NCBI GenBank assembly: GCA_027459725.1
Contig: DAIDHK010000003.1
Span: forward strand, 931-64,930
Direction of reading: 5' to 3'
Source: Candidatus Levyibacteriota bacterium
GTDB lineage: Bacteria > Patescibacteriota > Microgenomatia > Levybacterales > UBA12049
Length of the DNA: 64,000 nucleotides
Part shown: positions 1 through 64,000 of the stretch, piece after piece
Layout of the letters: every line of letters begins with the position of its first letter
How positions within the stretch are numbered: position 1 is the stretch's first letter
The notes under the pieces: model-generated
Database searches by the model: none
What the model saw: the letters and a program-made list of their open reading frames with translations, nothing else
What the model was told of the DNA's origin: nothing
Translations under genes and position numbers: made by a program

Positions 1-46
1 CTGGTGGTACAGGTGTCGGTGGTACAACAAGATTCTCGTCTGGCAT
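1..46 (-). CDS. 5' end of a Pro-rich hypothetical protein running off the window
   Basis: ATG at 46 reads MPDENLVVPPTPVPP to the window edge; divergent from the 161 gene. Confidence 0.5.
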   Translation of the reverse strand, partial: MPDENLVVPPTPVPP

Positions 47-160
47 AGTTTTATGCTACCCTAACAAACTACCTTGCGTCAAGCTTAGTTATAAATCTAA
101 ACAACAAACATTCGCGAAAACAAATTTGCAATGCAGGTGACTTTGCTCTACCATGATATT

Positions 161-502
161 ATGCCTGCCAAAGTCAGTAACACCAAAAAAAATGATTACC
201 TTCAAACCTTGGAGTATATGTTACTCAAAAAAATAGTAACAGATGTCAAAGCCCAACAAATGAGTATGCCTGAGGCCAAGAAATATGCACAGGATTTTCT
301 AAAACTTCTGCCTTTCTCCTCTTCTGAAGATGCGCAAATTAAAATGCATGAGTATGTACGCAAGTATCCCGTTCATGCAGAGATGGAAGACTACATAAAA
401 GCGTTTAATCACGAGGCTAAAGTAAATTCGATCATTGACAAAATGCGCAAACACCTTAAGAATAATAATATAGATAAAGCTTTGGAGGAAGCGAAAAAAT
501 AA
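161..502 (+). CDS. small alpha-helical hypothetical protein
   Basis: ORF 131..502; ATG 161 preferred because TTGCAA-17bp-TACCAT ends 6 nt upstream; stop is 1 nt from the next ATG. Confidence 0.75.
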   Translation: MPAKVSNTKKNDYLQTLEYMLLKKIVTDVKAQQMSMPEAKKYAQDFLKLLPFSSSEDAQIKMHEYVRKYPVHAEMEDYIKAFNHEAKVNSIIDKMRKHLKNNNIDKALEEAKK

Positions 503-503
503 T

Positions 504-2351
504 ATGGCAAATATAGACGCCCCAATCACACCAATGGAAGCTGTTACTCCTGCCCGTGATCCAAAAAAAGATACTTTAGATTTAGGAGGAAGAAGAGTTG
601 ACACCCCAGCTGGTGCTCTGGATAAGGCCATGGGCGAACTACCCGATCCCATTTTTGACGCAGAATCTGCATTAAAACAAAATACCTCTGAAGCTCTTTC
701 CCAGAGCTTAGATGGATTAGCCCATGACTCAGATAGAGACTTGCGGGAAGAAATAGATGGCGGTCTAAGAACAAATATGATACGGCAGGACAATCTTCGA
801 CAAAGTAATCAAGCTGCTGCTGAGGTATTGCGACGACGCCATCAAGCCAGGATTGCAGGTACAGCTGCTGCAGGAACAGGCGAACCAGCTGCTGCAACTG
901 GGGCTTCAGCTAGTGATGAGTTGCCTAGTTTTGCCGACACTATGTTCCCTTCAGCGGTCGAACCAGCTACTACCGCAGGAATGGGTGAACCGTCCTCCTT
1001 TTCTAGTTCTTTTACTGCCCAAGAAGCTCAACGCCAAGCAGATCTTATAATGGCAGGTACATTACGTCCTGGAGATGTTAAAGCTGGACCTGCTATGACC
1101 GATGATATAAATAGGCTTCTGGCTGCCAGAGGCTATACTGGTGAACAAATTAAAGCAATTGATGACCATCTTCAGCGATCTGCTGCTGCGACTGGCCCTG
1201 CCACCCCTGGCGGAGGGAATACTGGAGCTGCCGCAGCGGGAACGGGAGAACCCTTAGCAGTAATCGAACCTGAAGCAAGAGGTGTTGATTCCCAAGCTGC
1301 TGTCCCTGAACGAGAAGATACTGGAGCTACAAAAGAATCAGATAAAACACCCGGTAGAGCGGAAGCTGACAAACGACAAAGAATGAATGAACTAGAAACC
1401 AAGTTCAAAGAAAATAAAGTTCCCATGACTGTAGCTGAGCTTAATGAGTTAAGGCAATTACGACAGGAAGGGATTGCATACTTCCCTACTCCACAAGAAG
1501 AATTACAAGATATAAAAAATAAACTTCTTGATCCTTCTTTAACGGATGCCGATCGAGAAAAATTAGGCGATCGTTATAATGATCTCCTTAGGCAAACCAG
1601 CCCTGAAACTGCTGAGACTCTCAGACAACAACTGGAAACCGAGGCCGAGAAAAAAGTGAATGAGTTGGGCAGAGGTTTGGTGGAATCATATTTAAAAGGC
1701 GATGTTAATATGGAAAGCTTGAGAGAGTTGCAATCACTTATAGGACAACAAGTGCTATCAGAAATAACCGGATTTACCCCCGATCAAGCTGCAGAGGCAT
1801 GGAATTTCTTCAAAAAATCTAAACTTGCCCAACATGTTGAATCAGCTTTAGAAACAGGTGTACGTAAACTTTTAAATGAAATGATGGGTATTGAAATGCA
1901 GGTACTTGTAGCTCCTGGTACACTTGATCAAATCAATGACGCTGAAAAAGAAACCTTGCAAACTATTGCAAAAATGGAACAAGATCTGCAATTAAAAAAT
2001 GTCGATTTGGATGATGAAAAGCGACGCAAACAAAGAGGAGAAATCAATAATCAATATATGAAATTAGCCTCTTTAAGAAGTCGTAAGATGGATTTGGCCA
2101 CCAGTTTGCCCAAATTAGAAGCACAATACTCCAACTTACAGCGACAAGTGAGATTTAAATTAGGACTGATGTCTCCCTGGGCTGCACTGGTAGCTTGGGG
2201 TGGTTCACAGACTAGAAAAATATCCGCCGAAATACAATCTAAAATTCAAAGTCAGTTACCTAGTCAGGCATATTTAGCCAACTATGATGCCTATACCAGT
2301 GCTAAATTTGCAAATGCTACGGAAGCTATTCCTCTCAAATCAGCCGCCTAA
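504..2351 (+). CDS. hypothetical protein with Ala/Gly/Thr/Pro-rich disordered N-half and coiled-coil C-half (candidate secreted substrate)
   Basis: 615-aa ORF; repeated AAAGTGEP motif; no signal peptide; ends KSAA. Confidence 0.8.
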   Translation: MANIDAPITPMEAVTPARDPKKDTLDLGGRRVDTPAGALDKAMGELPDPIFDAESALKQNTSEALSQSLDGLAHDSDRDLREEIDGGLRTNMIRQDNLRQSNQAAAEVLRRRHQARIAGTAAAGTGEPAAATGASASDELPSFADTMFPSAVEPATTAGMGEPSSFSSSFTAQEAQRQADLIMAGTLRPGDVKAGPAMTDDINRLLAARGYTGEQIKAIDDHLQRSAAATGPATPGGGNTGAAAAGTGEPLAVIEPEARGVDSQAAVPEREDTGATKESDKTPGRAEADKRQRMNELETKFKENKVPMTVAELNELRQLRQEGIAYFPTPQEELQDIKNKLLDPSLTDADREKLGDRYNDLLRQTSPETAETLRQQLETEAEKKVNELGRGLVESYLKGDVNMESLRELQSLIGQQVLSEITGFTPDQAAEAWNFFKKSKLAQHVESALETGVRKLLNEMMGIEMQVLVAPGTLDQINDAEKETLQTIAKMEQDLQLKNVDLDDEKRRKQRGEINNQYMKLASLRSRKMDLATSLPKLEAQYSNLQRQVRFKLGLMSPWAALVAWGGSQTRKISAEIQSKIQSQLPSQAYLANYDAYTSAKFANATEAIPLKSAA

Positions 2352-2377
2352 CTAATATAATTGAATCTCAAGTATTT

Positions 2378-2830
2378 TCATTTAGATCCACGGCGTAAAA
2401 AACCAAATAAAATTCGAATTAATCCCCTAGGTCTTTTTGTATCAAGCGACCTCTCATCGGTGGGAGGAATTAGTTTCTCACTAGTTGCAGATTTTACACT
2501 TTCTGATGCGTCCGAGGATAGAGTATGTAAATATTCTGTGATTGCAGCTTGTCTCTTCTCTTCTTGTTGTTGCGCCAATTTAGCATCTTGCATCTCTTGC
2601 AACAATCTTGGCTTGGTTAAATCTTCAATACCCTGATCCAACCTTTGCGAAAAAGTTATTTGTCCCTCTGTTTGAGAGGACTCAGCTTGTAGAGAGATGC
2701 CATGGTGACGCATTGGTCGTTGAGTATGTAAATGCAGTAATGTGCTCACAAAACGCTTCAATCGAGGCTCTGTATTTTTCTCAGTGCTATCTGTTGGGGC
2801 ATTTTCCAGTGATATTCCTTCTTCCATCAT
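2378..2830 (-). CDS. hypothetical protein with basic amphipathic C-terminus
   Basis: 150-aa ORF; TATAAT 5 nt upstream of the ATG; ends RGLIRILFGFLRRGSK. Confidence 0.65.
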   Translation of the reverse strand: MMEEGISLENAPTDSTEKNTEPRLKRFVSTLLHLHTQRPMRHHGISLQAESSQTEGQITFSQRLDQGIEDLTKPRLLQEMQDAKLAQQQEEKRQAAITEYLHTLSSDASESVKSATSEKLIPPTDERSLDTKRPRGLIRILFGFLRRGSK

Positions 2831-2900
2831 TAAAGATTATATGAGGAGTTAAATAAAAAAACAATTTGTGGAGTATAAAAGATACACCCATTTGTTGAAT

Positions 2901-3140
2901 CTAAACTAGTATATGTTTATTGATAAACGCTCTACCCGAGCCAGATTTGAGATAGTGTTCGAAACTAAAGGCAGTATATTTATTTGAGAAGGCAAAGTAA
3001 GAAATTAGCTTTACTGGTAATCTTTTTTTCGTTGCAACAACTTGACCTTTAGAATGGCGCTCTATTCTCTCTTTTAAATTTTCAGAGCAACCTGTATATT
3101 GCTTACCGTCATTGCGCTTGAGGATATAAACTTAATAAAA
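2901..3140 (-). pseudogene. small GIY-YIG nuclease pseudogene
   Basis: Manual translation FY*VYILKRNDGKQYTGCSENLKERIERHSKG...FEHYLKSGSGRAFINKHILV*; in-frame TAA at 3132-3134 and no ATG. Confidence 0.8.
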
Positions 3141-3216
3141 GCAGACTGCGTCTGTCGAAGGTCGCTCGTTAAATGTAGCAATATCTTCGATTTTAGGTCC
3201 AACTTTCATTACAGAA

Positions 3217-3250
3217 GTCGCCTTCGTTAAAACTCCTGCGACCGAAGGCG
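3217..3250. repeat. GC-rich palindrome/hairpin upstream of the GIY-YIG remnant
   Basis: CGCCTTCG (3219-3226) and CGAAGGCG (3243-3250) are perfect inverted arms; alternative pairing GTCGC/GCGAC. Confidence 0.6.
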
Positions 3251-3331
3251 GTGTCTGATTGACTACGTTGGAACGTACTATACAGAGATGTTAATGGATA
3301 ATCAATCAAATTTTACCTATGTTTAACATTT

Positions 3332-4318
3332 CTAATGCGCAGAGAAATACTTTTTATTAAGATTAAATGCGTAGTAGCCTGTACCTATGAGAGTAATACC
3401 ACAAATCATCAAGGATATCGGCCATCCTAATGTCCCACTGAAATATTCTCCTGTAATCTTGAGAATATAGATCATGAGAAAAAGAGTTCCAAATGTCAGA
3501 AAGGATTTACTCTTAAGATAAACACTTAAGAATAGTACGGCGAATAACAATCCTGGATAAATTACTTCCCATATTACATCTTGTGAAGGCTTCCAACCAC
3601 CTAACCCAAGTGCAGCTCCAAGAAAAAACAGCACTCCAAAACCATATAATGCTCCTTTCAAATCTTTTTGACTTGTAGAAGAAAAATAATATCCAAGACT
3701 AACATAGGATAATCCAACTAGAAGAAATCGATACTCATAAAATTTAATGTCCGCAAAATATGGATTTGTGCCGATTAGAAAATTAGTAAAGCTGAAGAAA
3801 AACCATGTAGCATATGCAATACTAAAAAATGTAAAAATAGGCTTCTTAAATACGAAATAGGAGCTTATGTACATCGCTAGTAATACTCCAGCAATAAGAC
3901 TCTGAATTCCTGCACTAGATGTATTGAAACCTACTTGGTCAAATACAACTCCTAATCCAAGCGGAATGACAAGTGCAGCGATAAGATGAAATGCATAGCT
4001 AACTGCACCATATTTTTCTTCTTTATGGAGAAGTACACCTATAAGATAAGCTGCAATACCAAACCCAAGTGTAGCAAGGATTTTTGTAAATATATTTAAC
4101 GAACTCCAGTTTTGCCATATCAGCACTGCTACTCCCACAAATACTATAAATCCGCCGATGAAATACAAAACCTCTGACAATCCTAAATCACGTGTTAGAG
4201 TGCTTATATCCTTCTTCCTTCCTGCTTCGAAAGCATGCACTACTTCTGCTTGGGTAATAAGATTCTGTGAGGAGAACGATGTTATAGCTGATAATACCGA
4301 CTCTTTATCCATATTCAT
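3332..4318 (-). CDS. polytopic membrane protein (DUF2157-like)
   Basis: 328 aa, about 10 TM segments; 'LYFIGGFIVFVGVAVLIWQNW' resembles the DUF2157 N-terminus. Confidence 0.65.
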   Translation of the reverse strand: MNMDKESVLSAITSFSSQNLITQAEVVHAFEAGRKKDISTLTRDLGLSEVLYFIGGFIVFVGVAVLIWQNWSSLNIFTKILATLGFGIAAYLIGVLLHKEEKYGAVSYAFHLIAALVIPLGLGVVFDQVGFNTSSAGIQSLIAGVLLAMYISSYFVFKKPIFTFFSIAYATWFFFSFTNFLIGTNPYFADIKFYEYRFLLVGLSYVSLGYYFSSTSQKDLKGALYGFGVLFFLGAALGLGGWKPSQDVIWEVIYPGLLFAVLFLSVYLKSKSFLTFGTLFLMIYILKITGEYFSGTLGWPISLMICGITLIGTGYYAFNLNKKYFSAH

Positions 4319-4319
4319 A

Positions 4320-4835
4320 CTATTGAATTATCCAACCTAGAAAATGAAATGAATCAGAATAGGTTGAACCATTGTTTACAATATTGAGCTTTTTACTTGT
4401 ATTATGTCCTACAAGATACTCAGCATTATAATTATTATCATACCAGAAGAATGGGAAAAAACCATCACCTTGATTTCCATTCTCAATCTTATACCCATCA
4501 GGAGATACATCAGCAGGGTCTAGTGTTAGGTTCTGCGCATTTTGTAGTGCAACAGGCATACTTTCATTAGTCGAAACGTTATGGATATATAGTTGCGGGG
4601 TAGTATACGATCTATAAGTGGGGTATGCAGGTGAAGGTTGAGGTACAACAATGAGTCGTCCATTATTAACAGAATAAGACTGATCGTTATAATAATTTTC
4701 ATCTGTTGTATATAAAAAGCTGTATTTGGGATGAAGGAAAAGACCTGGAATATAAATGCTCGCAACGACAAAAAGTATCACCAATATTGGTATTGCAAAT
4801 CCAATAACAAGGGGCGCATTTTTTTTCTTAAACAT
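4320..4835 (-). CDS. membrane-anchored hypothetical protein
   Basis: ATG 4835 gives MFKKKNAPLVIGFAIP, one N-terminal TM then a soluble domain; co-oriented with and abutting 3332..4318. Confidence 0.7.
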   Translation of the reverse strand: MFKKKNAPLVIGFAIPILVILFVVASIYIPGLFLHPKYSFLYTTDENYYNDQSYSVNNGRLIVVPQPSPAYPTYRSYTTPQLYIHNVSTNESMPVALQNAQNLTLDPADVSPDGYKIENGNQGDGFFPFFWYDNNYNAEYLVGHNTSKKLNIVNNGSTYSDSFHFLGWIIQ

Positions 4836-4923
4836 AACTATCTCAAGTATTTCAAAAATAAATGTGGAAATCAAGGTTCCAACCGTTCCAGTGGTAGATA
4901 AAAAACGAAGCTAAAAAATAGGG

Positions 4924-5010
4924 CGGAGAGGGCGAGATTCGAACTCGCGGTGGAGTTACCTCCACAACAGTTTTCAAGACTATCCTGTTAAACCGCTCCA
5001 GCACCTCTCC
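4924..5010 (-). tRNA. tRNA-Ser (anticodon TGA), CCA not encoded
   Basis: Reverse complement GGAGAGGTGCTGGAGCGGTTTAACAGGATAGTCTTGAAAACTGTTGTGGAGGTAACTCCACCGCGAGTTCGAATCTCGCCCTCTCCG; long variable arm, TTCGAAT T-loop, G discriminator. Confidence 0.95.
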
Positions 5011-5103
5011 TGGTAGCAAAAAGTATATCAAATACCCCTATACACTACAAGCTAAGGCTAAATATTAGTTGACCATGGTTTCCCATACAACAATTCTATA
5101 TTG

Positions 5104-5465
5104 ATGAGAGACACGCAACGAAAAGGAAATATCCCTGTATCACAAGCAATAGCTAGCTTTACACAAATGGGTTATGATATCGTTTTACTACTAACAGAAT
5201 CAGCATCTTATGATTTATTAGTAGACATTGGTCTTGAAATAAAACGTATACAAGTAAGGTATTGTAGTAGTAATAGTGTTGATCTAAGGAGAGTACATTC
5301 AAATTCTAAATGATACGTAGTCAAAAAAATAAAATAGAATGCTTATGACTGGCTCTATGTTCTTAAAAATGATGGCAAAGAATATTTGATTAAAATTGTT
5401 TGTCAAACCGAAGAGCAATAAGATCAAAGAAAGAACATTTACTAATCCATACAAATTATTCTTAG
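5104..5465 (+). pseudogene. PD-(D/E)XK nuclease pseudogene (group I intron-associated PDDEXK_5-like)
   Basis: MRDTQRKG...ESASYDLLVD...KRIQVRY; reading continues past TGA 5311 and TAG 5335 as NAYDWLYVLKNDGKEYLIK, then an apparent frameshift near 5395. Confidence 0.65.
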
Positions 5466-5578
5466 TTCTCTACTTGTAAAAAACTTTCGGTATGAACTAA
5501 TCCGCATTATAGTCTGGGCTCTGATTCTGGGATCTTGGCTTGACAGTAATACAAAAATACAGCAAACTAGAGTTATCT

Positions 5579-7693
5579 ATGTTTTCTCTTGCCCGTAAAT
5601 TGTTACTAACACTGTCAATAGCTCTTATTGTAATAATTTTTGCGATCAACCCGGCTTTTGCACAAACTACTACATCTACCACGCAAAGTGTAACGCCAAC
5701 AGTTGCAGATTATGCTGAAAATTTAAATGTTCAAAAACTGATGATTAACGTCATGAGTGCCATGAGTTGTCAGGTAGCAGGTATTAATGCAGCCTATCCC
5801 AATCAAGCTTGTTACGGCCAAAAGAGCAACCCCTTAAATGGTCAGGTTTCCCTGCAGAACACAAACAACCTCGGACTCATCGGCCTTGCAGTTCAGGGCA
5901 TCAACCTTACTTTTACTCCTATTGCCTCTCCCAATACCTATTTTCAGGATTTAGCTCAAAATTTCGGTTTTGTGAAACATACTTACGCATCTACCACCAC
6001 ACAATGTGCAAACGGCGGAGTATACGGGCAAGGAGTAGGATTTTGCCAGCTGCATCCACTGATGCAAATTTGGACTGTTGTCCGTAATCTTGCCTATTTA
6101 GGTTTTGTAGTAGTATTCATCTTTATTGGATTCGCCATAATGTTTAGAATAAAAATGAATCCTAATACCGTTGTAAGTATTCAAAGTACAATTCCCAAAG
6201 TCATAATTGCCTTGATTCTAATAACTTTTTCCTATGCCATTTCAGGATTTTTAATTGATATCATGTATGTTTCAATTGGAGTCATCACCCAGCTCGGAGA
6301 ACAAGTAGATCCTATTTCAATTAATAGTAATCATCAAAAGAACCCTGACATGGACAAAATTTTTTCTACTTTACAAGGAGATAATCCAATCAGCTTTGCC
6401 AGTCAAATGGTGGGATTAGGAGGAACAGCCAGTAACACTGCTCACGCTTTAGGAGATGCTGCTGGAGGAATTATAGGATCGTTCGGAGAAGGCGGTACAA
6501 TAATTGCCGCTTTGATTGGCGGCCTGGCGGGATCCAAAGTAGCCTCGGCACTTGGTTCGGGTCTGCAAATTGGAGGAGCAATAGTTGGAACAGCCATTGC
6601 AGCTATCACCGGAAATCCCGAACTCATACCAGCACTTTCTATGGGCGGAGCGAATATAGGTGGAGCTTTGGGACAAGTTATCGGTATCTCAGCTGGTGTT
6701 GGCAGCGCTATAAATAACGCCAGCGGCACTGTTGCCTGGATCGGCTATGTTGCAGCTGTGCTTATTTTATTTGTCGGAATACTAATTTCACTAGCACGGC
6801 TTTGGCTAACTTTGATTATGGCATATATAACTATTTTAGTAGATGTTGTCTTCGCACCGTTTTGGATTTTACTAGCAATTGTACCAAAATCTAAATTCAC
6901 TTTTACTTCCTGGATCAAGGATATGATTGCTAATCTGGCTGTTTTTCCGATGGTTATCGGCATTTTTGTCATAGCAAAGATATTCATCGATGCATTTAGT
7001 ACAGGCGTTGGGAATGGTGAGTTATTTGCTCCACCTCTTGTAGGCTTAGGCTCATTAAATGATGGGGCTAATACCATGCAAGGGATTATTGGCCTTGGTT
7101 TTATATTTATGGCACCTTCCCTGCTTAATATCTCACGCTCAATTTTTGGAGCGCCTAAATCAACTTTAATGTCTAATAGTATACAAAGCTTTATGATAGG
7201 AGCACAATCAGGCAGAAGAATTTGGGGAGTAACTGGCGGTAGGTTAATCGGTGTTGATAAAAACGGAAAGCCTAAACCATTCAGTGCAATGCTTGCGAAT
7301 AATCGCGCTGAAAGGGCCCATCACAAAACTGATGAACTACTTACTCTTCAAAGAGATCTTGATGCAGGCAAACTTACAGGCTTTGATGCAGTACGAGCTA
7401 AAGCCAAACTTCGACTCGCCAATGCGGGAAGAGGTTTCTCTAATCTGGGTCAAAATAGTACAGTAGAATTTAGGGAGAAACTTCGTAGTCGCTTAGACGA
7501 ACTACAAAGATCGGGTAGGTTTGATGGCCCTCAAATGGAAAAGTATATGAAAGACTATGCTGCCCGAGAAGTGGCCAGGTCAACAGGGCGAGCAAAATTA
7601 GCTACTAGTGAAAATCAGGTACTCGAGAAAGTTTTACAGGAATACAATCTAGGTGTTAAGCAACCAAATCCCACTCCCGGTGGCTCGCATTAG
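5579..7693 (+). CDS. VirB6/TrbL-like polytopic membrane protein of the T4SS-like locus
   Basis: Signal peptide (..NPAFA), WTVVRNLAY..FIGFAIMFR..IPKVIIALILITFSYAI and 'ILVDVVFAPFWIL..W.K..IANLAVFP' TM blocks, Gly-rich insert, charged C-tail. Confidence 0.65.
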   Translation: MFSLARKLLLTLSIALIVIIFAINPAFAQTTTSTTQSVTPTVADYAENLNVQKLMINVMSAMSCQVAGINAAYPNQACYGQKSNPLNGQVSLQNTNNLGLIGLAVQGINLTFTPIASPNTYFQDLAQNFGFVKHTYASTTTQCANGGVYGQGVGFCQLHPLMQIWTVVRNLAYLGFVVVFIFIGFAIMFRIKMNPNTVVSIQSTIPKVIIALILITFSYAISGFLIDIMYVSIGVITQLGEQVDPISINSNHQKNPDMDKIFSTLQGDNPISFASQMVGLGGTASNTAHALGDAAGGIIGSFGEGGTIIAALIGGLAGSKVASALGSGLQIGGAIVGTAIAAITGNPELIPALSMGGANIGGALGQVIGISAGVGSAINNASGTVAWIGYVAAVLILFVGILISLARLWLTLIMAYITILVDVVFAPFWILLAIVPKSKFTFTSWIKDMIANLAVFPMVIGIFVIAKIFIDAFSTGVGNGELFAPPLVGLGSLNDGANTMQGIIGLGFIFMAPSLLNISRSIFGAPKSTLMSNSIQSFMIGAQSGRRIWGVTGGRLIGVDKNGKPKPFSAMLANNRAERAHHKTDELLTLQRDLDAGKLTGFDAVRAKAKLRLANAGRGFSNLGQNSTVEFREKLRSRLDELQRSGRFDGPQMEKYMKDYAAREVARSTGRAKLATSENQVLEKVLQEYNLGVKQPNPTPGGSH

Positions 7694-7761
7694 CCAATCC
7701 AACCGTTATAACATTTGGACGTCACTAAAATTTACTTTTAATCTTTAATGCTTAAAGAGGA

Positions 7762-10695
7762 CTAAAGACCCATATCTTTTTTGGCTGCTCCAACTAAAGG
7801 TGAGAGAACTTCTTTAGATACTTCACCCACTTTACCGGGTTTACGCATTTCGCGTACTAAATCAAGCAGGAATAAGTGTGGCTCAGTAATCCTCGCCTTT
7901 CTACGTAACCAACCGATTTCATAACGACTAAAGGCATGTCCCATAAATCGATTATTTTGTAAATTATCAGGATCACGAAATTCTGAATCCGGAACAGATC
8001 TCAAAACTGTAATTACTGAACGATAAAAGCTAGAACCGTAACGAATATCATGTCCATATCTAACACGATGGGCAAATATTTGTCCAGCTACTATGTTAAG
8101 AAAAATACTTTTCACTAAATCAACTTTATTGGTATTAACTTTCTGAGCATCTATAACATGCTGCCCAAAGATGTCTTTTATGGGCATATCGCGCAATTTA
8201 CGGGTAATTGGATGTATTCTCTTTTCTGTCTTCCAGAAGGCAGGAATGTCCAATACTTCTTTTCCAAACATAGCTTCTGCTAAAGGAACGGTGACAAAAT
8301 AAGAACGCTTTTCCATTTTTGGCTCACCGTGTTCCATGACTATATTCCCATCCGCGTCTCTTACGGCAAACTCGCCTTCCTGAATCATTTGATAGTCCTG
8401 AGCAAAGTTAGTACTACCCCAAGTGCTATACATGTTGTAGATTTTCTTTAAAATATCATTCAAAACCTTTTCACCAAAATCTTCTTCTTTAAGAACAAAT
8501 TGTTTATCACGATCATCAAACTTAGTATATTCTTCCCAATGAATTTCCTTACCTGAAGACATAAGATCATGAATGGCAACAGCATTACTAATATGATCTC
8601 TGGTATACTGAATCATTTCATTACGCTTGAAGCTTAATGTTTCAGCATTTTTCATGAAGGCTTGTTGTATAAGTAATTCTTCCTTTTTCTTTTCTTCCTC
8701 ATTTAGTGCCTGCTTTTTCTCAATATCTCTAACTTTTTCTGTCGCTTTATCTGCTTTGTCGCGCAATTCAAAGAAAGTTTCCGCAATACTTTTCCCATTA
8801 GTGGTAGCTCCAGCCCAGAAGAATGGCACAGCGGTCTCGGTAAGAGCATTTAAAGTAGTGGCAGGACCTGACCAACGCATGCGTCCTCTTACATCACGGA
8901 GTCTGCTTCTTAGAGATCTGTGAACTGCTGCTCCACTGAAGTTGCGAGCTTCAATATCAAGCATTGTTATAATGCCTGTTGCTTGAGCAAAGTTCTCTGC
9001 TAATAGATAGGCAAACTCCAAATTATCATTGTCTACTTTTTGCATCTCTGGATCAAGGTATACATCGTACCTTTTAGCCACCATACGACGGATAATATTT
9101 CTAACAGCCTTAATAATAAGTTCATCTTTTTGGGGTAAGTTAAACAGATTAACTACATCAAGTACATGATTTACAGGATCATTTTTTGCTTTTTTCCATT
9201 GTTCATCATTTTGTTCTAAGGCTTTGATCGTCTCATCCGGATCTCTGTGCAAATTTTTTGCCTGCTCTCTTACCTCTGCTTCAACAGTTTTGAAATCCAG
9301 CAATTCACATCCCTCTGGATATAGTTCTTCAAGTGCCCCACGGTTAGCTAGGTTCATGATTGTTTCAACCATTAACAAGAAAGAATAACCAACCTTATTG
9401 TCTGATCTTCTTCTAAGTGCACCGGTATCTTTATCTGGTATCATGTCAGAGGAATAATTCTGAGGTAAAGTAGCCATAAACTCCAGCATACTAGATTCAT
9501 CCCCATAAAACAGATCAGTAAAGCGGTTATCAGCAAAAAGTTGTGTTAACAAATTGGCATACTCTGGTCCACCCTTACCAAATTTTGTCCAAAACGTAAC
9601 GCCCTTGTCACGTGTCCACATAGCAACCAGCATTTCTTTGGCTATATTGTTACCTAATCTAAATAGATAGCCCTTCCTTGATCCTTCACCAAGTTCTTCG
9701 CGGAATAACTTTCCTTGTTTGATAACCATTTCTTGATAAAGATTAATAGTTCTACCACCAACCAGGAAGCTTAAGCGATCAATAAAATTAACTGGATCAC
9801 GCGGAGATTCTCCAGCGTAGAAGTTAATTCTTTCACGGACAAAACGCAATACATTCTCTTCTATTATTTCTATACTCTCTTCTTGAGGCCTTTTGGGTCT
9901 TATCCTACCATCAGGCCCTCTCTCCCAAGCCTTTATTCTTACCAGTGGAAAAGGAATCGTACCTTTTTTAGCTATATCCGGGTTCCTCAATTCACCTTCG
10001 GGAGCTATATTTTCAGCTCCCCATTTACTTTTATCTACACCTGTTGATAAGGCAAAAAACATATCCTGGGCAGTCTCAAAAGATTGGATTTTTTCCTGAG
10101 CTTTTACTTGTGCTTCCGACTGCATCTCCTCCACGTCAGCACGGTCCTTCATTGCTCTATCAATATCCGTTGTTGTGGGAGTGAGAGGAGTCTCTTCCAC
10201 TTGTGCTGTATCAACTTCTCGTGTTGTGGGTGTAGTTTCACCCTGTTGTACTTGTCCTAATCGACTTTTAATATTTTGTAGTGCTCTTTTTGCACGACTC
10301 AGCTTGTCAGCATTTTTTACTCTTCCCGCTCTCGTTTCTGCATTAATACGTGGTTCAACTACCTGCAATAAGTTATCAAGTTCAGATTGTTGAATTGGCT
10401 CTCCTGAACCAACTGACTTAAAACGCAGGTCTAAAACTGATTTTTCAAAATCTGCAGGTACTAAATCGCCCAGTTCATTGATTCCACCCAGTTCCAAAAG
10501 TTGCTTCAGAACCTCATAATCTATATTCGATCCTCCATCTATTGCTGCACGAGGGTTACGTCTTTCGTGCCCACGTGTTCTTTCATTTGTAGGATTACTC
10601 ATATTTTCCTTATCACTTTCAGCATAACCTACTCTGCGAGAAGGTGTCAAACGTGTCATCTCTTTTAAAGGATGGTAAATATATTCCCCCGACAT
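7762..10695 (-). CDS. large soluble hypothetical protein (candidate secreted substrate)
   Basis: 977-aa ORF, charged, no TM or signal peptide; alternative start at 10602. Confidence 0.8.
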   Translation of the reverse strand: MSGEYIYHPLKEMTRLTPSRRVGYAESDKENMSNPTNERTRGHERRNPRAAIDGGSNIDYEVLKQLLELGGINELGDLVPADFEKSVLDLRFKSVGSGEPIQQSELDNLLQVVEPRINAETRAGRVKNADKLSRAKRALQNIKSRLGQVQQGETTPTTREVDTAQVEETPLTPTTTDIDRAMKDRADVEEMQSEAQVKAQEKIQSFETAQDMFFALSTGVDKSKWGAENIAPEGELRNPDIAKKGTIPFPLVRIKAWERGPDGRIRPKRPQEESIEIIEENVLRFVRERINFYAGESPRDPVNFIDRLSFLVGGRTINLYQEMVIKQGKLFREELGEGSRKGYLFRLGNNIAKEMLVAMWTRDKGVTFWTKFGKGGPEYANLLTQLFADNRFTDLFYGDESSMLEFMATLPQNYSSDMIPDKDTGALRRRSDNKVGYSFLLMVETIMNLANRGALEELYPEGCELLDFKTVEAEVREQAKNLHRDPDETIKALEQNDEQWKKAKNDPVNHVLDVVNLFNLPQKDELIIKAVRNIIRRMVAKRYDVYLDPEMQKVDNDNLEFAYLLAENFAQATGIITMLDIEARNFSGAAVHRSLRSRLRDVRGRMRWSGPATTLNALTETAVPFFWAGATTNGKSIAETFFELRDKADKATEKVRDIEKKQALNEEEKKKEELLIQQAFMKNAETLSFKRNEMIQYTRDHISNAVAIHDLMSSGKEIHWEEYTKFDDRDKQFVLKEEDFGEKVLNDILKKIYNMYSTWGSTNFAQDYQMIQEGEFAVRDADGNIVMEHGEPKMEKRSYFVTVPLAEAMFGKEVLDIPAFWKTEKRIHPITRKLRDMPIKDIFGQHVIDAQKVNTNKVDLVKSIFLNIVAGQIFAHRVRYGHDIRYGSSFYRSVITVLRSVPDSEFRDPDNLQNNRFMGHAFSRYEIGWLRRKARITEPHLFLLDLVREMRKPGKVGEVSKEVLSPLVGAAKKDMGL

Positions 10696-10778
10696 ACAAG
10701 TCGGATTCTAAATTTGTAGCTAAATTAATACATGATAATAAAGTAACAAGAAGTTCTTAAATGAATAACAAAAAATTG

Positions 10779-12122
10779 TTAGGGAGTAAACTTAAACCCT
10801 CGCCCCTTAATTGTCACAATATGTCTGGGATTCCCCGGATTGTCCTCAATCTTTTTTCGCAGTCTGAGAATTAGTTGATCAAGAGCTTGTTCAGTAACAC
10901 CAAATGTAGATTTATTCTCTTCCCAAACTACATCTATTACCTTTTCTCTGTCAATAATCATCCCAGGATTAAGTAAAAAATATTTTAACAAACGCAGTTC
11001 AGAAGCGGTTAAATTGTCCGACAATATCTGACTGCCTTTATGAATTAAGTTTTTTTCTACATCATATTCAATTTTATCATTAGTTATAACTACTGCATTG
11101 ACATCTTCCAGTAAAAACCTCTCTAAAAGTGGGATGGTTATTTTCCCACCGCTAACCAGCTGTAAATTAGTAAAGTAACTTTCGATATTTTTATTTTCCT
11201 CAGTTCTGTTTTTACCCAATAGCCACAGCTGTTCGGCAGGATTAAAAGAACGCCAAATCTCTTTTAATCCCCCTTTAACTGCCCGCTGGGCAAGCAAAAA
11301 ATCCGCGAATTTACTATCTTCAATTGCCTTCTTTTCATTAACTAAATAAGCTTCTGCAGCCAATCTGGTAAGTTTACCATGACCTGCTGTTAAATCTATA
11401 ATCATATTGCGAATTTTACTGCTAATATGCTTACCCGTCGCTTTTTCCATATAGTCCAGACGGAAAGGTAACCCCACGTCGTCTTTTAAACTTAAATAAA
11501 CTATATGTCCGGCTAAAAACTCATGAAATTCTGCAAATGACGAAGGTTCTATTAAATCTTCTAGCGGTTTATTTAAAGAAAAAACCACTGAAAAACGATA
11601 TTTTGCTCTGTGACGAAGAATTCTCAAGTTACTAAATAGTCCCTCATTAAGATATGGAATATAATCTTCAAAACGGTCAAAGAGTAGGACTATATTCATC
11701 TCCTCGTCAATTGCTAGATAGTCAATAGCATGCTTTAGAGCTTGAAAAAGAACCATTTCGTCATTGAACGATAATCCTTCTTTAAATAACTCATTAACAT
11801 CTGTATAAATATCATCCAATTGTCTCTGTCGCAGTGAATCAAGTAGACAAAGGAAAATATATTTAGTCACATTAAATAAATCTTTTCCTCTCATTTCGGA
11901 GAAGTCGACTATGACAAAGTTAATCCACTGATGATTTTCTTTCAGATGCATTTGTCGAATAAAACGGTTGTAAACCAATAAACTTAAAACTGTCCCTCTC
12001 CCTGCTCCCGGCAAGCCTACCAACTGACAGGAATTACCTTCATTGACATAAGATATAATCATCTCTATTTCTGTAAAACGCGTTTTGTCGGGATATAGAG
12101 ATTCAAAATGGGCAAGTTCCAT
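10779..12122 (-). CDS. AAA/P-loop domain plus C-terminal OmpR-type winged-helix transcriptional regulator
   Basis: Walker A-like GLPGAGRGT, Walker B-like VLLFDRFE; C-terminal LTASELRLL..REKVIDVVW..ALDQLILRLRKKIEDNP..IVTIKGRGFKF. Confidence 0.85.
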   Translation of the reverse strand: MELAHFESLYPDKTRFTEIEMIISYVNEGNSCQLVGLPGAGRGTVLSLLVYNRFIRQMHLKENHQWINFVIVDFSEMRGKDLFNVTKYIFLCLLDSLRQRQLDDIYTDVNELFKEGLSFNDEMVLFQALKHAIDYLAIDEEMNIVLLFDRFEDYIPYLNEGLFSNLRILRHRAKYRFSVVFSLNKPLEDLIEPSSFAEFHEFLAGHIVYLSLKDDVGLPFRLDYMEKATGKHISSKIRNMIIDLTAGHGKLTRLAAEAYLVNEKKAIEDSKFADFLLAQRAVKGGLKEIWRSFNPAEQLWLLGKNRTEENKNIESYFTNLQLVSGGKITIPLLERFLLEDVNAVVITNDKIEYDVEKNLIHKGSQILSDNLTASELRLLKYFLLNPGMIIDREKVIDVVWEENKSTFGVTEQALDQLILRLRKKIEDNPGNPRHIVTIKGRGFKFTP

Positions 12123-12132
12123 AGCAAAAATA

Positions 12133-12158
12133 GTATAGACAATCTGGGCTGTCTATAC
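12133..12158. promoter_or_regulatory. perfect inverted repeat (candidate operator)
   Basis: GTATAGACA-N8-TGTCTATAC, overlapping the minus-strand TATACT -10 of the regulator gene. Confidence 0.6.
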
Positions 12159-12217
12159 CAGTATGATTATGGTTCGACCTCTTGCAAAGCCTAAAGATTT
12201 TGGGATACCATGAGAGT

Positions 12218-14872
12218 ATGCATTGTTATCCAAGAATATCAAAATTACTGTTTCCATTTCTTGTTTTTTTTATAGTTTTTGTTTCACTGTATAGAATTAA
12301 CTATGCTTTTGCAACGAGTAGCAATACGAGGTCATCAGGTACTTCTTTGGGAAGTGATAGTACAGTTTATACTATAGCTAACGGAGTAACTGTCACACAA
12401 TCGCCTAAAAATGTCTATGAAAATACCTCAAATATAACATTGTTGTTTAATATACCTGCTAGTAGTAATAATAATACCCCATACTATATTTTATTCTGGA
12501 ATCAGGCAAGCAATTGGCCTGACTACAATCATTGTGAGACTATAGGAAGTGAATTTCTTCTGGGAGGATGGGATAATGCTATGGGTATAGGTGGATGGTC
12601 AGGAGGCTCAAATGGAAAATGCACATTGCTTAATCCTAATGATTGGGGCAAAGATACATATACACTAGTACAAGATAAAACAGCAAAAGAGTTGACACCA
12701 TTGGGAAACAAATGGGGATATCAAGTATCAGTAAACACTTTACCTGGGGAAAGTATTAAATATAAAATTTGGCAAGGTGATGTTGAATCAAGTTATCAAG
12801 CATCCCAGATGATTGGTCAAATTAACATAGGACAATGTACTCAATCACAAAATGGCTGTCCTGGAATCGCGGTAGACAGCTACCCGGTTCAGTATGACAC
12901 TAATTTTCCTCTTTACATCGCCAATCCACATGCTGATACAGCCTACATAGTATGGTGGAAAGGATCTAATACAGTAATCTGGTCAGGCTCGTTCACTACT
13001 AACCAAATAAAAAGTGCTTCGAAATTCAACGTTATTGGCAGTAATAACTCCACCGTGTCAGTTCCCGCAATTAAGCTGCAAAACAATGGCCAGGACGTGA
13101 CACAAATAGTTTCCAGCAGCGAAGATTCGAATCTTCCAATTGATAGCAGCAATGATTTTAAGTACAAAACATTATGTCTATATCAAGCGACGCCTCAAAA
13201 TTTAGCCTCAATAATTTCAAATTTCTCGCTAAAATGTGACTCAACCGCCAAATCAACCCGAGTCTATTTCGGTATTAATGGGCAACCACTCGGGTCTGGA
13301 ACGTTACTGTCGAATGGTAACATCGGTGCTCCATCTGCTTCTGAGAACTTTAACCTGCAGTCTGTTAACACCGGATTCTTTCTACCCTGTATTTCCCCCA
13401 CGCCCACCCCAGTTAATCAAGCATATAATAGCAAGAACTCTTCAAATACATCATTTGCTGATGCTTGGAAAAATATATTGGCAGACGCCGCTTTCTTCTT
13501 TACCGGTCAATCTGCCATGCCAAGTCCAACTTCTTCCAACATAAATCAACAACTCGCCTACTCACAAATTACCCCTGCCCAAACAACTCCAGAATTTTTA
13601 ATGTCCACAACTAATCAGTCAACCACTCCCATTAGCGTCGGCCCCGCTTCTGTATCCCCAGGGGATACTTTCGTTGTTGGTTTAACATCTCCGATAAGCA
13701 ATAATTACACTCTATCTATACACGATGGTAGCAACAATAGCTTACTAAATAGCAACATTACTCAATATTGCCAATCAGGAAAAGCATGCGACTTTATTAT
13801 AAATAGCAGTAAGTATTCTAATTACAAGTTCACATTCCCTACAAATCCGCAAAACTTTCAGATCACTATCGCCGATAATAATAAAACCGTAGGTATGACA
13901 GATGTGGCATTCACCCAATCAGCATCTTCCAATGTTAATGACAGTCAAACTCAGAACACAACCACAACAAAAAATATACAAAACGATGGAACTATTACTA
14001 TACAGAATCTTGGTAACAAGCAGAATACTGGCTCTGCTAATATTTATTCCGATGACGCTTTATCGGTTTATATTTCATATAACAGCAAAACTTCTATTAA
14101 AAACTGCTCTGTAGCTATCGCGGTAAATCAATCAGCTATTACCGCACTATCGCCACAAACCTGTAACAATAGTACTTCACCGAATTCTAACACAAACTTA
14201 TTGCCTTTAGATCTATCAAAATATAGTCAGTTTGCATCTATTACTACCCCTACTGACCTCAGTCTAAGTGCGGTTGCCTATGACACTAATGGTAACATAC
14301 TTTCAATAAAGAAAGACTTTACAATCTATCCGGTTTGTGGTACTCAAGAATGCAATGGATCATGTATAAATGTGCCTGGACAAAGCCAGATTTATTGTGC
14401 AGAACCAACTAGTACGCCTACTCTTAGCCCAACACCAAACGCTCAACAGTCTATTTGCAATTCATGTTTGGCGAGTGGTACAAGCGATTGTAGTAGCGCC
14501 TGCACTGCTGCTACAACAGTTTCTGATACTCCAAGCGTAGAGACTCCAACATCATACCCTACTCCTGTAAATATAGGCTTCTCCCCCTGTTATCAGGTAG
14601 ATACCGCCATTGGAATGATAAGCACAGATCCTATTTCCTTTGTTAATAATATGTTTGATATTTTATTAAGCCTAAGCGGCGGCATTGCTCTTCTGATTAT
14701 CATCTACAACGGTTACCGCTTGTTAATCTCACGGGGCAATCCCGATGCCATCAAAAAAGCCCGTGAGGGTATTACCTCTGGTATTATTGGCATCATCTTT
14801 GCTATTCTATCTATTGCCATTCTACAAACTATTGGCGTTGATATATTACATTTGCCAGGTTTTGGCAATTAA
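12218..14872 (+). CDS. large exported Ser/Thr/Asn/Cys-rich protein with C-terminal VirB2/TrbC pilin-like domain
   Basis: Signal peptide (..YAFA); C-terminal GGIALLIIIYNGYRLLISRGNPDAIKKAREGITSGIIG pilin motif; TTGCAA-18bp-TACCAT upstream. Confidence 0.8.
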   Translation: MHCYPRISKLLFPFLVFFIVFVSLYRINYAFATSSNTRSSGTSLGSDSTVYTIANGVTVTQSPKNVYENTSNITLLFNIPASSNNNTPYYILFWNQASNWPDYNHCETIGSEFLLGGWDNAMGIGGWSGGSNGKCTLLNPNDWGKDTYTLVQDKTAKELTPLGNKWGYQVSVNTLPGESIKYKIWQGDVESSYQASQMIGQINIGQCTQSQNGCPGIAVDSYPVQYDTNFPLYIANPHADTAYIVWWKGSNTVIWSGSFTTNQIKSASKFNVIGSNNSTVSVPAIKLQNNGQDVTQIVSSSEDSNLPIDSSNDFKYKTLCLYQATPQNLASIISNFSLKCDSTAKSTRVYFGINGQPLGSGTLLSNGNIGAPSASENFNLQSVNTGFFLPCISPTPTPVNQAYNSKNSSNTSFADAWKNILADAAFFFTGQSAMPSPTSSNINQQLAYSQITPAQTTPEFLMSTTNQSTTPISVGPASVSPGDTFVVGLTSPISNNYTLSIHDGSNNSLLNSNITQYCQSGKACDFIINSSKYSNYKFTFPTNPQNFQITIADNNKTVGMTDVAFTQSASSNVNDSQTQNTTTTKNIQNDGTITIQNLGNKQNTGSANIYSDDALSVYISYNSKTSIKNCSVAIAVNQSAITALSPQTCNNSTSPNSNTNLLPLDLSKYSQFASITTPTDLSLSAVAYDTNGNILSIKKDFTIYPVCGTQECNGSCINVPGQSQIYCAEPTSTPTLSPTPNAQQSICNSCLASGTSDCSSACTAATTVSDTPSVETPTSYPTPVNIGFSPCYQVDTAIGMISTDPISFVNNMFDILLSLSGGIALLIIIYNGYRLLISRGNPDAIKKAREGITSGIIGIIFAILSIAILQTIGVDILHLPGFGN

Positions 14873-14874
14873 CT

Positions 14875-15240
14875 ATGTTAAAAGAACATTTATTAGCCTT
14901 ATCTATTCCTGGGGAGAATGGGAGTAGCACTAATATCGTAATGCCTAACGCAGTAAACTGCGGCAGTAATGGCTGTTTGAACACAGTCATGCAATACATC
15001 ATACAATGGCTTTTCGTAGGAGCCATCATTCTTTGTCTAGCTTACCTAATCTGGGGCGGGATTGATTGGACAATGTCCTATGGAGACAAAACGAAAGTGC
15101 AAAAAGCCCGTTTAAAACTTGTGTATGCCATTATTGGTTTATTTATAGTTTTCCTCGCTTTCTTCTTTGTTAATTTGGGAGGACACTTACTTGGTCTACC
15201 TCTTACTAATGTCAGTACAACTATCAATACAACTCCTTAA
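14875..15240 (+). CDS. VirB2/TrbC-like T4SS pilin
   Basis: LIWGGIDWTMSYGDKTKVQKARLKLVYAIIGL two-TM pilin signature. Confidence 0.85.
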   Translation: MLKEHLLALSIPGENGSSTNIVMPNAVNCGSNGCLNTVMQYIIQWLFVGAIILCLAYLIWGGIDWTMSYGDKTKVQKARLKLVYAIIGLFIVFLAFFFVNLGGHLLGLPLTNVSTTINTTP

Positions 15241-15262
15241 CTTTCAACTATAATAGAACAGC

Positions 15263-16495
15263 ATGAAGGCTTCCCTCTTTTATTTTTTAAGTGCCTTTTT
15301 ACTTTTACTTTTAAGTTTGGTCGCAGTTATTGGCCCGCATACAGAACTTATAGACGTAACAGAATATCACTGTTATGCCAGTATCTTCTGGACTGGGCAT
15401 TTACAAATCAACAAAACTGAACAACGATACTGTTTATCTGAGATTAAATCAAACCAAATACATAAATATAAATTACCCCAGGAGTATCCTCTACTTAGCC
15501 TGTTTATCTTTTCTCTTCCCCTACTTTCTCCTTTCAGCTACAGCCTAGGTTTTAGACTATTAATGCTGGTATTTTTACTAACTATCTGGATGTATTTTTT
15601 CAAAGTTAAAAAATTTACTTCAGGTATAATATTTCTATTATTAATCACGCTTGGACTTAGCTCAGTTACCTTTAACCGTTATGACTTAAGTGCTACCACT
15701 TTAACCTTTTTTGCCATAATACTGGCTTATAATAAAAAGTTTCTTCCCAGTTACTTATTATTAGCACTAGCAACGTTTCTCAAAATTTATCCCCTTTTTC
15801 TTATACCGTTGGTCTTCCTTTTTGAATTACAAACCCATAAGCATAAACTACTCAATCTAAAAAATTACTACTTCGTTTCACTTGGAGTCATTGCATTAGC
15901 CTTACTGCTAATACTTTCACTCAAGCTTGATTTTGTTCAAACGCTTGCACCCCTACAGTATCAAGCAGCCAGGCCACTACAAATAGAATCTATCCCCGCT
16001 TCCATCTTTTTGCTAACTAGCTTCGGAAAAGTATGTTTTATTCAATCTTTTGGTTCACTTAATATTCTTCATTCTATTAACCATCAATGTTCTCCCAACT
16101 TAGTCAGTCAAACTCTGGAGACTATCTTTAGTATCCTAATGCTATTAAGCCTTATAGTCGTCTATCTAAACTTCTTCAAAGGTAGAATTAAATTCACAGG
16201 CGCCGTGGTCTTATTAATCTTAAGTCTTCTTATCTTTAACAAAGTCTTGAGTCCGCAATATTTTATTTGGCTGGCTCCTTTTTTAGCTCTAAAATATAAA
16301 AAAATCTCATTAAATACACTTATCTGGTTTATACTCTTTGCGCTAACTTATTTAATTTACCCAATAATGTATTCCCAAACTAGTATGAGTAATTTACTGG
16401 GAGTAATTTCCGTACGTAACATTCTTTTAGTTTTTCTATATATCTATACATGGAAAGAAGTATTACATAAATTCAAGAAACAGTCTGTAAAATAG
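15263..16495 (+). CDS. GT-C fold membrane glycosyltransferase (GT87/DUF2029-like)
   Basis: D..EY, PQEYPLL, NRYD, KIYP, RPLQIES and NKVLSPQYFIW motifs; multi-TM. Confidence 0.75.
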   Translation: MKASLFYFLSAFLLLLLSLVAVIGPHTELIDVTEYHCYASIFWTGHLQINKTEQRYCLSEIKSNQIHKYKLPQEYPLLSLFIFSLPLLSPFSYSLGFRLLMLVFLLTIWMYFFKVKKFTSGIIFLLLITLGLSSVTFNRYDLSATTLTFFAIILAYNKKFLPSYLLLALATFLKIYPLFLIPLVFLFELQTHKHKLLNLKNYYFVSLGVIALALLLILSLKLDFVQTLAPLQYQAARPLQIESIPASIFLLTSFGKVCFIQSFGSLNILHSINHQCSPNLVSQTLETIFSILMLLSLIVVYLNFFKGRIKFTGAVVLLILSLLIFNKVLSPQYFIWLAPFLALKYKKISLNTLIWFILFALTYLIYPIMYSQTSMSNLLGVISVRNILLVFLYIYTWKEVLHKFKKQSVK

Positions 16496-16499
16496 AACT

Positions 16500-18041
16500 A
16501 TGAACAAATCTATTAAGCAATGTTTATCATTTATAAAAAAGCATATCTATCTCATCTTGTTAATTAGCTTTTTCTCACTTTATACTCTGGAGGGCATTTA
16601 TTTGCTCGATCCAGATTTCGGTTGGCACTTACGTTTTGGTGAAATAGTATTACAAACCCACAGTGTCCCCTTAAAAGATCTATTTTCATATACCATGCCA
16701 AGCTATGACTTCATTAATCATGAATGGTTTTCAGACGTTATTATCGCCGTTATTTACCATTTAACCGGACTTGTAGGAGTAGCTATATTTTTTGGACTAT
16801 TCGTCACTATTGGACTTGGAGTAGTAGTTAACATTGCCCAAAAGAAAGATAAGATTGGTTTCTGGCTGTCACTTTTAACTATGGTCGCTGTAACAATGGT
16901 GCAATTTGCCGGCATTCGCCCACAAGCTTTAAGCTGGACATTCTTTGTTTTAGTCTGGTATTTGTTGGATATCTCAAAAAATAAATGGCGCTTTATAATC
17001 TTGCCTATCATTTTCCTCATCTGGGCTAATCTGCACGCCGCCTTTGCTTTAGGGTTATTTCTATTTTTTGTTGCTGTCATCAATTCTTTGCTTAAAAAAG
17101 ATAGAAGCAGTATTTATCTGTTAATCTCCTTCATCATATCGACCGGGGCTACCTTGATTAACCCTTATGGATTTAAATTATGGCAAGAAGTCATTCTCAC
17201 CTCAGCTTCCCCGCAAATCTCCACTGTTGAAGAATGGACGCCAAGTTTCACCCACATTATCTTTCCCATGTGGCTATTTATTGATTTCTCATTAATTCTC
17301 CTCTGGTTCAACAGATCTAACGTAGCTAAGAAAAATATTTTTTTACTAACTGTTATTGGCATACTTTTTTTAGTAGGCATACGACAGGCTCCGCTATTTA
17401 TGTTGTTTTTATTACCTTTAGCAATTGAGGCAGTGAATGATTTCATTGACCAGGCAAAAAAATATCAGTATGCCATTAAACGCCTAAAAGTTGCATCACT
17501 AATAGTAACTATCATCACTGTTGTTTTCTGTATTATTACCTTATGGCCTCTGGAATCCAGCTTATGGAAAAGCGGATTTAACATCCAAAAAAGTATTTCA
17601 TTAACTTACCCAAGCACTTCTGTCAAATATTTAAAAACTCACCCATTTAAAGGCAATTATTATTCAATATATAACTGGGGTGGTTATTTGATCTGGCAAC
17701 TCCCTAACAAAAAAGACTTCATAGATGGTCGTATGCCTACCTGGATTAATCCCAATGCACCCAAAAATGAAAGCAAAAATGCATTGCAGGATTTTCTCAA
17801 GATAGACAATCCAAAAATACTGGACAAAACAATTCATAAGTATCATATAACCACCCTAATAATCGCACCATTGAAACAATCTGTTCCTCAATGCTGGTGG
17901 CTGCAAAACTGGTGTAATCAAGTCATCAAGCAAAGAAATAAGCAAAATCAGCCACTTGAAACTTATCTCCATATTCATCACTGGCATGAGCTAATACACG
18001 ACAAAGTCTCAGTTGTTTATCAGTTATCTGTTAGTCAGTAA
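16500..18041 (+). CDS. GT-C-like integral membrane glycosyltransferase
   Basis: DPDFGWHLRFG, NHEW, RPQ, WANLH, NPYG, EEW, YNWGGYL and FIDGR motifs. Confidence 0.65.
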   Translation: MNKSIKQCLSFIKKHIYLILLISFFSLYTLEGIYLLDPDFGWHLRFGEIVLQTHSVPLKDLFSYTMPSYDFINHEWFSDVIIAVIYHLTGLVGVAIFFGLFVTIGLGVVVNIAQKKDKIGFWLSLLTMVAVTMVQFAGIRPQALSWTFFVLVWYLLDISKNKWRFIILPIIFLIWANLHAAFALGLFLFFVAVINSLLKKDRSSIYLLISFIISTGATLINPYGFKLWQEVILTSASPQISTVEEWTPSFTHIIFPMWLFIDFSLILLWFNRSNVAKKNIFLLTVIGILFLVGIRQAPLFMLFLLPLAIEAVNDFIDQAKKYQYAIKRLKVASLIVTIITVVFCIITLWPLESSLWKSGFNIQKSISLTYPSTSVKYLKTHPFKGNYYSIYNWGGYLIWQLPNKKDFIDGRMPTWINPNAPKNESKNALQDFLKIDNPKILDKTIHKYHITTLIIAPLKQSVPQCWWLQNWCNQVIKQRNKQNQPLETYLHIHHWHELIHDKVSVVYQLSVSQ

Positions 18042-18097
18042 GTTATACATTGACCTCTTGACAAGTCTGTGTAATTTTAACTAGAGTATAAATAGAT

Positions 18098-18532
18098 ATG
18101 AAATTTGACTTGAAAAAATCATCGCTTTTTGCCTCTACTTTCGTGACACTAGGTGCGCTTACTACTGTTTCTTCATTTGCTGCAGGTACTGATAATGCTA
18201 TCAGCATTTGTCCTGCCGGTTCAGCTTTCTCAGGAGTCTGTAACTTTAACACTAGTACACTCTTAGGTAGTGTTATCAATGTCGTCTTCGTTATCGCTAT
18301 CTTAATCGCCCTCTTCTTCCTGATCTATGGCGGTATCCGTTGGATTATCTCCCAGGGTAATAAGGAAAAGGTTAATGGTGCTCGTGATATGTTAATCGCT
18401 GCTTTAGTAGGTTTGATTGTTGTCTTCCTCTCCTACTTCCTACTCGGTCTGGTCATACAGTTGTTATTTGGTCAGTCAACACAAAATCTGTTAAATTCAG
18501 TTACTACTAACGGTATCTTTAATACGAAATAA
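18098..18532 (+). CDS. VirB2/TrbC-like pilin, copy A
   Basis: Leader ending SFA, Cys pair, LIYGGIRWIISQGNKEKVNGARDMLIAALVGL. Confidence 0.85.
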   Translation: MKFDLKKSSLFASTFVTLGALTTVSSFAAGTDNAISICPAGSAFSGVCNFNTSTLLGSVINVVFVIAILIALFFLIYGGIRWIISQGNKEKVNGARDMLIAALVGLIVVFLSYFLLGLVIQLLFGQSTQNLLNSVTTNGIFNTK

Positions 18533-19007
18533 ATAGTTCTTAATGCTCTCCTCCTTTTAGTCTCATTTCCTAATTTCTGTTTTTAGAGTCAACCATTGAC
18601 AAATCATATTGGCTGCGTTTAAAGTATTAATATACCATGAAAATAAGTATTAAAAGATTTGCCACCGGTTTAATCAGCATTAGTAGTTTAGTTGCCTTTT
18701 CAGCTACTCCAGCATTTGCAGGCGGTAATGTTGTTAGTATTTGTCCTGCCGGTTCAGCTTTCTCAGGAGTCTGTAACTTTAACACTAGTACACTCTTAGG
18801 TAGTGTTATCAATGTCGTCTTCGTTATCGCTATCTTAATCGCCCTCTTCTTCCTGATCTATGGCGGTATCCGTTGGATTATCTCCCAGGGTAATAAGGAG
18901 AAGGTTAATGGTGCTCGTGATATGTTAATCGCTGCTTTAGTAGGTTTGATTGTTGTCTTCCTCTCCTACTTCCTACTCGGTCTGGTCATACAGTTGTTGT
19001 TTGGTCA
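18206..19007 (+). repeat. 269-bp direct repeat shared by the two tandem pilin genes (18206-18474 and 18739-19007)
   Basis: Manual alignment at offset 533: only two mismatches (18367/18900 and 18466/18999), both synonymous. Confidence 0.9.
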
Positions 19008-19206
19008 AACTACTCAGAACTTACTTAACTCTGTTACAAGTAATGGAATATTTAATAGCGGAGTTACTAATTCTCAGTCTCTTCCTTCTTGTTCATCCTA
19101 TTGTCCTAACACAAGTACATGTCTGGCAAATAATGTAAATGCTAGTGCTTATCAAGGGTGTATAACAAACTGCGAAACTAACCACGGTGGAGGTCAATGT
19201 AATTAA
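18637..19206 (+). CDS. VirB2/TrbC-like pilin, copy B, with Cys-rich C-terminal extension
   Basis: Same pilin core as copy A; tail CSSYCPNTSTC..CITNC..C. Confidence 0.85.
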   Translation: MKISIKRFATGLISISSLVAFSATPAFAGGNVVSICPAGSAFSGVCNFNTSTLLGSVINVVFVIAILIALFFLIYGGIRWIISQGNKEKVNGARDMLIAALVGLIVVFLSYFLLGLVIQLLFGQTTQNLLNSVTSNGIFNSGVTNSQSLPSCSSYCPNTSTCLANNVNASAYQGCITNCETNHGGGQCN

Positions 19207-19253
19207 TTGACTAGTTTATTGTTTCTAACAAATACTTCTGCTAGATTATCTAT

Positions 19254-19610
19254 ATGGACTGGAATAATTGTCTGCAGAATGTAACAGATTCTTCAAATAA
19301 AGTGGTTGGCCAAGCTGCCACATTAAACTGTGTACCCGTACTCTTCTCTAACTTAGTCAATGCTGCGTTTGTCTTTGCTGGTAGTGTTGCAGTCATCTTT
19401 ATTATTTGGTCAGGAATTCAATATATAATGTCAGGTGGGGACCCTAAAAAGGCCGAGGGCGCGAAGAAAACATTAACCTGGTCTATCATAGGACTTTTAC
19501 TCATTGTCTTCTCTGTGGCGATTATAAACATCCTAGCAACCATTACAGGCGCTCATTGCATCACTATGTTTGGATTTAACAACTGTCAGACCAATATCGC
19601 AGGCAATTAG
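19254..19610 (+). CDS. VirB2/TrbC-like pilin
   Basis: IIWSGIQYIMSGGDPKKAEGAKKTLTWSIIGL. Confidence 0.85.
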   Translation: MDWNNCLQNVTDSSNKVVGQAATLNCVPVLFSNLVNAAFVFAGSVAVIFIIWSGIQYIMSGGDPKKAEGAKKTLTWSIIGLLLIVFSVAIINILATITGAHCITMFGFNNCQTNIAGN

Positions 19611-19629
19611 TGGCCAGGCGTGTTATTCT

Positions 19630-19995
19630 TTAATTCTGCGCATTTCCTTCGCTCTTAATTATTTTATTCAATTCTTCTTTTGTTACTGACAAGTCTGAAT
19701 CATCTTTTATGCTCATTAAATATTGATCAAAAGACTGCTGTGTCTGCTTAAGAACATCTGGATAAAGATCTCCTTCCATTTTACGCTTCCCATCTTTAAT
19801 TTCTTCCATAGCAATTTGTAAGTTAGTCTGTACCTGCATTTCAAATAAAGAGTCGTAAGTTGTCCAGAGAATCTGATCCACAACATAATGCTCTGATTCA
19901 TCCATCGTGTCATATTTGGTCGCTAGTTCCTCCTGAAAGCTTTTTTCAAAAGGTAAAAGTTTGATTAAATCTTTCGTTTTATGTGCTTTGTCCAT
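19630..19995 (-). CDS. small acidic helical hypothetical protein
   Basis: 121-aa ORF starting 5 nt after the stop of 20001..23222. Confidence 0.75.
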   Translation of the reverse strand: MDKAHKTKDLIKLLPFEKSFQEELATKYDTMDESEHYVVDQILWTTYDSLFEMQVQTNLQIAMEEIKDGKRKMEGDLYPDVLKQTQQSFDQYLMSIKDDSDLSVTKEELNKIIKSEGNAQN

Positions 19996-20000
19996 AGTTT

Positions 20001-23000
20001 TTATGCCGCACGTGAATTATCCAACGCTTGGGCACCAATATAATTAATCGCTCGGATAAAAAATCTTCGCATATGATGTGGGTCTACTGACCCACTTCTA
20101 GTCGCTGTATTCAAGGCCGTAAGGACTTGTGCTATATCACCTTGCACAGCAGGTGCTAAATTCAACTGGGCCGTTTCATTTAACATTTCCGCCATTCTTT
20201 CTGGTGGTAATACATGCGTCAACCATACCACATCATTGGAACTACTCAGTACTCTTAGCATATCAAAATATCCCCTTGGTAAAGTTCTTAAATGACCATC
20301 TCTCAACATCTCAGCGTATACAGGATTATTGTTAGGTAAAGTCGAGGTGTCAAATACATAGTCCGCATCAGGCTTCCCACCAGCGGCATCACGAATATAG
20401 CGTAAAATTAGATCTGCCTTTCCATCACTGAGAATTATCGGCAATTCATCACACAAATGACCTGCATGCGTCAGATGATCCGTTATCTCTCTCATATCGT
20501 CAGTAGAATTCTTGCGCTCTCTCAGTCTGGTCACTATATTTTCTCTTTCGCTGGCTTCCCTATTAATGATCCCCAGACGTACATTATAAATATTGTTTCT
20601 ATAATCAGTAATTACTGCTTGAATTAAATTGATATTATTAGTTCTTGCTGTAGGAGTGGGTGCCCCCGTAAATGGATCCAAACTTGCATCCCACCCTGTA
20701 ACTGGCGCCACAACATTTACACTTACATAAATATCATCATATATTTCATCAGCAGTATGAGTTATAAAATCATTATCCCAAACTTGAAAATCTCGAAGCT
20801 GTATTCTATTTTGCAAGATACCGGCTCTAGGAGCGGCAGATCGATCCGGTTCGATATTCAAAGCTCTTTCTTCTATACGAGCATGCTCAAGGTTACGACG
20901 AATATCTGCATTTGGTGACCACCCCATCTCTGTTACAGCAATATGATTTAGATTAGGTGGAAGAGGCACGGTAGTATTGTTCCAGCCAAAGGTGCCAAAA
21001 CGAGTGCGAATAGTGTGTATAAAGTTGAGCCTTGCTGTTATTTGCTGAGGATCTAATGAGCGAATATCGATATTTGCTCTCCAATAAGTGGGGACTGCTG
21101 GAGGAGGAACATTTGGTACGGTATTAAAGTCTGTTGTCCATTGATTATTTGGCCCGCTTATTACATTAACTAATTCAGCTGGTAATGTTCCACCTGATAT
21201 TAAGGTTCTTAAATGTGCGATAAATGCATTAGCATATAACATTTGCACCTCCAGATTATCTCTTTCACTTTCCAAACTACTAAGTACCCTACGCTCCGCA
21301 GACACAATATCTGCTCCATTACTTAAAGCATCCAGCTTGCTATTAATTTTATTTCGTAATTCTACTAATCTATCATATCGAGTCTGATCCTCCTCTTTAT
21401 CTCTCCTTACTTCTGCCATACCTGCTTCATAGATAGCATTAACCTCTTCATTTATTGTCTGTCTAGCACTTTCAGCTGCCTTGCCTGAAACTGTAACCAA
21501 ACCGAATCTTCTATTTCTCTCCCTTTCTCTAGTCACTCTTAAGTCAGCAACTCTACCTGCAAAAGATGTAGGTCCAGTATCAACGTTGAGTACTCTGTGC
21601 AATCTATTTATCTCTGCATTTAGGTCTATTAAAGAGTTATACCCAAACTCTTGTGTGACCGCTTCTCGTGCCGCATTGAGCTCGCCTACTGCATCAGAAT
21701 ATGCCTTCAGCGCATCTCGATCCCCTTTCATGACATTTGCCTCCTCCTCTATAGCTTTGGCTTGTCTCTCAATTTGTTCATCTCTCTCTTGTTTCAGCTT
21801 GCCCCCTTCGATCGCTTCTAAGCGAGCTTTTATGGCTTTCGGACCCACCTCAGCTAATTTGGCTCTTTGCTCCGCCACCAAACTCTTGGTGGCAAAAAAT
21901 AGCATGGTTTCTTGCTTGGCCTTGGCCATCCGCTTCAAGCTTTCCACCATATCAATATGGTTCCTATCAAAATTGTTATTAGGTACCCACTTTCCACCTA
22001 CCTCGTGCATAGGTGATACATATTTAAATGCACCACGAGGAGGAGGGTTACTGTGGCGGGATACGATACCTGCCCTATTAGGATTCCAGCGTCGGGTAAA
22101 TTCTTGTTGCCAATGTGTCCCAAGCTGTTCAGTAGAACCATCTAGATAGGCATAAATGGCTTGTTCAGGACTGGCATCTAATTTTTCGGTGGGTACACCC
22201 AAAGCCTCATAAAATTCTCTACGGATCTCAATACCATTCAAAACACTATCTTGCAAATCTTGCACATCAACCGTGCTCTCGGGGACGAATTGATTTTTAT
22301 TTCTGTTTTGGCGCAGTCTAGTAATCATTCCACCGGCCATATTATAATCATTGACATCTATACCAAAAGCCGCCTTTACATAAGCTGCTTCCGCTGGATC
22401 CACCTGGACATATCGGAAAGCATCTCGACAAAACTTCAGCTGATCGACATCACCATTGCGGATTGCCCAGGCAATGGGCTCGTAAATTCCTCTCACCGCA
22501 TCAATACCTACCCCAGCTACCCCTATGGCAGCGGCTCCAAAAGCCACAGCAGGCACACCTCCGGCAGCATACAATCCCACACCACCTCCAGCCACACCAA
22601 CCAACCCAGCTACTTTGGCGATCTTCTCATTGACGGGATTTGGCAACCAGCGGAAAAATTTATTTAAAAAACCTTGTCGCCTACCGGTCACAGCCAAAAT
22701 CTCATTGGCTATTCTTCTTCGTTCACCTGCTGGCAAATGGACTGCCACTTGTCCCAATGCAAAAGCTCTATACTTGGTTCTTTCTTCTCTCAGAGCCGTA
22801 ACGGCCATTAAATGATCAGGGTCCTTCAGATATTCCTTGATTTTTTTCTCATCTATGACTTGATTGCCGGCATTGTCGGTGGTGACAATAGCCTCGAGCA
22901 TTGCATTTTCACCGGGGTGATTTTGGGCTGAAACAACTGCCAATTGCGGATTGCTCTCACGCAACTTGAGCATACCTGTGGCGAAAGATCTCAATAATCT

Positions 23001-23222
23001 AAAATATTCTTTTCTAACTTTTTCTGGAATATGGACCTCTTCTGAAACTTCTTTTTCTGTGGATTTGTGTGTTCTTGCATCTCTAGTACGACTGGAGTCA
23101 TCATCAATGAAAAATTCAGACCTATTGATCAACAAGCCGCCCTCTTCTTGCTTATGCTCACCTATCTTTTGTTTTTTCTTGCCACCTTCAAGGGCAGCAT
23201 CTAAACTTACTTCCGATGACAT
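20001..23222 (-). CDS. large coiled-coil protein with Gly-rich hydrophobic segment (candidate secreted substrate)
   Basis: 1073 aa; VAGLVGVAGGGVGLYAAGGVPAVAFGAAAIGVAGVGI segment, long heptad region, ends SRAA. Confidence 0.85.
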   Translation of the reverse strand: MSSEVSLDAALEGGKKKQKIGEHKQEEGGLLINRSEFFIDDDSSRTRDARTHKSTEKEVSEEVHIPEKVRKEYFRLLRSFATGMLKLRESNPQLAVVSAQNHPGENAMLEAIVTTDNAGNQVIDEKKIKEYLKDPDHLMAVTALREERTKYRAFALGQVAVHLPAGERRRIANEILAVTGRRQGFLNKFFRWLPNPVNEKIAKVAGLVGVAGGGVGLYAAGGVPAVAFGAAAIGVAGVGIDAVRGIYEPIAWAIRNGDVDQLKFCRDAFRYVQVDPAEAAYVKAAFGIDVNDYNMAGGMITRLRQNRNKNQFVPESTVDVQDLQDSVLNGIEIRREFYEALGVPTEKLDASPEQAIYAYLDGSTEQLGTHWQQEFTRRWNPNRAGIVSRHSNPPPRGAFKYVSPMHEVGGKWVPNNNFDRNHIDMVESLKRMAKAKQETMLFFATKSLVAEQRAKLAEVGPKAIKARLEAIEGGKLKQERDEQIERQAKAIEEEANVMKGDRDALKAYSDAVGELNAAREAVTQEFGYNSLIDLNAEINRLHRVLNVDTGPTSFAGRVADLRVTRERERNRRFGLVTVSGKAAESARQTINEEVNAIYEAGMAEVRRDKEEDQTRYDRLVELRNKINSKLDALSNGADIVSAERRVLSSLESERDNLEVQMLYANAFIAHLRTLISGGTLPAELVNVISGPNNQWTTDFNTVPNVPPPAVPTYWRANIDIRSLDPQQITARLNFIHTIRTRFGTFGWNNTTVPLPPNLNHIAVTEMGWSPNADIRRNLEHARIEERALNIEPDRSAAPRAGILQNRIQLRDFQVWDNDFITHTADEIYDDIYVSVNVVAPVTGWDASLDPFTGAPTPTARTNNINLIQAVITDYRNNIYNVRLGIINREASERENIVTRLRERKNSTDDMREITDHLTHAGHLCDELPIILSDGKADLILRYIRDAAGGKPDADYVFDTSTLPNNNPVYAEMLRDGHLRTLPRGYFDMLRVLSSSNDVVWLTHVLPPERMAEMLNETAQLNLAPAVQGDIAQVLTALNTATRSGSVDPHHMRRFFIRAINYIGAQALDNSRAA

Positions 23223-23230
23223 ATATAAAA

Positions 23231-23266
23231 ATGGTAATTGATTTGAAGTATTTATTCAAGTATGCT
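23231..23266. promoter_or_regulatory. overlapping divergent sigma70-type promoters
   Basis: Plus strand: TTGATT(23238)-17bp-TATGCT-7nt-ATG 23274. Minus strand: TTGAAT(23259)-17bp-TACCAT-8nt-ATG 23222. Confidence 0.6.
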
Positions 23267-23273
23267 CAGATAT

Positions 23274-24563
23274 ATGGCGGATACAGAAGTAACAGCTGAA
23301 GTCGCGGATGCTACTGGGGCAGCACCTGTCGCTCCTACTGCAGAGGAAGCAGTGACAACTGAACCTAAACAAAAAGAACAGGCTGAAGAGGTGGTCTCTA
23401 AAGAAGTTTCTTTGAGCCAACAAAAAAATGAAGCGCGCCTAGTCACTAATCTGGTAATTTCGCGAGCTATCGATAGAGCGAAGGAGAAGCAACGTAAATT
23501 AAATTCTCCCATAGACGGTGAAGAAAGCCCCGCACCCCTCACAGAAGCAGATCAATCTTTCCTGTCTATAAATGCTCTGAAAACAGCGGGAATTTCGGTA
23601 GATGAAAATGGAGAAGAAGTAATAACCGAGCTTAACTACACTACAGCTGAAAATCCTTACGGTAGAAAAATCGATAGTAGTAAAAGACCTATAAATGTCG
23701 TAACTGACGAAGGGACATTCATTATTCGTAGTATAAAAAGAATTAATGGGCAAGATTTCACCTGCATGTGCTCTGATGCTAAACGGCCCACTCAGCAAGA
23801 GGAAAAAATATTTAAGCGAAACACAATTGTAGAAGGCCAGATCAGAGCAGAAGCAGAAATAATAATCCCAGCTATTACAGATAAGGAAGGCGATGTCTTA
23901 GCATTATCTATGGGCATGTTGGAGGCTGATGCAGATGAAAGGAATGATATTATAGAGTCCGCTGCCAAGTCGGTTGGACTAATAACCTCAGAATCAATGA
24001 TTTCTACAATAGAAAGATTCAAAAAAGAAAATCCAAATTTACCCCCCGAAACAAGTACCGATTTAGATGGACTTGTAAACACACTTAAAAAAAGCAATGT
24101 GGTGGACAAGGAGGCTATGGTTCGCATAGCTAATATCTTTTTAACAGATAAGGTTAAGAAATTATTAATAAACCAACAAGCAAGATTGTCTGAAGGCAAT
24201 AATCAAGCAGCCAGTAACATTGGGGAACAAATAAGTATGTGGAATAGCCTTACAAGTGGAGAAAATAACTTAATTGAAAGATACTTTAACAAAGTTGAGA
24301 AAGGTGAGGTCTCAGAAGAAGGATTAAGATCTATTAACAGATTATTAGTCAATGGTGATGTATCCAATTTCCTAGAAGAACTTCAGACAAGAATAAAAAA
24401 TGATCCCAGCCTGACACCAGAGGAGAGAGAGGAAAAAACAAAAATGCTAAACTATTATAATGAAACACCTGGAGAGGGGTTGGTATCTCTTTTTGGAGCC
24501 ATAGCTCTAGAAGTCCTTTTAGAAGTTGGAAAGAGCGTAGTAGCGGGACAAAAGGCAGCATAA
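23274..24563 (+). CDS. acidic hypothetical protein with C-terminal hydrophobic helix (candidate secreted substrate)
   Basis: ORF 23262..24563, ATG 23274 preferred; ends GLVSLFGAIALEVLLEVGKSVVAGQKAA. Confidence 0.8.
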   Translation: MADTEVTAEVADATGAAPVAPTAEEAVTTEPKQKEQAEEVVSKEVSLSQQKNEARLVTNLVISRAIDRAKEKQRKLNSPIDGEESPAPLTEADQSFLSINALKTAGISVDENGEEVITELNYTTAENPYGRKIDSSKRPINVVTDEGTFIIRSIKRINGQDFTCMCSDAKRPTQQEEKIFKRNTIVEGQIRAEAEIIIPAITDKEGDVLALSMGMLEADADERNDIIESAAKSVGLITSESMISTIERFKKENPNLPPETSTDLDGLVNTLKKSNVVDKEAMVRIANIFLTDKVKKLLINQQARLSEGNNQAASNIGEQISMWNSLTSGENNLIERYFNKVEKGEVSEEGLRSINRLLVNGDVSNFLEELQTRIKNDPSLTPEEREEKTKMLNYYNETPGEGLVSLFGAIALEVLLEVGKSVVAGQKAA

Positions 24564-24669
24564 AAACTTTTCACAAAATTTGGCACCACTTAGGCCTATA
24601 TTTGACCCACTTTGATAATCTTGAACACAGATTTTTCACGTTATACACTTTTTGTAGGAGTGAGATACT

Positions 24670-26241
24670 ATGGAAAGCAATCATCCTATACCACAAGATG
24701 TCACAGGATTTCAGTTTAAGTTAATCGGCGCGATGACGGTTAAGCAATTTTTGTATCTGGCTGTACCCTCGGTAGTGGCTTGGGTATTCTATTCAGCACC
24801 TTTTTTACCCTGGTTTGTTAAGTATCCAATAATTCTATTCTTAGCCATCGGCGCAGTAGTTATGGCTTTTTTACCTATTGAAGGTCGTCCGGCTGATGTA
24901 ATGTTAAAACACTTCTTCGAAGCGCTATTTGCGCCCAATCAGTTTATTTATCAGAAAACAGGACAAAAACTTGCCTTTACCACCATCTCTACTCAATCCG
25001 TACAGAAACGACCTGCAGTTAATCCACTTGCCCAGGCAGAACAAATCAAGACAAGACAGCTACAGGCATTACTACAATCATCTCAACATGAGAATCTGAT
25101 GGATGATCGTGAATCATCATTTATGCAAAAAGTTTCTTCTCTTATGCCACCCCCACCGGTAGTTAATCAAACAGCCAGCACCGGAGGCAAGGGTATTTTG
25201 CCTTTCCACTTACCACAAATATTCTCTCGACCACTGCCTTCTAAGCCGGTGCTTTCCAATTTTAAAATGGTAGATTTGGGCAATCAACCAGAACCAGAAA
25301 ATAAGCCCATTCCTGTCGATCAATCAAAAAAAGATGAGACAGAAAAAGTTACCCCCATAGTTGCATCTAACCCAGCACCAATTATGGTGTTACATCAAAC
25401 ACCCGAACCTAAAACCACCAATCTACCTATAGAACAGCCATCTATTATTCCCAATACGCCCATCACACAATCGACACCAATCCCGACAGTTAGCACTTCA
25501 ACTACTCCAGTAGCCTCACCATATCCCAAGCCAGAACCTTTGACTCAAGGTGTTAATCAAACCACCCTAAACTACGATGAGCAGCTGAAAAAGTTACAGT
25601 CTGAAAAAGAGAGAATGGAAAAGGAACTAGCTACATTGAGGAAACAACAGGAACAAACTCCGGTAAGCTCACCAGTTCCAGTCCCGCAAACTCATGTAGT
25701 AGATACTCCTGTTGTTACGCCACCTACTTCAGTCTCACTTGTTAATCAAACAACTGCCCCTACCTCCACTCAATCAACACCAGCACATCCTATGCAACCA
25801 GTTACTCCTGTTGTAGCTACTCCTACTCCTACTCCTACTACCCCAATCATGCCTAAAACTCCTGCTGGATATGAACCACCACATGTAGCTAAAATTCCAG
25901 CGGCAATGGCTAAAAACATGGGCCTACCAAGCATACCCGATTCTCCTAATTTAATTACCGGTATAGTACGTGATCCACGCGGGAATATTCTGCCAAATAT
26001 TTTGGTCGAAGTTAAAGATAAAGAAGGAAATCCAGTTAGAGCTTTCAAAACCAATCAACTCGGTCAGTTTGCATCAGCGACACCTTTACTAAATGGAACT
26101 TATACTATTAATTTTGAAGACTTAACAGGACAACATAAATTTGATGTTATTGAGATTATAGCCAAGGGTACAGTCTTATTACCTATTGGAGTGATCTCTC
26201 ACGATGCACGTGAAGAATTACGTAAAGCATTATTTTCTTAG
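24670..26241 (+). CDS. PrgI-family (VirB3-like) protein with Pro/Thr linker and C-terminal carboxypeptidase-regulatory-like domain
   Basis: HPIPQDVTGFQFKLIGAMTVKQFLYL..two TM..PIEGRP; C-terminal ITGIVRD..GNILPNILVEV..TNQLGQF; AGGAG upstream. Confidence 0.85.
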   Translation: MESNHPIPQDVTGFQFKLIGAMTVKQFLYLAVPSVVAWVFYSAPFLPWFVKYPIILFLAIGAVVMAFLPIEGRPADVMLKHFFEALFAPNQFIYQKTGQKLAFTTISTQSVQKRPAVNPLAQAEQIKTRQLQALLQSSQHENLMDDRESSFMQKVSSLMPPPPVVNQTASTGGKGILPFHLPQIFSRPLPSKPVLSNFKMVDLGNQPEPENKPIPVDQSKKDETEKVTPIVASNPAPIMVLHQTPEPKTTNLPIEQPSIIPNTPITQSTPIPTVSTSTTPVASPYPKPEPLTQGVNQTTLNYDEQLKKLQSEKERMEKELATLRKQQEQTPVSSPVPVPQTHVVDTPVVTPPTSVSLVNQTTAPTSTQSTPAHPMQPVTPVVATPTPTPTTPIMPKTPAGYEPPHVAKIPAAMAKNMGLPSIPDSPNLITGIVRDPRGNILPNILVEVKDKEGNPVRAFKTNQLGQFASATPLLNGTYTINFEDLTGQHKFDVIEIIAKGTVLLPIGVISHDAREELRKALFS

Positions 26242-26246
26242 TAACT

Positions 26247-26897
26247 ATGGCTGCCCAAAAAATTCACTCATCAACTCAAAAATTTACAGAGATAGTCGAT
26301 ATCGTTGACAATATCGTTGTACTCGAGGGAGGATATGCTTGCGTAGTAATCGAGCTAACGGCTACTAATTTTGCTTTACTCTCCCGGCAGGAACAAGATG
26401 CAAAAATCTATGCCTATGCTGGTCTGCTTAACTCTTTAAATTTCCCCATTCAAGTATTAGTCCGAAATAAAAGAGTAGATATCACATCCTATCTCAATCA
26501 GTTAGATGACGCTGAAAAAAGAACTGCTAATAATCAATTGAAAGAGCAAATTGAACAATATAAAAGTTTTGTTAATGAGATGGTGACTGTGAATGTGGTG
26601 TTAAACAAGCAATTCTACATCGTTATATCTTATTCTTCTTTAGAAGGTGGTATCGGTGCTATAGCTCCGGGTAAAGGCAGTCAGAAAGATGCGTTTGTTG
26701 CAGCCGCTAGTAAAACCTTATTAACCAAAGCCGAATCTATTCACGGCCAACTTAATCAATTAGCAAGTACAGCCAGACTTTTGGACCGAGAAGAACTTAT
26801 AAAATTATTCTATGATATTTATAACAATGATCTTGTCGAACCCAACCAAATAGTAACAGACATTACGACACCGATAATTCGTTCGGCAAGTAAATAA
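26247..26897 (+). CDS. VirB4-associated conserved T4SS protein (TraC/VirB4 N-terminal-like)
   Basis: STQKF..NFALLSRQEQDAKI..LLNSLNFPIQV..KQFYIVI; lies between prgI-like and virB4-like genes. Confidence 0.7.
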   Translation: MAAQKIHSSTQKFTEIVDIVDNIVVLEGGYACVVIELTATNFALLSRQEQDAKIYAYAGLLNSLNFPIQVLVRNKRVDITSYLNQLDDAEKRTANNQLKEQIEQYKSFVNEMVTVNVVLNKQFYIVISYSSLEGGIGAIAPGKGSQKDAFVAAASKTLLTKAESIHGQLNQLASTARLLDREELIKLFYDIYNNDLVEPNQIVTDITTPIIRSASK

Positions 26898-26940
26898 AAA
26901 GTGTCTGTAAACAACTTTAATATTATTACACTAATTAATT

Positions 26941-29091
26941 ATGGCTTTATTTGGTAAAAAGAAAAATCAAACTAATCAAACACCAGCAGCAGCTGCTCAA
27001 GCAGCTGGTAATAGAGCCGTGCAGCAGTTGCAAAAAGGTATGGTGTCTTTGGTAGACATTATAGCCCCTTCTTCGATCGAAGTTGATTTTAAATACATTC
27101 GAATTGGTGAAACCTACTACACCACTCTATTTGTGGTTGGGTATCCCCGTTTCGTATCGACCAACTGGTTACAGCCGTTGGTAGACTTTGACCATACACT
27201 GGATATTTCGATGTTTGCCTATCCGACTTCGGGAGCCGATGTACTAGGAGACTTGAAGCGTAAGATTGCTGAAATGGAAGCCACTATTTCTTCTGATATT
27301 GAAAGAGGTAAACCAGCTGATCCAACCGTACAAGCGGCACTGGAAGATGCATTGGCTTTACAAGAAGAATTAGCGAAAGGTATTGAAAGATTTTTTCAGT
27401 TTAGTTTTTATATCACCATTTCAGCAGAGAGCCTACAAGATCTCCAGGATACAGAGAAAAGATTAAAAACCACTCTAGCCTCAGTATTACTCAGTGCCAA
27501 ATCGGCAACTTTGCAGATGGAAGACGGCTTCAAAACCACTCTACCAATTGCCCAAGATCGCCTAGCTATAACTCGCAACATGGACACCACCTCTCTGGCC
27601 TCAACGTTTCCTTTCACATCGGCCGTATTAACTCAAAATAATGGTGTTTTATATGGACTAAACCGTCAAAATGGCTCTTTAATTATTTTTGACCGTTTTT
27701 CCCTAGAAAATGCCAACGAAGTAGTACTAGGAAAATCTGGATCAGGAAAATCCTATACCATTAAACTGGAGATCATGCGCCAATTTATGCTTGGCGCGGA
27801 AGTTATTGTTATTGACCCTGAAGGAGAATACGAAACATTAACACAGGCCATGGGAGGAGAAGTAGTCAGCTTTTCTGCCAATGACCCAATCAAGATTAAT
27901 CCTTTTGATCTATCAGAATTATATGAGGAAGGAGAGAATGAGTTGGGCTTAAAAATTCTTTCCTTACATGGTCTGCTAAAAATTATCATGGGTAATATTG
28001 ACGCCGAACACGAAGCGATTCTGGATAAAGCCCTGGTGGAAACTTATCGGCAAAAAGGCATCACACCCGATCCCTCCACTCAAAAAAAAGACCCACCTTT
28101 AATGGAGGACCTATACAAGGTTTTACTTGGCTACGAAAATGCTGCAGCACGTGAACTCGCCTATCGGTTAGAAAAGTTTATCAAAGGCTCAGCAGCGGGT
28201 ATTTTTAATCAAAAATCCAATTTCGACCTAAAGAATCCTTTAACTGTTTTTAATATACAACAGCTAGAAGAAGATCTTCGACCGATTGCAATGCACATCA
28301 TCTTAGATTTTGTTTGGACAAAAGTGAAAAAGACCTTGAAAAAACGAGTATTAGTACTTGATGAAGCTTGGTATATGATGAAATATCAGGATTCTGCTTC
28401 GTTTGTCTACTCAATAGCTAAGCGTGCAAGAAAGTATTATTTGGGTATGACTACTGCCACTCAGGATGTAGAGGATTTTCTTTCCACCGATTATGGAAAA
28501 GCAGTTTTAACCAACTCATCTATCCAAATTTTACTTAAACAAGGCACTGCTGAGGTTGATATGGTGTCAGATACGTTTTACCTAACTGAGGGGGAGAAAG
28601 AACTGCTTGTCTCAGCCGATATAGGGGAAGGGTTGTTTTTTGCCGGTCAAAATCATGTGGCCATCAAAATCATCGCAGCTCCTTACGAGAACGACATGAT
28701 TACATCCAATCCGGCAGAACTTCTTAAACAACAGGAATCAGTAACAGAACATCCAATAATAGAAGAAACACCAGTCGCACAACCCGAAACGACAAGTAGT
28801 AGCTATGCAAAAAAGACAGATGATTTAATAGGTTCACTAGACGCACGTGCGAAACAAATATCTAATCAGTTTGCGCAACAAGCCTCTAGTCCTTTTAGCC
28901 CGGCTACTCCTACTCCTACTCCTACTCCTACTCCTACTCCTACTCCTACTCCACCAACCCCTACACAAGCAGTACAGCAACCTACTGTAACAAACACTTT
29001 ACAGTCTAACAATAACCAGTCTTTCCAACCGCCAATTCCAACGGCAATTCCTCCTCAAGCAGTACCAACTGAGCCGTCAAAACCATTTTAA
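26941..29091 (+). CDS. virB4: VirB4-family T4SS ATPase
   Basis: Walker A GKSGSGKS, IDPEGEY, INPFD, Walker B LVLDEAW, KRARKY, ATQ; Pro/Thr-rich tail. Confidence 0.9.
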   Translation: MALFGKKKNQTNQTPAAAAQAAGNRAVQQLQKGMVSLVDIIAPSSIEVDFKYIRIGETYYTTLFVVGYPRFVSTNWLQPLVDFDHTLDISMFAYPTSGADVLGDLKRKIAEMEATISSDIERGKPADPTVQAALEDALALQEELAKGIERFFQFSFYITISAESLQDLQDTEKRLKTTLASVLLSAKSATLQMEDGFKTTLPIAQDRLAITRNMDTTSLASTFPFTSAVLTQNNGVLYGLNRQNGSLIIFDRFSLENANEVVLGKSGSGKSYTIKLEIMRQFMLGAEVIVIDPEGEYETLTQAMGGEVVSFSANDPIKINPFDLSELYEEGENELGLKILSLHGLLKIIMGNIDAEHEAILDKALVETYRQKGITPDPSTQKKDPPLMEDLYKVLLGYENAAARELAYRLEKFIKGSAAGIFNQKSNFDLKNPLTVFNIQQLEEDLRPIAMHIILDFVWTKVKKTLKKRVLVLDEAWYMMKYQDSASFVYSIAKRARKYYLGMTTATQDVEDFLSTDYGKAVLTNSSIQILLKQGTAEVDMVSDTFYLTEGEKELLVSADIGEGLFFAGQNHVAIKIIAAPYENDMITSNPAELLKQQESVTEHPIIEETPVAQPETTSSSYAKKTDDLIGSLDARAKQISNQFAQQASSPFSPATPTPTPTPTPTPTPTPPTPTQAVQQPTVTNTLQSNNNQSFQPPIPTAIPPQAVPTEPSKPF
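28904..28951 (+). repeat. (CTACTC)8 hexamer tandem repeat encoding a poly-(Thr-Pro) tract
   Basis: Read directly; a shorter copy lies in the prgI-like gene near 25817-25840. Confidence 0.85.
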
Positions 29092-29130
29092 ATGATTAAC
29101 AGTCCATGGCCTGTATAGTATACTCATATT

Positions 29131-32568
<3,438 letters not shown>

Positions 32569-32616
32569 GAATTAGTAATTGTAATGATATTTCTAAGCTA
32601 ATATAATAAATTTATA

Positions 32617-33762
32617 ATGCGAGATTTAAATAAACTATATATATTCTATGGAGCCATGTCCGTAGGTATACTGACCGTAATTGTACTAACTGTGTTTTAC
32701 CTATTTAACAATACTAATCATATAAATATCAATAAGCTAAACCTACCCGCCCCAAACCAAATCTCTAACACCCCAATTCAAATAAATAATAACGCCACTA
32801 ATTATACTCGCGCTCAAATTCAAGCAAATCCCGACCTACTTAATGGAATGACCGCATTTTCTGACCATTATTACCAAAATAATATATATTATTTGTCTGA
32901 CGGCAGAAACAGATTTTATGAATATTCTATAGACGATAAAGGTGTAACCCCATATTCAGATCCATTAGCAGCAACTATCCAGGGAGTATTCTGGTCACCG
33001 AACGCGCGATCTGCAGTTATTCAAATCTTAAACAATAAATATCAGCTTAATCGCGTGTCTAGCCCCTTTTTATCTCTTCGAGACGCGGATGATACACTTA
33101 CAAATTGGTATTATAATTTTGCTTCTAAAACATACTTCCAGCTTCCCACCAATGCTATAGATTTCTCTTTCTCTGACGCTAACAAGCTTGCTTTTATAAC
33201 TAAAGACTCCAGTACTCTAAGTTCCCTCAATGTACTACAAAATTCTCAATCGGCAAATTCTGCACAGAAAATTCTCTCTTTTAAGTCCTCACAGGATACT
33301 TTATCCTTTCTCGACGAAGACCATATTTTATTAACAGACTCTACAGGGAATAATCCTGGCATATTCATAATAGATTTAAAGACAAAAAGTTCAACGTTGC
33401 TTGCTAATACAAATCAGTTATACGGAATAAGAATGTCTCCTAATAAGCAGCAATTTTTGGGTCTTTTAAAGACCTCAGATGGATATACTTCTTTAGTAAT
33501 TTATAATTTAAACTCAAAACTTATCGAAGATTTACAAATACAATGCCCATTAGAAGATACAGCTTGGGAACAAAACAATGCCAGCATTGTCGTTTTAAAG
33601 AATAATTCCTTGGAAAAAATAACTCTAAATCCATTAACTACTATGTCCGTTGCTCTACCATCAGATCTGGTGTCGACCAATATATTAGCTAATAGTCTTT
33701 TGGCTATAAGTAACAATGTCTTTTTCATTAATGAAAATTTATTCTATCGCGTTACATTTTAA
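32617..33762 (+). CDS. membrane-anchored beta-propeller (TolB-like) protein
   Basis: N-terminal TM; WSPN, FSFS, MSPN and AWE blade-like repeats. Confidence 0.6.
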   Translation: MRDLNKLYIFYGAMSVGILTVIVLTVFYLFNNTNHININKLNLPAPNQISNTPIQINNNATNYTRAQIQANPDLLNGMTAFSDHYYQNNIYYLSDGRNRFYEYSIDDKGVTPYSDPLAATIQGVFWSPNARSAVIQILNNKYQLNRVSSPFLSLRDADDTLTNWYYNFASKTYFQLPTNAIDFSFSDANKLAFITKDSSTLSSLNVLQNSQSANSAQKILSFKSSQDTLSFLDEDHILLTDSTGNNPGIFIIDLKTKSSTLLANTNQLYGIRMSPNKQQFLGLLKTSDGYTSLVIYNLNSKLIEDLQIQCPLEDTAWEQNNASIVVLKNNSLEKITLNPLTTMSVALPSDLVSTNILANSLLAISNNVFFINENLFYRVTF

Positions 33763-33780
33763 TTTTTGAAGTATACAAAT

Positions 33781-34626
33781 ATGCGTCTTCTTCTTTTTTT
33801 TATTCTTGCTGCTTTGACATTTACTCTTTATACCTACCCAGTTCTTGCACAGGACGCCACAAGCAATTGTGTGATAACAGATATTGGAAATAGCAACTCT
33901 AGTTCTATTCCGGCTAACTGCCAGAATACAGGCAATCAAAGTTCTTCTGGGAATGGTCAAGTTGGACCATCTGTAAATACCGGAAATGCAATAGTTGATT
34001 TAGCCGGGGATCTAATAAATGCAGCCCAAGTTGATTGTCATGCAAATACTGGAGCGGAATTTTCTGCCACTGCGAGCGAACAAACAGATAAATCTGGAGT
34101 TATAAGAGATGACAATCCATCATGTCTTAACACCGATGTGACTGCTATTCTTTCTTCAAAAGGATTAGGTCAGAATGCTGCCTCAACAATTAATCAAATA
34201 GCATTTTCAATAACACAAGGGGCAAACGAAACAGACATTTTGGGCCAAGTACATAAATATTTTCAATGTGTTGGTTTTGCCCAGACTGTCCTACAAGCAC
34301 TTTATACCAATGTAACATCAGGTATTACAGTAGGCAGTACCCACTTCCCTCCTGGATTCAGCGACATCGGAGTTTCGTATGTTAATGGGCAAGCAAGTCC
34401 AATGCCCCAACCGGGAGATATTGCTGAATTAGATAATTTTGGCCATGTTGCAATTGTTAGCTCTGTACGCAATAATGGAGATGGAACATATTATTTCACA
34501 GTCATGGAGGCAAATTATTGTTTTTACGGATGGTTGAATAATAATGAAACTACTTCTTGTAGAACAGTAGGAAAATATATTCCGAGTGATGCTCCTGGAA
34601 TTGAAGCATGGGTAAGAAAAGAATAA
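33781..34626 (+). CDS. secreted CHAP-domain cell wall hydrolase
   Basis: Signal peptide; QCVGFA, PQPGDI, GHVAIV and VMEAN catalytic motifs. Confidence 0.8.
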   Translation: MRLLLFFILAALTFTLYTYPVLAQDATSNCVITDIGNSNSSSIPANCQNTGNQSSSGNGQVGPSVNTGNAIVDLAGDLINAAQVDCHANTGAEFSATASEQTDKSGVIRDDNPSCLNTDVTAILSSKGLGQNAASTINQIAFSITQGANETDILGQVHKYFQCVGFAQTVLQALYTNVTSGITVGSTHFPPGFSDIGVSYVNGQASPMPQPGDIAELDNFGHVAIVSSVRNNGDGTYYFTVMEANYCFYGWLNNNETTSCRTVGKYIPSDAPGIEAWVRKE

Positions 34627-34627
34627 T

Positions 34628-35338
34628 ATGAGTAATAACCATAAATTAATCTTTCTTTATTTAGGAATGGGATTATTTGTTTTTGTTTTAATCTTATTTT
34701 TGTTCTTCAGCTTTAATAAAGGAATTTCTACTCATTCAAATCAACAAATAACACCAACTATAATTAACCTCCAAAGCGGTATAAAAGTTCTTCAAACTTC
34801 TCCTTCTAACAAAGCAACTGATGTTTCTATCAACACTTCTAGCTTAGAAATTACTTTCAATAATCCAGTTTCAATTCAACAAAACGACATTTCTATACTC
34901 CCCACTACAGAGTTCTCATATCATATTCAGGGCAACGAGCTATTTATTATTCCTACAAACAGTCTTATTTCTAGTAGCCATTATGCTGTAACTGTTAAAT
35001 ACTCGGGCGCTAATGGCGTAGCCCAGTACGAAACATTTACTTTTACTACTACTGGACCTACCCCCACACCTCTGCCATCTTCAAATGATAATTACAGCCA
35101 ACAGTTAGGCAATTTTATTCAAACACACCATCCTGAACTAGTGTTGGTCAACAATTTGCCATATCAAAATGAAAATTTTTCAGCTATATATATAGATCAA
35201 CAAAATCAACCTTTTAAATTTGTTGTTAGTTCAAAAAATGGAAATCTGAATTCTGCCAAACAAGCATTTATTTCATGGGCTGAATCATTAGGAATTACAC
35301 CTTCGCAACTTAACTCTTTGGATATAACCTATCAGTAA
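34628..35338 (+). CDS. membrane-anchored Ig-like (Big_5-type) protein
   Basis: N-terminal TM; VLQTSPSNKATDVSINTS.LEITFNNPV..YAVTV..FTFTT. Confidence 0.7.
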   Translation: MSNNHKLIFLYLGMGLFVFVLILFLFFSFNKGISTHSNQQITPTIINLQSGIKVLQTSPSNKATDVSINTSSLEITFNNPVSIQQNDISILPTTEFSYHIQGNELFIIPTNSLISSSHYAVTVKYSGANGVAQYETFTFTTTGPTPTPLPSSNDNYSQQLGNFIQTHHPELVLVNNLPYQNENFSAIYIDQQNQPFKFVVSSKNGNLNSAKQAFISWAESLGITPSQLNSLDITYQ

Positions 35339-36445
35339 TTACTCTTGCACTTTAATCGGCATGATCAAATGTAGATAAGAGGCATCTTCAGCAGTTTTAA
35401 ATACCCCGGGATTTAGGGGCCCTGTCATTTCAAAATTAATATTTTCAGACGGCAAGTTACTTAGTGCATCAAGCAGATAGCGTGAATTAAATGCAATCTC
35501 ATTTTCTTCACCTTTAATTTTGCTATCTACTTCTACTATATTCTCCCCTGCTGAAACTATAATCTTATCTTTTTGCAAAGAAAACTTAATCACATTAGCA
35601 ATATCGCGGGCAAAAATCGAGCATATCCGAACAGCTTTCAACATTTCTTCTCTGTCAAATGAAGCAGTTACGGAGAAGTCAACCGGAATAATTTTTTCAT
35701 AATTTGGAAATTCAGCTTCAATTAGACGGCTAATAAGAATTATTGAACCTTGTTCAAAAATGATTTGATTACTATTAATAGACACATAAAGCTCAATTTT
35801 TTCTGTCTCCTCTTTCATGGCTAAAGCTTCTTTGAAAGCCCTGGCCGGTACGATCATACTCGACTTTCCTTCCAGTAGGTTAACCTTATCGTCTTTCCCT
35901 GCGGTAAAGTGTTTAAGAGATAAACGATAGCCATCAGTAGCGACGAGTAAAAATCCATTTTCCTCCTGTTCTACATAAACTCCAGATAAAGATGGACGGG
36001 CGATATCAATACTTGCAGAGAAAACCACGGCATTTAGTTCTTTTTTCATTTCTTCCGCATTTATGCTGGCCAACAGTACTCCTCTTTCTTCAAACAAGCG
36101 GGGAAACTCATTGGCAGACATGGTGGCAAAAATGCTTTTGGTTTTATTGGTCTTTACAACACAATTACTTCCGTCAGACTCAATAGTTAGACTATCTGCT
36201 GATAGAGAATTTACCAACTCGGAGAAGGTGCGAGCTGGAACAGTTATTTTTCCCGGTTGTTTTACTTCTGCTGATAATTCTACTTGAATTCCTATTTCCA
36301 GATCTGTACTACTTAAGTTTAATTTACTCTCTTTCGCTTCAAGCAAGAGGTTTAAAAGTATTGGAAGCTGTTGCTTATTAGAAACTGCGTGGTTGATAAA
36401 TCCAAGTTTATTTTTTAACTCTTCTGCCTTAAGTGTTACTTGCAT
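35339..36445 (-). CDS. dnaN: DNA polymerase III beta clamp
   Basis: STDLEI, VATDGYRL, FPNYEKIIP, FNSRYLLD and LIMPIK motifs; follows dnaA. Confidence 0.97.
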   Translation of the reverse strand: MQVTLKAEELKNKLGFINHAVSNKQQLPILLNLLLEAKESKLNLSSTDLEIGIQVELSAEVKQPGKITVPARTFSELVNSLSADSLTIESDGSNCVVKTNKTKSIFATMSANEFPRLFEERGVLLASINAEEMKKELNAVVFSASIDIARPSLSGVYVEQEENGFLLVATDGYRLSLKHFTAGKDDKVNLLEGKSSMIVPARAFKEALAMKEETEKIELYVSINSNQIIFEQGSIILISRLIEAEFPNYEKIIPVDFSVTASFDREEMLKAVRICSIFARDIANVIKFSLQKDKIIVSAGENIVEVDSKIKGEENEIAFNSRYLLDALSNLPSENINFEMTGPLNPGVFKTAEDASYLHLIMPIKVQE

Positions 36446-36687
36446 AATATATTTAATTGTAGTTGTAGTAGTGTATCGGGAAATGTGGAAAAATGCAAGA
36501 GCATAATGCCCTATAAAACGACGATAATTATAAAAACGAAGCTGTTATTCAGCTTATAATTATATCTTCGTCATGTAATAATAAAATATTGGTGGTTGTC
36601 AATTCGTGACTAAAAGAATGTGGAAAAGATGTTGATAAAATTGGGGAAAACCTGTTGATAAAGTGTAAAGTGAGTTATACACTTTTT
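36446..36687 (-). other. oriC: oriC, dnaA-dnaN intergenic part, with DnaA boxes and DnaA-trio unwinding element
   Basis: Box-like 9-mers at 36484, 36619 (TGTGGAAAA), 36630, 36653 (TGTTGATAA), 36642 and 36675; TTG/TAG trio run 36457-36471 next to an AT-rich tract; by eye the + strand goes from C-rich to G-rich across this region. Confidence 0.85.
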
Positions 36688-38094
36688 TTACACTCTAAGT
36701 AACTGTTTTATCCCCGAGATATCCTGAGAGATATGCACATTTCCTTCAAGCTGACCTTCAATCTTTTCCACACCGTGCATAACAGTCGTATGGTCTCTAC
36801 CTCCTAATATGTTGCCAATTTCGACAAGGGTTAATTTAAGTTCTGCTTTAAGCATATACATCGTTATCTGACGAGCTCTCACTAAAGAGGCATCTCTCTT
36901 GGGTCCTTTGAGTTGAGTGGGTTTAATGCTGTAAAAATTACATACTTCTTTAATGATGTCATCTGCATGGAGGCTTCCCCGCTTCTCTTCGGTCTCTTTT
37001 CCAAGTGCCTTTAGAGCAACTTCTGATGTGATTTCACTTTGCTGAAGTGATGTTGCTAAAGTAATCGCTCGCAGAAGAAGACCTTCTAGTGATCGGGTAT
37101 CCTGGGCTCCGTTTGCTAACAACTTTGCTACTTCAATGGATAATTCCCAGCCGTATTTTTCTGCTTTCTTTAAAAGGATGGCTGTTTTAAGTTCAAAATC
37201 AGGAGCTTCTATATCAACGGTTAATCCGCCCGCAAAGCGAGAAGATAATCTTTTTTCCAACTTTTTTATCTCCTGTGGAGGGCGATCGGATGACAAAACA
37301 ATCTGAGAACCCTGGTCAATGAGAATATTAAATGTATGAAACAATTCTTCTTGGACGCGGTCCTTGCCTTCAATAAATTGAATGTCGTCAATTAATAACA
37401 GGGCTGCAGTGCGAAAGCGTTTCTTCATGCGCGAAGTGTCGTTGTTTTTGATAGCCTCAACCACTTCATTTGTAAACTCCTCACTGGTGAGGTAAATAGT
37501 CTTTTGTTCGGGATTTTGCATATATATATGGTTTGCAATGGCATGCAACAAATGGGTTTTCCCTACCCCAACCGGTCCATAGATAAAAAATGGATTGTAG
37601 GATTGCCCTGGGTTTTGAGCTACGTTTTGAGAGGAAACAAAAGCTAATTGATTGGTGGATGAAACGGCGAATGTAGCAAAGTTATATTCTTTGCGGACCC
37701 TGGGAAGATGTCCAATCATTGAAGGTTGAGAAGGTTTAATCTCGGTTTTAAGTATAGGGGTAGTCTTTCTGTCTTTTTCAGATAAGCCATTCAGTTCTGT
37801 AGCAAAAAGAGGTCCAGTTTTTTCTTTAATAGGTGATTTATTCAATGCCTGGACTATAAATAAGAGTTCATTGTTTTCTTTAGTTTGTTCATCCAGTGAT
37901 GCTTTTAACTCTTTATAAAAGCGTTTGTATAATAGGTCTCCCACTACGGTAGAAGGGGTGGCGATGGTGGCAATATTATCTTCTAGGCTAAGTAAACCGG
38001 TATTAGCAAAAAGGGTAAAGAAATTGGCAGTTGAAACTTTCTTTTTTAGCTCTTTAAGCACGTGCTGCCAGATTGTATCAAGTCGATCATTCAT
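36688..38094 (-). CDS. dnaA: chromosomal replication initiator DnaA
   Basis: YNPFFIYGPVGVGKTHLL, LLIDDIQF, QEELFHTFN, GGRDHTTVMH; ATG 38094. Confidence 0.98.
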   Translation of the reverse strand: MNDRLDTIWQHVLKELKKKVSTANFFTLFANTGLLSLEDNIATIATPSTVVGDLLYKRFYKELKASLDEQTKENNELLFIVQALNKSPIKEKTGPLFATELNGLSEKDRKTTPILKTEIKPSQPSMIGHLPRVRKEYNFATFAVSSTNQLAFVSSQNVAQNPGQSYNPFFIYGPVGVGKTHLLHAIANHIYMQNPEQKTIYLTSEEFTNEVVEAIKNNDTSRMKKRFRTAALLLIDDIQFIEGKDRVQEELFHTFNILIDQGSQIVLSSDRPPQEIKKLEKRLSSRFAGGLTVDIEAPDFELKTAILLKKAEKYGWELSIEVAKLLANGAQDTRSLEGLLLRAITLATSLQQSEITSEVALKALGKETEEKRGSLHADDIIKEVCNFYSIKPTQLKGPKRDASLVRARQITMYMLKAELKLTLVEIGNILGGRDHTTVMHGVEKIEGQLEGNVHISQDISGIKQLLRV

Positions 38095-38121
38095 ACTGTT
38101 AATAAACAAGCAAGGAGTTTT

Positions 38122-38209
38122 TGTGTATAACTCAAAAACTAAACTTCTACTTGGACATTAGAAGAAGCGGAATTTTGTTTGTATAATGTAGTGTACTGCA
38201 TGTGGATAA
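38122..38209. promoter_or_regulatory. DnaA boxes upstream of dnaA
   Basis: TGTGTATAA 38122-38130, TTTGTATAA 38178-38186 and perfect TGTGGATAA 38201-38209. Confidence 0.8.
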
Positions 38210-38300
38210 CTGTCGCAAGAGAAAAAAAGACGAATATGGAGGACTTATATATAGCGTTATTAAGAATCTGTGACAATAAGTGTCTTGACCGCGACTAATA

Positions 38301-39584
38301 TGTAAGTAATACTCTGAATTGACGCAAAATTGTAAGTCTCAATTGACGCATTGTTTCCCGCCATAAGATTTCCAAATAAATGGAAAAGGTACATACTCTG
38401 GGGTAGGAGAAGTTACTCACGTAGTCGAGTTTTCCAAAAGACTTCTCCGTTGGCTTCAAAGCAGACTTTGTTCCCTTTAATCTTTACCCAGATACGGCAC
38501 CCAATATAGCCTGGGGGGACAAAGTAGTGTTTACCATAAAGAGAGATCGTTGACTCTCTGGTAACCTTACGTCTTTCCTCAACCGTTAGTAATGTTTGCA
38601 GTTCTAACTGGGTTAATCTTCTTTCAGAAGTATGATAACGGGAAGCATGGGTAATATTACTAAAATACCTACTCTTGTAGACATAATTGTATCTGGCAAG
38701 CCAGATCTCCCATTGCCCGTTTACCTCCTCAAGAGTTTTTGCCTTAATTACTTCCGGAACAAAATCTGTTTGGACAAATTTCCAAAACCGCTCAATCTTT
38801 CCCTTAGTTTCTGCATGGGTTGCCCAGTGAAGCTTAATACCCACTTGTGTGGCATACCACTGGTAATCAGCAGTTCCGAGTCTGGTTCTAGCTTTGTATT
38901 GAGACCCTTCGTCCTGCAGCATTGCATCAGGAAGACCGCACTTGCTTAAAGACTCATACCAGATTTGAAACACATTCATTTTCCCTTGAGTCCTGTACCA
39001 TTTGCCGGCAGGAACAAACCGGGAATGGTCATCAAGTGTTGCGATAAGGTACAAAATACCAATGTTGGGGAAATTGATTTTCCCTTGAATGTCTGTCTGC
39101 CATAATTGATTAGGATACTCTGCTTCAAATCGGATAATTGCTTTGACTCGCTTGTTGTTCTCCCGAGTTAGTCCCTCACTTCTTAAGATATTACCAACAG
39201 CAATTTCTGATACCGACAAATCAAGTTTATCCCGAATATTTCTGGCCGATCGCCATCTGTCCTGTTTCTTTAAACTGATAACCTTTTCCTTTTGGTGTGA
39301 AGTCAGTTTGTAGTGATTGCTGTGGCGATGATCTATAAGGCCTGCTTTGCCGCTTGCTACAAATGCTTTTCTGTATCGTTCAATTGTACTTCTACTACAT
39401 ACCAGAAGTGTCATTGCCTGCTGGATACTAACCTCTCCTTGCAGAAGGTTTTGGATGACGCTTTGTCGCTCTTCTATAGGTTTTTTCATTTGCTCACCTC
39501 CTTTTAGAGATGAGCTTAAATTGATTTGTCGATTCCTTCAACTGAGAATTACAAACGATACATCAACTGAGAGTTTGCTTTACA
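38301..39584 (-). mobile_element. IS481-family insertion sequence (1284 bp) with 17-bp flanking direct repeat
   Basis: TGT...ACA termini; imperfect IRs with two TCT(C/G)A(A/G)TTGA motifs per end; CTTGACCGCGACTAATA at 38284-38300 and 39585-39601. Confidence 0.9.
38413..39489 (-). CDS. IS481-family DDE transposase
   Basis: N-terminal HTH; rve core WQTD / LDDHSR / QDEGSQY / KGKIERFW; strong SD AAAGGAGGTGAG. Confidence 0.92.
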   Translation of the reverse strand: MKKPIEERQSVIQNLLQGEVSIQQAMTLLVCSRSTIERYRKAFVASGKAGLIDHRHSNHYKLTSHQKEKVISLKKQDRWRSARNIRDKLDLSVSEIAVGNILRSEGLTRENNKRVKAIIRFEAEYPNQLWQTDIQGKINFPNIGILYLIATLDDHSRFVPAGKWYRTQGKMNVFQIWYESLSKCGLPDAMLQDEGSQYKARTRLGTADYQWYATQVGIKLHWATHAETKGKIERFWKFVQTDFVPEVIKAKTLEEVNGQWEIWLARYNYVYKSRYFSNITHASRYHTSERRLTQLELQTLLTVEERRKVTRESTISLYGKHYFVPPGYIGCRIWVKIKGNKVCFEANGEVFWKTRLRE

Positions 39585-39608
39585 CTTGACCGCGACTAAT
39601 ACCATGAA

Positions 39609-39637
39609 TTTACATATTAAGATGCATTTGCTATAAT
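39609..39637 (+). promoter_or_regulatory. rpmH operon promoter (leaderless-type)
   Basis: TTTACA-17bp-TATAAT with extended TG; ATG 7 nt after the -10. Confidence 0.75.
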
Positions 39638-39644
39638 TAAGCTT

Positions 39645-39779
39645 ATGGAAAAGCTAATTAAACTTAAAAAAATCAAAAGAAAGAGAAAACATGGTTTCCT
39701 TGCTCGTTCGAAAAGCCATAATGGACGTAAAGTCTTAAAGCGTCGTCGTGCTAAAAAGAGATCTACTTTATCTCTTTAA
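39645..39779 (+). CDS. rpmH: 50S ribosomal protein L34
   Basis: Manual translation MEKLIKLKKIKRKRKHGFLARSKSHNGRKVLKRRRAKKRSTLSL; synteny with rnpA. Confidence 0.93.
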   Translation: MEKLIKLKKIKRKRKHGFLARSKSHNGRKVLKRRRAKKRSTLSL

Positions 39780-39784
39780 TCTTC

Positions 39785-40105
39785 ATGTTAAAACGTAAAT
39801 TTCGTTTGCCAGCTAGACAAAAACTGCAAAGACCCCAAACTCGAGCAACACCTTATTTTATTTGCAGGTACGCACCAAACGGTCTTTTATATTCGCGTTT
39901 TGGTTTTGTGGTGAGTAAAGCAATAGACAAGCATGCTGTCGTACGCAATCGAACAAGACGTGTGCTGCGTTCTTTTATTGAAGAGAAATTAAATACAATC
40001 ACTCCGGGCTATGATTTCCTATTTATTCTCCGACGAACAATTGCAGAAAAAACTCCAGAATTGGAGAAACTTGTTAGCTCTACTCTTGGTGGGCTAACGC
40101 ATTAA
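39785..40105 (+). CDS. rnpA: ribonuclease P protein component
   Basis: RFGFVVSKAIDKHAVVRNRTRR motif. Confidence 0.95.
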   Translation: MLKRKFRLPARQKLQRPQTRATPYFICRYAPNGLLYSRFGFVVSKAIDKHAVVRNRTRRVLRSFIEEKLNTITPGYDFLFILRRTIAEKTPELEKLVSSTLGGLTH

Positions 40106-40139
40106 ATTAAGGATATATTGTATATAGAATATTAGTCTT

Positions 40140-40343
40140 ATGAGGAGAATTGCAATTTGGATTATCATTTTTTATCAGTCGGTAATTGCCTCAATTCTGC
40201 AGGCTTTAGGTTTAAAAACAGAATGCAGATACGAGCAGACTTGCTCTGAATACACTAAACATGCTATTCTTAAACACGGCGTTTTAAAGGGTTCACTGCT
40301 TGGTATTAAAAGAATTCTTTCTTGCCAGCCGTATTATAAATAA
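40140..40343 (+). CDS. yidD: membrane protein insertion efficiency factor
   Basis: [24 protein letters not shown]. Confidence 0.92.
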
Positions 40344-41188
40344 TGGGTAATCTATTTCAAGTATTATTAGTCCAGCCAATTTTAAACATCCTAGTTGCTG
40401 TTTATGATTTGCTTTCCTTTTTTCATATTTCCTATGCTCTTGGGTTTTCAATTATCGCATTGACCATTATCATTCGTTTGATTTTATATCCCCTGACAAC
40501 CTCACAGCTTAAAACTTCAAAAAAGATGCAAGAGTTGACCCCACATCTGAATCGTTTGAAAGAACAGCATAAAAATGACGCAAAGCGTTTGCAGGCAGAG
40601 ACAATGGCCTTGTACAAGGAACATGGTGTAAATCCGGCAGCCGGTTGTTTACCTGTCTTAATTCAATTACCCGTCATCTGGGGACTATATTATGTTTTAC
40701 AGCATGCCATTATATTTAAATTAGCTGACGTTAATAAATTAGTATATCTTCCTTCTTTACGTTTGCATCAGATGTGGAATACAGATTTCTTTGGTTTGTC
40801 TTTGGCACAAAGCCCTTCTCACATTATTGCTCACACGGGTTATTTAATTCTATTAATTCCTGTTTTAACTGGTGTTTTTCAGTTCATTCAGTCTAAAATG
40901 ATTATGCCCACTCGTCAACCCTCAACTGGTCAGAAAAGCAGTCAAGACGATTTTACTGCCGCCTTCCAGTCTCAAACTACTTTCCTGGTGCCTCTAATGA
41001 TTGGCTACTTTTCTTTCTCTTTTCCCATAGGTTTGTCTTTGTACTGGAATACCTTGACGATTTTTGGTATCATACAGCAGTACCAAATACATGGACTAGG
41101 CGGTTTGAAGGATTTTATACCCAATCAGGCGATTGAGCAAAATATTCTTCCTTCCCAAACTCCATCTAAAAAGAAGAAGAAAAAATAA
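40343..41188 (+). CDS. yidC: membrane protein insertase YidC
   Basis: GVNPAAGCLPVLIQLPV, GLSLYW. Confidence 0.95.
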   Translation: MGNLFQVLLVQPILNILVAVYDLLSFFHISYALGFSIIALTIIIRLILYPLTTSQLKTSKKMQELTPHLNRLKEQHKNDAKRLQAETMALYKEHGVNPAAGCLPVLIQLPVIWGLYYVLQHAIIFKLADVNKLVYLPSLRLHQMWNTDFFGLSLAQSPSHIIAHTGYLILLIPVLTGVFQFIQSKMIMPTRQPSTGQKSSQDDFTAAFQSQTTFLVPLMIGYFSFSFPIGLSLYWNTLTIFGIIQQYQIHGLGGLKDFIPNQAIEQNILPSQTPSKKKKKK

Positions 41189-41189
41189 T

Positions 41190-41669
41190 ATGGAAGACAA
41201 ACAGATTTTAAATTTAACAGCTGACCAGGAACAGATAATTAATGATTTAATCACTGATTTCTTTCAGCACCTGGATATTAATGGTGAATTTGATTTAATG
41301 ATTAACGAAAGTAGCGTTGATGTCGTCTTAGACACACCAGACACTGGTATAGTAATCGGTTATCATGGTGAAATATTAGATAGCTTACAATTGTTACTCT
41401 CCATGATTGTATCCAAAAAACTTGGCCAATTTGTTCGTCTATCATTAGAAGTGGGAGATTACAAAAAAAACCGCGCAGTTTATCTGGAAAACTTAGCAGA
41501 ACAAATTAAATCAAAGGTGGTAAACGAAAATCGGGAATATACTCTTCCCTCTTTAAAACCATGGGAAAGAAGAATTGTTCACTTACATTTACAAAATGAT
41601 AATAGTGTAAGTACTGAATCTATTGGCGATGGAAAAGAACGCACTTTGGTTATTCGTCCGAAGGCTTAA
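41190..41669 (+). CDS. jag: Jag/KhpB (KH plus R3H) RNA-binding protein
   Basis: IGYHGEILDSLQ, ERRIVH, TESIGDGKER; synteny. Confidence 0.9.
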   Translation: MEDKQILNLTADQEQIINDLITDFFQHLDINGEFDLMINESSVDVVLDTPDTGIVIGYHGEILDSLQLLLSMIVSKKLGQFVRLSLEVGDYKKNRAVYLENLAEQIKSKVVNENREYTLPSLKPWERRIVHLHLQNDNSVSTESIGDGKERTLVIRPKA

Positions 41670-42960
41670 TCCGGAATCTGCATTATTCTATCTCTTACTG
41701 CTGTTTCTTCCGACACAACTGGGTAAACATTTTTGGCCAAATTTCAGTTATATCTTAGGTATTCGTTCTGACTACCTCTCTCCTACGTTGTATTTTACAG
41801 ATGTTTTAGAAATCTTACTGTTCGTTTTTTTGTCTATTAAAAAATTTTCCTCAGATCAAAACATTAATTTTATAAAAGATAAAATTGATAAAAATAAGTA
41901 TAAGTATTCTATTGTGGTTTTGTCCTTTATTATTGCTATTATAATTTGGCCGGGGAATAAGTTACTGGAATTATATGGACTTGCAAAACTTACGGAAATT
42001 GTTTGGTGGGGATGGTACGTTAGTAAAAATTTGGGTCAAAAATATAATTTTATTACTGTAACTTTTGTTTTTTCTCTGGCAACAATAATTGAAGGTATAT
42101 TGGCAATTTTGCAATTTATTTATCAACACTCCATGGACGGATGGTGGTATTGGTTGGGCGAAAGACATTTTACACAACAAACAATTGACATCGCCAATAT
42201 GTCTTTAAAAGGCATGTTGGTTCTACGACCTTATGGTACATTCTCTCATCCCAATGTTCTTGCTGGATATCTGTTAATTGTTTCTACATTATTCTTGTTT
42301 TTATTCTTTCAGTTGAAAAAACGTCTGAAGTTTTACTTTTTAATAATTTACCTTTTATCTTCTCTGGTTTTATTCTTGTCATATGGAAGAGCTGCAATAA
42401 TTGGATGGATAGTAGTACTTGTGTTTTTTGTGTATCAGAATTTAAAAAATAATAAAATAATATTTGGACTATTTTTGTTTGCTGTGGTTTTTTTAATTTC
42501 TATAGCGTTTTTATTTACTGGAGAAACTTGGAGATTTATAACTTTGACTTGGACTAGTCAAACGGTAAGTGATAGGATTAGTCTTTTATCGGCGAGTTTC
42601 TACTTATTTAGCAAATATCCCCTCTTTGGTGTTGGCTGGTACAACTTTTTACCCAGTTTGGCAACGTTGAGTAATTATCAAATTAATTTTTTTTCTTTAC
42701 AGCCTGTACATAATATCTTTGTTTTAGTCTTGGTAGAAACAGGAATGTTCGGATTTATATGGTTTGCTTTTTTTGTCTATAAAACAATCAGAAAAGTATC
42801 AAGAAGTTTGAAGAAGAATAAATACTCTGTACTATCACTAGTTATTATTATTGAAGTTTTTTGGACGGGAAGCATTGATCATTACTGGTTAACGCTGCAG
42901 CAAGGACAATTATTAGCCGCATTTATATTTGGTTTAATTTGGTCAAAATACACCAGATAA
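41629..42960 (+). CDS. O-antigen ligase family (Wzy_C) membrane protein
   Basis: RPYGTFSHPNVLAG, PLFGVG, PVHNIFVLVLVETG, DHY; start uncertain, overlaps jag. Confidence 0.85.
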   Translation: MEKNALWLFVRRLNPESALFYLLLLFLPTQLGKHFWPNFSYILGIRSDYLSPTLYFTDVLEILLFVFLSIKKFSSDQNINFIKDKIDKNKYKYSIVVLSFIIAIIIWPGNKLLELYGLAKLTEIVWWGWYVSKNLGQKYNFITVTFVFSLATIIEGILAILQFIYQHSMDGWWYWLGERHFTQQTIDIANMSLKGMLVLRPYGTFSHPNVLAGYLLIVSTLFLFLFFQLKKRLKFYFLIIYLLSSLVLFLSYGRAAIIGWIVVLVFFVYQNLKNNKIIFGLFLFAVVFLISIAFLFTGETWRFITLTWTSQTVSDRISLLSASFYLFSKYPLFGVGWYNFLPSLATLSNYQINFFSLQPVHNIFVLVLVETGMFGFIWFAFFVYKTIRKVSRSLKKNKYSVLSLVIIIEVFWTGSIDHYWLTLQQGQLLAAFIFGLIWSKYTR

Positions 42961-43100
42961 GTTAGCTGGATCTGTCAATCTTTCCAAGACCAATCGGATA
43001 AAAAAATACGTAAACTTAAAAGAAGTGAAAAATCGTTATGAAAATTCTGCGAACAGGAGTTGAAATGCTGTCAAGGCTGGGCTATGATTGAGAGAGTAGT

Positions 43101-45737
43101 ATGGCCCAACCTGCTTTTAGTTATCATCGTCCCCTCTTAATAATTGATAAAAAAGGAACTCTTGGTTCTTTAATTATTAATGATTTACCTAAAAAACAGG
43201 TAGTTGTTTTTGTTACAAGTAAAAAATATTCCCCTGAAAAAAATGTTGTTATTTTGCCATATGGACCTGGTGTTCCGCGAATACCCGATAATACCTTTTC
43301 AACGATTATTGCCGCTGACCTTAGTGTAAATGAGATTAAAGATTACTCGCCTTCACTATTAGAAAAGGCAAAGAAAGATAATAGCAAACTTTATTTTATT
43401 AATAACGTCTATAGTCTAACTATGAACTTTTTACAAATTTATAAAAAATGTATGGCACATGCGTCACTAATACTCTATGCCGACATAATCTCAGAAAAAA
43501 TACCTTTTGCTAACCGTGCTGAATTGTTAATTTCTTCAGCGGTAAAAAATAATAAATTAGTATTGCAAAATAGTGGTCTTGATATTATTTATCCTGTTCT
43601 GGAAAAAGATTTTATTACTTGGATAATAAATGTTTTATTGGAAGACAAACCTCCTAGAGTGCTTTGTCTATTTACTTCATTGGGAGTAACGGAGTTAAGC
43701 TTTGCACGCTATTTAACTGAAAAACTGGATGATTTAGTGGTAATTCTTAAAGACAACAATGCGGAAAGCGAACCATTACTTTTGCCAAAAAATAGTATAT
43801 TTATTCCTCCTGCAGATTATTCTGTGCAGCAGGAATTAAGAAAAGTTAATTTTAAAAATTTTGCACAAATAAATAACGTAAAAGTAAAGATGACCAAAAT
43901 AAAAGACAAAAATGAAAATACAACTTTATTAGTCATAGCAGCGGTGTTATTGGTTATATTTTTATTAATTTCAACACCTTTGTTCTTTTTATTTTTGGGT
44001 AAACTAGCCCTGCAAGGTAGTATAAGTCAACTGGGTTCTGTAAAGCTTTCATCCTCCGCTGCCCTTGCGCAAGCTGCAGTAGACAATTTTTCTTTAGCGA
44101 AAAGTACAGATATGCCTCTCAAATTTGTATGTTCTATAGTGGGGATTAATCAGTCTTGTAGTCAGTTATCTGATGATATGGATGCCGGTGAAGGTCTTGG
44201 GCAAGCAATGATATACGTTTCAAATGCTGCTGAAGACTTTCGTACCGCAAACAGCAATAGTAGTAAGGTTAATGACGGTTTAGCTAACATTAGGTATGCA
44301 TTAACTATTGTAAATCAGTTAGAAGCTGAGAAAAAATTCTCCGGTTTACCTGTCTACTATCAGCAGGAGATTGATTTTTCTTCTAATCTCGCATCACAGG
44401 TCCTAACAGTTTTACCTGATTTATTTGGTTATTCCGGTTCAAGACAATATTTAATATTGTTCTTAAACAATAATGAACTGCGACCTGGTGGTGGGTTTAT
44501 TGGGTCATATGCACAACTAACAGTAAAAAATGGTGTAATTGGAAAGCCTGTTGTGCATGATGTTTATGAAGCAGATGGTCAACTACAAGGACATGTTAAT
44601 CCACCGGATCCATTGCAAAAATACATGGGTTTAACCAATTGGTTTTTAAGGGATAGCAACTTCTCTGTAGATCAATATCAAAATGCTAAAACTGAAAGTT
44701 ATTTTTATAAACTCGAAACCAATAATAACGCTGATGGTGTGATTACTATTGATTCCAGTCTGATACAAGATTTACTTAGTTTGACTGGTCCGATAATGGT
44801 TACCGATTATAATCAAACTGTTACCGCTGATAATTTTTTTCAGTTAACTGAGGATCATGCCGAACAAAAGTTTTTCCCGGGGTCACAAGCAAAAAAAGAT
44901 TTTCTGTCGTCTTTTAGTACAGCTTTAAGGCAAAAGTTAATGACGCATCCTTTGTCAATTAGACAAATAATAGATTTTACCCTTAATGAATTGCAACAAA
45001 AACACCTTTCATTCTATGTTAACAATAATATTGTGCAACAAGCACTTTCACAAACAGTTTTCGGACAAGATGAAACAGATTTGCAAATCCTAAATAATGG
45101 CTCCGGAGTTTTTGATTTTTTTGCCGATAATGAAGCGAATGTGGGTGGGAATAAAGACAATCATTATATAAAACGCTCATTTAGTCACGAAATACAAGTG
45201 GGAGCTGATGGCAGCATAACCCACACGGTTAACATTACACTCTCTAATCCTAGTCAAACTGGAAACCCTTACAGTGGAGATTATAAGGTATTTATGCGTT
45301 TAATCATTCCCAAATCTGCAGCTATAAATCAGTTATCAATTAACAAGCAAATTCAAAATATTGTCTCCCCGAATCAATCGACAAATCCTATATATAAAGG
45401 ACATGAAATTCTATCGCGAACTGGCTTAACTGTTTATCAGGAGAATGTTTACGGGAAGACCTCATATGGATTTTATTTAGATGTTAAATCTGGTACAACT
45501 ACCACAGTTTCACTCACTTATTTACTAGGACAGAAACTGAGTGGAACACAGAACTACTCTTTAATGTTATATAAGCAACCAGGCACAAATGCAGATACAA
45601 CCCAGTTCAGTTTACAAACGTACCCTTCTTGGAAGATAGATTCTACAGACAATCAGGCAATTGTTACCAACAATTCATTAACCGAGCAACTGCCTCTTTT
45701 AAATGATAAAATAATCCACGTTAGCCTGAGTAAGTAA
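43101..45737 (+). CDS. DUF4012-domain protein with degenerate N-terminal epimerase-like domain
   Basis: YLILFLNNNELRPGGGFIGS, RDSNF, ANVGGNK, KQPG; central TM. Confidence 0.8.
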   Translation: MAQPAFSYHRPLLIIDKKGTLGSLIINDLPKKQVVVFVTSKKYSPEKNVVILPYGPGVPRIPDNTFSTIIAADLSVNEIKDYSPSLLEKAKKDNSKLYFINNVYSLTMNFLQIYKKCMAHASLILYADIISEKIPFANRAELLISSAVKNNKLVLQNSGLDIIYPVLEKDFITWIINVLLEDKPPRVLCLFTSLGVTELSFARYLTEKLDDLVVILKDNNAESEPLLLPKNSIFIPPADYSVQQELRKVNFKNFAQINNVKVKMTKIKDKNENTTLLVIAAVLLVIFLLISTPLFFLFLGKLALQGSISQLGSVKLSSSAALAQAAVDNFSLAKSTDMPLKFVCSIVGINQSCSQLSDDMDAGEGLGQAMIYVSNAAEDFRTANSNSSKVNDGLANIRYALTIVNQLEAEKKFSGLPVYYQQEIDFSSNLASQVLTVLPDLFGYSGSRQYLILFLNNNELRPGGGFIGSYAQLTVKNGVIGKPVVHDVYEADGQLQGHVNPPDPLQKYMGLTNWFLRDSNFSVDQYQNAKTESYFYKLETNNNADGVITIDSSLIQDLLSLTGPIMVTDYNQTVTADNFFQLTEDHAEQKFFPGSQAKKDFLSSFSTALRQKLMTHPLSIRQIIDFTLNELQQKHLSFYVNNNIVQQALSQTVFGQDETDLQILNNGSGVFDFFADNEANVGGNKDNHYIKRSFSHEIQVGADGSITHTVNITLSNPSQTGNPYSGDYKVFMRLIIPKSAAINQLSINKQIQNIVSPNQSTNPIYKGHEILSRTGLTVYQENVYGKTSYGFYLDVKSGTTTTVSLTYLLGQKLSGTQNYSLMLYKQPGTNADTTQFSLQTYPSWKIDSTDNQAIVTNNSLTEQLPLLNDKIIHVSLSK

Positions 45738-45749
45738 AACAGGATTCAT

Positions 45750-46673
45750 GTGATAAACATATTGGTCATCATTTTGGGTTTGTGTGTGTTTGAAATTATT
45801 AGCAGTATAGATAACGCTATCTTCAACGCTAGTGTTCTTGTTAGAATGAGCATAAAAGCTCGTAAGTGGTTTTTAGTGTGGGGTGTATTAGTAGCCGTAT
45901 TTGTGGTTAGAGGATTATTACCCTGGGTTATATTGTATATGGTTTACCCTCAAGCTGGCTTGATGGGGTCTTTTTTAGCTGCTTTTAACGGAGATACTCG
46001 TTTAGAGCATACTATCACTTTAGCCTCTCCCAGGTTATACCTAGCAGGTGGAGTATTTCTGCTATTTCTTTTCCTGCATTGGATATTTCTTGAAGAAACA
46101 AATAATGTATTTAATGTTGAGAGATACGTGCACAGACACGGAGTGTGGTTTTTTGCGGTGGCGTCACTTACTTTGAGTTTAATGGTTTGGTATGCATTGC
46201 AATCTGACCAATATCTTGCCTTCGCGGCTGTAGTAGGAGCAAGTGCTTATTTTATTGTGCATGGCTTTCGTGAACAGTCTGAAAAAAGTGAAACATCAAT
46301 TTCGCAAAAAAATAAAAGCGGAGAAATAAGTAAATTACTATATTTAATAATCATCGATGCTATTTTCTCGTTGGATGGGGTTTTGGGCGCATTTGCATTT
46401 ACACTCTCAGTTCCCTTGATTCTGATAGGTAATGGTGTGGGTGCCTTTGTCGTTGCCTGGTTGACTGTCAATAAGGCGGAGCAGTTAAAAAAATATTACT
46501 ATTTGAAAGATGGAGCAATGTATTCGATAGGTATATTAGGCATTGTGATGAGTCTGAGGGGTTATGGTTATAGTTATCCTGACTGGCTCTCCCCTGTTTT
46601 AATCATAAGTATTATTATATATTTTTTTTGGAGATCAATTAAGAATAATAGGTTAGACAATAAAAAGATTTAG
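45750..46673 (+). CDS. DUF475/TerC-family membrane protein
   Basis: EIISSIDNAIFNA, DAIFSLDGVLGAFA, YLKDGAMYSI. Confidence 0.85.
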   Translation: MINILVIILGLCVFEIISSIDNAIFNASVLVRMSIKARKWFLVWGVLVAVFVVRGLLPWVILYMVYPQAGLMGSFLAAFNGDTRLEHTITLASPRLYLAGGVFLLFLFLHWIFLEETNNVFNVERYVHRHGVWFFAVASLTLSLMVWYALQSDQYLAFAAVVGASAYFIVHGFREQSEKSETSISQKNKSGEISKLLYLIIIDAIFSLDGVLGAFAFTLSVPLILIGNGVGAFVVAWLTVNKAEQLKKYYYLKDGAMYSIGILGIVMSLRGYGYSYPDWLSPVLIISIIIYFFWRSIKNNRLDNKKI

Positions 46674-46679
46674 AGAATG

Positions 46680-47843
46680 TTAATGTTTTAATGCCTCAAT
46701 ACCCGGCAAAGTTCCTTTCTCAATATATTCCAGCATTGCCCCCCCACCGGTGGAAATATGAGTTATTCTATCAAGATATTCTTTATGGTTAATAGCGGCT
46801 AAGGTATCTCCTCCTCCTACGATGGAAATTGCATCTTGATTTTGGGTAATGGCGTAATAAATATATTCAGTTCCCCTACTAAACCTATTGTCTTCAAACA
46901 TTCCAACTGGACCGTTCCAGACAATCGTTCTAGCAAGGCTAATTTGGCGACCAAAAATCGCCTGTGTTTCTGACCCAATGTCTCGGATTGAATCATGTTT
47001 TTTAACATTTCTTACTGAAGTTTCATGATCAGGATGATCCTCAACTATGGCGTCCAACGGTAATAGCAACTTTTTATGAGCTCTTCTGGCATCGCTCATA
47101 AGCTGAAAAGCATATTTCACCTCATCTTTTTCTACCAGACTTTCCCCTACCATAAAATTCTCTGCGAGTAAAAAAGTATTTGCCATGCCTCCCCCGATAA
47201 GCACTGTATCAGCTAAATCAATTAACTTTTTTATCAATTTGATTTTAGTAGAAATTTTACTACCTCCTATAATTGCCACTAACGGCCTTTTTGGTAGATG
47301 AATAACTTTATCCAGCATGTTAATCTCCTTCTCCATTAAGAGTCCGCCGTACGCCGGTAATAACTTGGGCAACTGCGTTACAGAGGCATTGTTACGATGA
47401 CTTACACCAAAGGCATCATTGACATAGATCTCCCCTAGTAAGGATAATTCTCTGGCAAATTCTTCATCATTGGCCTGTTCGCCGGGATAAAAGCGAATAT
47501 TTTCCAGCATTAATATTTCTTGAGTTTGTTGTTTGATAAATATTTCTCTGTCTTTTTGAAAATCGTCAACGAGCCGTATGTGATATGAAGGCAAATATTT
47601 GGAGAGATCTTTAACTACACTTTGTAATGAAAATTGTTTATCTCTCTGTTTTGGCTCACCTAAATGCGAGATTAAAATCAATTTATTCTGTTGTTTGAGT
47701 AGCTTTCTAATTGTGGGTAAAGCCTGTTGGATACGAGTATCATCAGAGATTTTGTGCCGTTTATTAAAAGATACATTGAAATCAACTCTGAGCAATACTT
47801 TTTTATGACTTACTTCATGTTGCGAAAGAAAATTAATGTTCAT
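46680..47843 (-). CDS. pgk: phosphoglycerate kinase
   Basis: RVDFNV, LENIRF, VNDAFG..HR, WNGPVG, GGGDT, STGGGA. Confidence 0.97.
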   Translation of the reverse strand: MNINFLSQHEVSHKKVLLRVDFNVSFNKRHKISDDTRIQQALPTIRKLLKQQNKLILISHLGEPKQRDKQFSLQSVVKDLSKYLPSYHIRLVDDFQKDREIFIKQQTQEILMLENIRFYPGEQANDEEFARELSLLGEIYVNDAFGVSHRNNASVTQLPKLLPAYGGLLMEKEINMLDKVIHLPKRPLVAIIGGSKISTKIKLIKKLIDLADTVLIGGGMANTFLLAENFMVGESLVEKDEVKYAFQLMSDARRAHKKLLLPLDAIVEDHPDHETSVRNVKKHDSIRDIGSETQAIFGRQISLARTIVWNGPVGMFEDNRFSRGTEYIYYAITQNQDAISIVGGGDTLAAINHKEYLDRITHISTGGGAMLEYIEKGTLPGIEALKH

Positions 47844-47870
47844 TTTATTTATAGTAGCACAAATGGTTCA

Positions 47871-47904
47871 TTCGGGAATCAGTCGGAAAATACTCGGGAA
47901 TTAA
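47871..47904 (+). repeat. 34-bp repeat, copy 1 (three 11-bp units)
   Basis: TTCGGGAATCAGTCGGAAAATACTCGGGAATTAA; 31/34 identical to 50256-50289. Confidence 0.8.
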
Positions 47905-48013
47905 AAATGTAGAAAGCAGGATGAAATTGTTAATCTGGTTTATTCAGGATCTAGAAAAGTAAAAGAAACTGGCTTCATTGCGAGCGTAAGTGTACTTTGA
48001 TACAATTAGGAGA

Positions 48014-50266
48014 ATGGATAAAACATATAATCATAAAGAGGTAGAAGAGAAAATTTATCAGCAGTGGGAAGAGAGGGGGACTTTTAAACCTGAAATAAAT
48101 CCAGACGGGAAACCTTTTACAATTATTCTACCCCCACCCAATGCAAATGGAGATCTGCATTTTGGTCATGCTATGTTTGTTGTGGAGGATATTCTCGTTC
48201 GTTATCATCGTATGTTGGGAGATAGCACCTTGTGGTTACCTGGAACCGATCATGCCGGAACTGAAACACAATTTGTATTTGAAAAAAAGTTGCAGGAACA
48301 GGGTAAATCACGTTTTGATTTCAGTAGAGAAGAGCTTTATGAAAAAGTAAAAGAATATGTAGATAAAAATAGGGGTGGAATCCAGAATCAACTGCGTAAA
48401 CTGGGTTTTTCACTGGACTGGTCGCGTGAGAAATATACTCTTGATGCTGATATTGTAAAAATAGTTATTGAGACTTTCAGGCGCATGTATGATGATGGAT
48501 TGATTTATCGAGATTATAGATTAGTTAATTATTGCACTCGGGACGGAACGTCATTTTCTGATTTGGAAACGATTAGTCAGGAAAAAGAAGGAAATTTATA
48601 TTATATTAAATATCCTGTTAAAGAGGGTGGTTTTATAACTGTTGCCACTACGAGACCTGAAACTTTATATGGTGATGTAGCAGTTATGGTTCATCCGAAG
48701 GATGTAAGGTATAAACATTTAATTGGTAAGACAGTCCTTTTGCCTTTAACACAGAGGGAGATACCAATTATTGCGGACGAGAGTGTAGAAAAAGATTTTG
48801 GTACTGGAGCAGTGAAAGTTACACCTTCCCATGACTTTACAGATTTTGAAGTAGGCAGAAAGCATAATCTATCTTTTCCTCCTATAATCGGTTGGAATGG
48901 TAAATTTGAGAAAACCGGTATCGTAGATGGTTTATATGCCAAACAGGCAAGAGAGAAAACGGTAGAACTTTTAAAAGAAAAAGGGCTTTTGGAAAAAGAA
49001 GAAATACACAAAATGGTCATCAAAGTCTGTTATAAATGTAAGACTATTCTTGAGCCTTTACCGCTTGAACAATGGTATGTTAGGGTACAATCTTTAAAAG
49101 AGAAAGCGATTGAAGTAGTTAAAAATGGAGAGATTAAAATTACACCTAATAGTTTTGTTAAACCATATATTGACTGGTTGGAGGGCTTGCGGGATTGGAA
49201 TATCTCAAGACAGAATGTCTGGGGAATTAGAATTCCGGTCTGGTATGAACTAGAGCATGAAACAGATTTTGCTGTTAGTTTTCTTGACCAAAAAGGTAAT
49301 TATCATCAAGGATTATTAAATGAGTTGTTAGGTCAAGGCTTTTCTTTTGACGAGATAGCTTTAGGGTTACAGCGTGTAATTGCTCGTATTGAGGCAAAAG
49401 TGGTGTTGGAAGAGGAAAAAGACCCTAAGAAAAAATATTTGCCTGAAACAGACACTTTTGATACATGGTTTTCTTCCGGACAATGGCCATTTGCCGTCTT
49501 AATGGCGAACAGTGATTGTAAAAACGCAGATGGCTTCTTTGAGAAGTTTTATCCAACTTCTGTGATGGAAACAGCCTATGATATCCTTCGTGCCTGGGTG
49601 AGTAGAATGGTGATGCTAGGAATTTATCGTACGGGGAAGATCCCTTTTAGACAGGTTTTGTTTCATGGTTTAGTTAACGATCCTTATGGCAAAAAAATGA
49701 GTAAATCCAAAGGAAATGTTGTAAATCCACTTGAGTTAATTGAGCAATATGGAGCCGATGCCGTTCGATTTGCTTTAGTTTATGGTAACGCGACGGGAGC
49801 TGACCAAAGCTTATCATATACTAAATTAGAGGCGGCAAGAAAATTTACTAACAAGCTGTGGAATATGGCTAGATTTATTGAGATGAAAAGGCTAGAGCTG
49901 AAAATTACTTTCTTTACAGATCATTCTGTGGGCAATTTGAAAAAAGTTAACACTAATGAATTTGATCAAAAATGGATTAAAAAAGTTGAAGATTTAACCA
50001 TAGAGATCAGTAAATATATCGACAGTTATCAGTTTAATTTAGCCTCAGAAAAATTGTATGATTTTGTCTGGCATGAATTTGCTGATAAATATATTGAGGA
50101 GACGAAAACAAATCCGGATGGATTAATCGTACTCGAGTCCTTATTTGTTATTATACTGAAGCTGCTACATCCCTTTATGCCATTCGTTACTGAGGAAATC
50201 TATCAGAAAATACCCGGGCATGATGGCATGTTAATTACGGCTATATGGCCAGACTTTCGGGAATAG
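48014..50266 (+). CDS. valS: valine--tRNA ligase (short form lacking the C-terminal coiled coil)
   Basis: PPPN..HFGH, GTDHAG, ATTRPET, DWNISRQ, DTWFSS, KMSKS. Confidence 0.96.
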   Translation: MDKTYNHKEVEEKIYQQWEERGTFKPEINPDGKPFTIILPPPNANGDLHFGHAMFVVEDILVRYHRMLGDSTLWLPGTDHAGTETQFVFEKKLQEQGKSRFDFSREELYEKVKEYVDKNRGGIQNQLRKLGFSLDWSREKYTLDADIVKIVIETFRRMYDDGLIYRDYRLVNYCTRDGTSFSDLETISQEKEGNLYYIKYPVKEGGFITVATTRPETLYGDVAVMVHPKDVRYKHLIGKTVLLPLTQREIPIIADESVEKDFGTGAVKVTPSHDFTDFEVGRKHNLSFPPIIGWNGKFEKTGIVDGLYAKQAREKTVELLKEKGLLEKEEIHKMVIKVCYKCKTILEPLPLEQWYVRVQSLKEKAIEVVKNGEIKITPNSFVKPYIDWLEGLRDWNISRQNVWGIRIPVWYELEHETDFAVSFLDQKGNYHQGLLNELLGQGFSFDEIALGLQRVIARIEAKVVLEEEKDPKKKYLPETDTFDTWFSSGQWPFAVLMANSDCKNADGFFEKFYPTSVMETAYDILRAWVSRMVMLGIYRTGKIPFRQVLFHGLVNDPYGKKMSKSKGNVVNPLELIEQYGADAVRFALVYGNATGADQSLSYTKLEAARKFTNKLWNMARFIEMKRLELKITFFTDHSVGNLKKVNTNEFDQKWIKKVEDLTIEISKYIDSYQFNLASEKLYDFVWHEFADKYIEETKTNPDGLIVLESLFVIILKLLHPFMPFVTEEIYQKIPGHDGMLITAIWPDFRE

Positions 50267-50289
50267 GTCGGAAAATCCTCGGGAATTAA
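50256..50289 (+). repeat. 34-bp repeat, copy 2, overlapping the valS stop codon
   Basis: TTCGGGAATAGGTCGGAAAATCCTCGGGAATTAA. Confidence 0.8.
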
Positions 50290-50291
50290 TT

Positions 50292-50930
50292 ATGACTAAC
50301 ATTACCTGGAGACCTCAATTACCACCTTATAGGAAGTATAAAAAGAAGATGTATGCTCAGCTTGGATTGACCTCGGGTTTTATCTATCAGTTAGGGGAAG
50401 AAGATATGATTAGACGAAAGAGTAGAGAAGTAAAACCGGAAGAAATTCAAAGTAAAGAAATACAGTCAAAGATTAAGTATTTGAAAAGATGCTTGTTAAA
50501 ATATCGCAAAATAACAAGTATGGGTAGGGGAGTGGCTGGTGTACAAGTGGGGATTCCAGAACGATTAGCGGTTATTTATATGCCCGAGGAAGAAGACAAA
50601 TTATTAACAATTATTAATCCGCACATTATAGATAGGGCAGGGGATAGCTTAAAATTTACCGAAGGCTGTATGAGCGAAGGACCTCTTTTTGCTCCAGTAG
50701 TGCGTCCAGCTTGGATTAAATTTAAATATTTAGACGAGCAGGGGAGAGAACGGATGTGGGATAAAAAATCTGATAATCCCGCTCATTGTATAGCAAATAG
50801 AGTTTTCCAACACGAAATTGATCATATGGATGGTATAATCTTTCTAGACAGGGGAATCTTAAGTGAATTAACACTTGATTCTGACCCCCAATTTTATGAG
50901 CAAGTCAAATTCGAGGAAGTTCATTCGTAA
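50292..50930 (+). CDS. def: peptide deformylase
   Basis: GRGVAGVQVG, EGCMS, QHEIDHMDG. Confidence 0.9.
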   Translation: MTNITWRPQLPPYRKYKKKMYAQLGLTSGFIYQLGEEDMIRRKSREVKPEEIQSKEIQSKIKYLKRCLLKYRKITSMGRGVAGVQVGIPERLAVIYMPEEEDKLLTIINPHIIDRAGDSLKFTEGCMSEGPLFAPVVRPAWIKFKYLDEQGRERMWDKKSDNPAHCIANRVFQHEIDHMDGIIFLDRGILSELTLDSDPQFYEQVKFEEVHS

Positions 50931-51363
50931 AAAACCGCCTCATAAGCCGAATCGAAACGAAAAATATATTTTTCTTGGGAATACCCAAACTAAAGATAAG
51001 AAAAATAAGATCAATAATAAGACAGTACAAAAAGAAAACAAATGGCCTCTTTATTTGTATGTTTTTGCAGTTTGTTTTGTCTGTGGCATTATTCTTATGG
51101 GAATGTTATTAGTCGAGAAAACGATTGCTCAAAAGTATGATCAGCTGCAAGCTGATAAAACTACCAGAGCATCTATTGAACAGCAAATAGTAGAATGGAA
51201 GGGGATTTTACAAAAATACCCTGATTATAGGGACGGATATTATCATTTAGCCGTTCTGGAATATGAGTTAGGCAATAAACCTGCTGCGCAAATATATAAT
51301 CAGCAAGCTTTAGACATTGATCCAAATTATACCCCATCAAGACAACTGGAAAAGAAACTATAA
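50896..51363 (+). CDS. single-TM TPR-containing protein
   Basis: YPDYRDGYYHLAVLEYELG..ALDIDPN. Confidence 0.75.
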   Translation: MSKSNSRKFIRKKPPHKPNRNEKYIFLGNTQTKDKKNKINNKTVQKENKWPLYLYVFAVCFVCGIILMGMLLVEKTIAQKYDQLQADKTTRASIEQQIVEWKGILQKYPDYRDGYYHLAVLEYELGNKPAAQIYNQQALDIDPNYTPSRQLEKKL

Positions 51364-51383
51364 AAAAATGAAGTTTATCTAAC

Positions 51384-52058
51384 TTATTTTTCTTCTTTGG
51401 GAGCAGCTGTTGTGGAGTCAGGTTCTGCTGATGTTTCACCCTTAGATGGTATAGTGGCTTCACCCTCAGCAGCTGTAACTACGGGTTCGGGTTCTTTCTC
51501 TTCTTTTACTAATTCAGAAACCTGTACCACATTTTCCTCGGACGATGTAAGAATAGTAACGCCTTCGGGGGCCTTAATATCGGATACTTCTAAGATATCG
51601 CCAATTTCTTCCAAAGAAGATGCATCTACTTCAATAAAATCCGGAATGGCTTCTGGTAGGGCTTCTATCTCAATCTCGTTCAACAACTGCATTAATAATC
51701 CTTGATGATCGGTTACGGGTGCTGGTTCACCCACCACCTTAACTGGAACACTTGTTCTAATTTTTTCTTTCAGATTAACTTGATAGAAGTCCACATGTAA
51801 TGGTTGTGCACTATTAAAGTGCATTTGAGGGTTTTTGACTAAAACAGGAATTGTTTGTCCACTGACTTCCAGATCGATAATCCCTGTTTCTCCAACTTCG
51901 GAATAAACAGGAGCAAAATCTGCATAATTTACTTCGACTGCCTGACTGGGAATACCTTTCCCATACACATTGGCTGGCATTTTACCTCCACGGCGCAGTT
52001 GTTTAACTTTTTTGCCATTGATCTCACGTTTATTAGCGATTAATTTTGGATGCTGCAT
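51384..52058 (-). CDS. rplY: 50S ribosomal protein L25/CTC
   Basis: LRRGGKMPANVYG, HVDFYQV, EALPEAIP. Confidence 0.95.
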   Translation of the reverse strand: MQHPKLIANKREINGKKVKQLRRGGKMPANVYGKGIPSQAVEVNYADFAPVYSEVGETGIIDLEVSGQTIPVLVKNPQMHFNSAQPLHVDFYQVNLKEKIRTSVPVKVVGEPAPVTDHQGLLMQLLNEIEIEALPEAIPDFIEVDASSLEEIGDILEVSDIKAPEGVTILTSSEENVVQVSELVKEEKEPEPVVTAAEGEATIPSKGETSAEPDSTTAAPKEEK

Positions 52059-52177
52059 GAACGTAATTATAACAGAAACCGGACTTTGTGGTCAAACGGT
52101 CGTTGTTTTAGTAGAATTACAGCTTTGCTTGATTAATTCAAAGCTTAATTTGTTATAATACATAGTTCTTTTGATTT

Positions 52178-52717
52178 ATGAATATAACAGAAATATTAGA
52201 TCCAATTAGAAATTTGCAACTCAATCATAAATTGAAAGATAGGGTATATGGGGTTGATTCTTCAGACAAGATTTCACTCACTGTAGCAGATGTCATGTCT
52301 AACTTAGCCTCTTCAGAGCTTGCATTTCCAACTATAGGTCGGTTAGTTATGTATACTAAAATTCTTTTTTCTCTCGATACTATGAGGGGAGTGGTTTTTA
52401 GTGGGTCTGAATATTATCCTAACGTAATTATTCCGTATTTGTTGGAGGGGGAAAATAGACTCCCGACAGAACAAAGAATAGTATACGAATATAATAAAGG
52501 AGTTTCTTTGTTTAGAGCTGATAATTATTTAGCATCTATCGGAGAAAGTAAGGATGGGGTGCGTTTTGTAAAAAGTCGTCGTCTTGACGTAGAAAACACA
52601 TATGACTGGCTAAGAATTAAAAGAGGAATTAGGAAGGATATTACACAGACACCTGTAACGGGGACTAAATATTTTCAGCCCTATATCGCAGCGGCAGTAA
52701 TCTTTAATAAAATATAA
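52178..52717 (+). CDS. hypothetical protein
   Basis: 179-aa ORF with upstream TGnTATAAT; no recognisable motif. Confidence 0.6.
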   Translation: MNITEILDPIRNLQLNHKLKDRVYGVDSSDKISLTVADVMSNLASSELAFPTIGRLVMYTKILFSLDTMRGVVFSGSEYYPNVIIPYLLEGENRLPTEQRIVYEYNKGVSLFRADNYLASIGESKDGVRFVKSRRLDVENTYDWLRIKRGIRKDITQTPVTGTKYFQPYIAAAVIFNKI

Positions 52718-52764
52718 AATTATTAAAATTTGCATTTGTCGTCCTTCCTTGCCATACTGCTTGC

Positions 52765-53259
52765 ATGAGAATTTTGGGTATTGATCCGGGTATAGGTCGT
52801 ACGGGCTGGGGAATAATAGAGGTTGATGCTTCGAAGTTTGAGGTTAGAGAGTATGGATGTATTGAGACACAGCCTAATAGTCCGTTGGGTGATCGTTTAA
52901 TTATCCTTTATGACGTATTAAAAAAGATTATTGAGAAACAGAGGCCTGACGAGATCAGCATAGAAGAATTATTCTTTAATACTAACGCCAAGACCGCTTT
53001 GATGGTGGGACATGCACGAGGGGTTGTCTTATTGGTGGCTGGACAGATGGGAATACCGATAGGCGAATATACTCCTTTGCAAGTTAAGATGGCGCTGACT
53101 GGTTACGGACGGGCAGAAAAACCACAAATTGGTCAGATGGTCAAAACCCTACTCAGGTTATCCTCAATTCCAAAACCTGACGATACCTCAGATGCTCTTG
53201 CAGTTGCGCTGACTCATGCCTTTTCTAGAAAGATGGGTTTATATCACCAGGTAAGGTAA
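52765..53259 (+). CDS. ruvC: Holliday junction resolvase RuvC
   Basis: ILGIDPG, IEELFF, GHARG, EYTP, DDTSDALAVA. Confidence 0.97.
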   Translation: MRILGIDPGIGRTGWGIIEVDASKFEVREYGCIETQPNSPLGDRLIILYDVLKKIIEKQRPDEISIEELFFNTNAKTALMVGHARGVVLLVAGQMGIPIGEYTPLQVKMALTGYGRAEKPQIGQMVKTLLRLSSIPKPDDTSDALAVALTHAFSRKMGLYHQVR

Positions 53260-53421
53260 GTAGGGCTGTGAATTAGCGTTTAGACAGTATGTCATTTTTG
53301 TGTCTTCATGGCTAAGATCGAAAAATACTCGATGATAATTATATACTAAATTTTTTCTGCAGCTTTTATGATCCTCTATTTGCCATAAGCCATATTACGT
53401 GATATATTTTCACTGCCTCAT

Positions 53422-54000
53422 ATGATTGGTCTGCTTAAAGGTAAAATTGTCTATAAATCTGATCTATACATCATCGTTGATGTTCATGGTGTGGGCTATA
53501 AAGTTTTTGTCGGAACTACGACTCTATCAGATACAGATCTACATAAAGATGAGATAACTATTTTTACTTACACTCATGTACGTGAAGACTCTTTAGATTT
53601 ATATGGTTTTATAGATCCGGCTGACCTGCGCTTGTTTGAATATTTAATAGGGGTGTCAGGGGTAGGTTGTAAGACAGCTTTGGGTATTTTTTCCGTTGGA
53701 AAAAGGGATGAAATCACGAACGCCATTTTGCGTGCTGATGCAGATTTCTTTACCGCCGTACCTAGACTTGGCAAAAAGAATGCACAAAAAATTATTATTG
53801 AGTTAAAGTCTAAACTAGGCAGCACTGCTGATCTTGATTTATCAGGTGGAGGTAGTGATAATGCGACTGTTATTGAAGCGCTTAAACAGTTTGGTTATTC
53901 TAGCAGCGAAATAAATTCAGCCTTGAAATCCCTCAAAGATAAGAACATAAATGAAAATGAAAAAATTAGATTGGCTTTGAAGTATTTAGGCCGCAGTTAA
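53422..54000 (+). CDS. ruvA: Holliday junction branch migration protein RuvA
   Basis: [35 protein letters not shown]. Confidence 0.97.
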
Positions 54001-54008
54001 TAAAGAAT

Positions 54009-55052
54009 ATGGATAATAAACATAACACTATTATCAAAGAGGAACAAATGGAGCCTGAGGAAGAGCAGTTGATAACTTCTGTCCGGGCAGCGGATTGGGG
54101 TGAGTTCATGGGGCAGTCAAATATCAAGGAAAGTTTATCGGTGGCTATTCAGGCAGCTAAAAAACGTAAAGAAGCCTTGGAACACGTTTTATTATATGGG
54201 CCACCGGGTTTGGGTAAAACTACTCTTTCGCACATTATTGCCAAGGAAATGGGTAGCAATATCCGCGTAACTTCTGGGCCCGCGATTGAGCGGGCAGGAG
54301 ATCTGGCATCTATCTTAACTAACTTGGAAAAGAGGGATGTATTGTTTATCGATGAAATACATCGCTTAAATAAAGTAGTGGAGGAGACACTTTATCCTGC
54401 TATGGAGGATTATGCTTTGGATATTGTGGTAGGTAAAGGACCATCAGCCCGTACTTTGCGCTTGGATTTGCCGCCATTTACAATTGTAGGAGCCACCACC
54501 AGAGTTGGGCTACTATCTGCTCCGCTGCGTGACAGATTCGGTGTAATTCACCGGTTGAATTTTTATTCACCTAAGGAATTACGGGTGATTATTAAGAATG
54601 CGGCAAAAAAATTAAAAGTAGAAATTGACTCAGACAGCTTGATTGCTATTTCTACGCGCAGTCGGGGAACACCTAGAATTGCTTTAAAATTATTGAAACG
54701 TGTGCGTGATTATAGCCAGGTACATGGTGATGGTGAAGTTACCCTGGATGATACTACTAAGGCCTTGGATATGCTGGAAGTAGACAAGGTAGGTTTAGAC
54801 ACCTTAGACTTGCGTTATTTGGATGCTATCATTAAAAAGCACAGCGGTGGGCCCGTGGGTGTTGAGACTATTGGTTCTACAATTTCAGAGGATATTGGTA
54901 CGCTGGAAGATATGGTTGAGCCATACTTACTACAGATCGGTTTTATCAGACGTACAGCACGCGGGCGGGTGGCTACTAAGCATGCCTATGTACATTTAGG
55001 AGTTGTTTATCCCTCTTCTATGGAAGATGTTGATCAACAGAAGTTGTTGTAG
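54009..55052 (+). CDS. ruvB: Holliday junction branch migration helicase RuvB
   Basis: [32 protein letters not shown]. Confidence 0.98.
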
Positions 55053-55078
55053 TAATCATAAGAAAATATTTTTAGTAA

Positions 55079-55612
55079 CTATTGCTGTAAGTATGTTTTT
55101 AACTTCTGTAATGCAATACCACGCATGGAGATTCTATTTTTTTCCTCGATAGTCATTTCTCCAAATGTTTTATTCATACCTTTAGGTTGAAAGATAGAAT
55201 TAAAACCAAAACTTCTGTCTCCGCGGGGTCTTACCAGATCTCCCTCAATTGTTCCATCAAAAAAATGAACATCAGCAGCATTTTGAGCATAACCAATAAT
55301 AGTAGTGCATCGGGCTTTCGTATCTCCCAATTGGACACAAATTTCAGATAATTTCTGATCACCCAGAACTTGCTCAAACCACTTACCCAGGGGACCAGGT
55401 AAACCGTTAAGACATGATAAGTAAAGAGAAGTATCTTCGATAATAAAAGGTCCGTCATGATGTTGAAGTGCTGTTTGCAGCTTGTTCTCAATAATCTTTT
55501 TTGCATCAATTTCCTGGATTTCCGGTAGATCAATTTTTAATTGCTCGATATCGGGGAAAAATTGTTGTACTTCACGAAATTTGAATTTATTGCCGGTAAT
55601 AAAATAAAGCAT
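55079..55612 (-). CDS. non-canonical purine NTP pyrophosphatase (Ham1/RdgB family)
   Basis: TGNKFK, EDTSL, GLPG, FGFNSIF, KNRISMR. Confidence 0.9.
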   Translation of the reverse strand: MLYFITGNKFKFREVQQFFPDIEQLKIDLPEIQEIDAKKIIENKLQTALQHHDGPFIIEDTSLYLSCLNGLPGPLGKWFEQVLGDQKLSEICVQLGDTKARCTTIIGYAQNAADVHFFDGTIEGDLVRPRGDRSFGFNSIFQPKGMNKTFGEMTIEEKNRISMRGIALQKLKTYLQQ

Positions 55613-55732
55613 TGGAAAGTGAATTATTTATAACATAATGCTAAAAAAAAAGAAATTTATACTTCGAAATAATTCCTCATCTTCTACACATCGCATCGTT
55701 GACAAATTTTTTATTAACCTGTAAAGTGAATT

Positions 55733-56878
55733 ATGGACCCTGCCAAAAATGTTTTTCCACTTGCTCTAACCTTCGACGATATATTACTTTTACCTGATTA
55801 TGCTGGATTTTCTCGTTCAGATGTTTCATTGACAACATATATTACCAGAAAAGTTAGAATAGATTTGCCTTTTATTTCTTCTCCTATGGATACCGTGACA
55901 GAGAGTAAATTGGCCATTGCATTGGCAAATAATGGCGGAATAGGGATTATTCATCGTAATCTATCTATTGATCAGCAAGCAGATGAAGTAGCAAAAGTTA
56001 AAAAACATAAACTGTTGGTAGGAGCAGCTATTGGTGCAAGTAAGGGGTATGAAGAAAGGGTAGCTGCTCTGATAAAGGCTGGTGCAGATGTGTTATTAGT
56101 CGACTCCGCCCATGGTTATACCAGATCTGTAATTGACACGACTAGGGATATTAAGAAGCGCTATGCTAAACAGCAGGTTATTTCAGGCAATGTGGCGACA
56201 TATGATGGGACCTTAGCATTGATTGGTGCCGGAGCTGACGGGGTACGTGTGGGCATGGGCCCGGGAGCAATTTGTACGACCCGAATTATTTCAGGTATGG
56301 GGGTTCCGCAAGTTACGGCCTTAAGAGAAGCCGTAAGAGCAGCCAGAAAGACGAAAACACCAATTATTGCGGATGGAGGGATTAAGTACTCGGGAGATAT
56401 GGTTAAGGCATTGGCTCTAGGTGCCAGCGCGGTGATGATGGGCAGTTTTTTTGCCAGTGCAGTTGAATCACCTGGGGAGACTGTGGAATTAAATAAAGCT
56501 CACGTTCCTCATCGTTTTCAAAGTATTTTTACTAAAGGCAGACAACATTTTCTTTTCAAACAGTATCGTGGGATGGGTTCAATTGGTGCAATGGAACAGG
56601 GTGCCAAGATTAAAGCAGAAGATGAATACCATGGTAAATCCTACAAAGATCGTGTCCTGATTGCCGAGGGTGTGGAGGGGTTAGTCCCCGTAAAAGGTAA
56701 AGTGTCTGATTTAGTCGATCAGGCGTATGGTGGAATTCAATCGGGCATGTATTATGTAGGTGCTAAAACAATTACAGAGTTATGGAAAAAAGCTAAGTTT
56801 ATTCAAATTACTCAGGCCTCTTTGATGGAGAGCCATCCGCATGATGTGTTAATTACCAATCCAGGTGAAAATTATTAA
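55733..56878 (+). CDS. guaB: IMP dehydrogenase (no CBS domains)
   Basis: [39 protein letters not shown]. Confidence 0.93.
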
Positions 56879-56889
56879 AAAAAATTGTT

Positions 56890-58407
56890 ATGATTCTGAT
56901 CGTTGATTTTGGTTCACAAACTACTCACCTCATTAGTCGTAGATTAAAAGATATAGGGATTACCTCTAAGATTATTGATCCAGAAAAATTAATGGTAGCG
57001 CTGAATGAGAGTTCTCCTGCTGGGATTATCCTCTCGGGAGGGCCTGCCTCGGTCTATGAGAAAAACGCTCCTAGTATTGATAAGAGGATTTTTGAATTAA
57101 ATCTACCCATTTTAGGTATTTGTTATGGCTGGCAGCTGATGACTCAATTATTAGGTGGTAATGTTGAGTCAGGTAAAAAAGAATATGGTCCTACCACGCT
57201 GAGAGTGTATGATTTTCATGATTTATTTTATGGCGCTCCGGATAAATTTATTGTTTTTGAATCACATGGTGACACAGTTGTAAAATTGCCTGCTGGATTT
57301 GCCATTATGGCTTCCACGCCTTCTGTAGAGTATGCAGCTGTTGGGAATAAAGCTAGAAAGATGTATGGAGTGCAATTCCATCCCGAAGTTCATGATACCC
57401 GATTTGGTAAACAGTTACTCGAGAATTTTGCGACCAGGATTTGCGGACTGGGAGTTAAGCCAGTCAAATTAGATCTTAACTCTATGGTTGAGGAAATAAA
57501 AGTTAAAGTGGACAAGAATAAGGTTATCGGTGCATTCTCAGGTGGAACTGATTCAGCAGTGGCGGGTGCTTTAGTGGCAAAAGCGATTGGTAGACAGTTT
57601 ATCCCTGTTTATATAGATAGCGGATTGATGCGTGAAGAAACACTTGGAAGAATTAAAGATACATTTCCTAAAGTATTGGGAATTCCAGTCAAAATAATCC
57701 ATGCCCGCAAAGAATTTTTGCAGGCTCTAAATGGTGTCACTGATCCGGAGCAAAAAAGAAAAGTGATTGGTAAGTTATACATTGATTTATTTCAGGCAGA
57801 AGCGGCAAAACATAAAAACGTCAGGTTTTTACTACAAGGTACGACATATGCTGATTTTATTCACTCTCAGGGCACAAAAAGATCGGCGCATATTAAGAGT
57901 CATCATAATGTAGGGGGTCTACCGAAGAATTTACCATTTAAGTTACTGGAGCCATTGAGATATTTCTATACCGACGAAGTACGTAAAATTGGTCTAAAGA
58001 TAGGATTACCAAGAGAGGTAGTTTTTCAGCAGCCATTTCCCGGTCCAGGACATGCAGTCAGAATTATAGGGGAGGTTACAACAGATCGTTTAAATAAACA
58101 AGTCCTAGCGGATTCTATAGTGCTAGATGAGATGCAAAAAGCAGGTCAGTATACTAAGGTTTTTCAGTGCTGGTCAATTATGACGGGTATTAATAGTACG
58201 GCAGTGAAGGGCGATGGACGGTTTTATGGAGAAATAATTGCTATACGGGTGGTCAAGAGTAAAGATCGAATGACTGCTGATTGGGCAAGATTGCCATATA
58301 ATCTGCTTGCTAAACTTTCAACTCGTTTAGTAAATGAAGTACCGGGAATTTCGCGGGTAGTCTATGACATTACCACCAAACCTCCAGCAACTATGGAATG
58401 GGAGTAA
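56890..58407 (+). CDS. guaA: GMP synthase (glutamine-hydrolysing)
   Basis: DFGSQ, GICYG, QFHPEV, SGGTDS, IKSHHNVGG, KPPATMEWE. Confidence 0.97.
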   Translation: MILIVDFGSQTTHLISRRLKDIGITSKIIDPEKLMVALNESSPAGIILSGGPASVYEKNAPSIDKRIFELNLPILGICYGWQLMTQLLGGNVESGKKEYGPTTLRVYDFHDLFYGAPDKFIVFESHGDTVVKLPAGFAIMASTPSVEYAAVGNKARKMYGVQFHPEVHDTRFGKQLLENFATRICGLGVKPVKLDLNSMVEEIKVKVDKNKVIGAFSGGTDSAVAGALVAKAIGRQFIPVYIDSGLMREETLGRIKDTFPKVLGIPVKIIHARKEFLQALNGVTDPEQKRKVIGKLYIDLFQAEAAKHKNVRFLLQGTTYADFIHSQGTKRSAHIKSHHNVGGLPKNLPFKLLEPLRYFYTDEVRKIGLKIGLPREVVFQQPFPGPGHAVRIIGEVTTDRLNKQVLADSIVLDEMQKAGQYTKVFQCWSIMTGINSTAVKGDGRFYGEIIAIRVVKSKDRMTADWARLPYNLLAKLSTRLVNEVPGISRVVYDITTKPPATMEWE

Positions 58408-58577
58408 GTTTTTACACTAGTTACTTCTTCTGCTACAATGGCGCTGTAAGTTATACAGAGTAGCAGAGAGCAAAGTTTCTCGCAAAATGAGTTTGTTTGC
58501 TTAGCTGAAGAATTGCACTTTCTGTTTTAATTAACTTTTAAATGTACATCTTAGAGTGTATATTTTGCACTAAGTAT

Positions 58578-60356
58578 ATGGATGATGTTGCTTTGGTTCG
58601 AGAAAAGATAGATTTGGTCGCATTAATTGGTGAAACAGTGAGCCTGAAAAGAGCTGGTAAAAACTTCAAGGGACTTTGTCCCTTTCATTCGGAAAAGTCT
58701 CCTTCTTTTATGGTCTCGCCGGAACGTCAGATTTGGCATTGTTTTGGCTGCCAAAAAGGTGGAGATTGTTTTAGTTTTATCATGGAGCAAGAGCATATTG
58801 AGTTCGTAGAAGCTTTAAGAATATTAGCGAAAAGAGCAGGGATAGAGTTACAGCAGTCTCCTATAGCCACTGGCATCGCAGCCAAAAAAGAGAGATTATA
58901 CGAAGCGAACAAATTAGCTTTGGATTTCTATCATTATCTTTTGACAGAGCATAAAAGTGGGGCGCAAGCACGTGAATATCTAAATACCAGGAAAATGGGT
59001 GAAAAGATATGGCAGACTTTTAAACTAGGTTTTGCCCCTGATCAACGTGATGCTCTAACTAACTATCTCCTTAAGCGTAAACATTTTAAGTTAGAAGAGT
59101 TGCTAGAAGTTGGCTTGAGTACACGCACCCGAAGCGGAGTAATTGACTTTTTTTGGAACCGTTTGATGTTTCCATTATATGATCATCGTGATAATGTAGT
59201 TGGGTTTGCCGGACGTTTATTAATTCCCTCAGACCATGGGCCTAAATACATCAATACTAAAGAAACATTAATCTATCATAAAGGGCAAACCTTTTTTGCT
59301 ATTCAGGTTACTAAGGAGCATTTGCGCAAGACAAATCAGGCAATATTAGTGGAAGGTGAATTTGATGCACTAACTTGTTTTCAGGCGGGGATTACCAACG
59401 TCTTAGCAGTAAAAGGCACAGCATTGACTGAACAGCAGGTAACCCTGCTTAGTCGTTATGTTAATAAGGTTACTATGTGTTTTGATGGAGATTCGGCCGG
59501 ACAGGAGGCAATCAAGCGTAGTATTCCCTTGCTGGAGAAAAAGAACTTACAAACAACAGTAGTAATCATTCCTAATGGTAAAGATCCGGATGAAGCTATT
59601 AAAAATAATGAGTTAGGTTTTAAGCAAGCTCTTAAGCATGATATTCCGGTATATGATTATCTATTTGATGAGTCAATAAAAGGTCAGGATAAGGCCAGTG
59701 CGCAAGGTAAAAGAAATATCGTAGAGAGCTTCTTGCCAGTGGTTGCCACGATTGAGAATTCAGTTGTACGTGAGCATTATCTAAAAAAACTCAGTGCTGC
59801 TCTGGATACCTCTTATGAAAGTCTTAATAGAGAGATTGAGAGAATAGAAAGACCTCTAGAGACACAGAAGGGTGAAATTGTCCAGTCAGAAAAGCAAACT
59901 CGTCAGGAGAGACTGGAAGAATATCTTGTTTCATTAATTGTACAGCATGATGATCCTAAAACAGCTGTTTTACAAATCATTACAGCACTTGATTCCTCTT
60001 TAAATAATGAAAGAGCTTATCAAAAAATAATTTTCCATCTGCTAACTTTTGTGAAGACTCTGCAGCAGGCGATGTTTGATCATGAGGTATTTCTACATCA
60101 TTTACCTGAAGAATTGACAACTATTTACAACAAGTCATTATTATTTCCATTACCAAAACTGACCCCCGAGGACTATTTGGTTGAGATAAGTAAAACAGCC
60201 GGGCAGTTAAAAGAAATGTATTTGCGGGAGCGAATTCAGGAATTGGGTAAGCAGATTAAGCAAAAAGAGGCAGAAGATAAATTGGAAGAAGTAGAGCAGC
60301 TGGAAGCTGAAAGCGTAGAGATCACTAAGCAGCTACAGGCAATGAATGTTAAATAG
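58578..60356 (+). CDS. dnaG: DNA primase
   Basis: CPFH..EKSPSF..CFGC zinc finger, KYINT, VEGEFD, FDGDSAG, KDPD. Confidence 0.97.
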   Translation: MDDVALVREKIDLVALIGETVSLKRAGKNFKGLCPFHSEKSPSFMVSPERQIWHCFGCQKGGDCFSFIMEQEHIEFVEALRILAKRAGIELQQSPIATGIAAKKERLYEANKLALDFYHYLLTEHKSGAQAREYLNTRKMGEKIWQTFKLGFAPDQRDALTNYLLKRKHFKLEELLEVGLSTRTRSGVIDFFWNRLMFPLYDHRDNVVGFAGRLLIPSDHGPKYINTKETLIYHKGQTFFAIQVTKEHLRKTNQAILVEGEFDALTCFQAGITNVLAVKGTALTEQQVTLLSRYVNKVTMCFDGDSAGQEAIKRSIPLLEKKNLQTTVVIIPNGKDPDEAIKNNELGFKQALKHDIPVYDYLFDESIKGQDKASAQGKRNIVESFLPVVATIENSVVREHYLKKLSAALDTSYESLNREIERIERPLETQKGEIVQSEKQTRQERLEEYLVSLIVQHDDPKTAVLQIITALDSSLNNERAYQKIIFHLLTFVKTLQQAMFDHEVFLHHLPEELTTIYNKSLLFPLPKLTPEDYLVEISKTAGQLKEMYLRERIQELGKQIKQKEAEDKLEEVEQLEAESVEITKQLQAMNVK

Positions 60357-60379
60357 AGGAAAAGGGATATAATTACAAA

Positions 60380-61465
60380 ATGAGGGAGTCAGGAGAATAT
60401 TCTTCAGTTTTTGATCCCCGAACACAAGATGTATTACATGACAGAGCTCAGAGTGGAGAATTAATTAATAGACTAAGCTTGATTTTAAAAAATTATCCTG
60501 TGGGGAGAGTAATTTGGGATATTTATAACAAAAACTTTACTAAGGAAAAACTTTCACAAGGAGAACAGGATATGATGGAAGTTTTACATGGTCCAGAAGC
60601 CAGACCCTTAGGCAACAAAGTTGAATTTCCTCGACTCATGCGGGAGTTGGGATATCAAGCTCCGCGAGGGCTTATAGTTAAAGCGACTTTAAATGATGAG
60701 GAAAGGTTAGCAGTCGTAAAAGAATATTATGCCGGTTCCGGAGTAGAAAATATGTTTTGTAAGCCTTTGAATGGTACACGGCAAAGAGACTTGGTCGGCC
60801 AAACAACTGGTTTGTCATTAGAGTCGCAAGAATTTAGAAGATATCTTTCAGCTTTAGAAGAAGATACAGTTATTCAGAAAAAAATACCAATCAGTACAGA
60901 TATCAGATATATAAGATATCGTGATAGAAAAGGGCAAAATTATGTGGCTGCATTTCAATATGAAGAAGGATTCTCTGATGGAGATAAAGATTTTACTAGT
61001 CGGAGACCCGAAAGACAAAAAGCAAGACGAAGAATTCGGCTTCCCTTTATGGGTAACAGGATCAATTCTGTTTCAGGAGAAACTCTTAATGAGATGGTGG
61101 AGAGCATGGTCAATATGTCGGCCAGTTCTTTAAATAATGATCAACACCAACTATCTAATCTTAATCATTTCCTTGAGGATGCGATTATATCATTGGAAGG
61201 AAAAATAGGGGTAAAACTGCCTTTTTTCTCTTGTGATATCGGAATTAATAACTTTGAGTCTCTGCGGGGGGAATATAACTTTGATCAGCTTAGAAGTAAC
61301 ATTAGTTTTATTGAGACACAAGGCTTTCCTCATCCCTGGGCAGGTTATAATTTAAGTGATAAGCCAGCTTTGAATACATGTCTTAATATGTGTATGTTAT
61401 ATCTTCGTGAACATGGAGCCAGTATGCAATCTCGTGTAAGGGCAGTTTTGGCTCGATATAAGTAG
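60380..61465 (+). CDS. hypothetical protein, possible divergent ATP-grasp fold
   Basis: NK.EF..LMRELG..AP, FCKP..G, VIQKKI..DIR, FSCDI, FIE order resembles ATP-grasp; TATAAT 6 nt before the ATG. Confidence 0.5.
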   Translation: MRESGEYSSVFDPRTQDVLHDRAQSGELINRLSLILKNYPVGRVIWDIYNKNFTKEKLSQGEQDMMEVLHGPEARPLGNKVEFPRLMRELGYQAPRGLIVKATLNDEERLAVVKEYYAGSGVENMFCKPLNGTRQRDLVGQTTGLSLESQEFRRYLSALEEDTVIQKKIPISTDIRYIRYRDRKGQNYVAAFQYEEGFSDGDKDFTSRRPERQKARRRIRLPFMGNRINSVSGETLNEMVESMVNMSASSLNNDQHQLSNLNHFLEDAIISLEGKIGVKLPFFSCDIGINNFESLRGEYNFDQLRSNISFIETQGFPHPWAGYNLSDKPALNTCLNMCMLYLREHGASMQSRVRAVLARYK

Positions 61466-61521
61466 GTTAATGTGCTTGCTTGCATTATTAGCGAAAGATG
61501 CTATACTGAATTCAATGATTA

Positions 61522-61548
61522 AATAAACCTGGTCTGTCCAGGTTTATT
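61522..61548. other. 11-bp perfect hairpin in the rpoD leader
   Basis: AATAAACCTGG-TCTGT-CCAGGTTTATT, downstream of TGCTATACT (61499-61507). Confidence 0.6.
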
Positions 61549-61562
61549 GTGTTGTATAAATT

Positions 61563-62651
61563 ATGACTAAACAGGTAAAACTTCCCAGTATCATGAATGA
61601 CATTGTTACAAACGCTAAAAAGCGTGGATATATTACCCAGGATGAAATCATGGGAATTTTTTCTCGTCCGGAAGAACATATTTTAGAATTGGATACTCTA
61701 TATGATAAATTGTTGCGTCAGAATACGGATGTCTATGAAAACATGGCGCAGGAACCAGACGAGCAAAAACCAATTGCTGATTTAGAAAAAGAGCTGGAGG
61801 CTTTGACGGTACTTGCTGAAGGTACTGTATCTGATCCCGTGAGAATGTACTTAAAAGAGATTGGTCGCATTCCTCTACTAACTTTTAATCAGGAGATTGA
61901 ATTAGCAAAAAAAGTTGAGAAGGGTGATAAAAAGGCTAAGCAAACTCTTATTAACTCTAATTTACGTTTAGTAGTCTCTATTGCCAAAAAATATATTGGT
62001 CGTGGTTTATCTCTACTGGATTTGATTCAGGAAGGTAATCAAGGTTTAATCCGTGCCGTAGAGAAATATGACTGGAGACGCGGTTATAAGTTCTCCACTT
62101 ATGCAACATGGTGGATACGCCAGTCAGTAACTCGTGCTATTGCCGATCAAGCTAGAACTATTCGTATTCCAGTACATATGGTTGAAAATATTAACCGTTT
62201 TTTGAGAACCTCCCGTAAATTGATGCAGGAATTGGGTAGAGAGCCTACTCCTGAAGAAGTTGCTAAAACTTTGGGAATTGAGCCTGATAAGGCTTTGGAG
62301 ATTATTAAAATATCTCAGAATCCAGCCAGTCTGGAGTCCCCAGTTGGCGATGAAGAAGATTCACGTTTGGGAGATTTTATTCATGATAGTTCAGCTCCAA
62401 CTTTGTTTGATTCCGCTTCGCGCGAATTACTGAAAGAACAAGTGGAACAGGTATTAGGAACACTTTCAGATCGTGAAAGACGTGTGCTGGAAGAAAGATT
62501 TGGCCTTAAAGATGGACGACCAAAAACATTAGAAGAAGTTGGACGTATGTTTGCTGTTACTCGTGAGCGTATTCGTCAAATTGAGGCGAAGGCTTTACGT
62601 AAATTGCGTCATCCTTCCCGCGGAAATAAACTGAAAGATTATTTAATCTAA
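61563..62651 (+). CDS. rpoD: primary RNA polymerase sigma factor
   Basis: [41 protein letters not shown]. Confidence 0.98.
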
Positions 62652-63299
62652 TACACAGTTACTAGAAGTTTCCAGTAATTACTCAAAGTGAGATCTGATG
62701 TCTTAATCCGTACTTTCATCTTTCAACATGGAGTCCATAACGAAGACTAAATTCAGGCTGTAGAATCGGATATTGAGCTACATTTTTCCCTCCATGCACT
62801 CCTTCAACTAAAATAACATCCTCCAGATCGATATCTCTTTTTAAAACATTTTTCACCTCTGATTTTATTTATTGGTATACAGCAAAGTCGTATGTAAGGG
62901 GCTAACCTCACGCGTGTTCATTTATGTGCTTGTAAAGAGATAACAAATAGCATACCGATGACAAGCGAAGGCTATACAATTACAAAATACCAACTTAGTT
63001 ATCAATCAAAACCCACATTCCATAAGTAAAACAAGCCAAATCCAAGAAAAGTAATTACACCTACCAAGTCATACTTCCAATCGATCAATATAACAACCAG
63101 ACAAATTAACGATTAGAGCAGATGCATAAAAAGAGGTAAAATAATCTCACACTCTGAATAGCTGAAAAAATACTCTTACCCGGAACATGAAAGTTCTTTT
63201 GCTTCTGTTAAAGCTGCTATTACTGAATTTATGACGCTTAAGCTCGTTGATTTTCAGACTGAGGTGTTAAATAATGTTAATATAAGTTAACGACAAGAT

Positions 63300-63473
63300 A
63301 TGGAAGAAAAATTTTACACAGCCAAAGATGTGGCTCAAATCCTCAAAGTTGCTTATATGACTGTTTATCTCTGGATAAGAGCAGGAAAATTAAAAGCATA
63401 TCTTGTACAAAAACAATATCGTATTAAGAATATAGACCTTCAAAGTTTTATTGAAGCTGGAAGCAGTAAATAA
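63300..63473 (+). CDS. excisionase-like (HTH_17) DNA-binding protein
   Basis: Manual translation MEEKFYTAKDVAQILKVAYMTVYLWIRAGKLKAYLVQKQYRIKNIDLQSFIEAGSSK. Confidence 0.8.
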   Translation: MEEKFYTAKDVAQILKVAYMTVYLWIRAGKLKAYLVQKQYRIKNIDLQSFIEAGSSK

Positions 63474-63474
63474 C

Positions 63475-64000
63475 ATGGCAAAGCAATACAATAATACTCA
63501 GAATATACTACAACCACAAGAGAAAAGTTATAAATTTTCAGCTGATGTTATCCGCGTTCTTGCAATCGCTGGGGTGGTACTTATCCACACAGCAAATGCA
63601 GTATATGGAAGACCAGATTTTTTTGGAGGAATTTCATGGTGGATAGCTATAATATTAAATTCTTTTTCTCGTATTGCAATTCCACTTTTCATAATGTTAA
63701 GCGGATATTTCATACTAAACAAGGATGAATCGTTTAGTAAATCATTAAAACGTACAGCAAATCGTATTATTATTCCACTTCTATTTTGGTTTGTAGCTGA
63801 TGTTATATGGAATGGAGGGAAACCTTCATTTGTTAATTTAAATCAATCTATAATTGTCAGACTGTTAACAGTAAATGTACTCGACCTCTATTTCCTAATA
63901 ATACTTGTAGGACTTTACATCGTAGCACCAATTATCAGGGCTTATTTACAGAAAACAAATTATTTAACACAAAGAAACTTTACGATATTTGCTCTATCAG
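63475..64000 (+). CDS. acyltransferase-3 family membrane protein (partial, runs off window)
   Basis: ADVIRVLAIAGVVLIH..SRIAIPLFIMLSGYFIL..KR..RIIIP. Confidence 0.85.
   Translation, partial: MAKQYNNTQNILQPQEKSYKFSADVIRVLAIAGVVLIHTANAVYGRPDFFGGISWWIAIILNSFSRIAIPLFIMLSGYFILNKDESFSKSLKRTANRIIIPLLFWFVADVIWNGGKPSFVNLNQSIIVRLLTVNVLDLYFLIILVGLYIVAPIIRAYLQKTNYLTQRNFTIFALS

Follow-up and report, generated by a model that had tools for sequence, protein, structure and literature searches.

Which proteins does the T4SS of an epibiotic member of the Patescibacteria deliver to other cells? The T4SS of Southlakia epibionticum is essential according to the available text of PMC10633639, and a cultivated Microgenomatia strain is described, in the accessible part of its report, as a parasite of a Chloroflexota bacterium that acts via tubes, possibly T4SS pili (10.64898/2026.06.21.733656). 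As far as the available text of two accounts extends, no substrates have been identified for Patescibacteria T4SS (PMC12102498; PMC10633639), and the "secreted array" of TM7x (PMC7427843) has been reinterpreted as pilins (PMC12102498).

We analysed a stretch of 64,000 nucleotides (the window) from Candidatus Levyibacteriota bacterium, contig DAIDHK010000003.1, in which an original prediction had singled out five ORFs as substrates delivered to a host, with a terminal Ala-Ala (-AA) acting as export signal or degron. The reading presented here, which we hold tentatively and judge to be nearly evenly balanced, is that these ORFs encode fast-evolving, chaperoned T4SS cargo with an optional -AA degron whose most likely reader would be host ClpXP.

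A T4SS locus beside dnaA

Within the window, a Levybacteria-type Patescibacteria T4SS locus lies next to dnaA (Table 1), a position described for Microgenomatia in the available text of PMC12102498. The genes virB4 and prgI/virB3, a virB6-like gene and a VirB2 pilin array were found with Pfam (the virB6 match below cut-off), and VirB4 matches occur in 105/121 genomes of the family. A candidate coupling protein, a VirD4-like gene product of 794 aa with Pfam TrwB_AAD_bind and T4SS-DNA_transf above cut-off, is encoded on contig C1, unlinked to virB4; the gene 7 bp upstream of it encodes a 208-aa protein ending EKAA. Together with a CHAP-domain gene in the locus and the dnaN/dnaA neighbours, these features match the MPF-FATA-related Patescibacteria T4SS as set out in the accessible portion of Quinonero-Coronel 2025 (PMC12102498). 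The large cytoplasmic families, small partners and -AA bias described below set the locus apart from published accounts of this T4SS, which do not mention them in the text available (PMC12102498; PMC10633639).

All five predicted ORFs are present, lying among the virB6-like gene, five VirB2-type pilin-domain genes, prgI and virB4.

Table 1. Coordinates of features in the window (aa, amino acids).
Feature	Coordinates	Strand	Remarks
123-aa helical S123 protein	131..502	+	1 bp upstream of 615-aa gene; putative chaperone/partner
615-aa acidic protein	504..2351	+	Ends KSAA; candidate cargo; sequence orphan
Ala-Ala codons, 615-aa gene	2343..2348	+	GCC GCC
150-aa ORF	2378..2830	-	Net charge 0; basic amphipathic end RGSK; weakest candidate; no homolog in fetched loci
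VirB6-like membrane protein	5540..7693	+	Pfam TrbL E 0.0012, below cut-off; in 40/47 genomes
977-aa F977 member	7762..10695	-	Ends DMGL; large globular fold and separate C-terminal helical hairpin
P-loop-type protein with C-terminal OmpR winged helix	10779..12122	-	Pfam Trans_reg_C; 35/47 genomes; conserved F977 neighbour
VirB2-type pilin array	12182..19610	+	Five T4SS_pilin-domain ORFs (Pfam, above cut-off) with two membrane-protein genes in between
121-aa helical S121 protein	19630..19995	-	5 bp downstream of 1073-aa gene; predicted binding partner
1073-aa F1073	20001..23222	-	Ends SRAA; N-terminal domain, Gly-rich hydrophobic segment about 190-255 (low confidence), long antiparallel coiled coil, C-terminal helical domain
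Ala-Ala codons, 1073-aa gene	20004..20009	-	GCG GCA
429-aa F433	23274..24563	+	Ends QKAA; divergent from F1073, 51-bp spacer; C-terminal hydrophobic helix kept in family
Ala-Ala codons, 429-aa gene	24555..24560	+	GCA GCA
prgI (VirB3-like fusion), conserved 216-aa gene, virB4	24670..29091	+	Pfam PrgI and P-loop_TraG
dnaN	35339..36445		Near T4SS locus
dnaA	36688..38109		Near T4SS locus

The candidate proteins and their partners

The original prediction described the five as soluble, acidic orphans, several of them with their own promoter-like motifs, a description that fits them in part. Orphan status applies to the 615-aa protein, whose search returned itself alone, and to the 150-aa ORF, whereas the 977-, 1073- and 429-aa proteins can be placed in families; moreover, word-indexed homolog searches missed known family members, so that for the 615-aa protein orphan status is weak evidence. 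Solubility is called into question by a hydrophobic C-terminal helix in the 429-aa protein (17-mer 1.99) and by the Gly-rich hydrophobic segment near residue 225 of the 1073-aa protein (19-mer 1.90). The 977-aa protein is only weakly acidic (net charge -7), and the 150-aa ORF is not acidic at all. The promoter-like motifs occurred at chance frequency (41 vs 34.6 +/- 5.5 and 15 vs 15.5 +/- 4.2). None of the five N-termini contained a hydrophobic stretch (best 12-mer at most 0.80 on the Kyte-Doolittle scale, a measure of hydropathy and not a signal-peptide predictor). No Pfam family scored above cut-off for the candidates or for alignments A1, A4 and A5, the ESM Atlas gave no usable match, and no match to a known housekeeping or structural family, which had been named as contrary evidence, was found by family or by fold.

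F977, an order-wide family with 627 relatives (clusters at 50% identity), is near-universal in the family and carries conserved polar motifs; its profile matched in 6/151 class genomes, a count to be read with the known members that the same profile missed. Although its model is confident (residues 166-977; pLDDT 90.3, pTM 0.89), searching with it as one piece turned up no matching fold in PDB Foldseek, in BFVD or in VIA wide, where the best score was Z 4.5 (41 aligned). The F1073 model (pLDDT 69.7, pTM 0.43), considered as a possible pore-forming toxin or translocator of colicin, IpaB or ClyA type, returned only generic hairpins as a whole chain (best Z 9.9, rmsd 2.7, 96 aligned), and PDB sequence-profile searches with F977, F1073 and S121 gave only weak coiled-coil or chance matches.

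Two small helical proteins accompany the large ones, and this pairing of S121 with F1073 and of S123 with cargo-like genes is, with the predicted complex, new here. S121 follows the F1073 gene in 22/23 genomes, and in the 23rd the contig stops inside the gene. The predicted S121-F1073 complex, folded with orthologs from same-genus genome G092 that share 24% and 31% identity with their window counterparts, scored 0.65 vs 0.00 for the best of 3 controls; the mark set for this score is reached by 116/157 solved complexes and 2/215 mismatched pairs. Runs shared at least 70% of contacts, with a partner pLDDT of at least 72. The most confident contacts fall at F1073 residues 908-919 of 934 (about 1041-1056 of the window protein), and the last 15 residues lie outside the confident interface; S121 is thus predicted to bind F1073 beside its last helix. 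S123, which matches no Pfam family, occurs in 59/121 genomes. Of the 22 copies in the fetched loci, 19 have a cargo-like gene in the same orientation no more than 120 bp away, nearly always with S123 as the immediate upstream neighbour; the slot behind it holds the 615-aa gene here and unrelated cargo-like genes in relatives.

Given binding, an S121-type protein is probably a chaperone. A small helical partner predicted near the C-terminus of a large substrate recalls Helicobacter CagA-CagF and Legionella IcmS/IcmW-dependent effectors; according to the available text of PMC12857230, the site on CagA that CagF binds is close to the C-terminal signal. Unlike those systems, the pair here shows no sequence or profile match to them, would address a bacterial and not a eukaryotic target, has its partner one-to-one beside the client, and has a client whose export is putative.

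Cargo or machine part

Judged by identity to same-genus genome G005, the candidate families have diverged much more rapidly than any recognised gene of the machine, even the pilins: VirB4 is 99% identical, the 216-aa gene 96%, the pilins 77-81% and the regulator 70%, vs 49% for F977, 30% for F433, 29% (local) for F1073 and 25% for S121. A hydrophobic 17-mer lies within the last 45 residues in 70/146 family candidates vs 2/146 for an internal 45-mer and 10/143 acidic controls, so that about half of the family's candidates have a hydrophobic last helix; hydrophobic segments are reported for many T4SS substrates in the accessible text of PMC12981334. In 38/40 loci of other families, the locus likewise holds large acidic genes, without detectable homology. 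Fixed locus position across a family, extreme divergence, dedicated small partners (one pair of which is predicted to form a complex) and the hydrophobic last helix lend cargo support beyond that of the original prediction, and we consider it reasonably probable that the candidate families are protein cargo of the T4SS. Fixed in the Levybacteria-type locus, they would be cargo of that machine, with the adjacent small helical proteins as dedicated chaperones (S121 clamping F1073 beside its last helix and leaving the last 15 residues free, as predicted) and with export through the T4SS via the C-terminal helix and tail; members with hydrophobic segments may insert into a membrane.

The families could instead be structural or accessory components, peculiar to this lineage, of the T4SS or attachment apparatus, kept by the parasite and anchored by C-terminal or central hydrophobic helices, with the small proteins as assembly partners. 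F977 fits such a role with its presence in 34/47 genomes, its constant position next to virB6 and the regulator gene, its well-defined fold and its nearly invariant polar residues, F433 looks tail-anchored, and several recognisable subunits are absent from Patescibacteria T4SS, to judge from the available text of PMC12102498. Against this stand the divergence given above, the confinement of F1073, F433 and S121 to 23/121 genomes, with unrelated genes in the same slot elsewhere, and the orientation of several candidate genes against the machine genes; the -AA excess would also be left unexplained. We therefore regard machine parts as unlikely.

Terminal Ala-Ala and its possible reader

The claim that only candidates end in -AA holds in the window, where exactly 3/49 ORFs of at least 100 aa do so, and fails genome-wide, where short proteins of 65, 98 and 108 aa, which we take to be housekeeping-like or toxin-antitoxin-like, do so too. 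Six acidic AA-ending proteins are encoded in the genome, two of them (C5 and C6) without a T4SS neighbour. As a DNA-level motif, AA is ruled out by its differing codons.

Enrichment of -AA had been expected; it was not seen across the whole genome (8 observed vs 5.2 expected), while the chance of 3/5 AA ends at the genome rate of 8/1299 is 2e-6 (binomial, post hoc). In 124 other genomes, 12/208 candidates vs 11/2017 other proteins end in -AA, about tenfold over background (p=1.8e-7; this and the p-values below overstate significance, as the genomes are related), the candidate class being a crude filter that takes in unrelated proteins. A first class (acidic, with disordered N-terminus; 5/21 ending AA) had been defined post hoc; the class used here instead follows a rule that ignores the last 40 residues. 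Held-out data gave 4/107 candidates vs 6/1082 others (p=0.0085); singly, the held-out sets, that for the class comprising 40 loci, were not significant (2/45 vs 2/386, p=0.056; 2/62 vs 4/696, p=0.08).

A terminal Ala-Ala is a critical motif for ClpXP, and the E. coli degron consensus is [LFYW]-[LAR]-L-A-A, AA alone being often insufficient in that screen (available text of 10.1101/2024.01.29.576913). Like ssrA-type degrons, these candidates terminate in a free Ala-Ala, which Leu or Lys often precedes, and 4/12 AA-ending candidates in relatives end LAA. Unlike such degrons, they come from a cell without detected ClpX or ClpP, which leaves another cell or another protease as reader, and the window ends (LKSAA, NSRAA and GQKAA) agree poorly with the E. 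coli consensus. ClpX was found in 0/121 family and 0/151 class genomes, and ClpP was not found in genome G000 (98.67% complete). The degron option thus keeps its terminal dipeptide and is sharpened by the failure to find ClpX or ClpP in the parasite; Chloroflexota presumably carry ClpX. A host-read degron is in our view possible, somewhat short of probable; host ClpXP would then set the lifetime of an AA-ending minority, about 6% across relatives and 3/5 here.

The cargo might instead meet a reader at home, with the parasite's own Lon (or FtsH or S41 protease) recognising -AA and destroying unchaperoned, unexported copies. The parasite does have Lon and an S41 protease, and tmRNA tags of the parasite lineage end in AA (5/20) or in FA, VA or YA (12/20; FA commonest, 8/20), so the parasite's own proteases would read similar ends, another protease being needed for these tags without ClpX; the predicted chaperone, moreover, sits next to the tail. 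This alternative is rather improbable, since the commonest tag ends are not favoured among candidates ([VFYLW]A in 3/208 vs AA in 12/208), the tag of this genome ends AVA, and the free last residues of F1073 lie outside the confident S121 contacts.

Further alternatives

The predicted complex fits an immunity protein as well as a chaperone, and large and small genes could form polymorphic toxin-immunity pairs, swapped as cassettes and aimed at the host or at competing epibionts. Their bicistronic layout, co-diverging partners and predicted tight binding agree with this, as does the colicin-like architecture of F1073 (coiled coil and hydrophobic segment). Yet S123 pairs with many unrelated large proteins, which better suits a class chaperone, the invariant residues of S121 are kept across partners about 20% identical, and no toxin domain was detected by Pfam, PDB profile or fold searches, so that we think such pairs quite improbable. 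Accounts of the interbacterial T4SS toxin-immunity pairs of Xanthomonas and Stenotrophomonas, as far as they were available, share with the locus bicistronic large and small genes, a bacterial target and a conserved C-terminal element; the locus differs in that no known toxin domain was detected and in that its T4SS is of monoderm type. XVIPCD, the export domain of those systems, was absent among the Pfam matches.

Might -AA be neutral, produced by chance in Ala-rich terminal helices, with no ClpXP to remove it? The genome-wide count, the individually non-significant held-out sets and an Ala content of about 10% in the last 20 residues of F977 would agree. In candidates, however, AA peaks at the very end (12, vs 2.3 on average over internal offsets 1-20 and 0, 0 and 1 at offsets 1-3; other proteins, 11 vs 8.15), Ala precedes a final Ala in 12/26 candidates vs 11/90 other proteins, and three unrelated families bear -AA in one locus while same-genus orthologs lack it; we give neutrality little credence. 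Candidate ends are equally enriched in KK (9 vs 1.15), and lysine is the last residue of 50/150 F977 proteins.

The least credible option, on which we would place hardly any weight, is that -AA is an export signal common to substrates: T4SS effectors usually have C-terminal signals (available text of PMC12981334) and 3/5 candidates here end AA, but ortholog termini do not conserve it (G005 F1073 ends ADPL and F433 HIAD, while F977 ends YLAA; AA in 6/150 F977 vs 1.4, 2/22 aligned F1073 and 0/12 non-window F433 members), and it is therefore not the export signal, the universal form being rejected.

On a tree of 138 F977 tips, the 6 AA tips need 5 changes, with mixed codons; by these comparisons -AA has been gained repeatedly and independently, and is enriched yet optional.

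Implications

Epibiotic growth depends on the T4SS in Patescibacteria, and the cargo of this T4SS has long been sought; for chaperoned cargo with an optional degron, this locus gives a short testable list, comprising three protein families without a recognised fold, a pair of small partner families, a single predicted complex and the one-dipeptide question of AA vs DD. With a Microgenomatia strain in co-culture, the cargo question is within experimental reach. It is conceivable, if unlikely, that a ClpXP-less parasite injects chaperoned proteins and repeatedly evolves AA for host ClpX to grip, either as a timer for self-destruction, sparing the host, or as an import motor borrowed from it. If true, terminal AA together with a small partner gene would be a usable marker of the Microgenomatia effector repertoire, and the parasite would be leaving it to a host protease to decide how long its proteins last.

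Setting of the locus

The window lies on contig C3 of the source genome (G000; 1.5 Mb, 98.67% complete), where Pfam searches placed a VirB6-like gene, five VirB2-type pilin-domain genes, prgI, virB4 and a CHAP gene immediately before dnaN and dnaA; the same gene order near dnaN/dnaA has been reported for Microgenomatia in the accessible part of PMC12102498. Translation confirmed the five ORFs of the original prediction and, on three of them, the ends KSAA, SRAA and QKAA; the promoter-like motifs attributed to them were, in motif scans, no more numerous than chance. Several other features of the locus were recorded (see table). The 1145-aa protein has a long, low-complexity N-terminal part and matched zero families above the Pfam cut-off. 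Between the 615-aa module and virB6, the gene series is broken by a tRNA-Ser followed by membrane-protein genes; the 615/123 module is missing from the corresponding place in the same-genus genome G005. The small membrane protein at the locus edge is present in 36/47 genomes (cluster 5) and has a conserved FPL ending. The two extra VirB4-like paralogs show 41-42% identity.

Coordinates of features in the window (x..y) and elsewhere
Feature	Coordinates	Remark
S123 gene, 123 aa	131..502	family in 59/121 genomes
615-aa ORF	504..2351	
150-aa ORF	2378..2830	
Membrane-protein genes	3332..4874	
Break with tRNA-Ser	4922..5010 and 5101..5313	
F977 gene, 977 aa	7762..10695	
S121 gene, 121 aa	19630..19995	directly 3' of F1073 in 22/23 genomes
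F1073 gene, 1073 aa	20001..23222	
F433 gene, 429 aa	23274..24563	
1145-aa protein	29131..32568	immediately 3' of virB4
Small membrane protein	G000:C3:230-976	just left of window
208-aa protein (L202)	G000:C1:250600-251226	ends EKAA
Protein with zinc-ribbon-like tail	G000:C1:251278-252462	beside virD4 pair
tmRNA	G000:C1:275238-275645	
Acidic protein (L203)	G000:C5:27604-28146	ends EQKAA
Acidic protein (L204)	G000:C6:34942-36411	ends RVYAA
VirB4-like paralogs	G000:C15:11856-13535, C8:47733-49436	
Two S121 genes in tandem, following an F1073 gene	L009:12892-13689 (G051)	

Large protein families

DNA upstream of virB4 was fetched from 46 genomes of the taxonomic family (discovery set) and from two held-out sets, namely 38 further family genomes and 40 genomes from other families of the class, picked by length of assembled piece. 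The original description of the large proteins as orphans appears to hold for the 615-aa and 150-aa proteins, for which searches turned up zero relatives, and fails for the other three, which belong to families (F977, F1073 and F433). F977 forms a single cluster in 34/47 genomes, adjoining a winged-helix regulator, and a profile search yielded 627 clusters at 50% identity; one relative carries the NCBI annotation "hypothetical protein" (Candidatus Levyibacteriota bacterium). Structure prediction gave its core a confident fold (pLDDT 90.3, pTM 0.89) with zero fold matches in PDB or BFVD. F1073 was found in 23/121 genomes, usually with the F433 gene divergent from it, and was modeled as a long coiled-coil hairpin plus terminal domains (pLDDT 69.7, pTM 0.43). 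The predicted solubility needs qualifying for two of these proteins, since the last helix of the 429-aa protein is hydrophobic and the 1073-aa protein contains a Gly-rich stretch that is hydrophobic too. Identity to G005 was 56-99% for the recognized T4SS genes, 49% for F977, 30% for F433, 29% for F1073 and 25% for S121. Very large acidic proteins of a further family (up to 2528 aa) fill the F1073 slot in L033, L011, L044 and L061, and several of them are preceded by a small helical gene from a third such family (cluster 32).

Small partner genes

Two partner genes, S121 and S123, were overlooked in the original prediction. In the fetched loci, 19/22 S123 copies adjoin a co-oriented large acidic gene; these large genes mostly encode a hydrophobic segment close to the end and are often mutually unrelated. 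Complex prediction with F1073 and S121 orthologs from G092 (residues 52-934 of the former) scored 0.65 vs 0.00 for the best control, with at least 70% contact agreement between runs and a partner pLDDT of at least 72; in calibration, the mark for this score was met by 116/157 solved complexes and 2/215 mismatched pairs. The best predicted S121 contacts fall at the start of the final F1073 helix (approximately residues 1041-1056 in the window protein) and leave the tail free. This placement resembles that of CagF, which binds CagA close to that protein's C-terminal signal according to the accessible part of PMC12857230. The predicted binding would fit a chaperone and an immunity protein alike.

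Distribution of the Ala-Ala end

Among the 49 window ORFs of at least 100 aa, only the KSAA, SRAA and QKAA proteins end in AA; across G000, using a custom longest-first caller, 8/1299 such ORFs do, vs 5.2 expected. Six of these eight are acidic: the three in the window, the 208-aa protein beside a VirD4-like gene, and two whose neighbors include no T4SS gene. In G005, F977 ends in AA and F1073 and F433 do not; overall, AA ends occur in 6/150 F977, 2/22 F1073 and 0/12 F433 members. The proposal that -AA is an export signal was therefore rejected, as the end is not conserved among orthologs.

Candidates were defined as proteins of at least 300 aa in which Asp+Glu make up 12.5% or more of the residues, with no more than one hydrophobic segment and no homolog among other G000 proteins, the last 40 residues being ignored. 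AA ends were found in 8/101 candidates vs 5/935 others in the discovery set, and in 2/45 vs 2/386 (p=0.056) and 2/62 vs 4/696 (p=0.08) in the held-out sets (pooled p=0.0085). AA ends are enriched among T4SS-locus candidates (12/208 vs 11/2017 over all sets, for genomes that are kin and hence non-independent and a candidate class that contains false members), although they are not conserved. In an F977 tree of 138 of the profile hits and loci, excluding proteins above 1300 aa, five changes account for the six AA tips. A hydrophobic or amphipathic last helix, often terminating in Lys, is the commoner shared end (70/146 family candidates, only 8/62 in other families). The -AA end is a minority tag that was gained repeatedly.

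A spacing of 7 bp separates the 208-aa EKAA gene from the VirD4-like coupling-protein gene that follows it; one relative has a weak homolog with a different ending, and apparently similar gene pairs occur in G070 and G120, 26-36 kb from virB4. The L203 and L204 proteins, distant from T4SS genes and lacking a Pfam family, are possible stand-alone cargo candidates. Cys-rich zinc-ribbon-like C-terminal tails were also seen in L177, L185, L187, L191, L194, L198 and L199; in other families of the class, such proteins sit within the virB4 locus.

Possible readers of the Ala-Ala end

ClpX was found in 0/121 family and 0/151 class genomes (class tallies include unpublished genome G176, on which alone no conclusion rests), and a search of G000 found no ClpP. 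Hosts of the Chloroflexota type would be expected to have ClpX. The one cultivated Microgenomatia strain found in our literature search parasitizes a Chloroflexota bacterium, with tubes that may be T4SS pili, according to the accessible part of 10.64898/2026.06.21.733656. For E. coli ClpXP, the accessible part of 10.1101/2024.01.29.576913 describes terminal Ala-Ala as critical and insufficient alone; the residues before AA in the window proteins match its consensus poorly.

One rival explanation is that the parasite, which encodes Lon and an S41 protease, reads -AA in self-proteolysis. Family tmRNA tags (n=20) end in FA (8), AA (5), VA (2) and YA (2), so parasite proteases would read related ends; candidates, by comparison, favor AA over [VFYLW]A (12 vs 3), which leans to ClpX and hence to the host. 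Drift is the other rival. Against it, AA peaks at the last position in candidates (12 vs 2.3 internally; 11 vs 8.15 in other proteins); a caveat to the AA excess is that KK is enriched at candidate ends as much as AA. A putative host-read degron is, tentatively, the most likely role of -AA. In this lineage with no detected ClpX, tmRNA encodes long, variable tags of 11-32 aa (L093-L122), and it is close to the T4SS locus in many relatives.

Implications

The accessible parts of earlier reports indicate that the Southlakia T4SS is essential and may export proteins (PMC10633639), that T4SS effectors carry varied signals at the C-terminus (PMC12981334), and that an "effector" array proposed in TM7x (PMC7427843, PMC12592800) has since been reread as pilins (PMC12102498); Patescibacteria T4SS substrates go unnamed in the accessible part of a 2025 review (PMC12857230). 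Our literature search, with subscription journals largely outside its coverage, found no paper that covers F977/F1073/F433-type families or their partners, and none that reports an -AA bias. The T4SS-locus families are a real, undescribed set of hypervariable proteins with dedicated small partners, and they are, on balance, probably chaperoned cargo.
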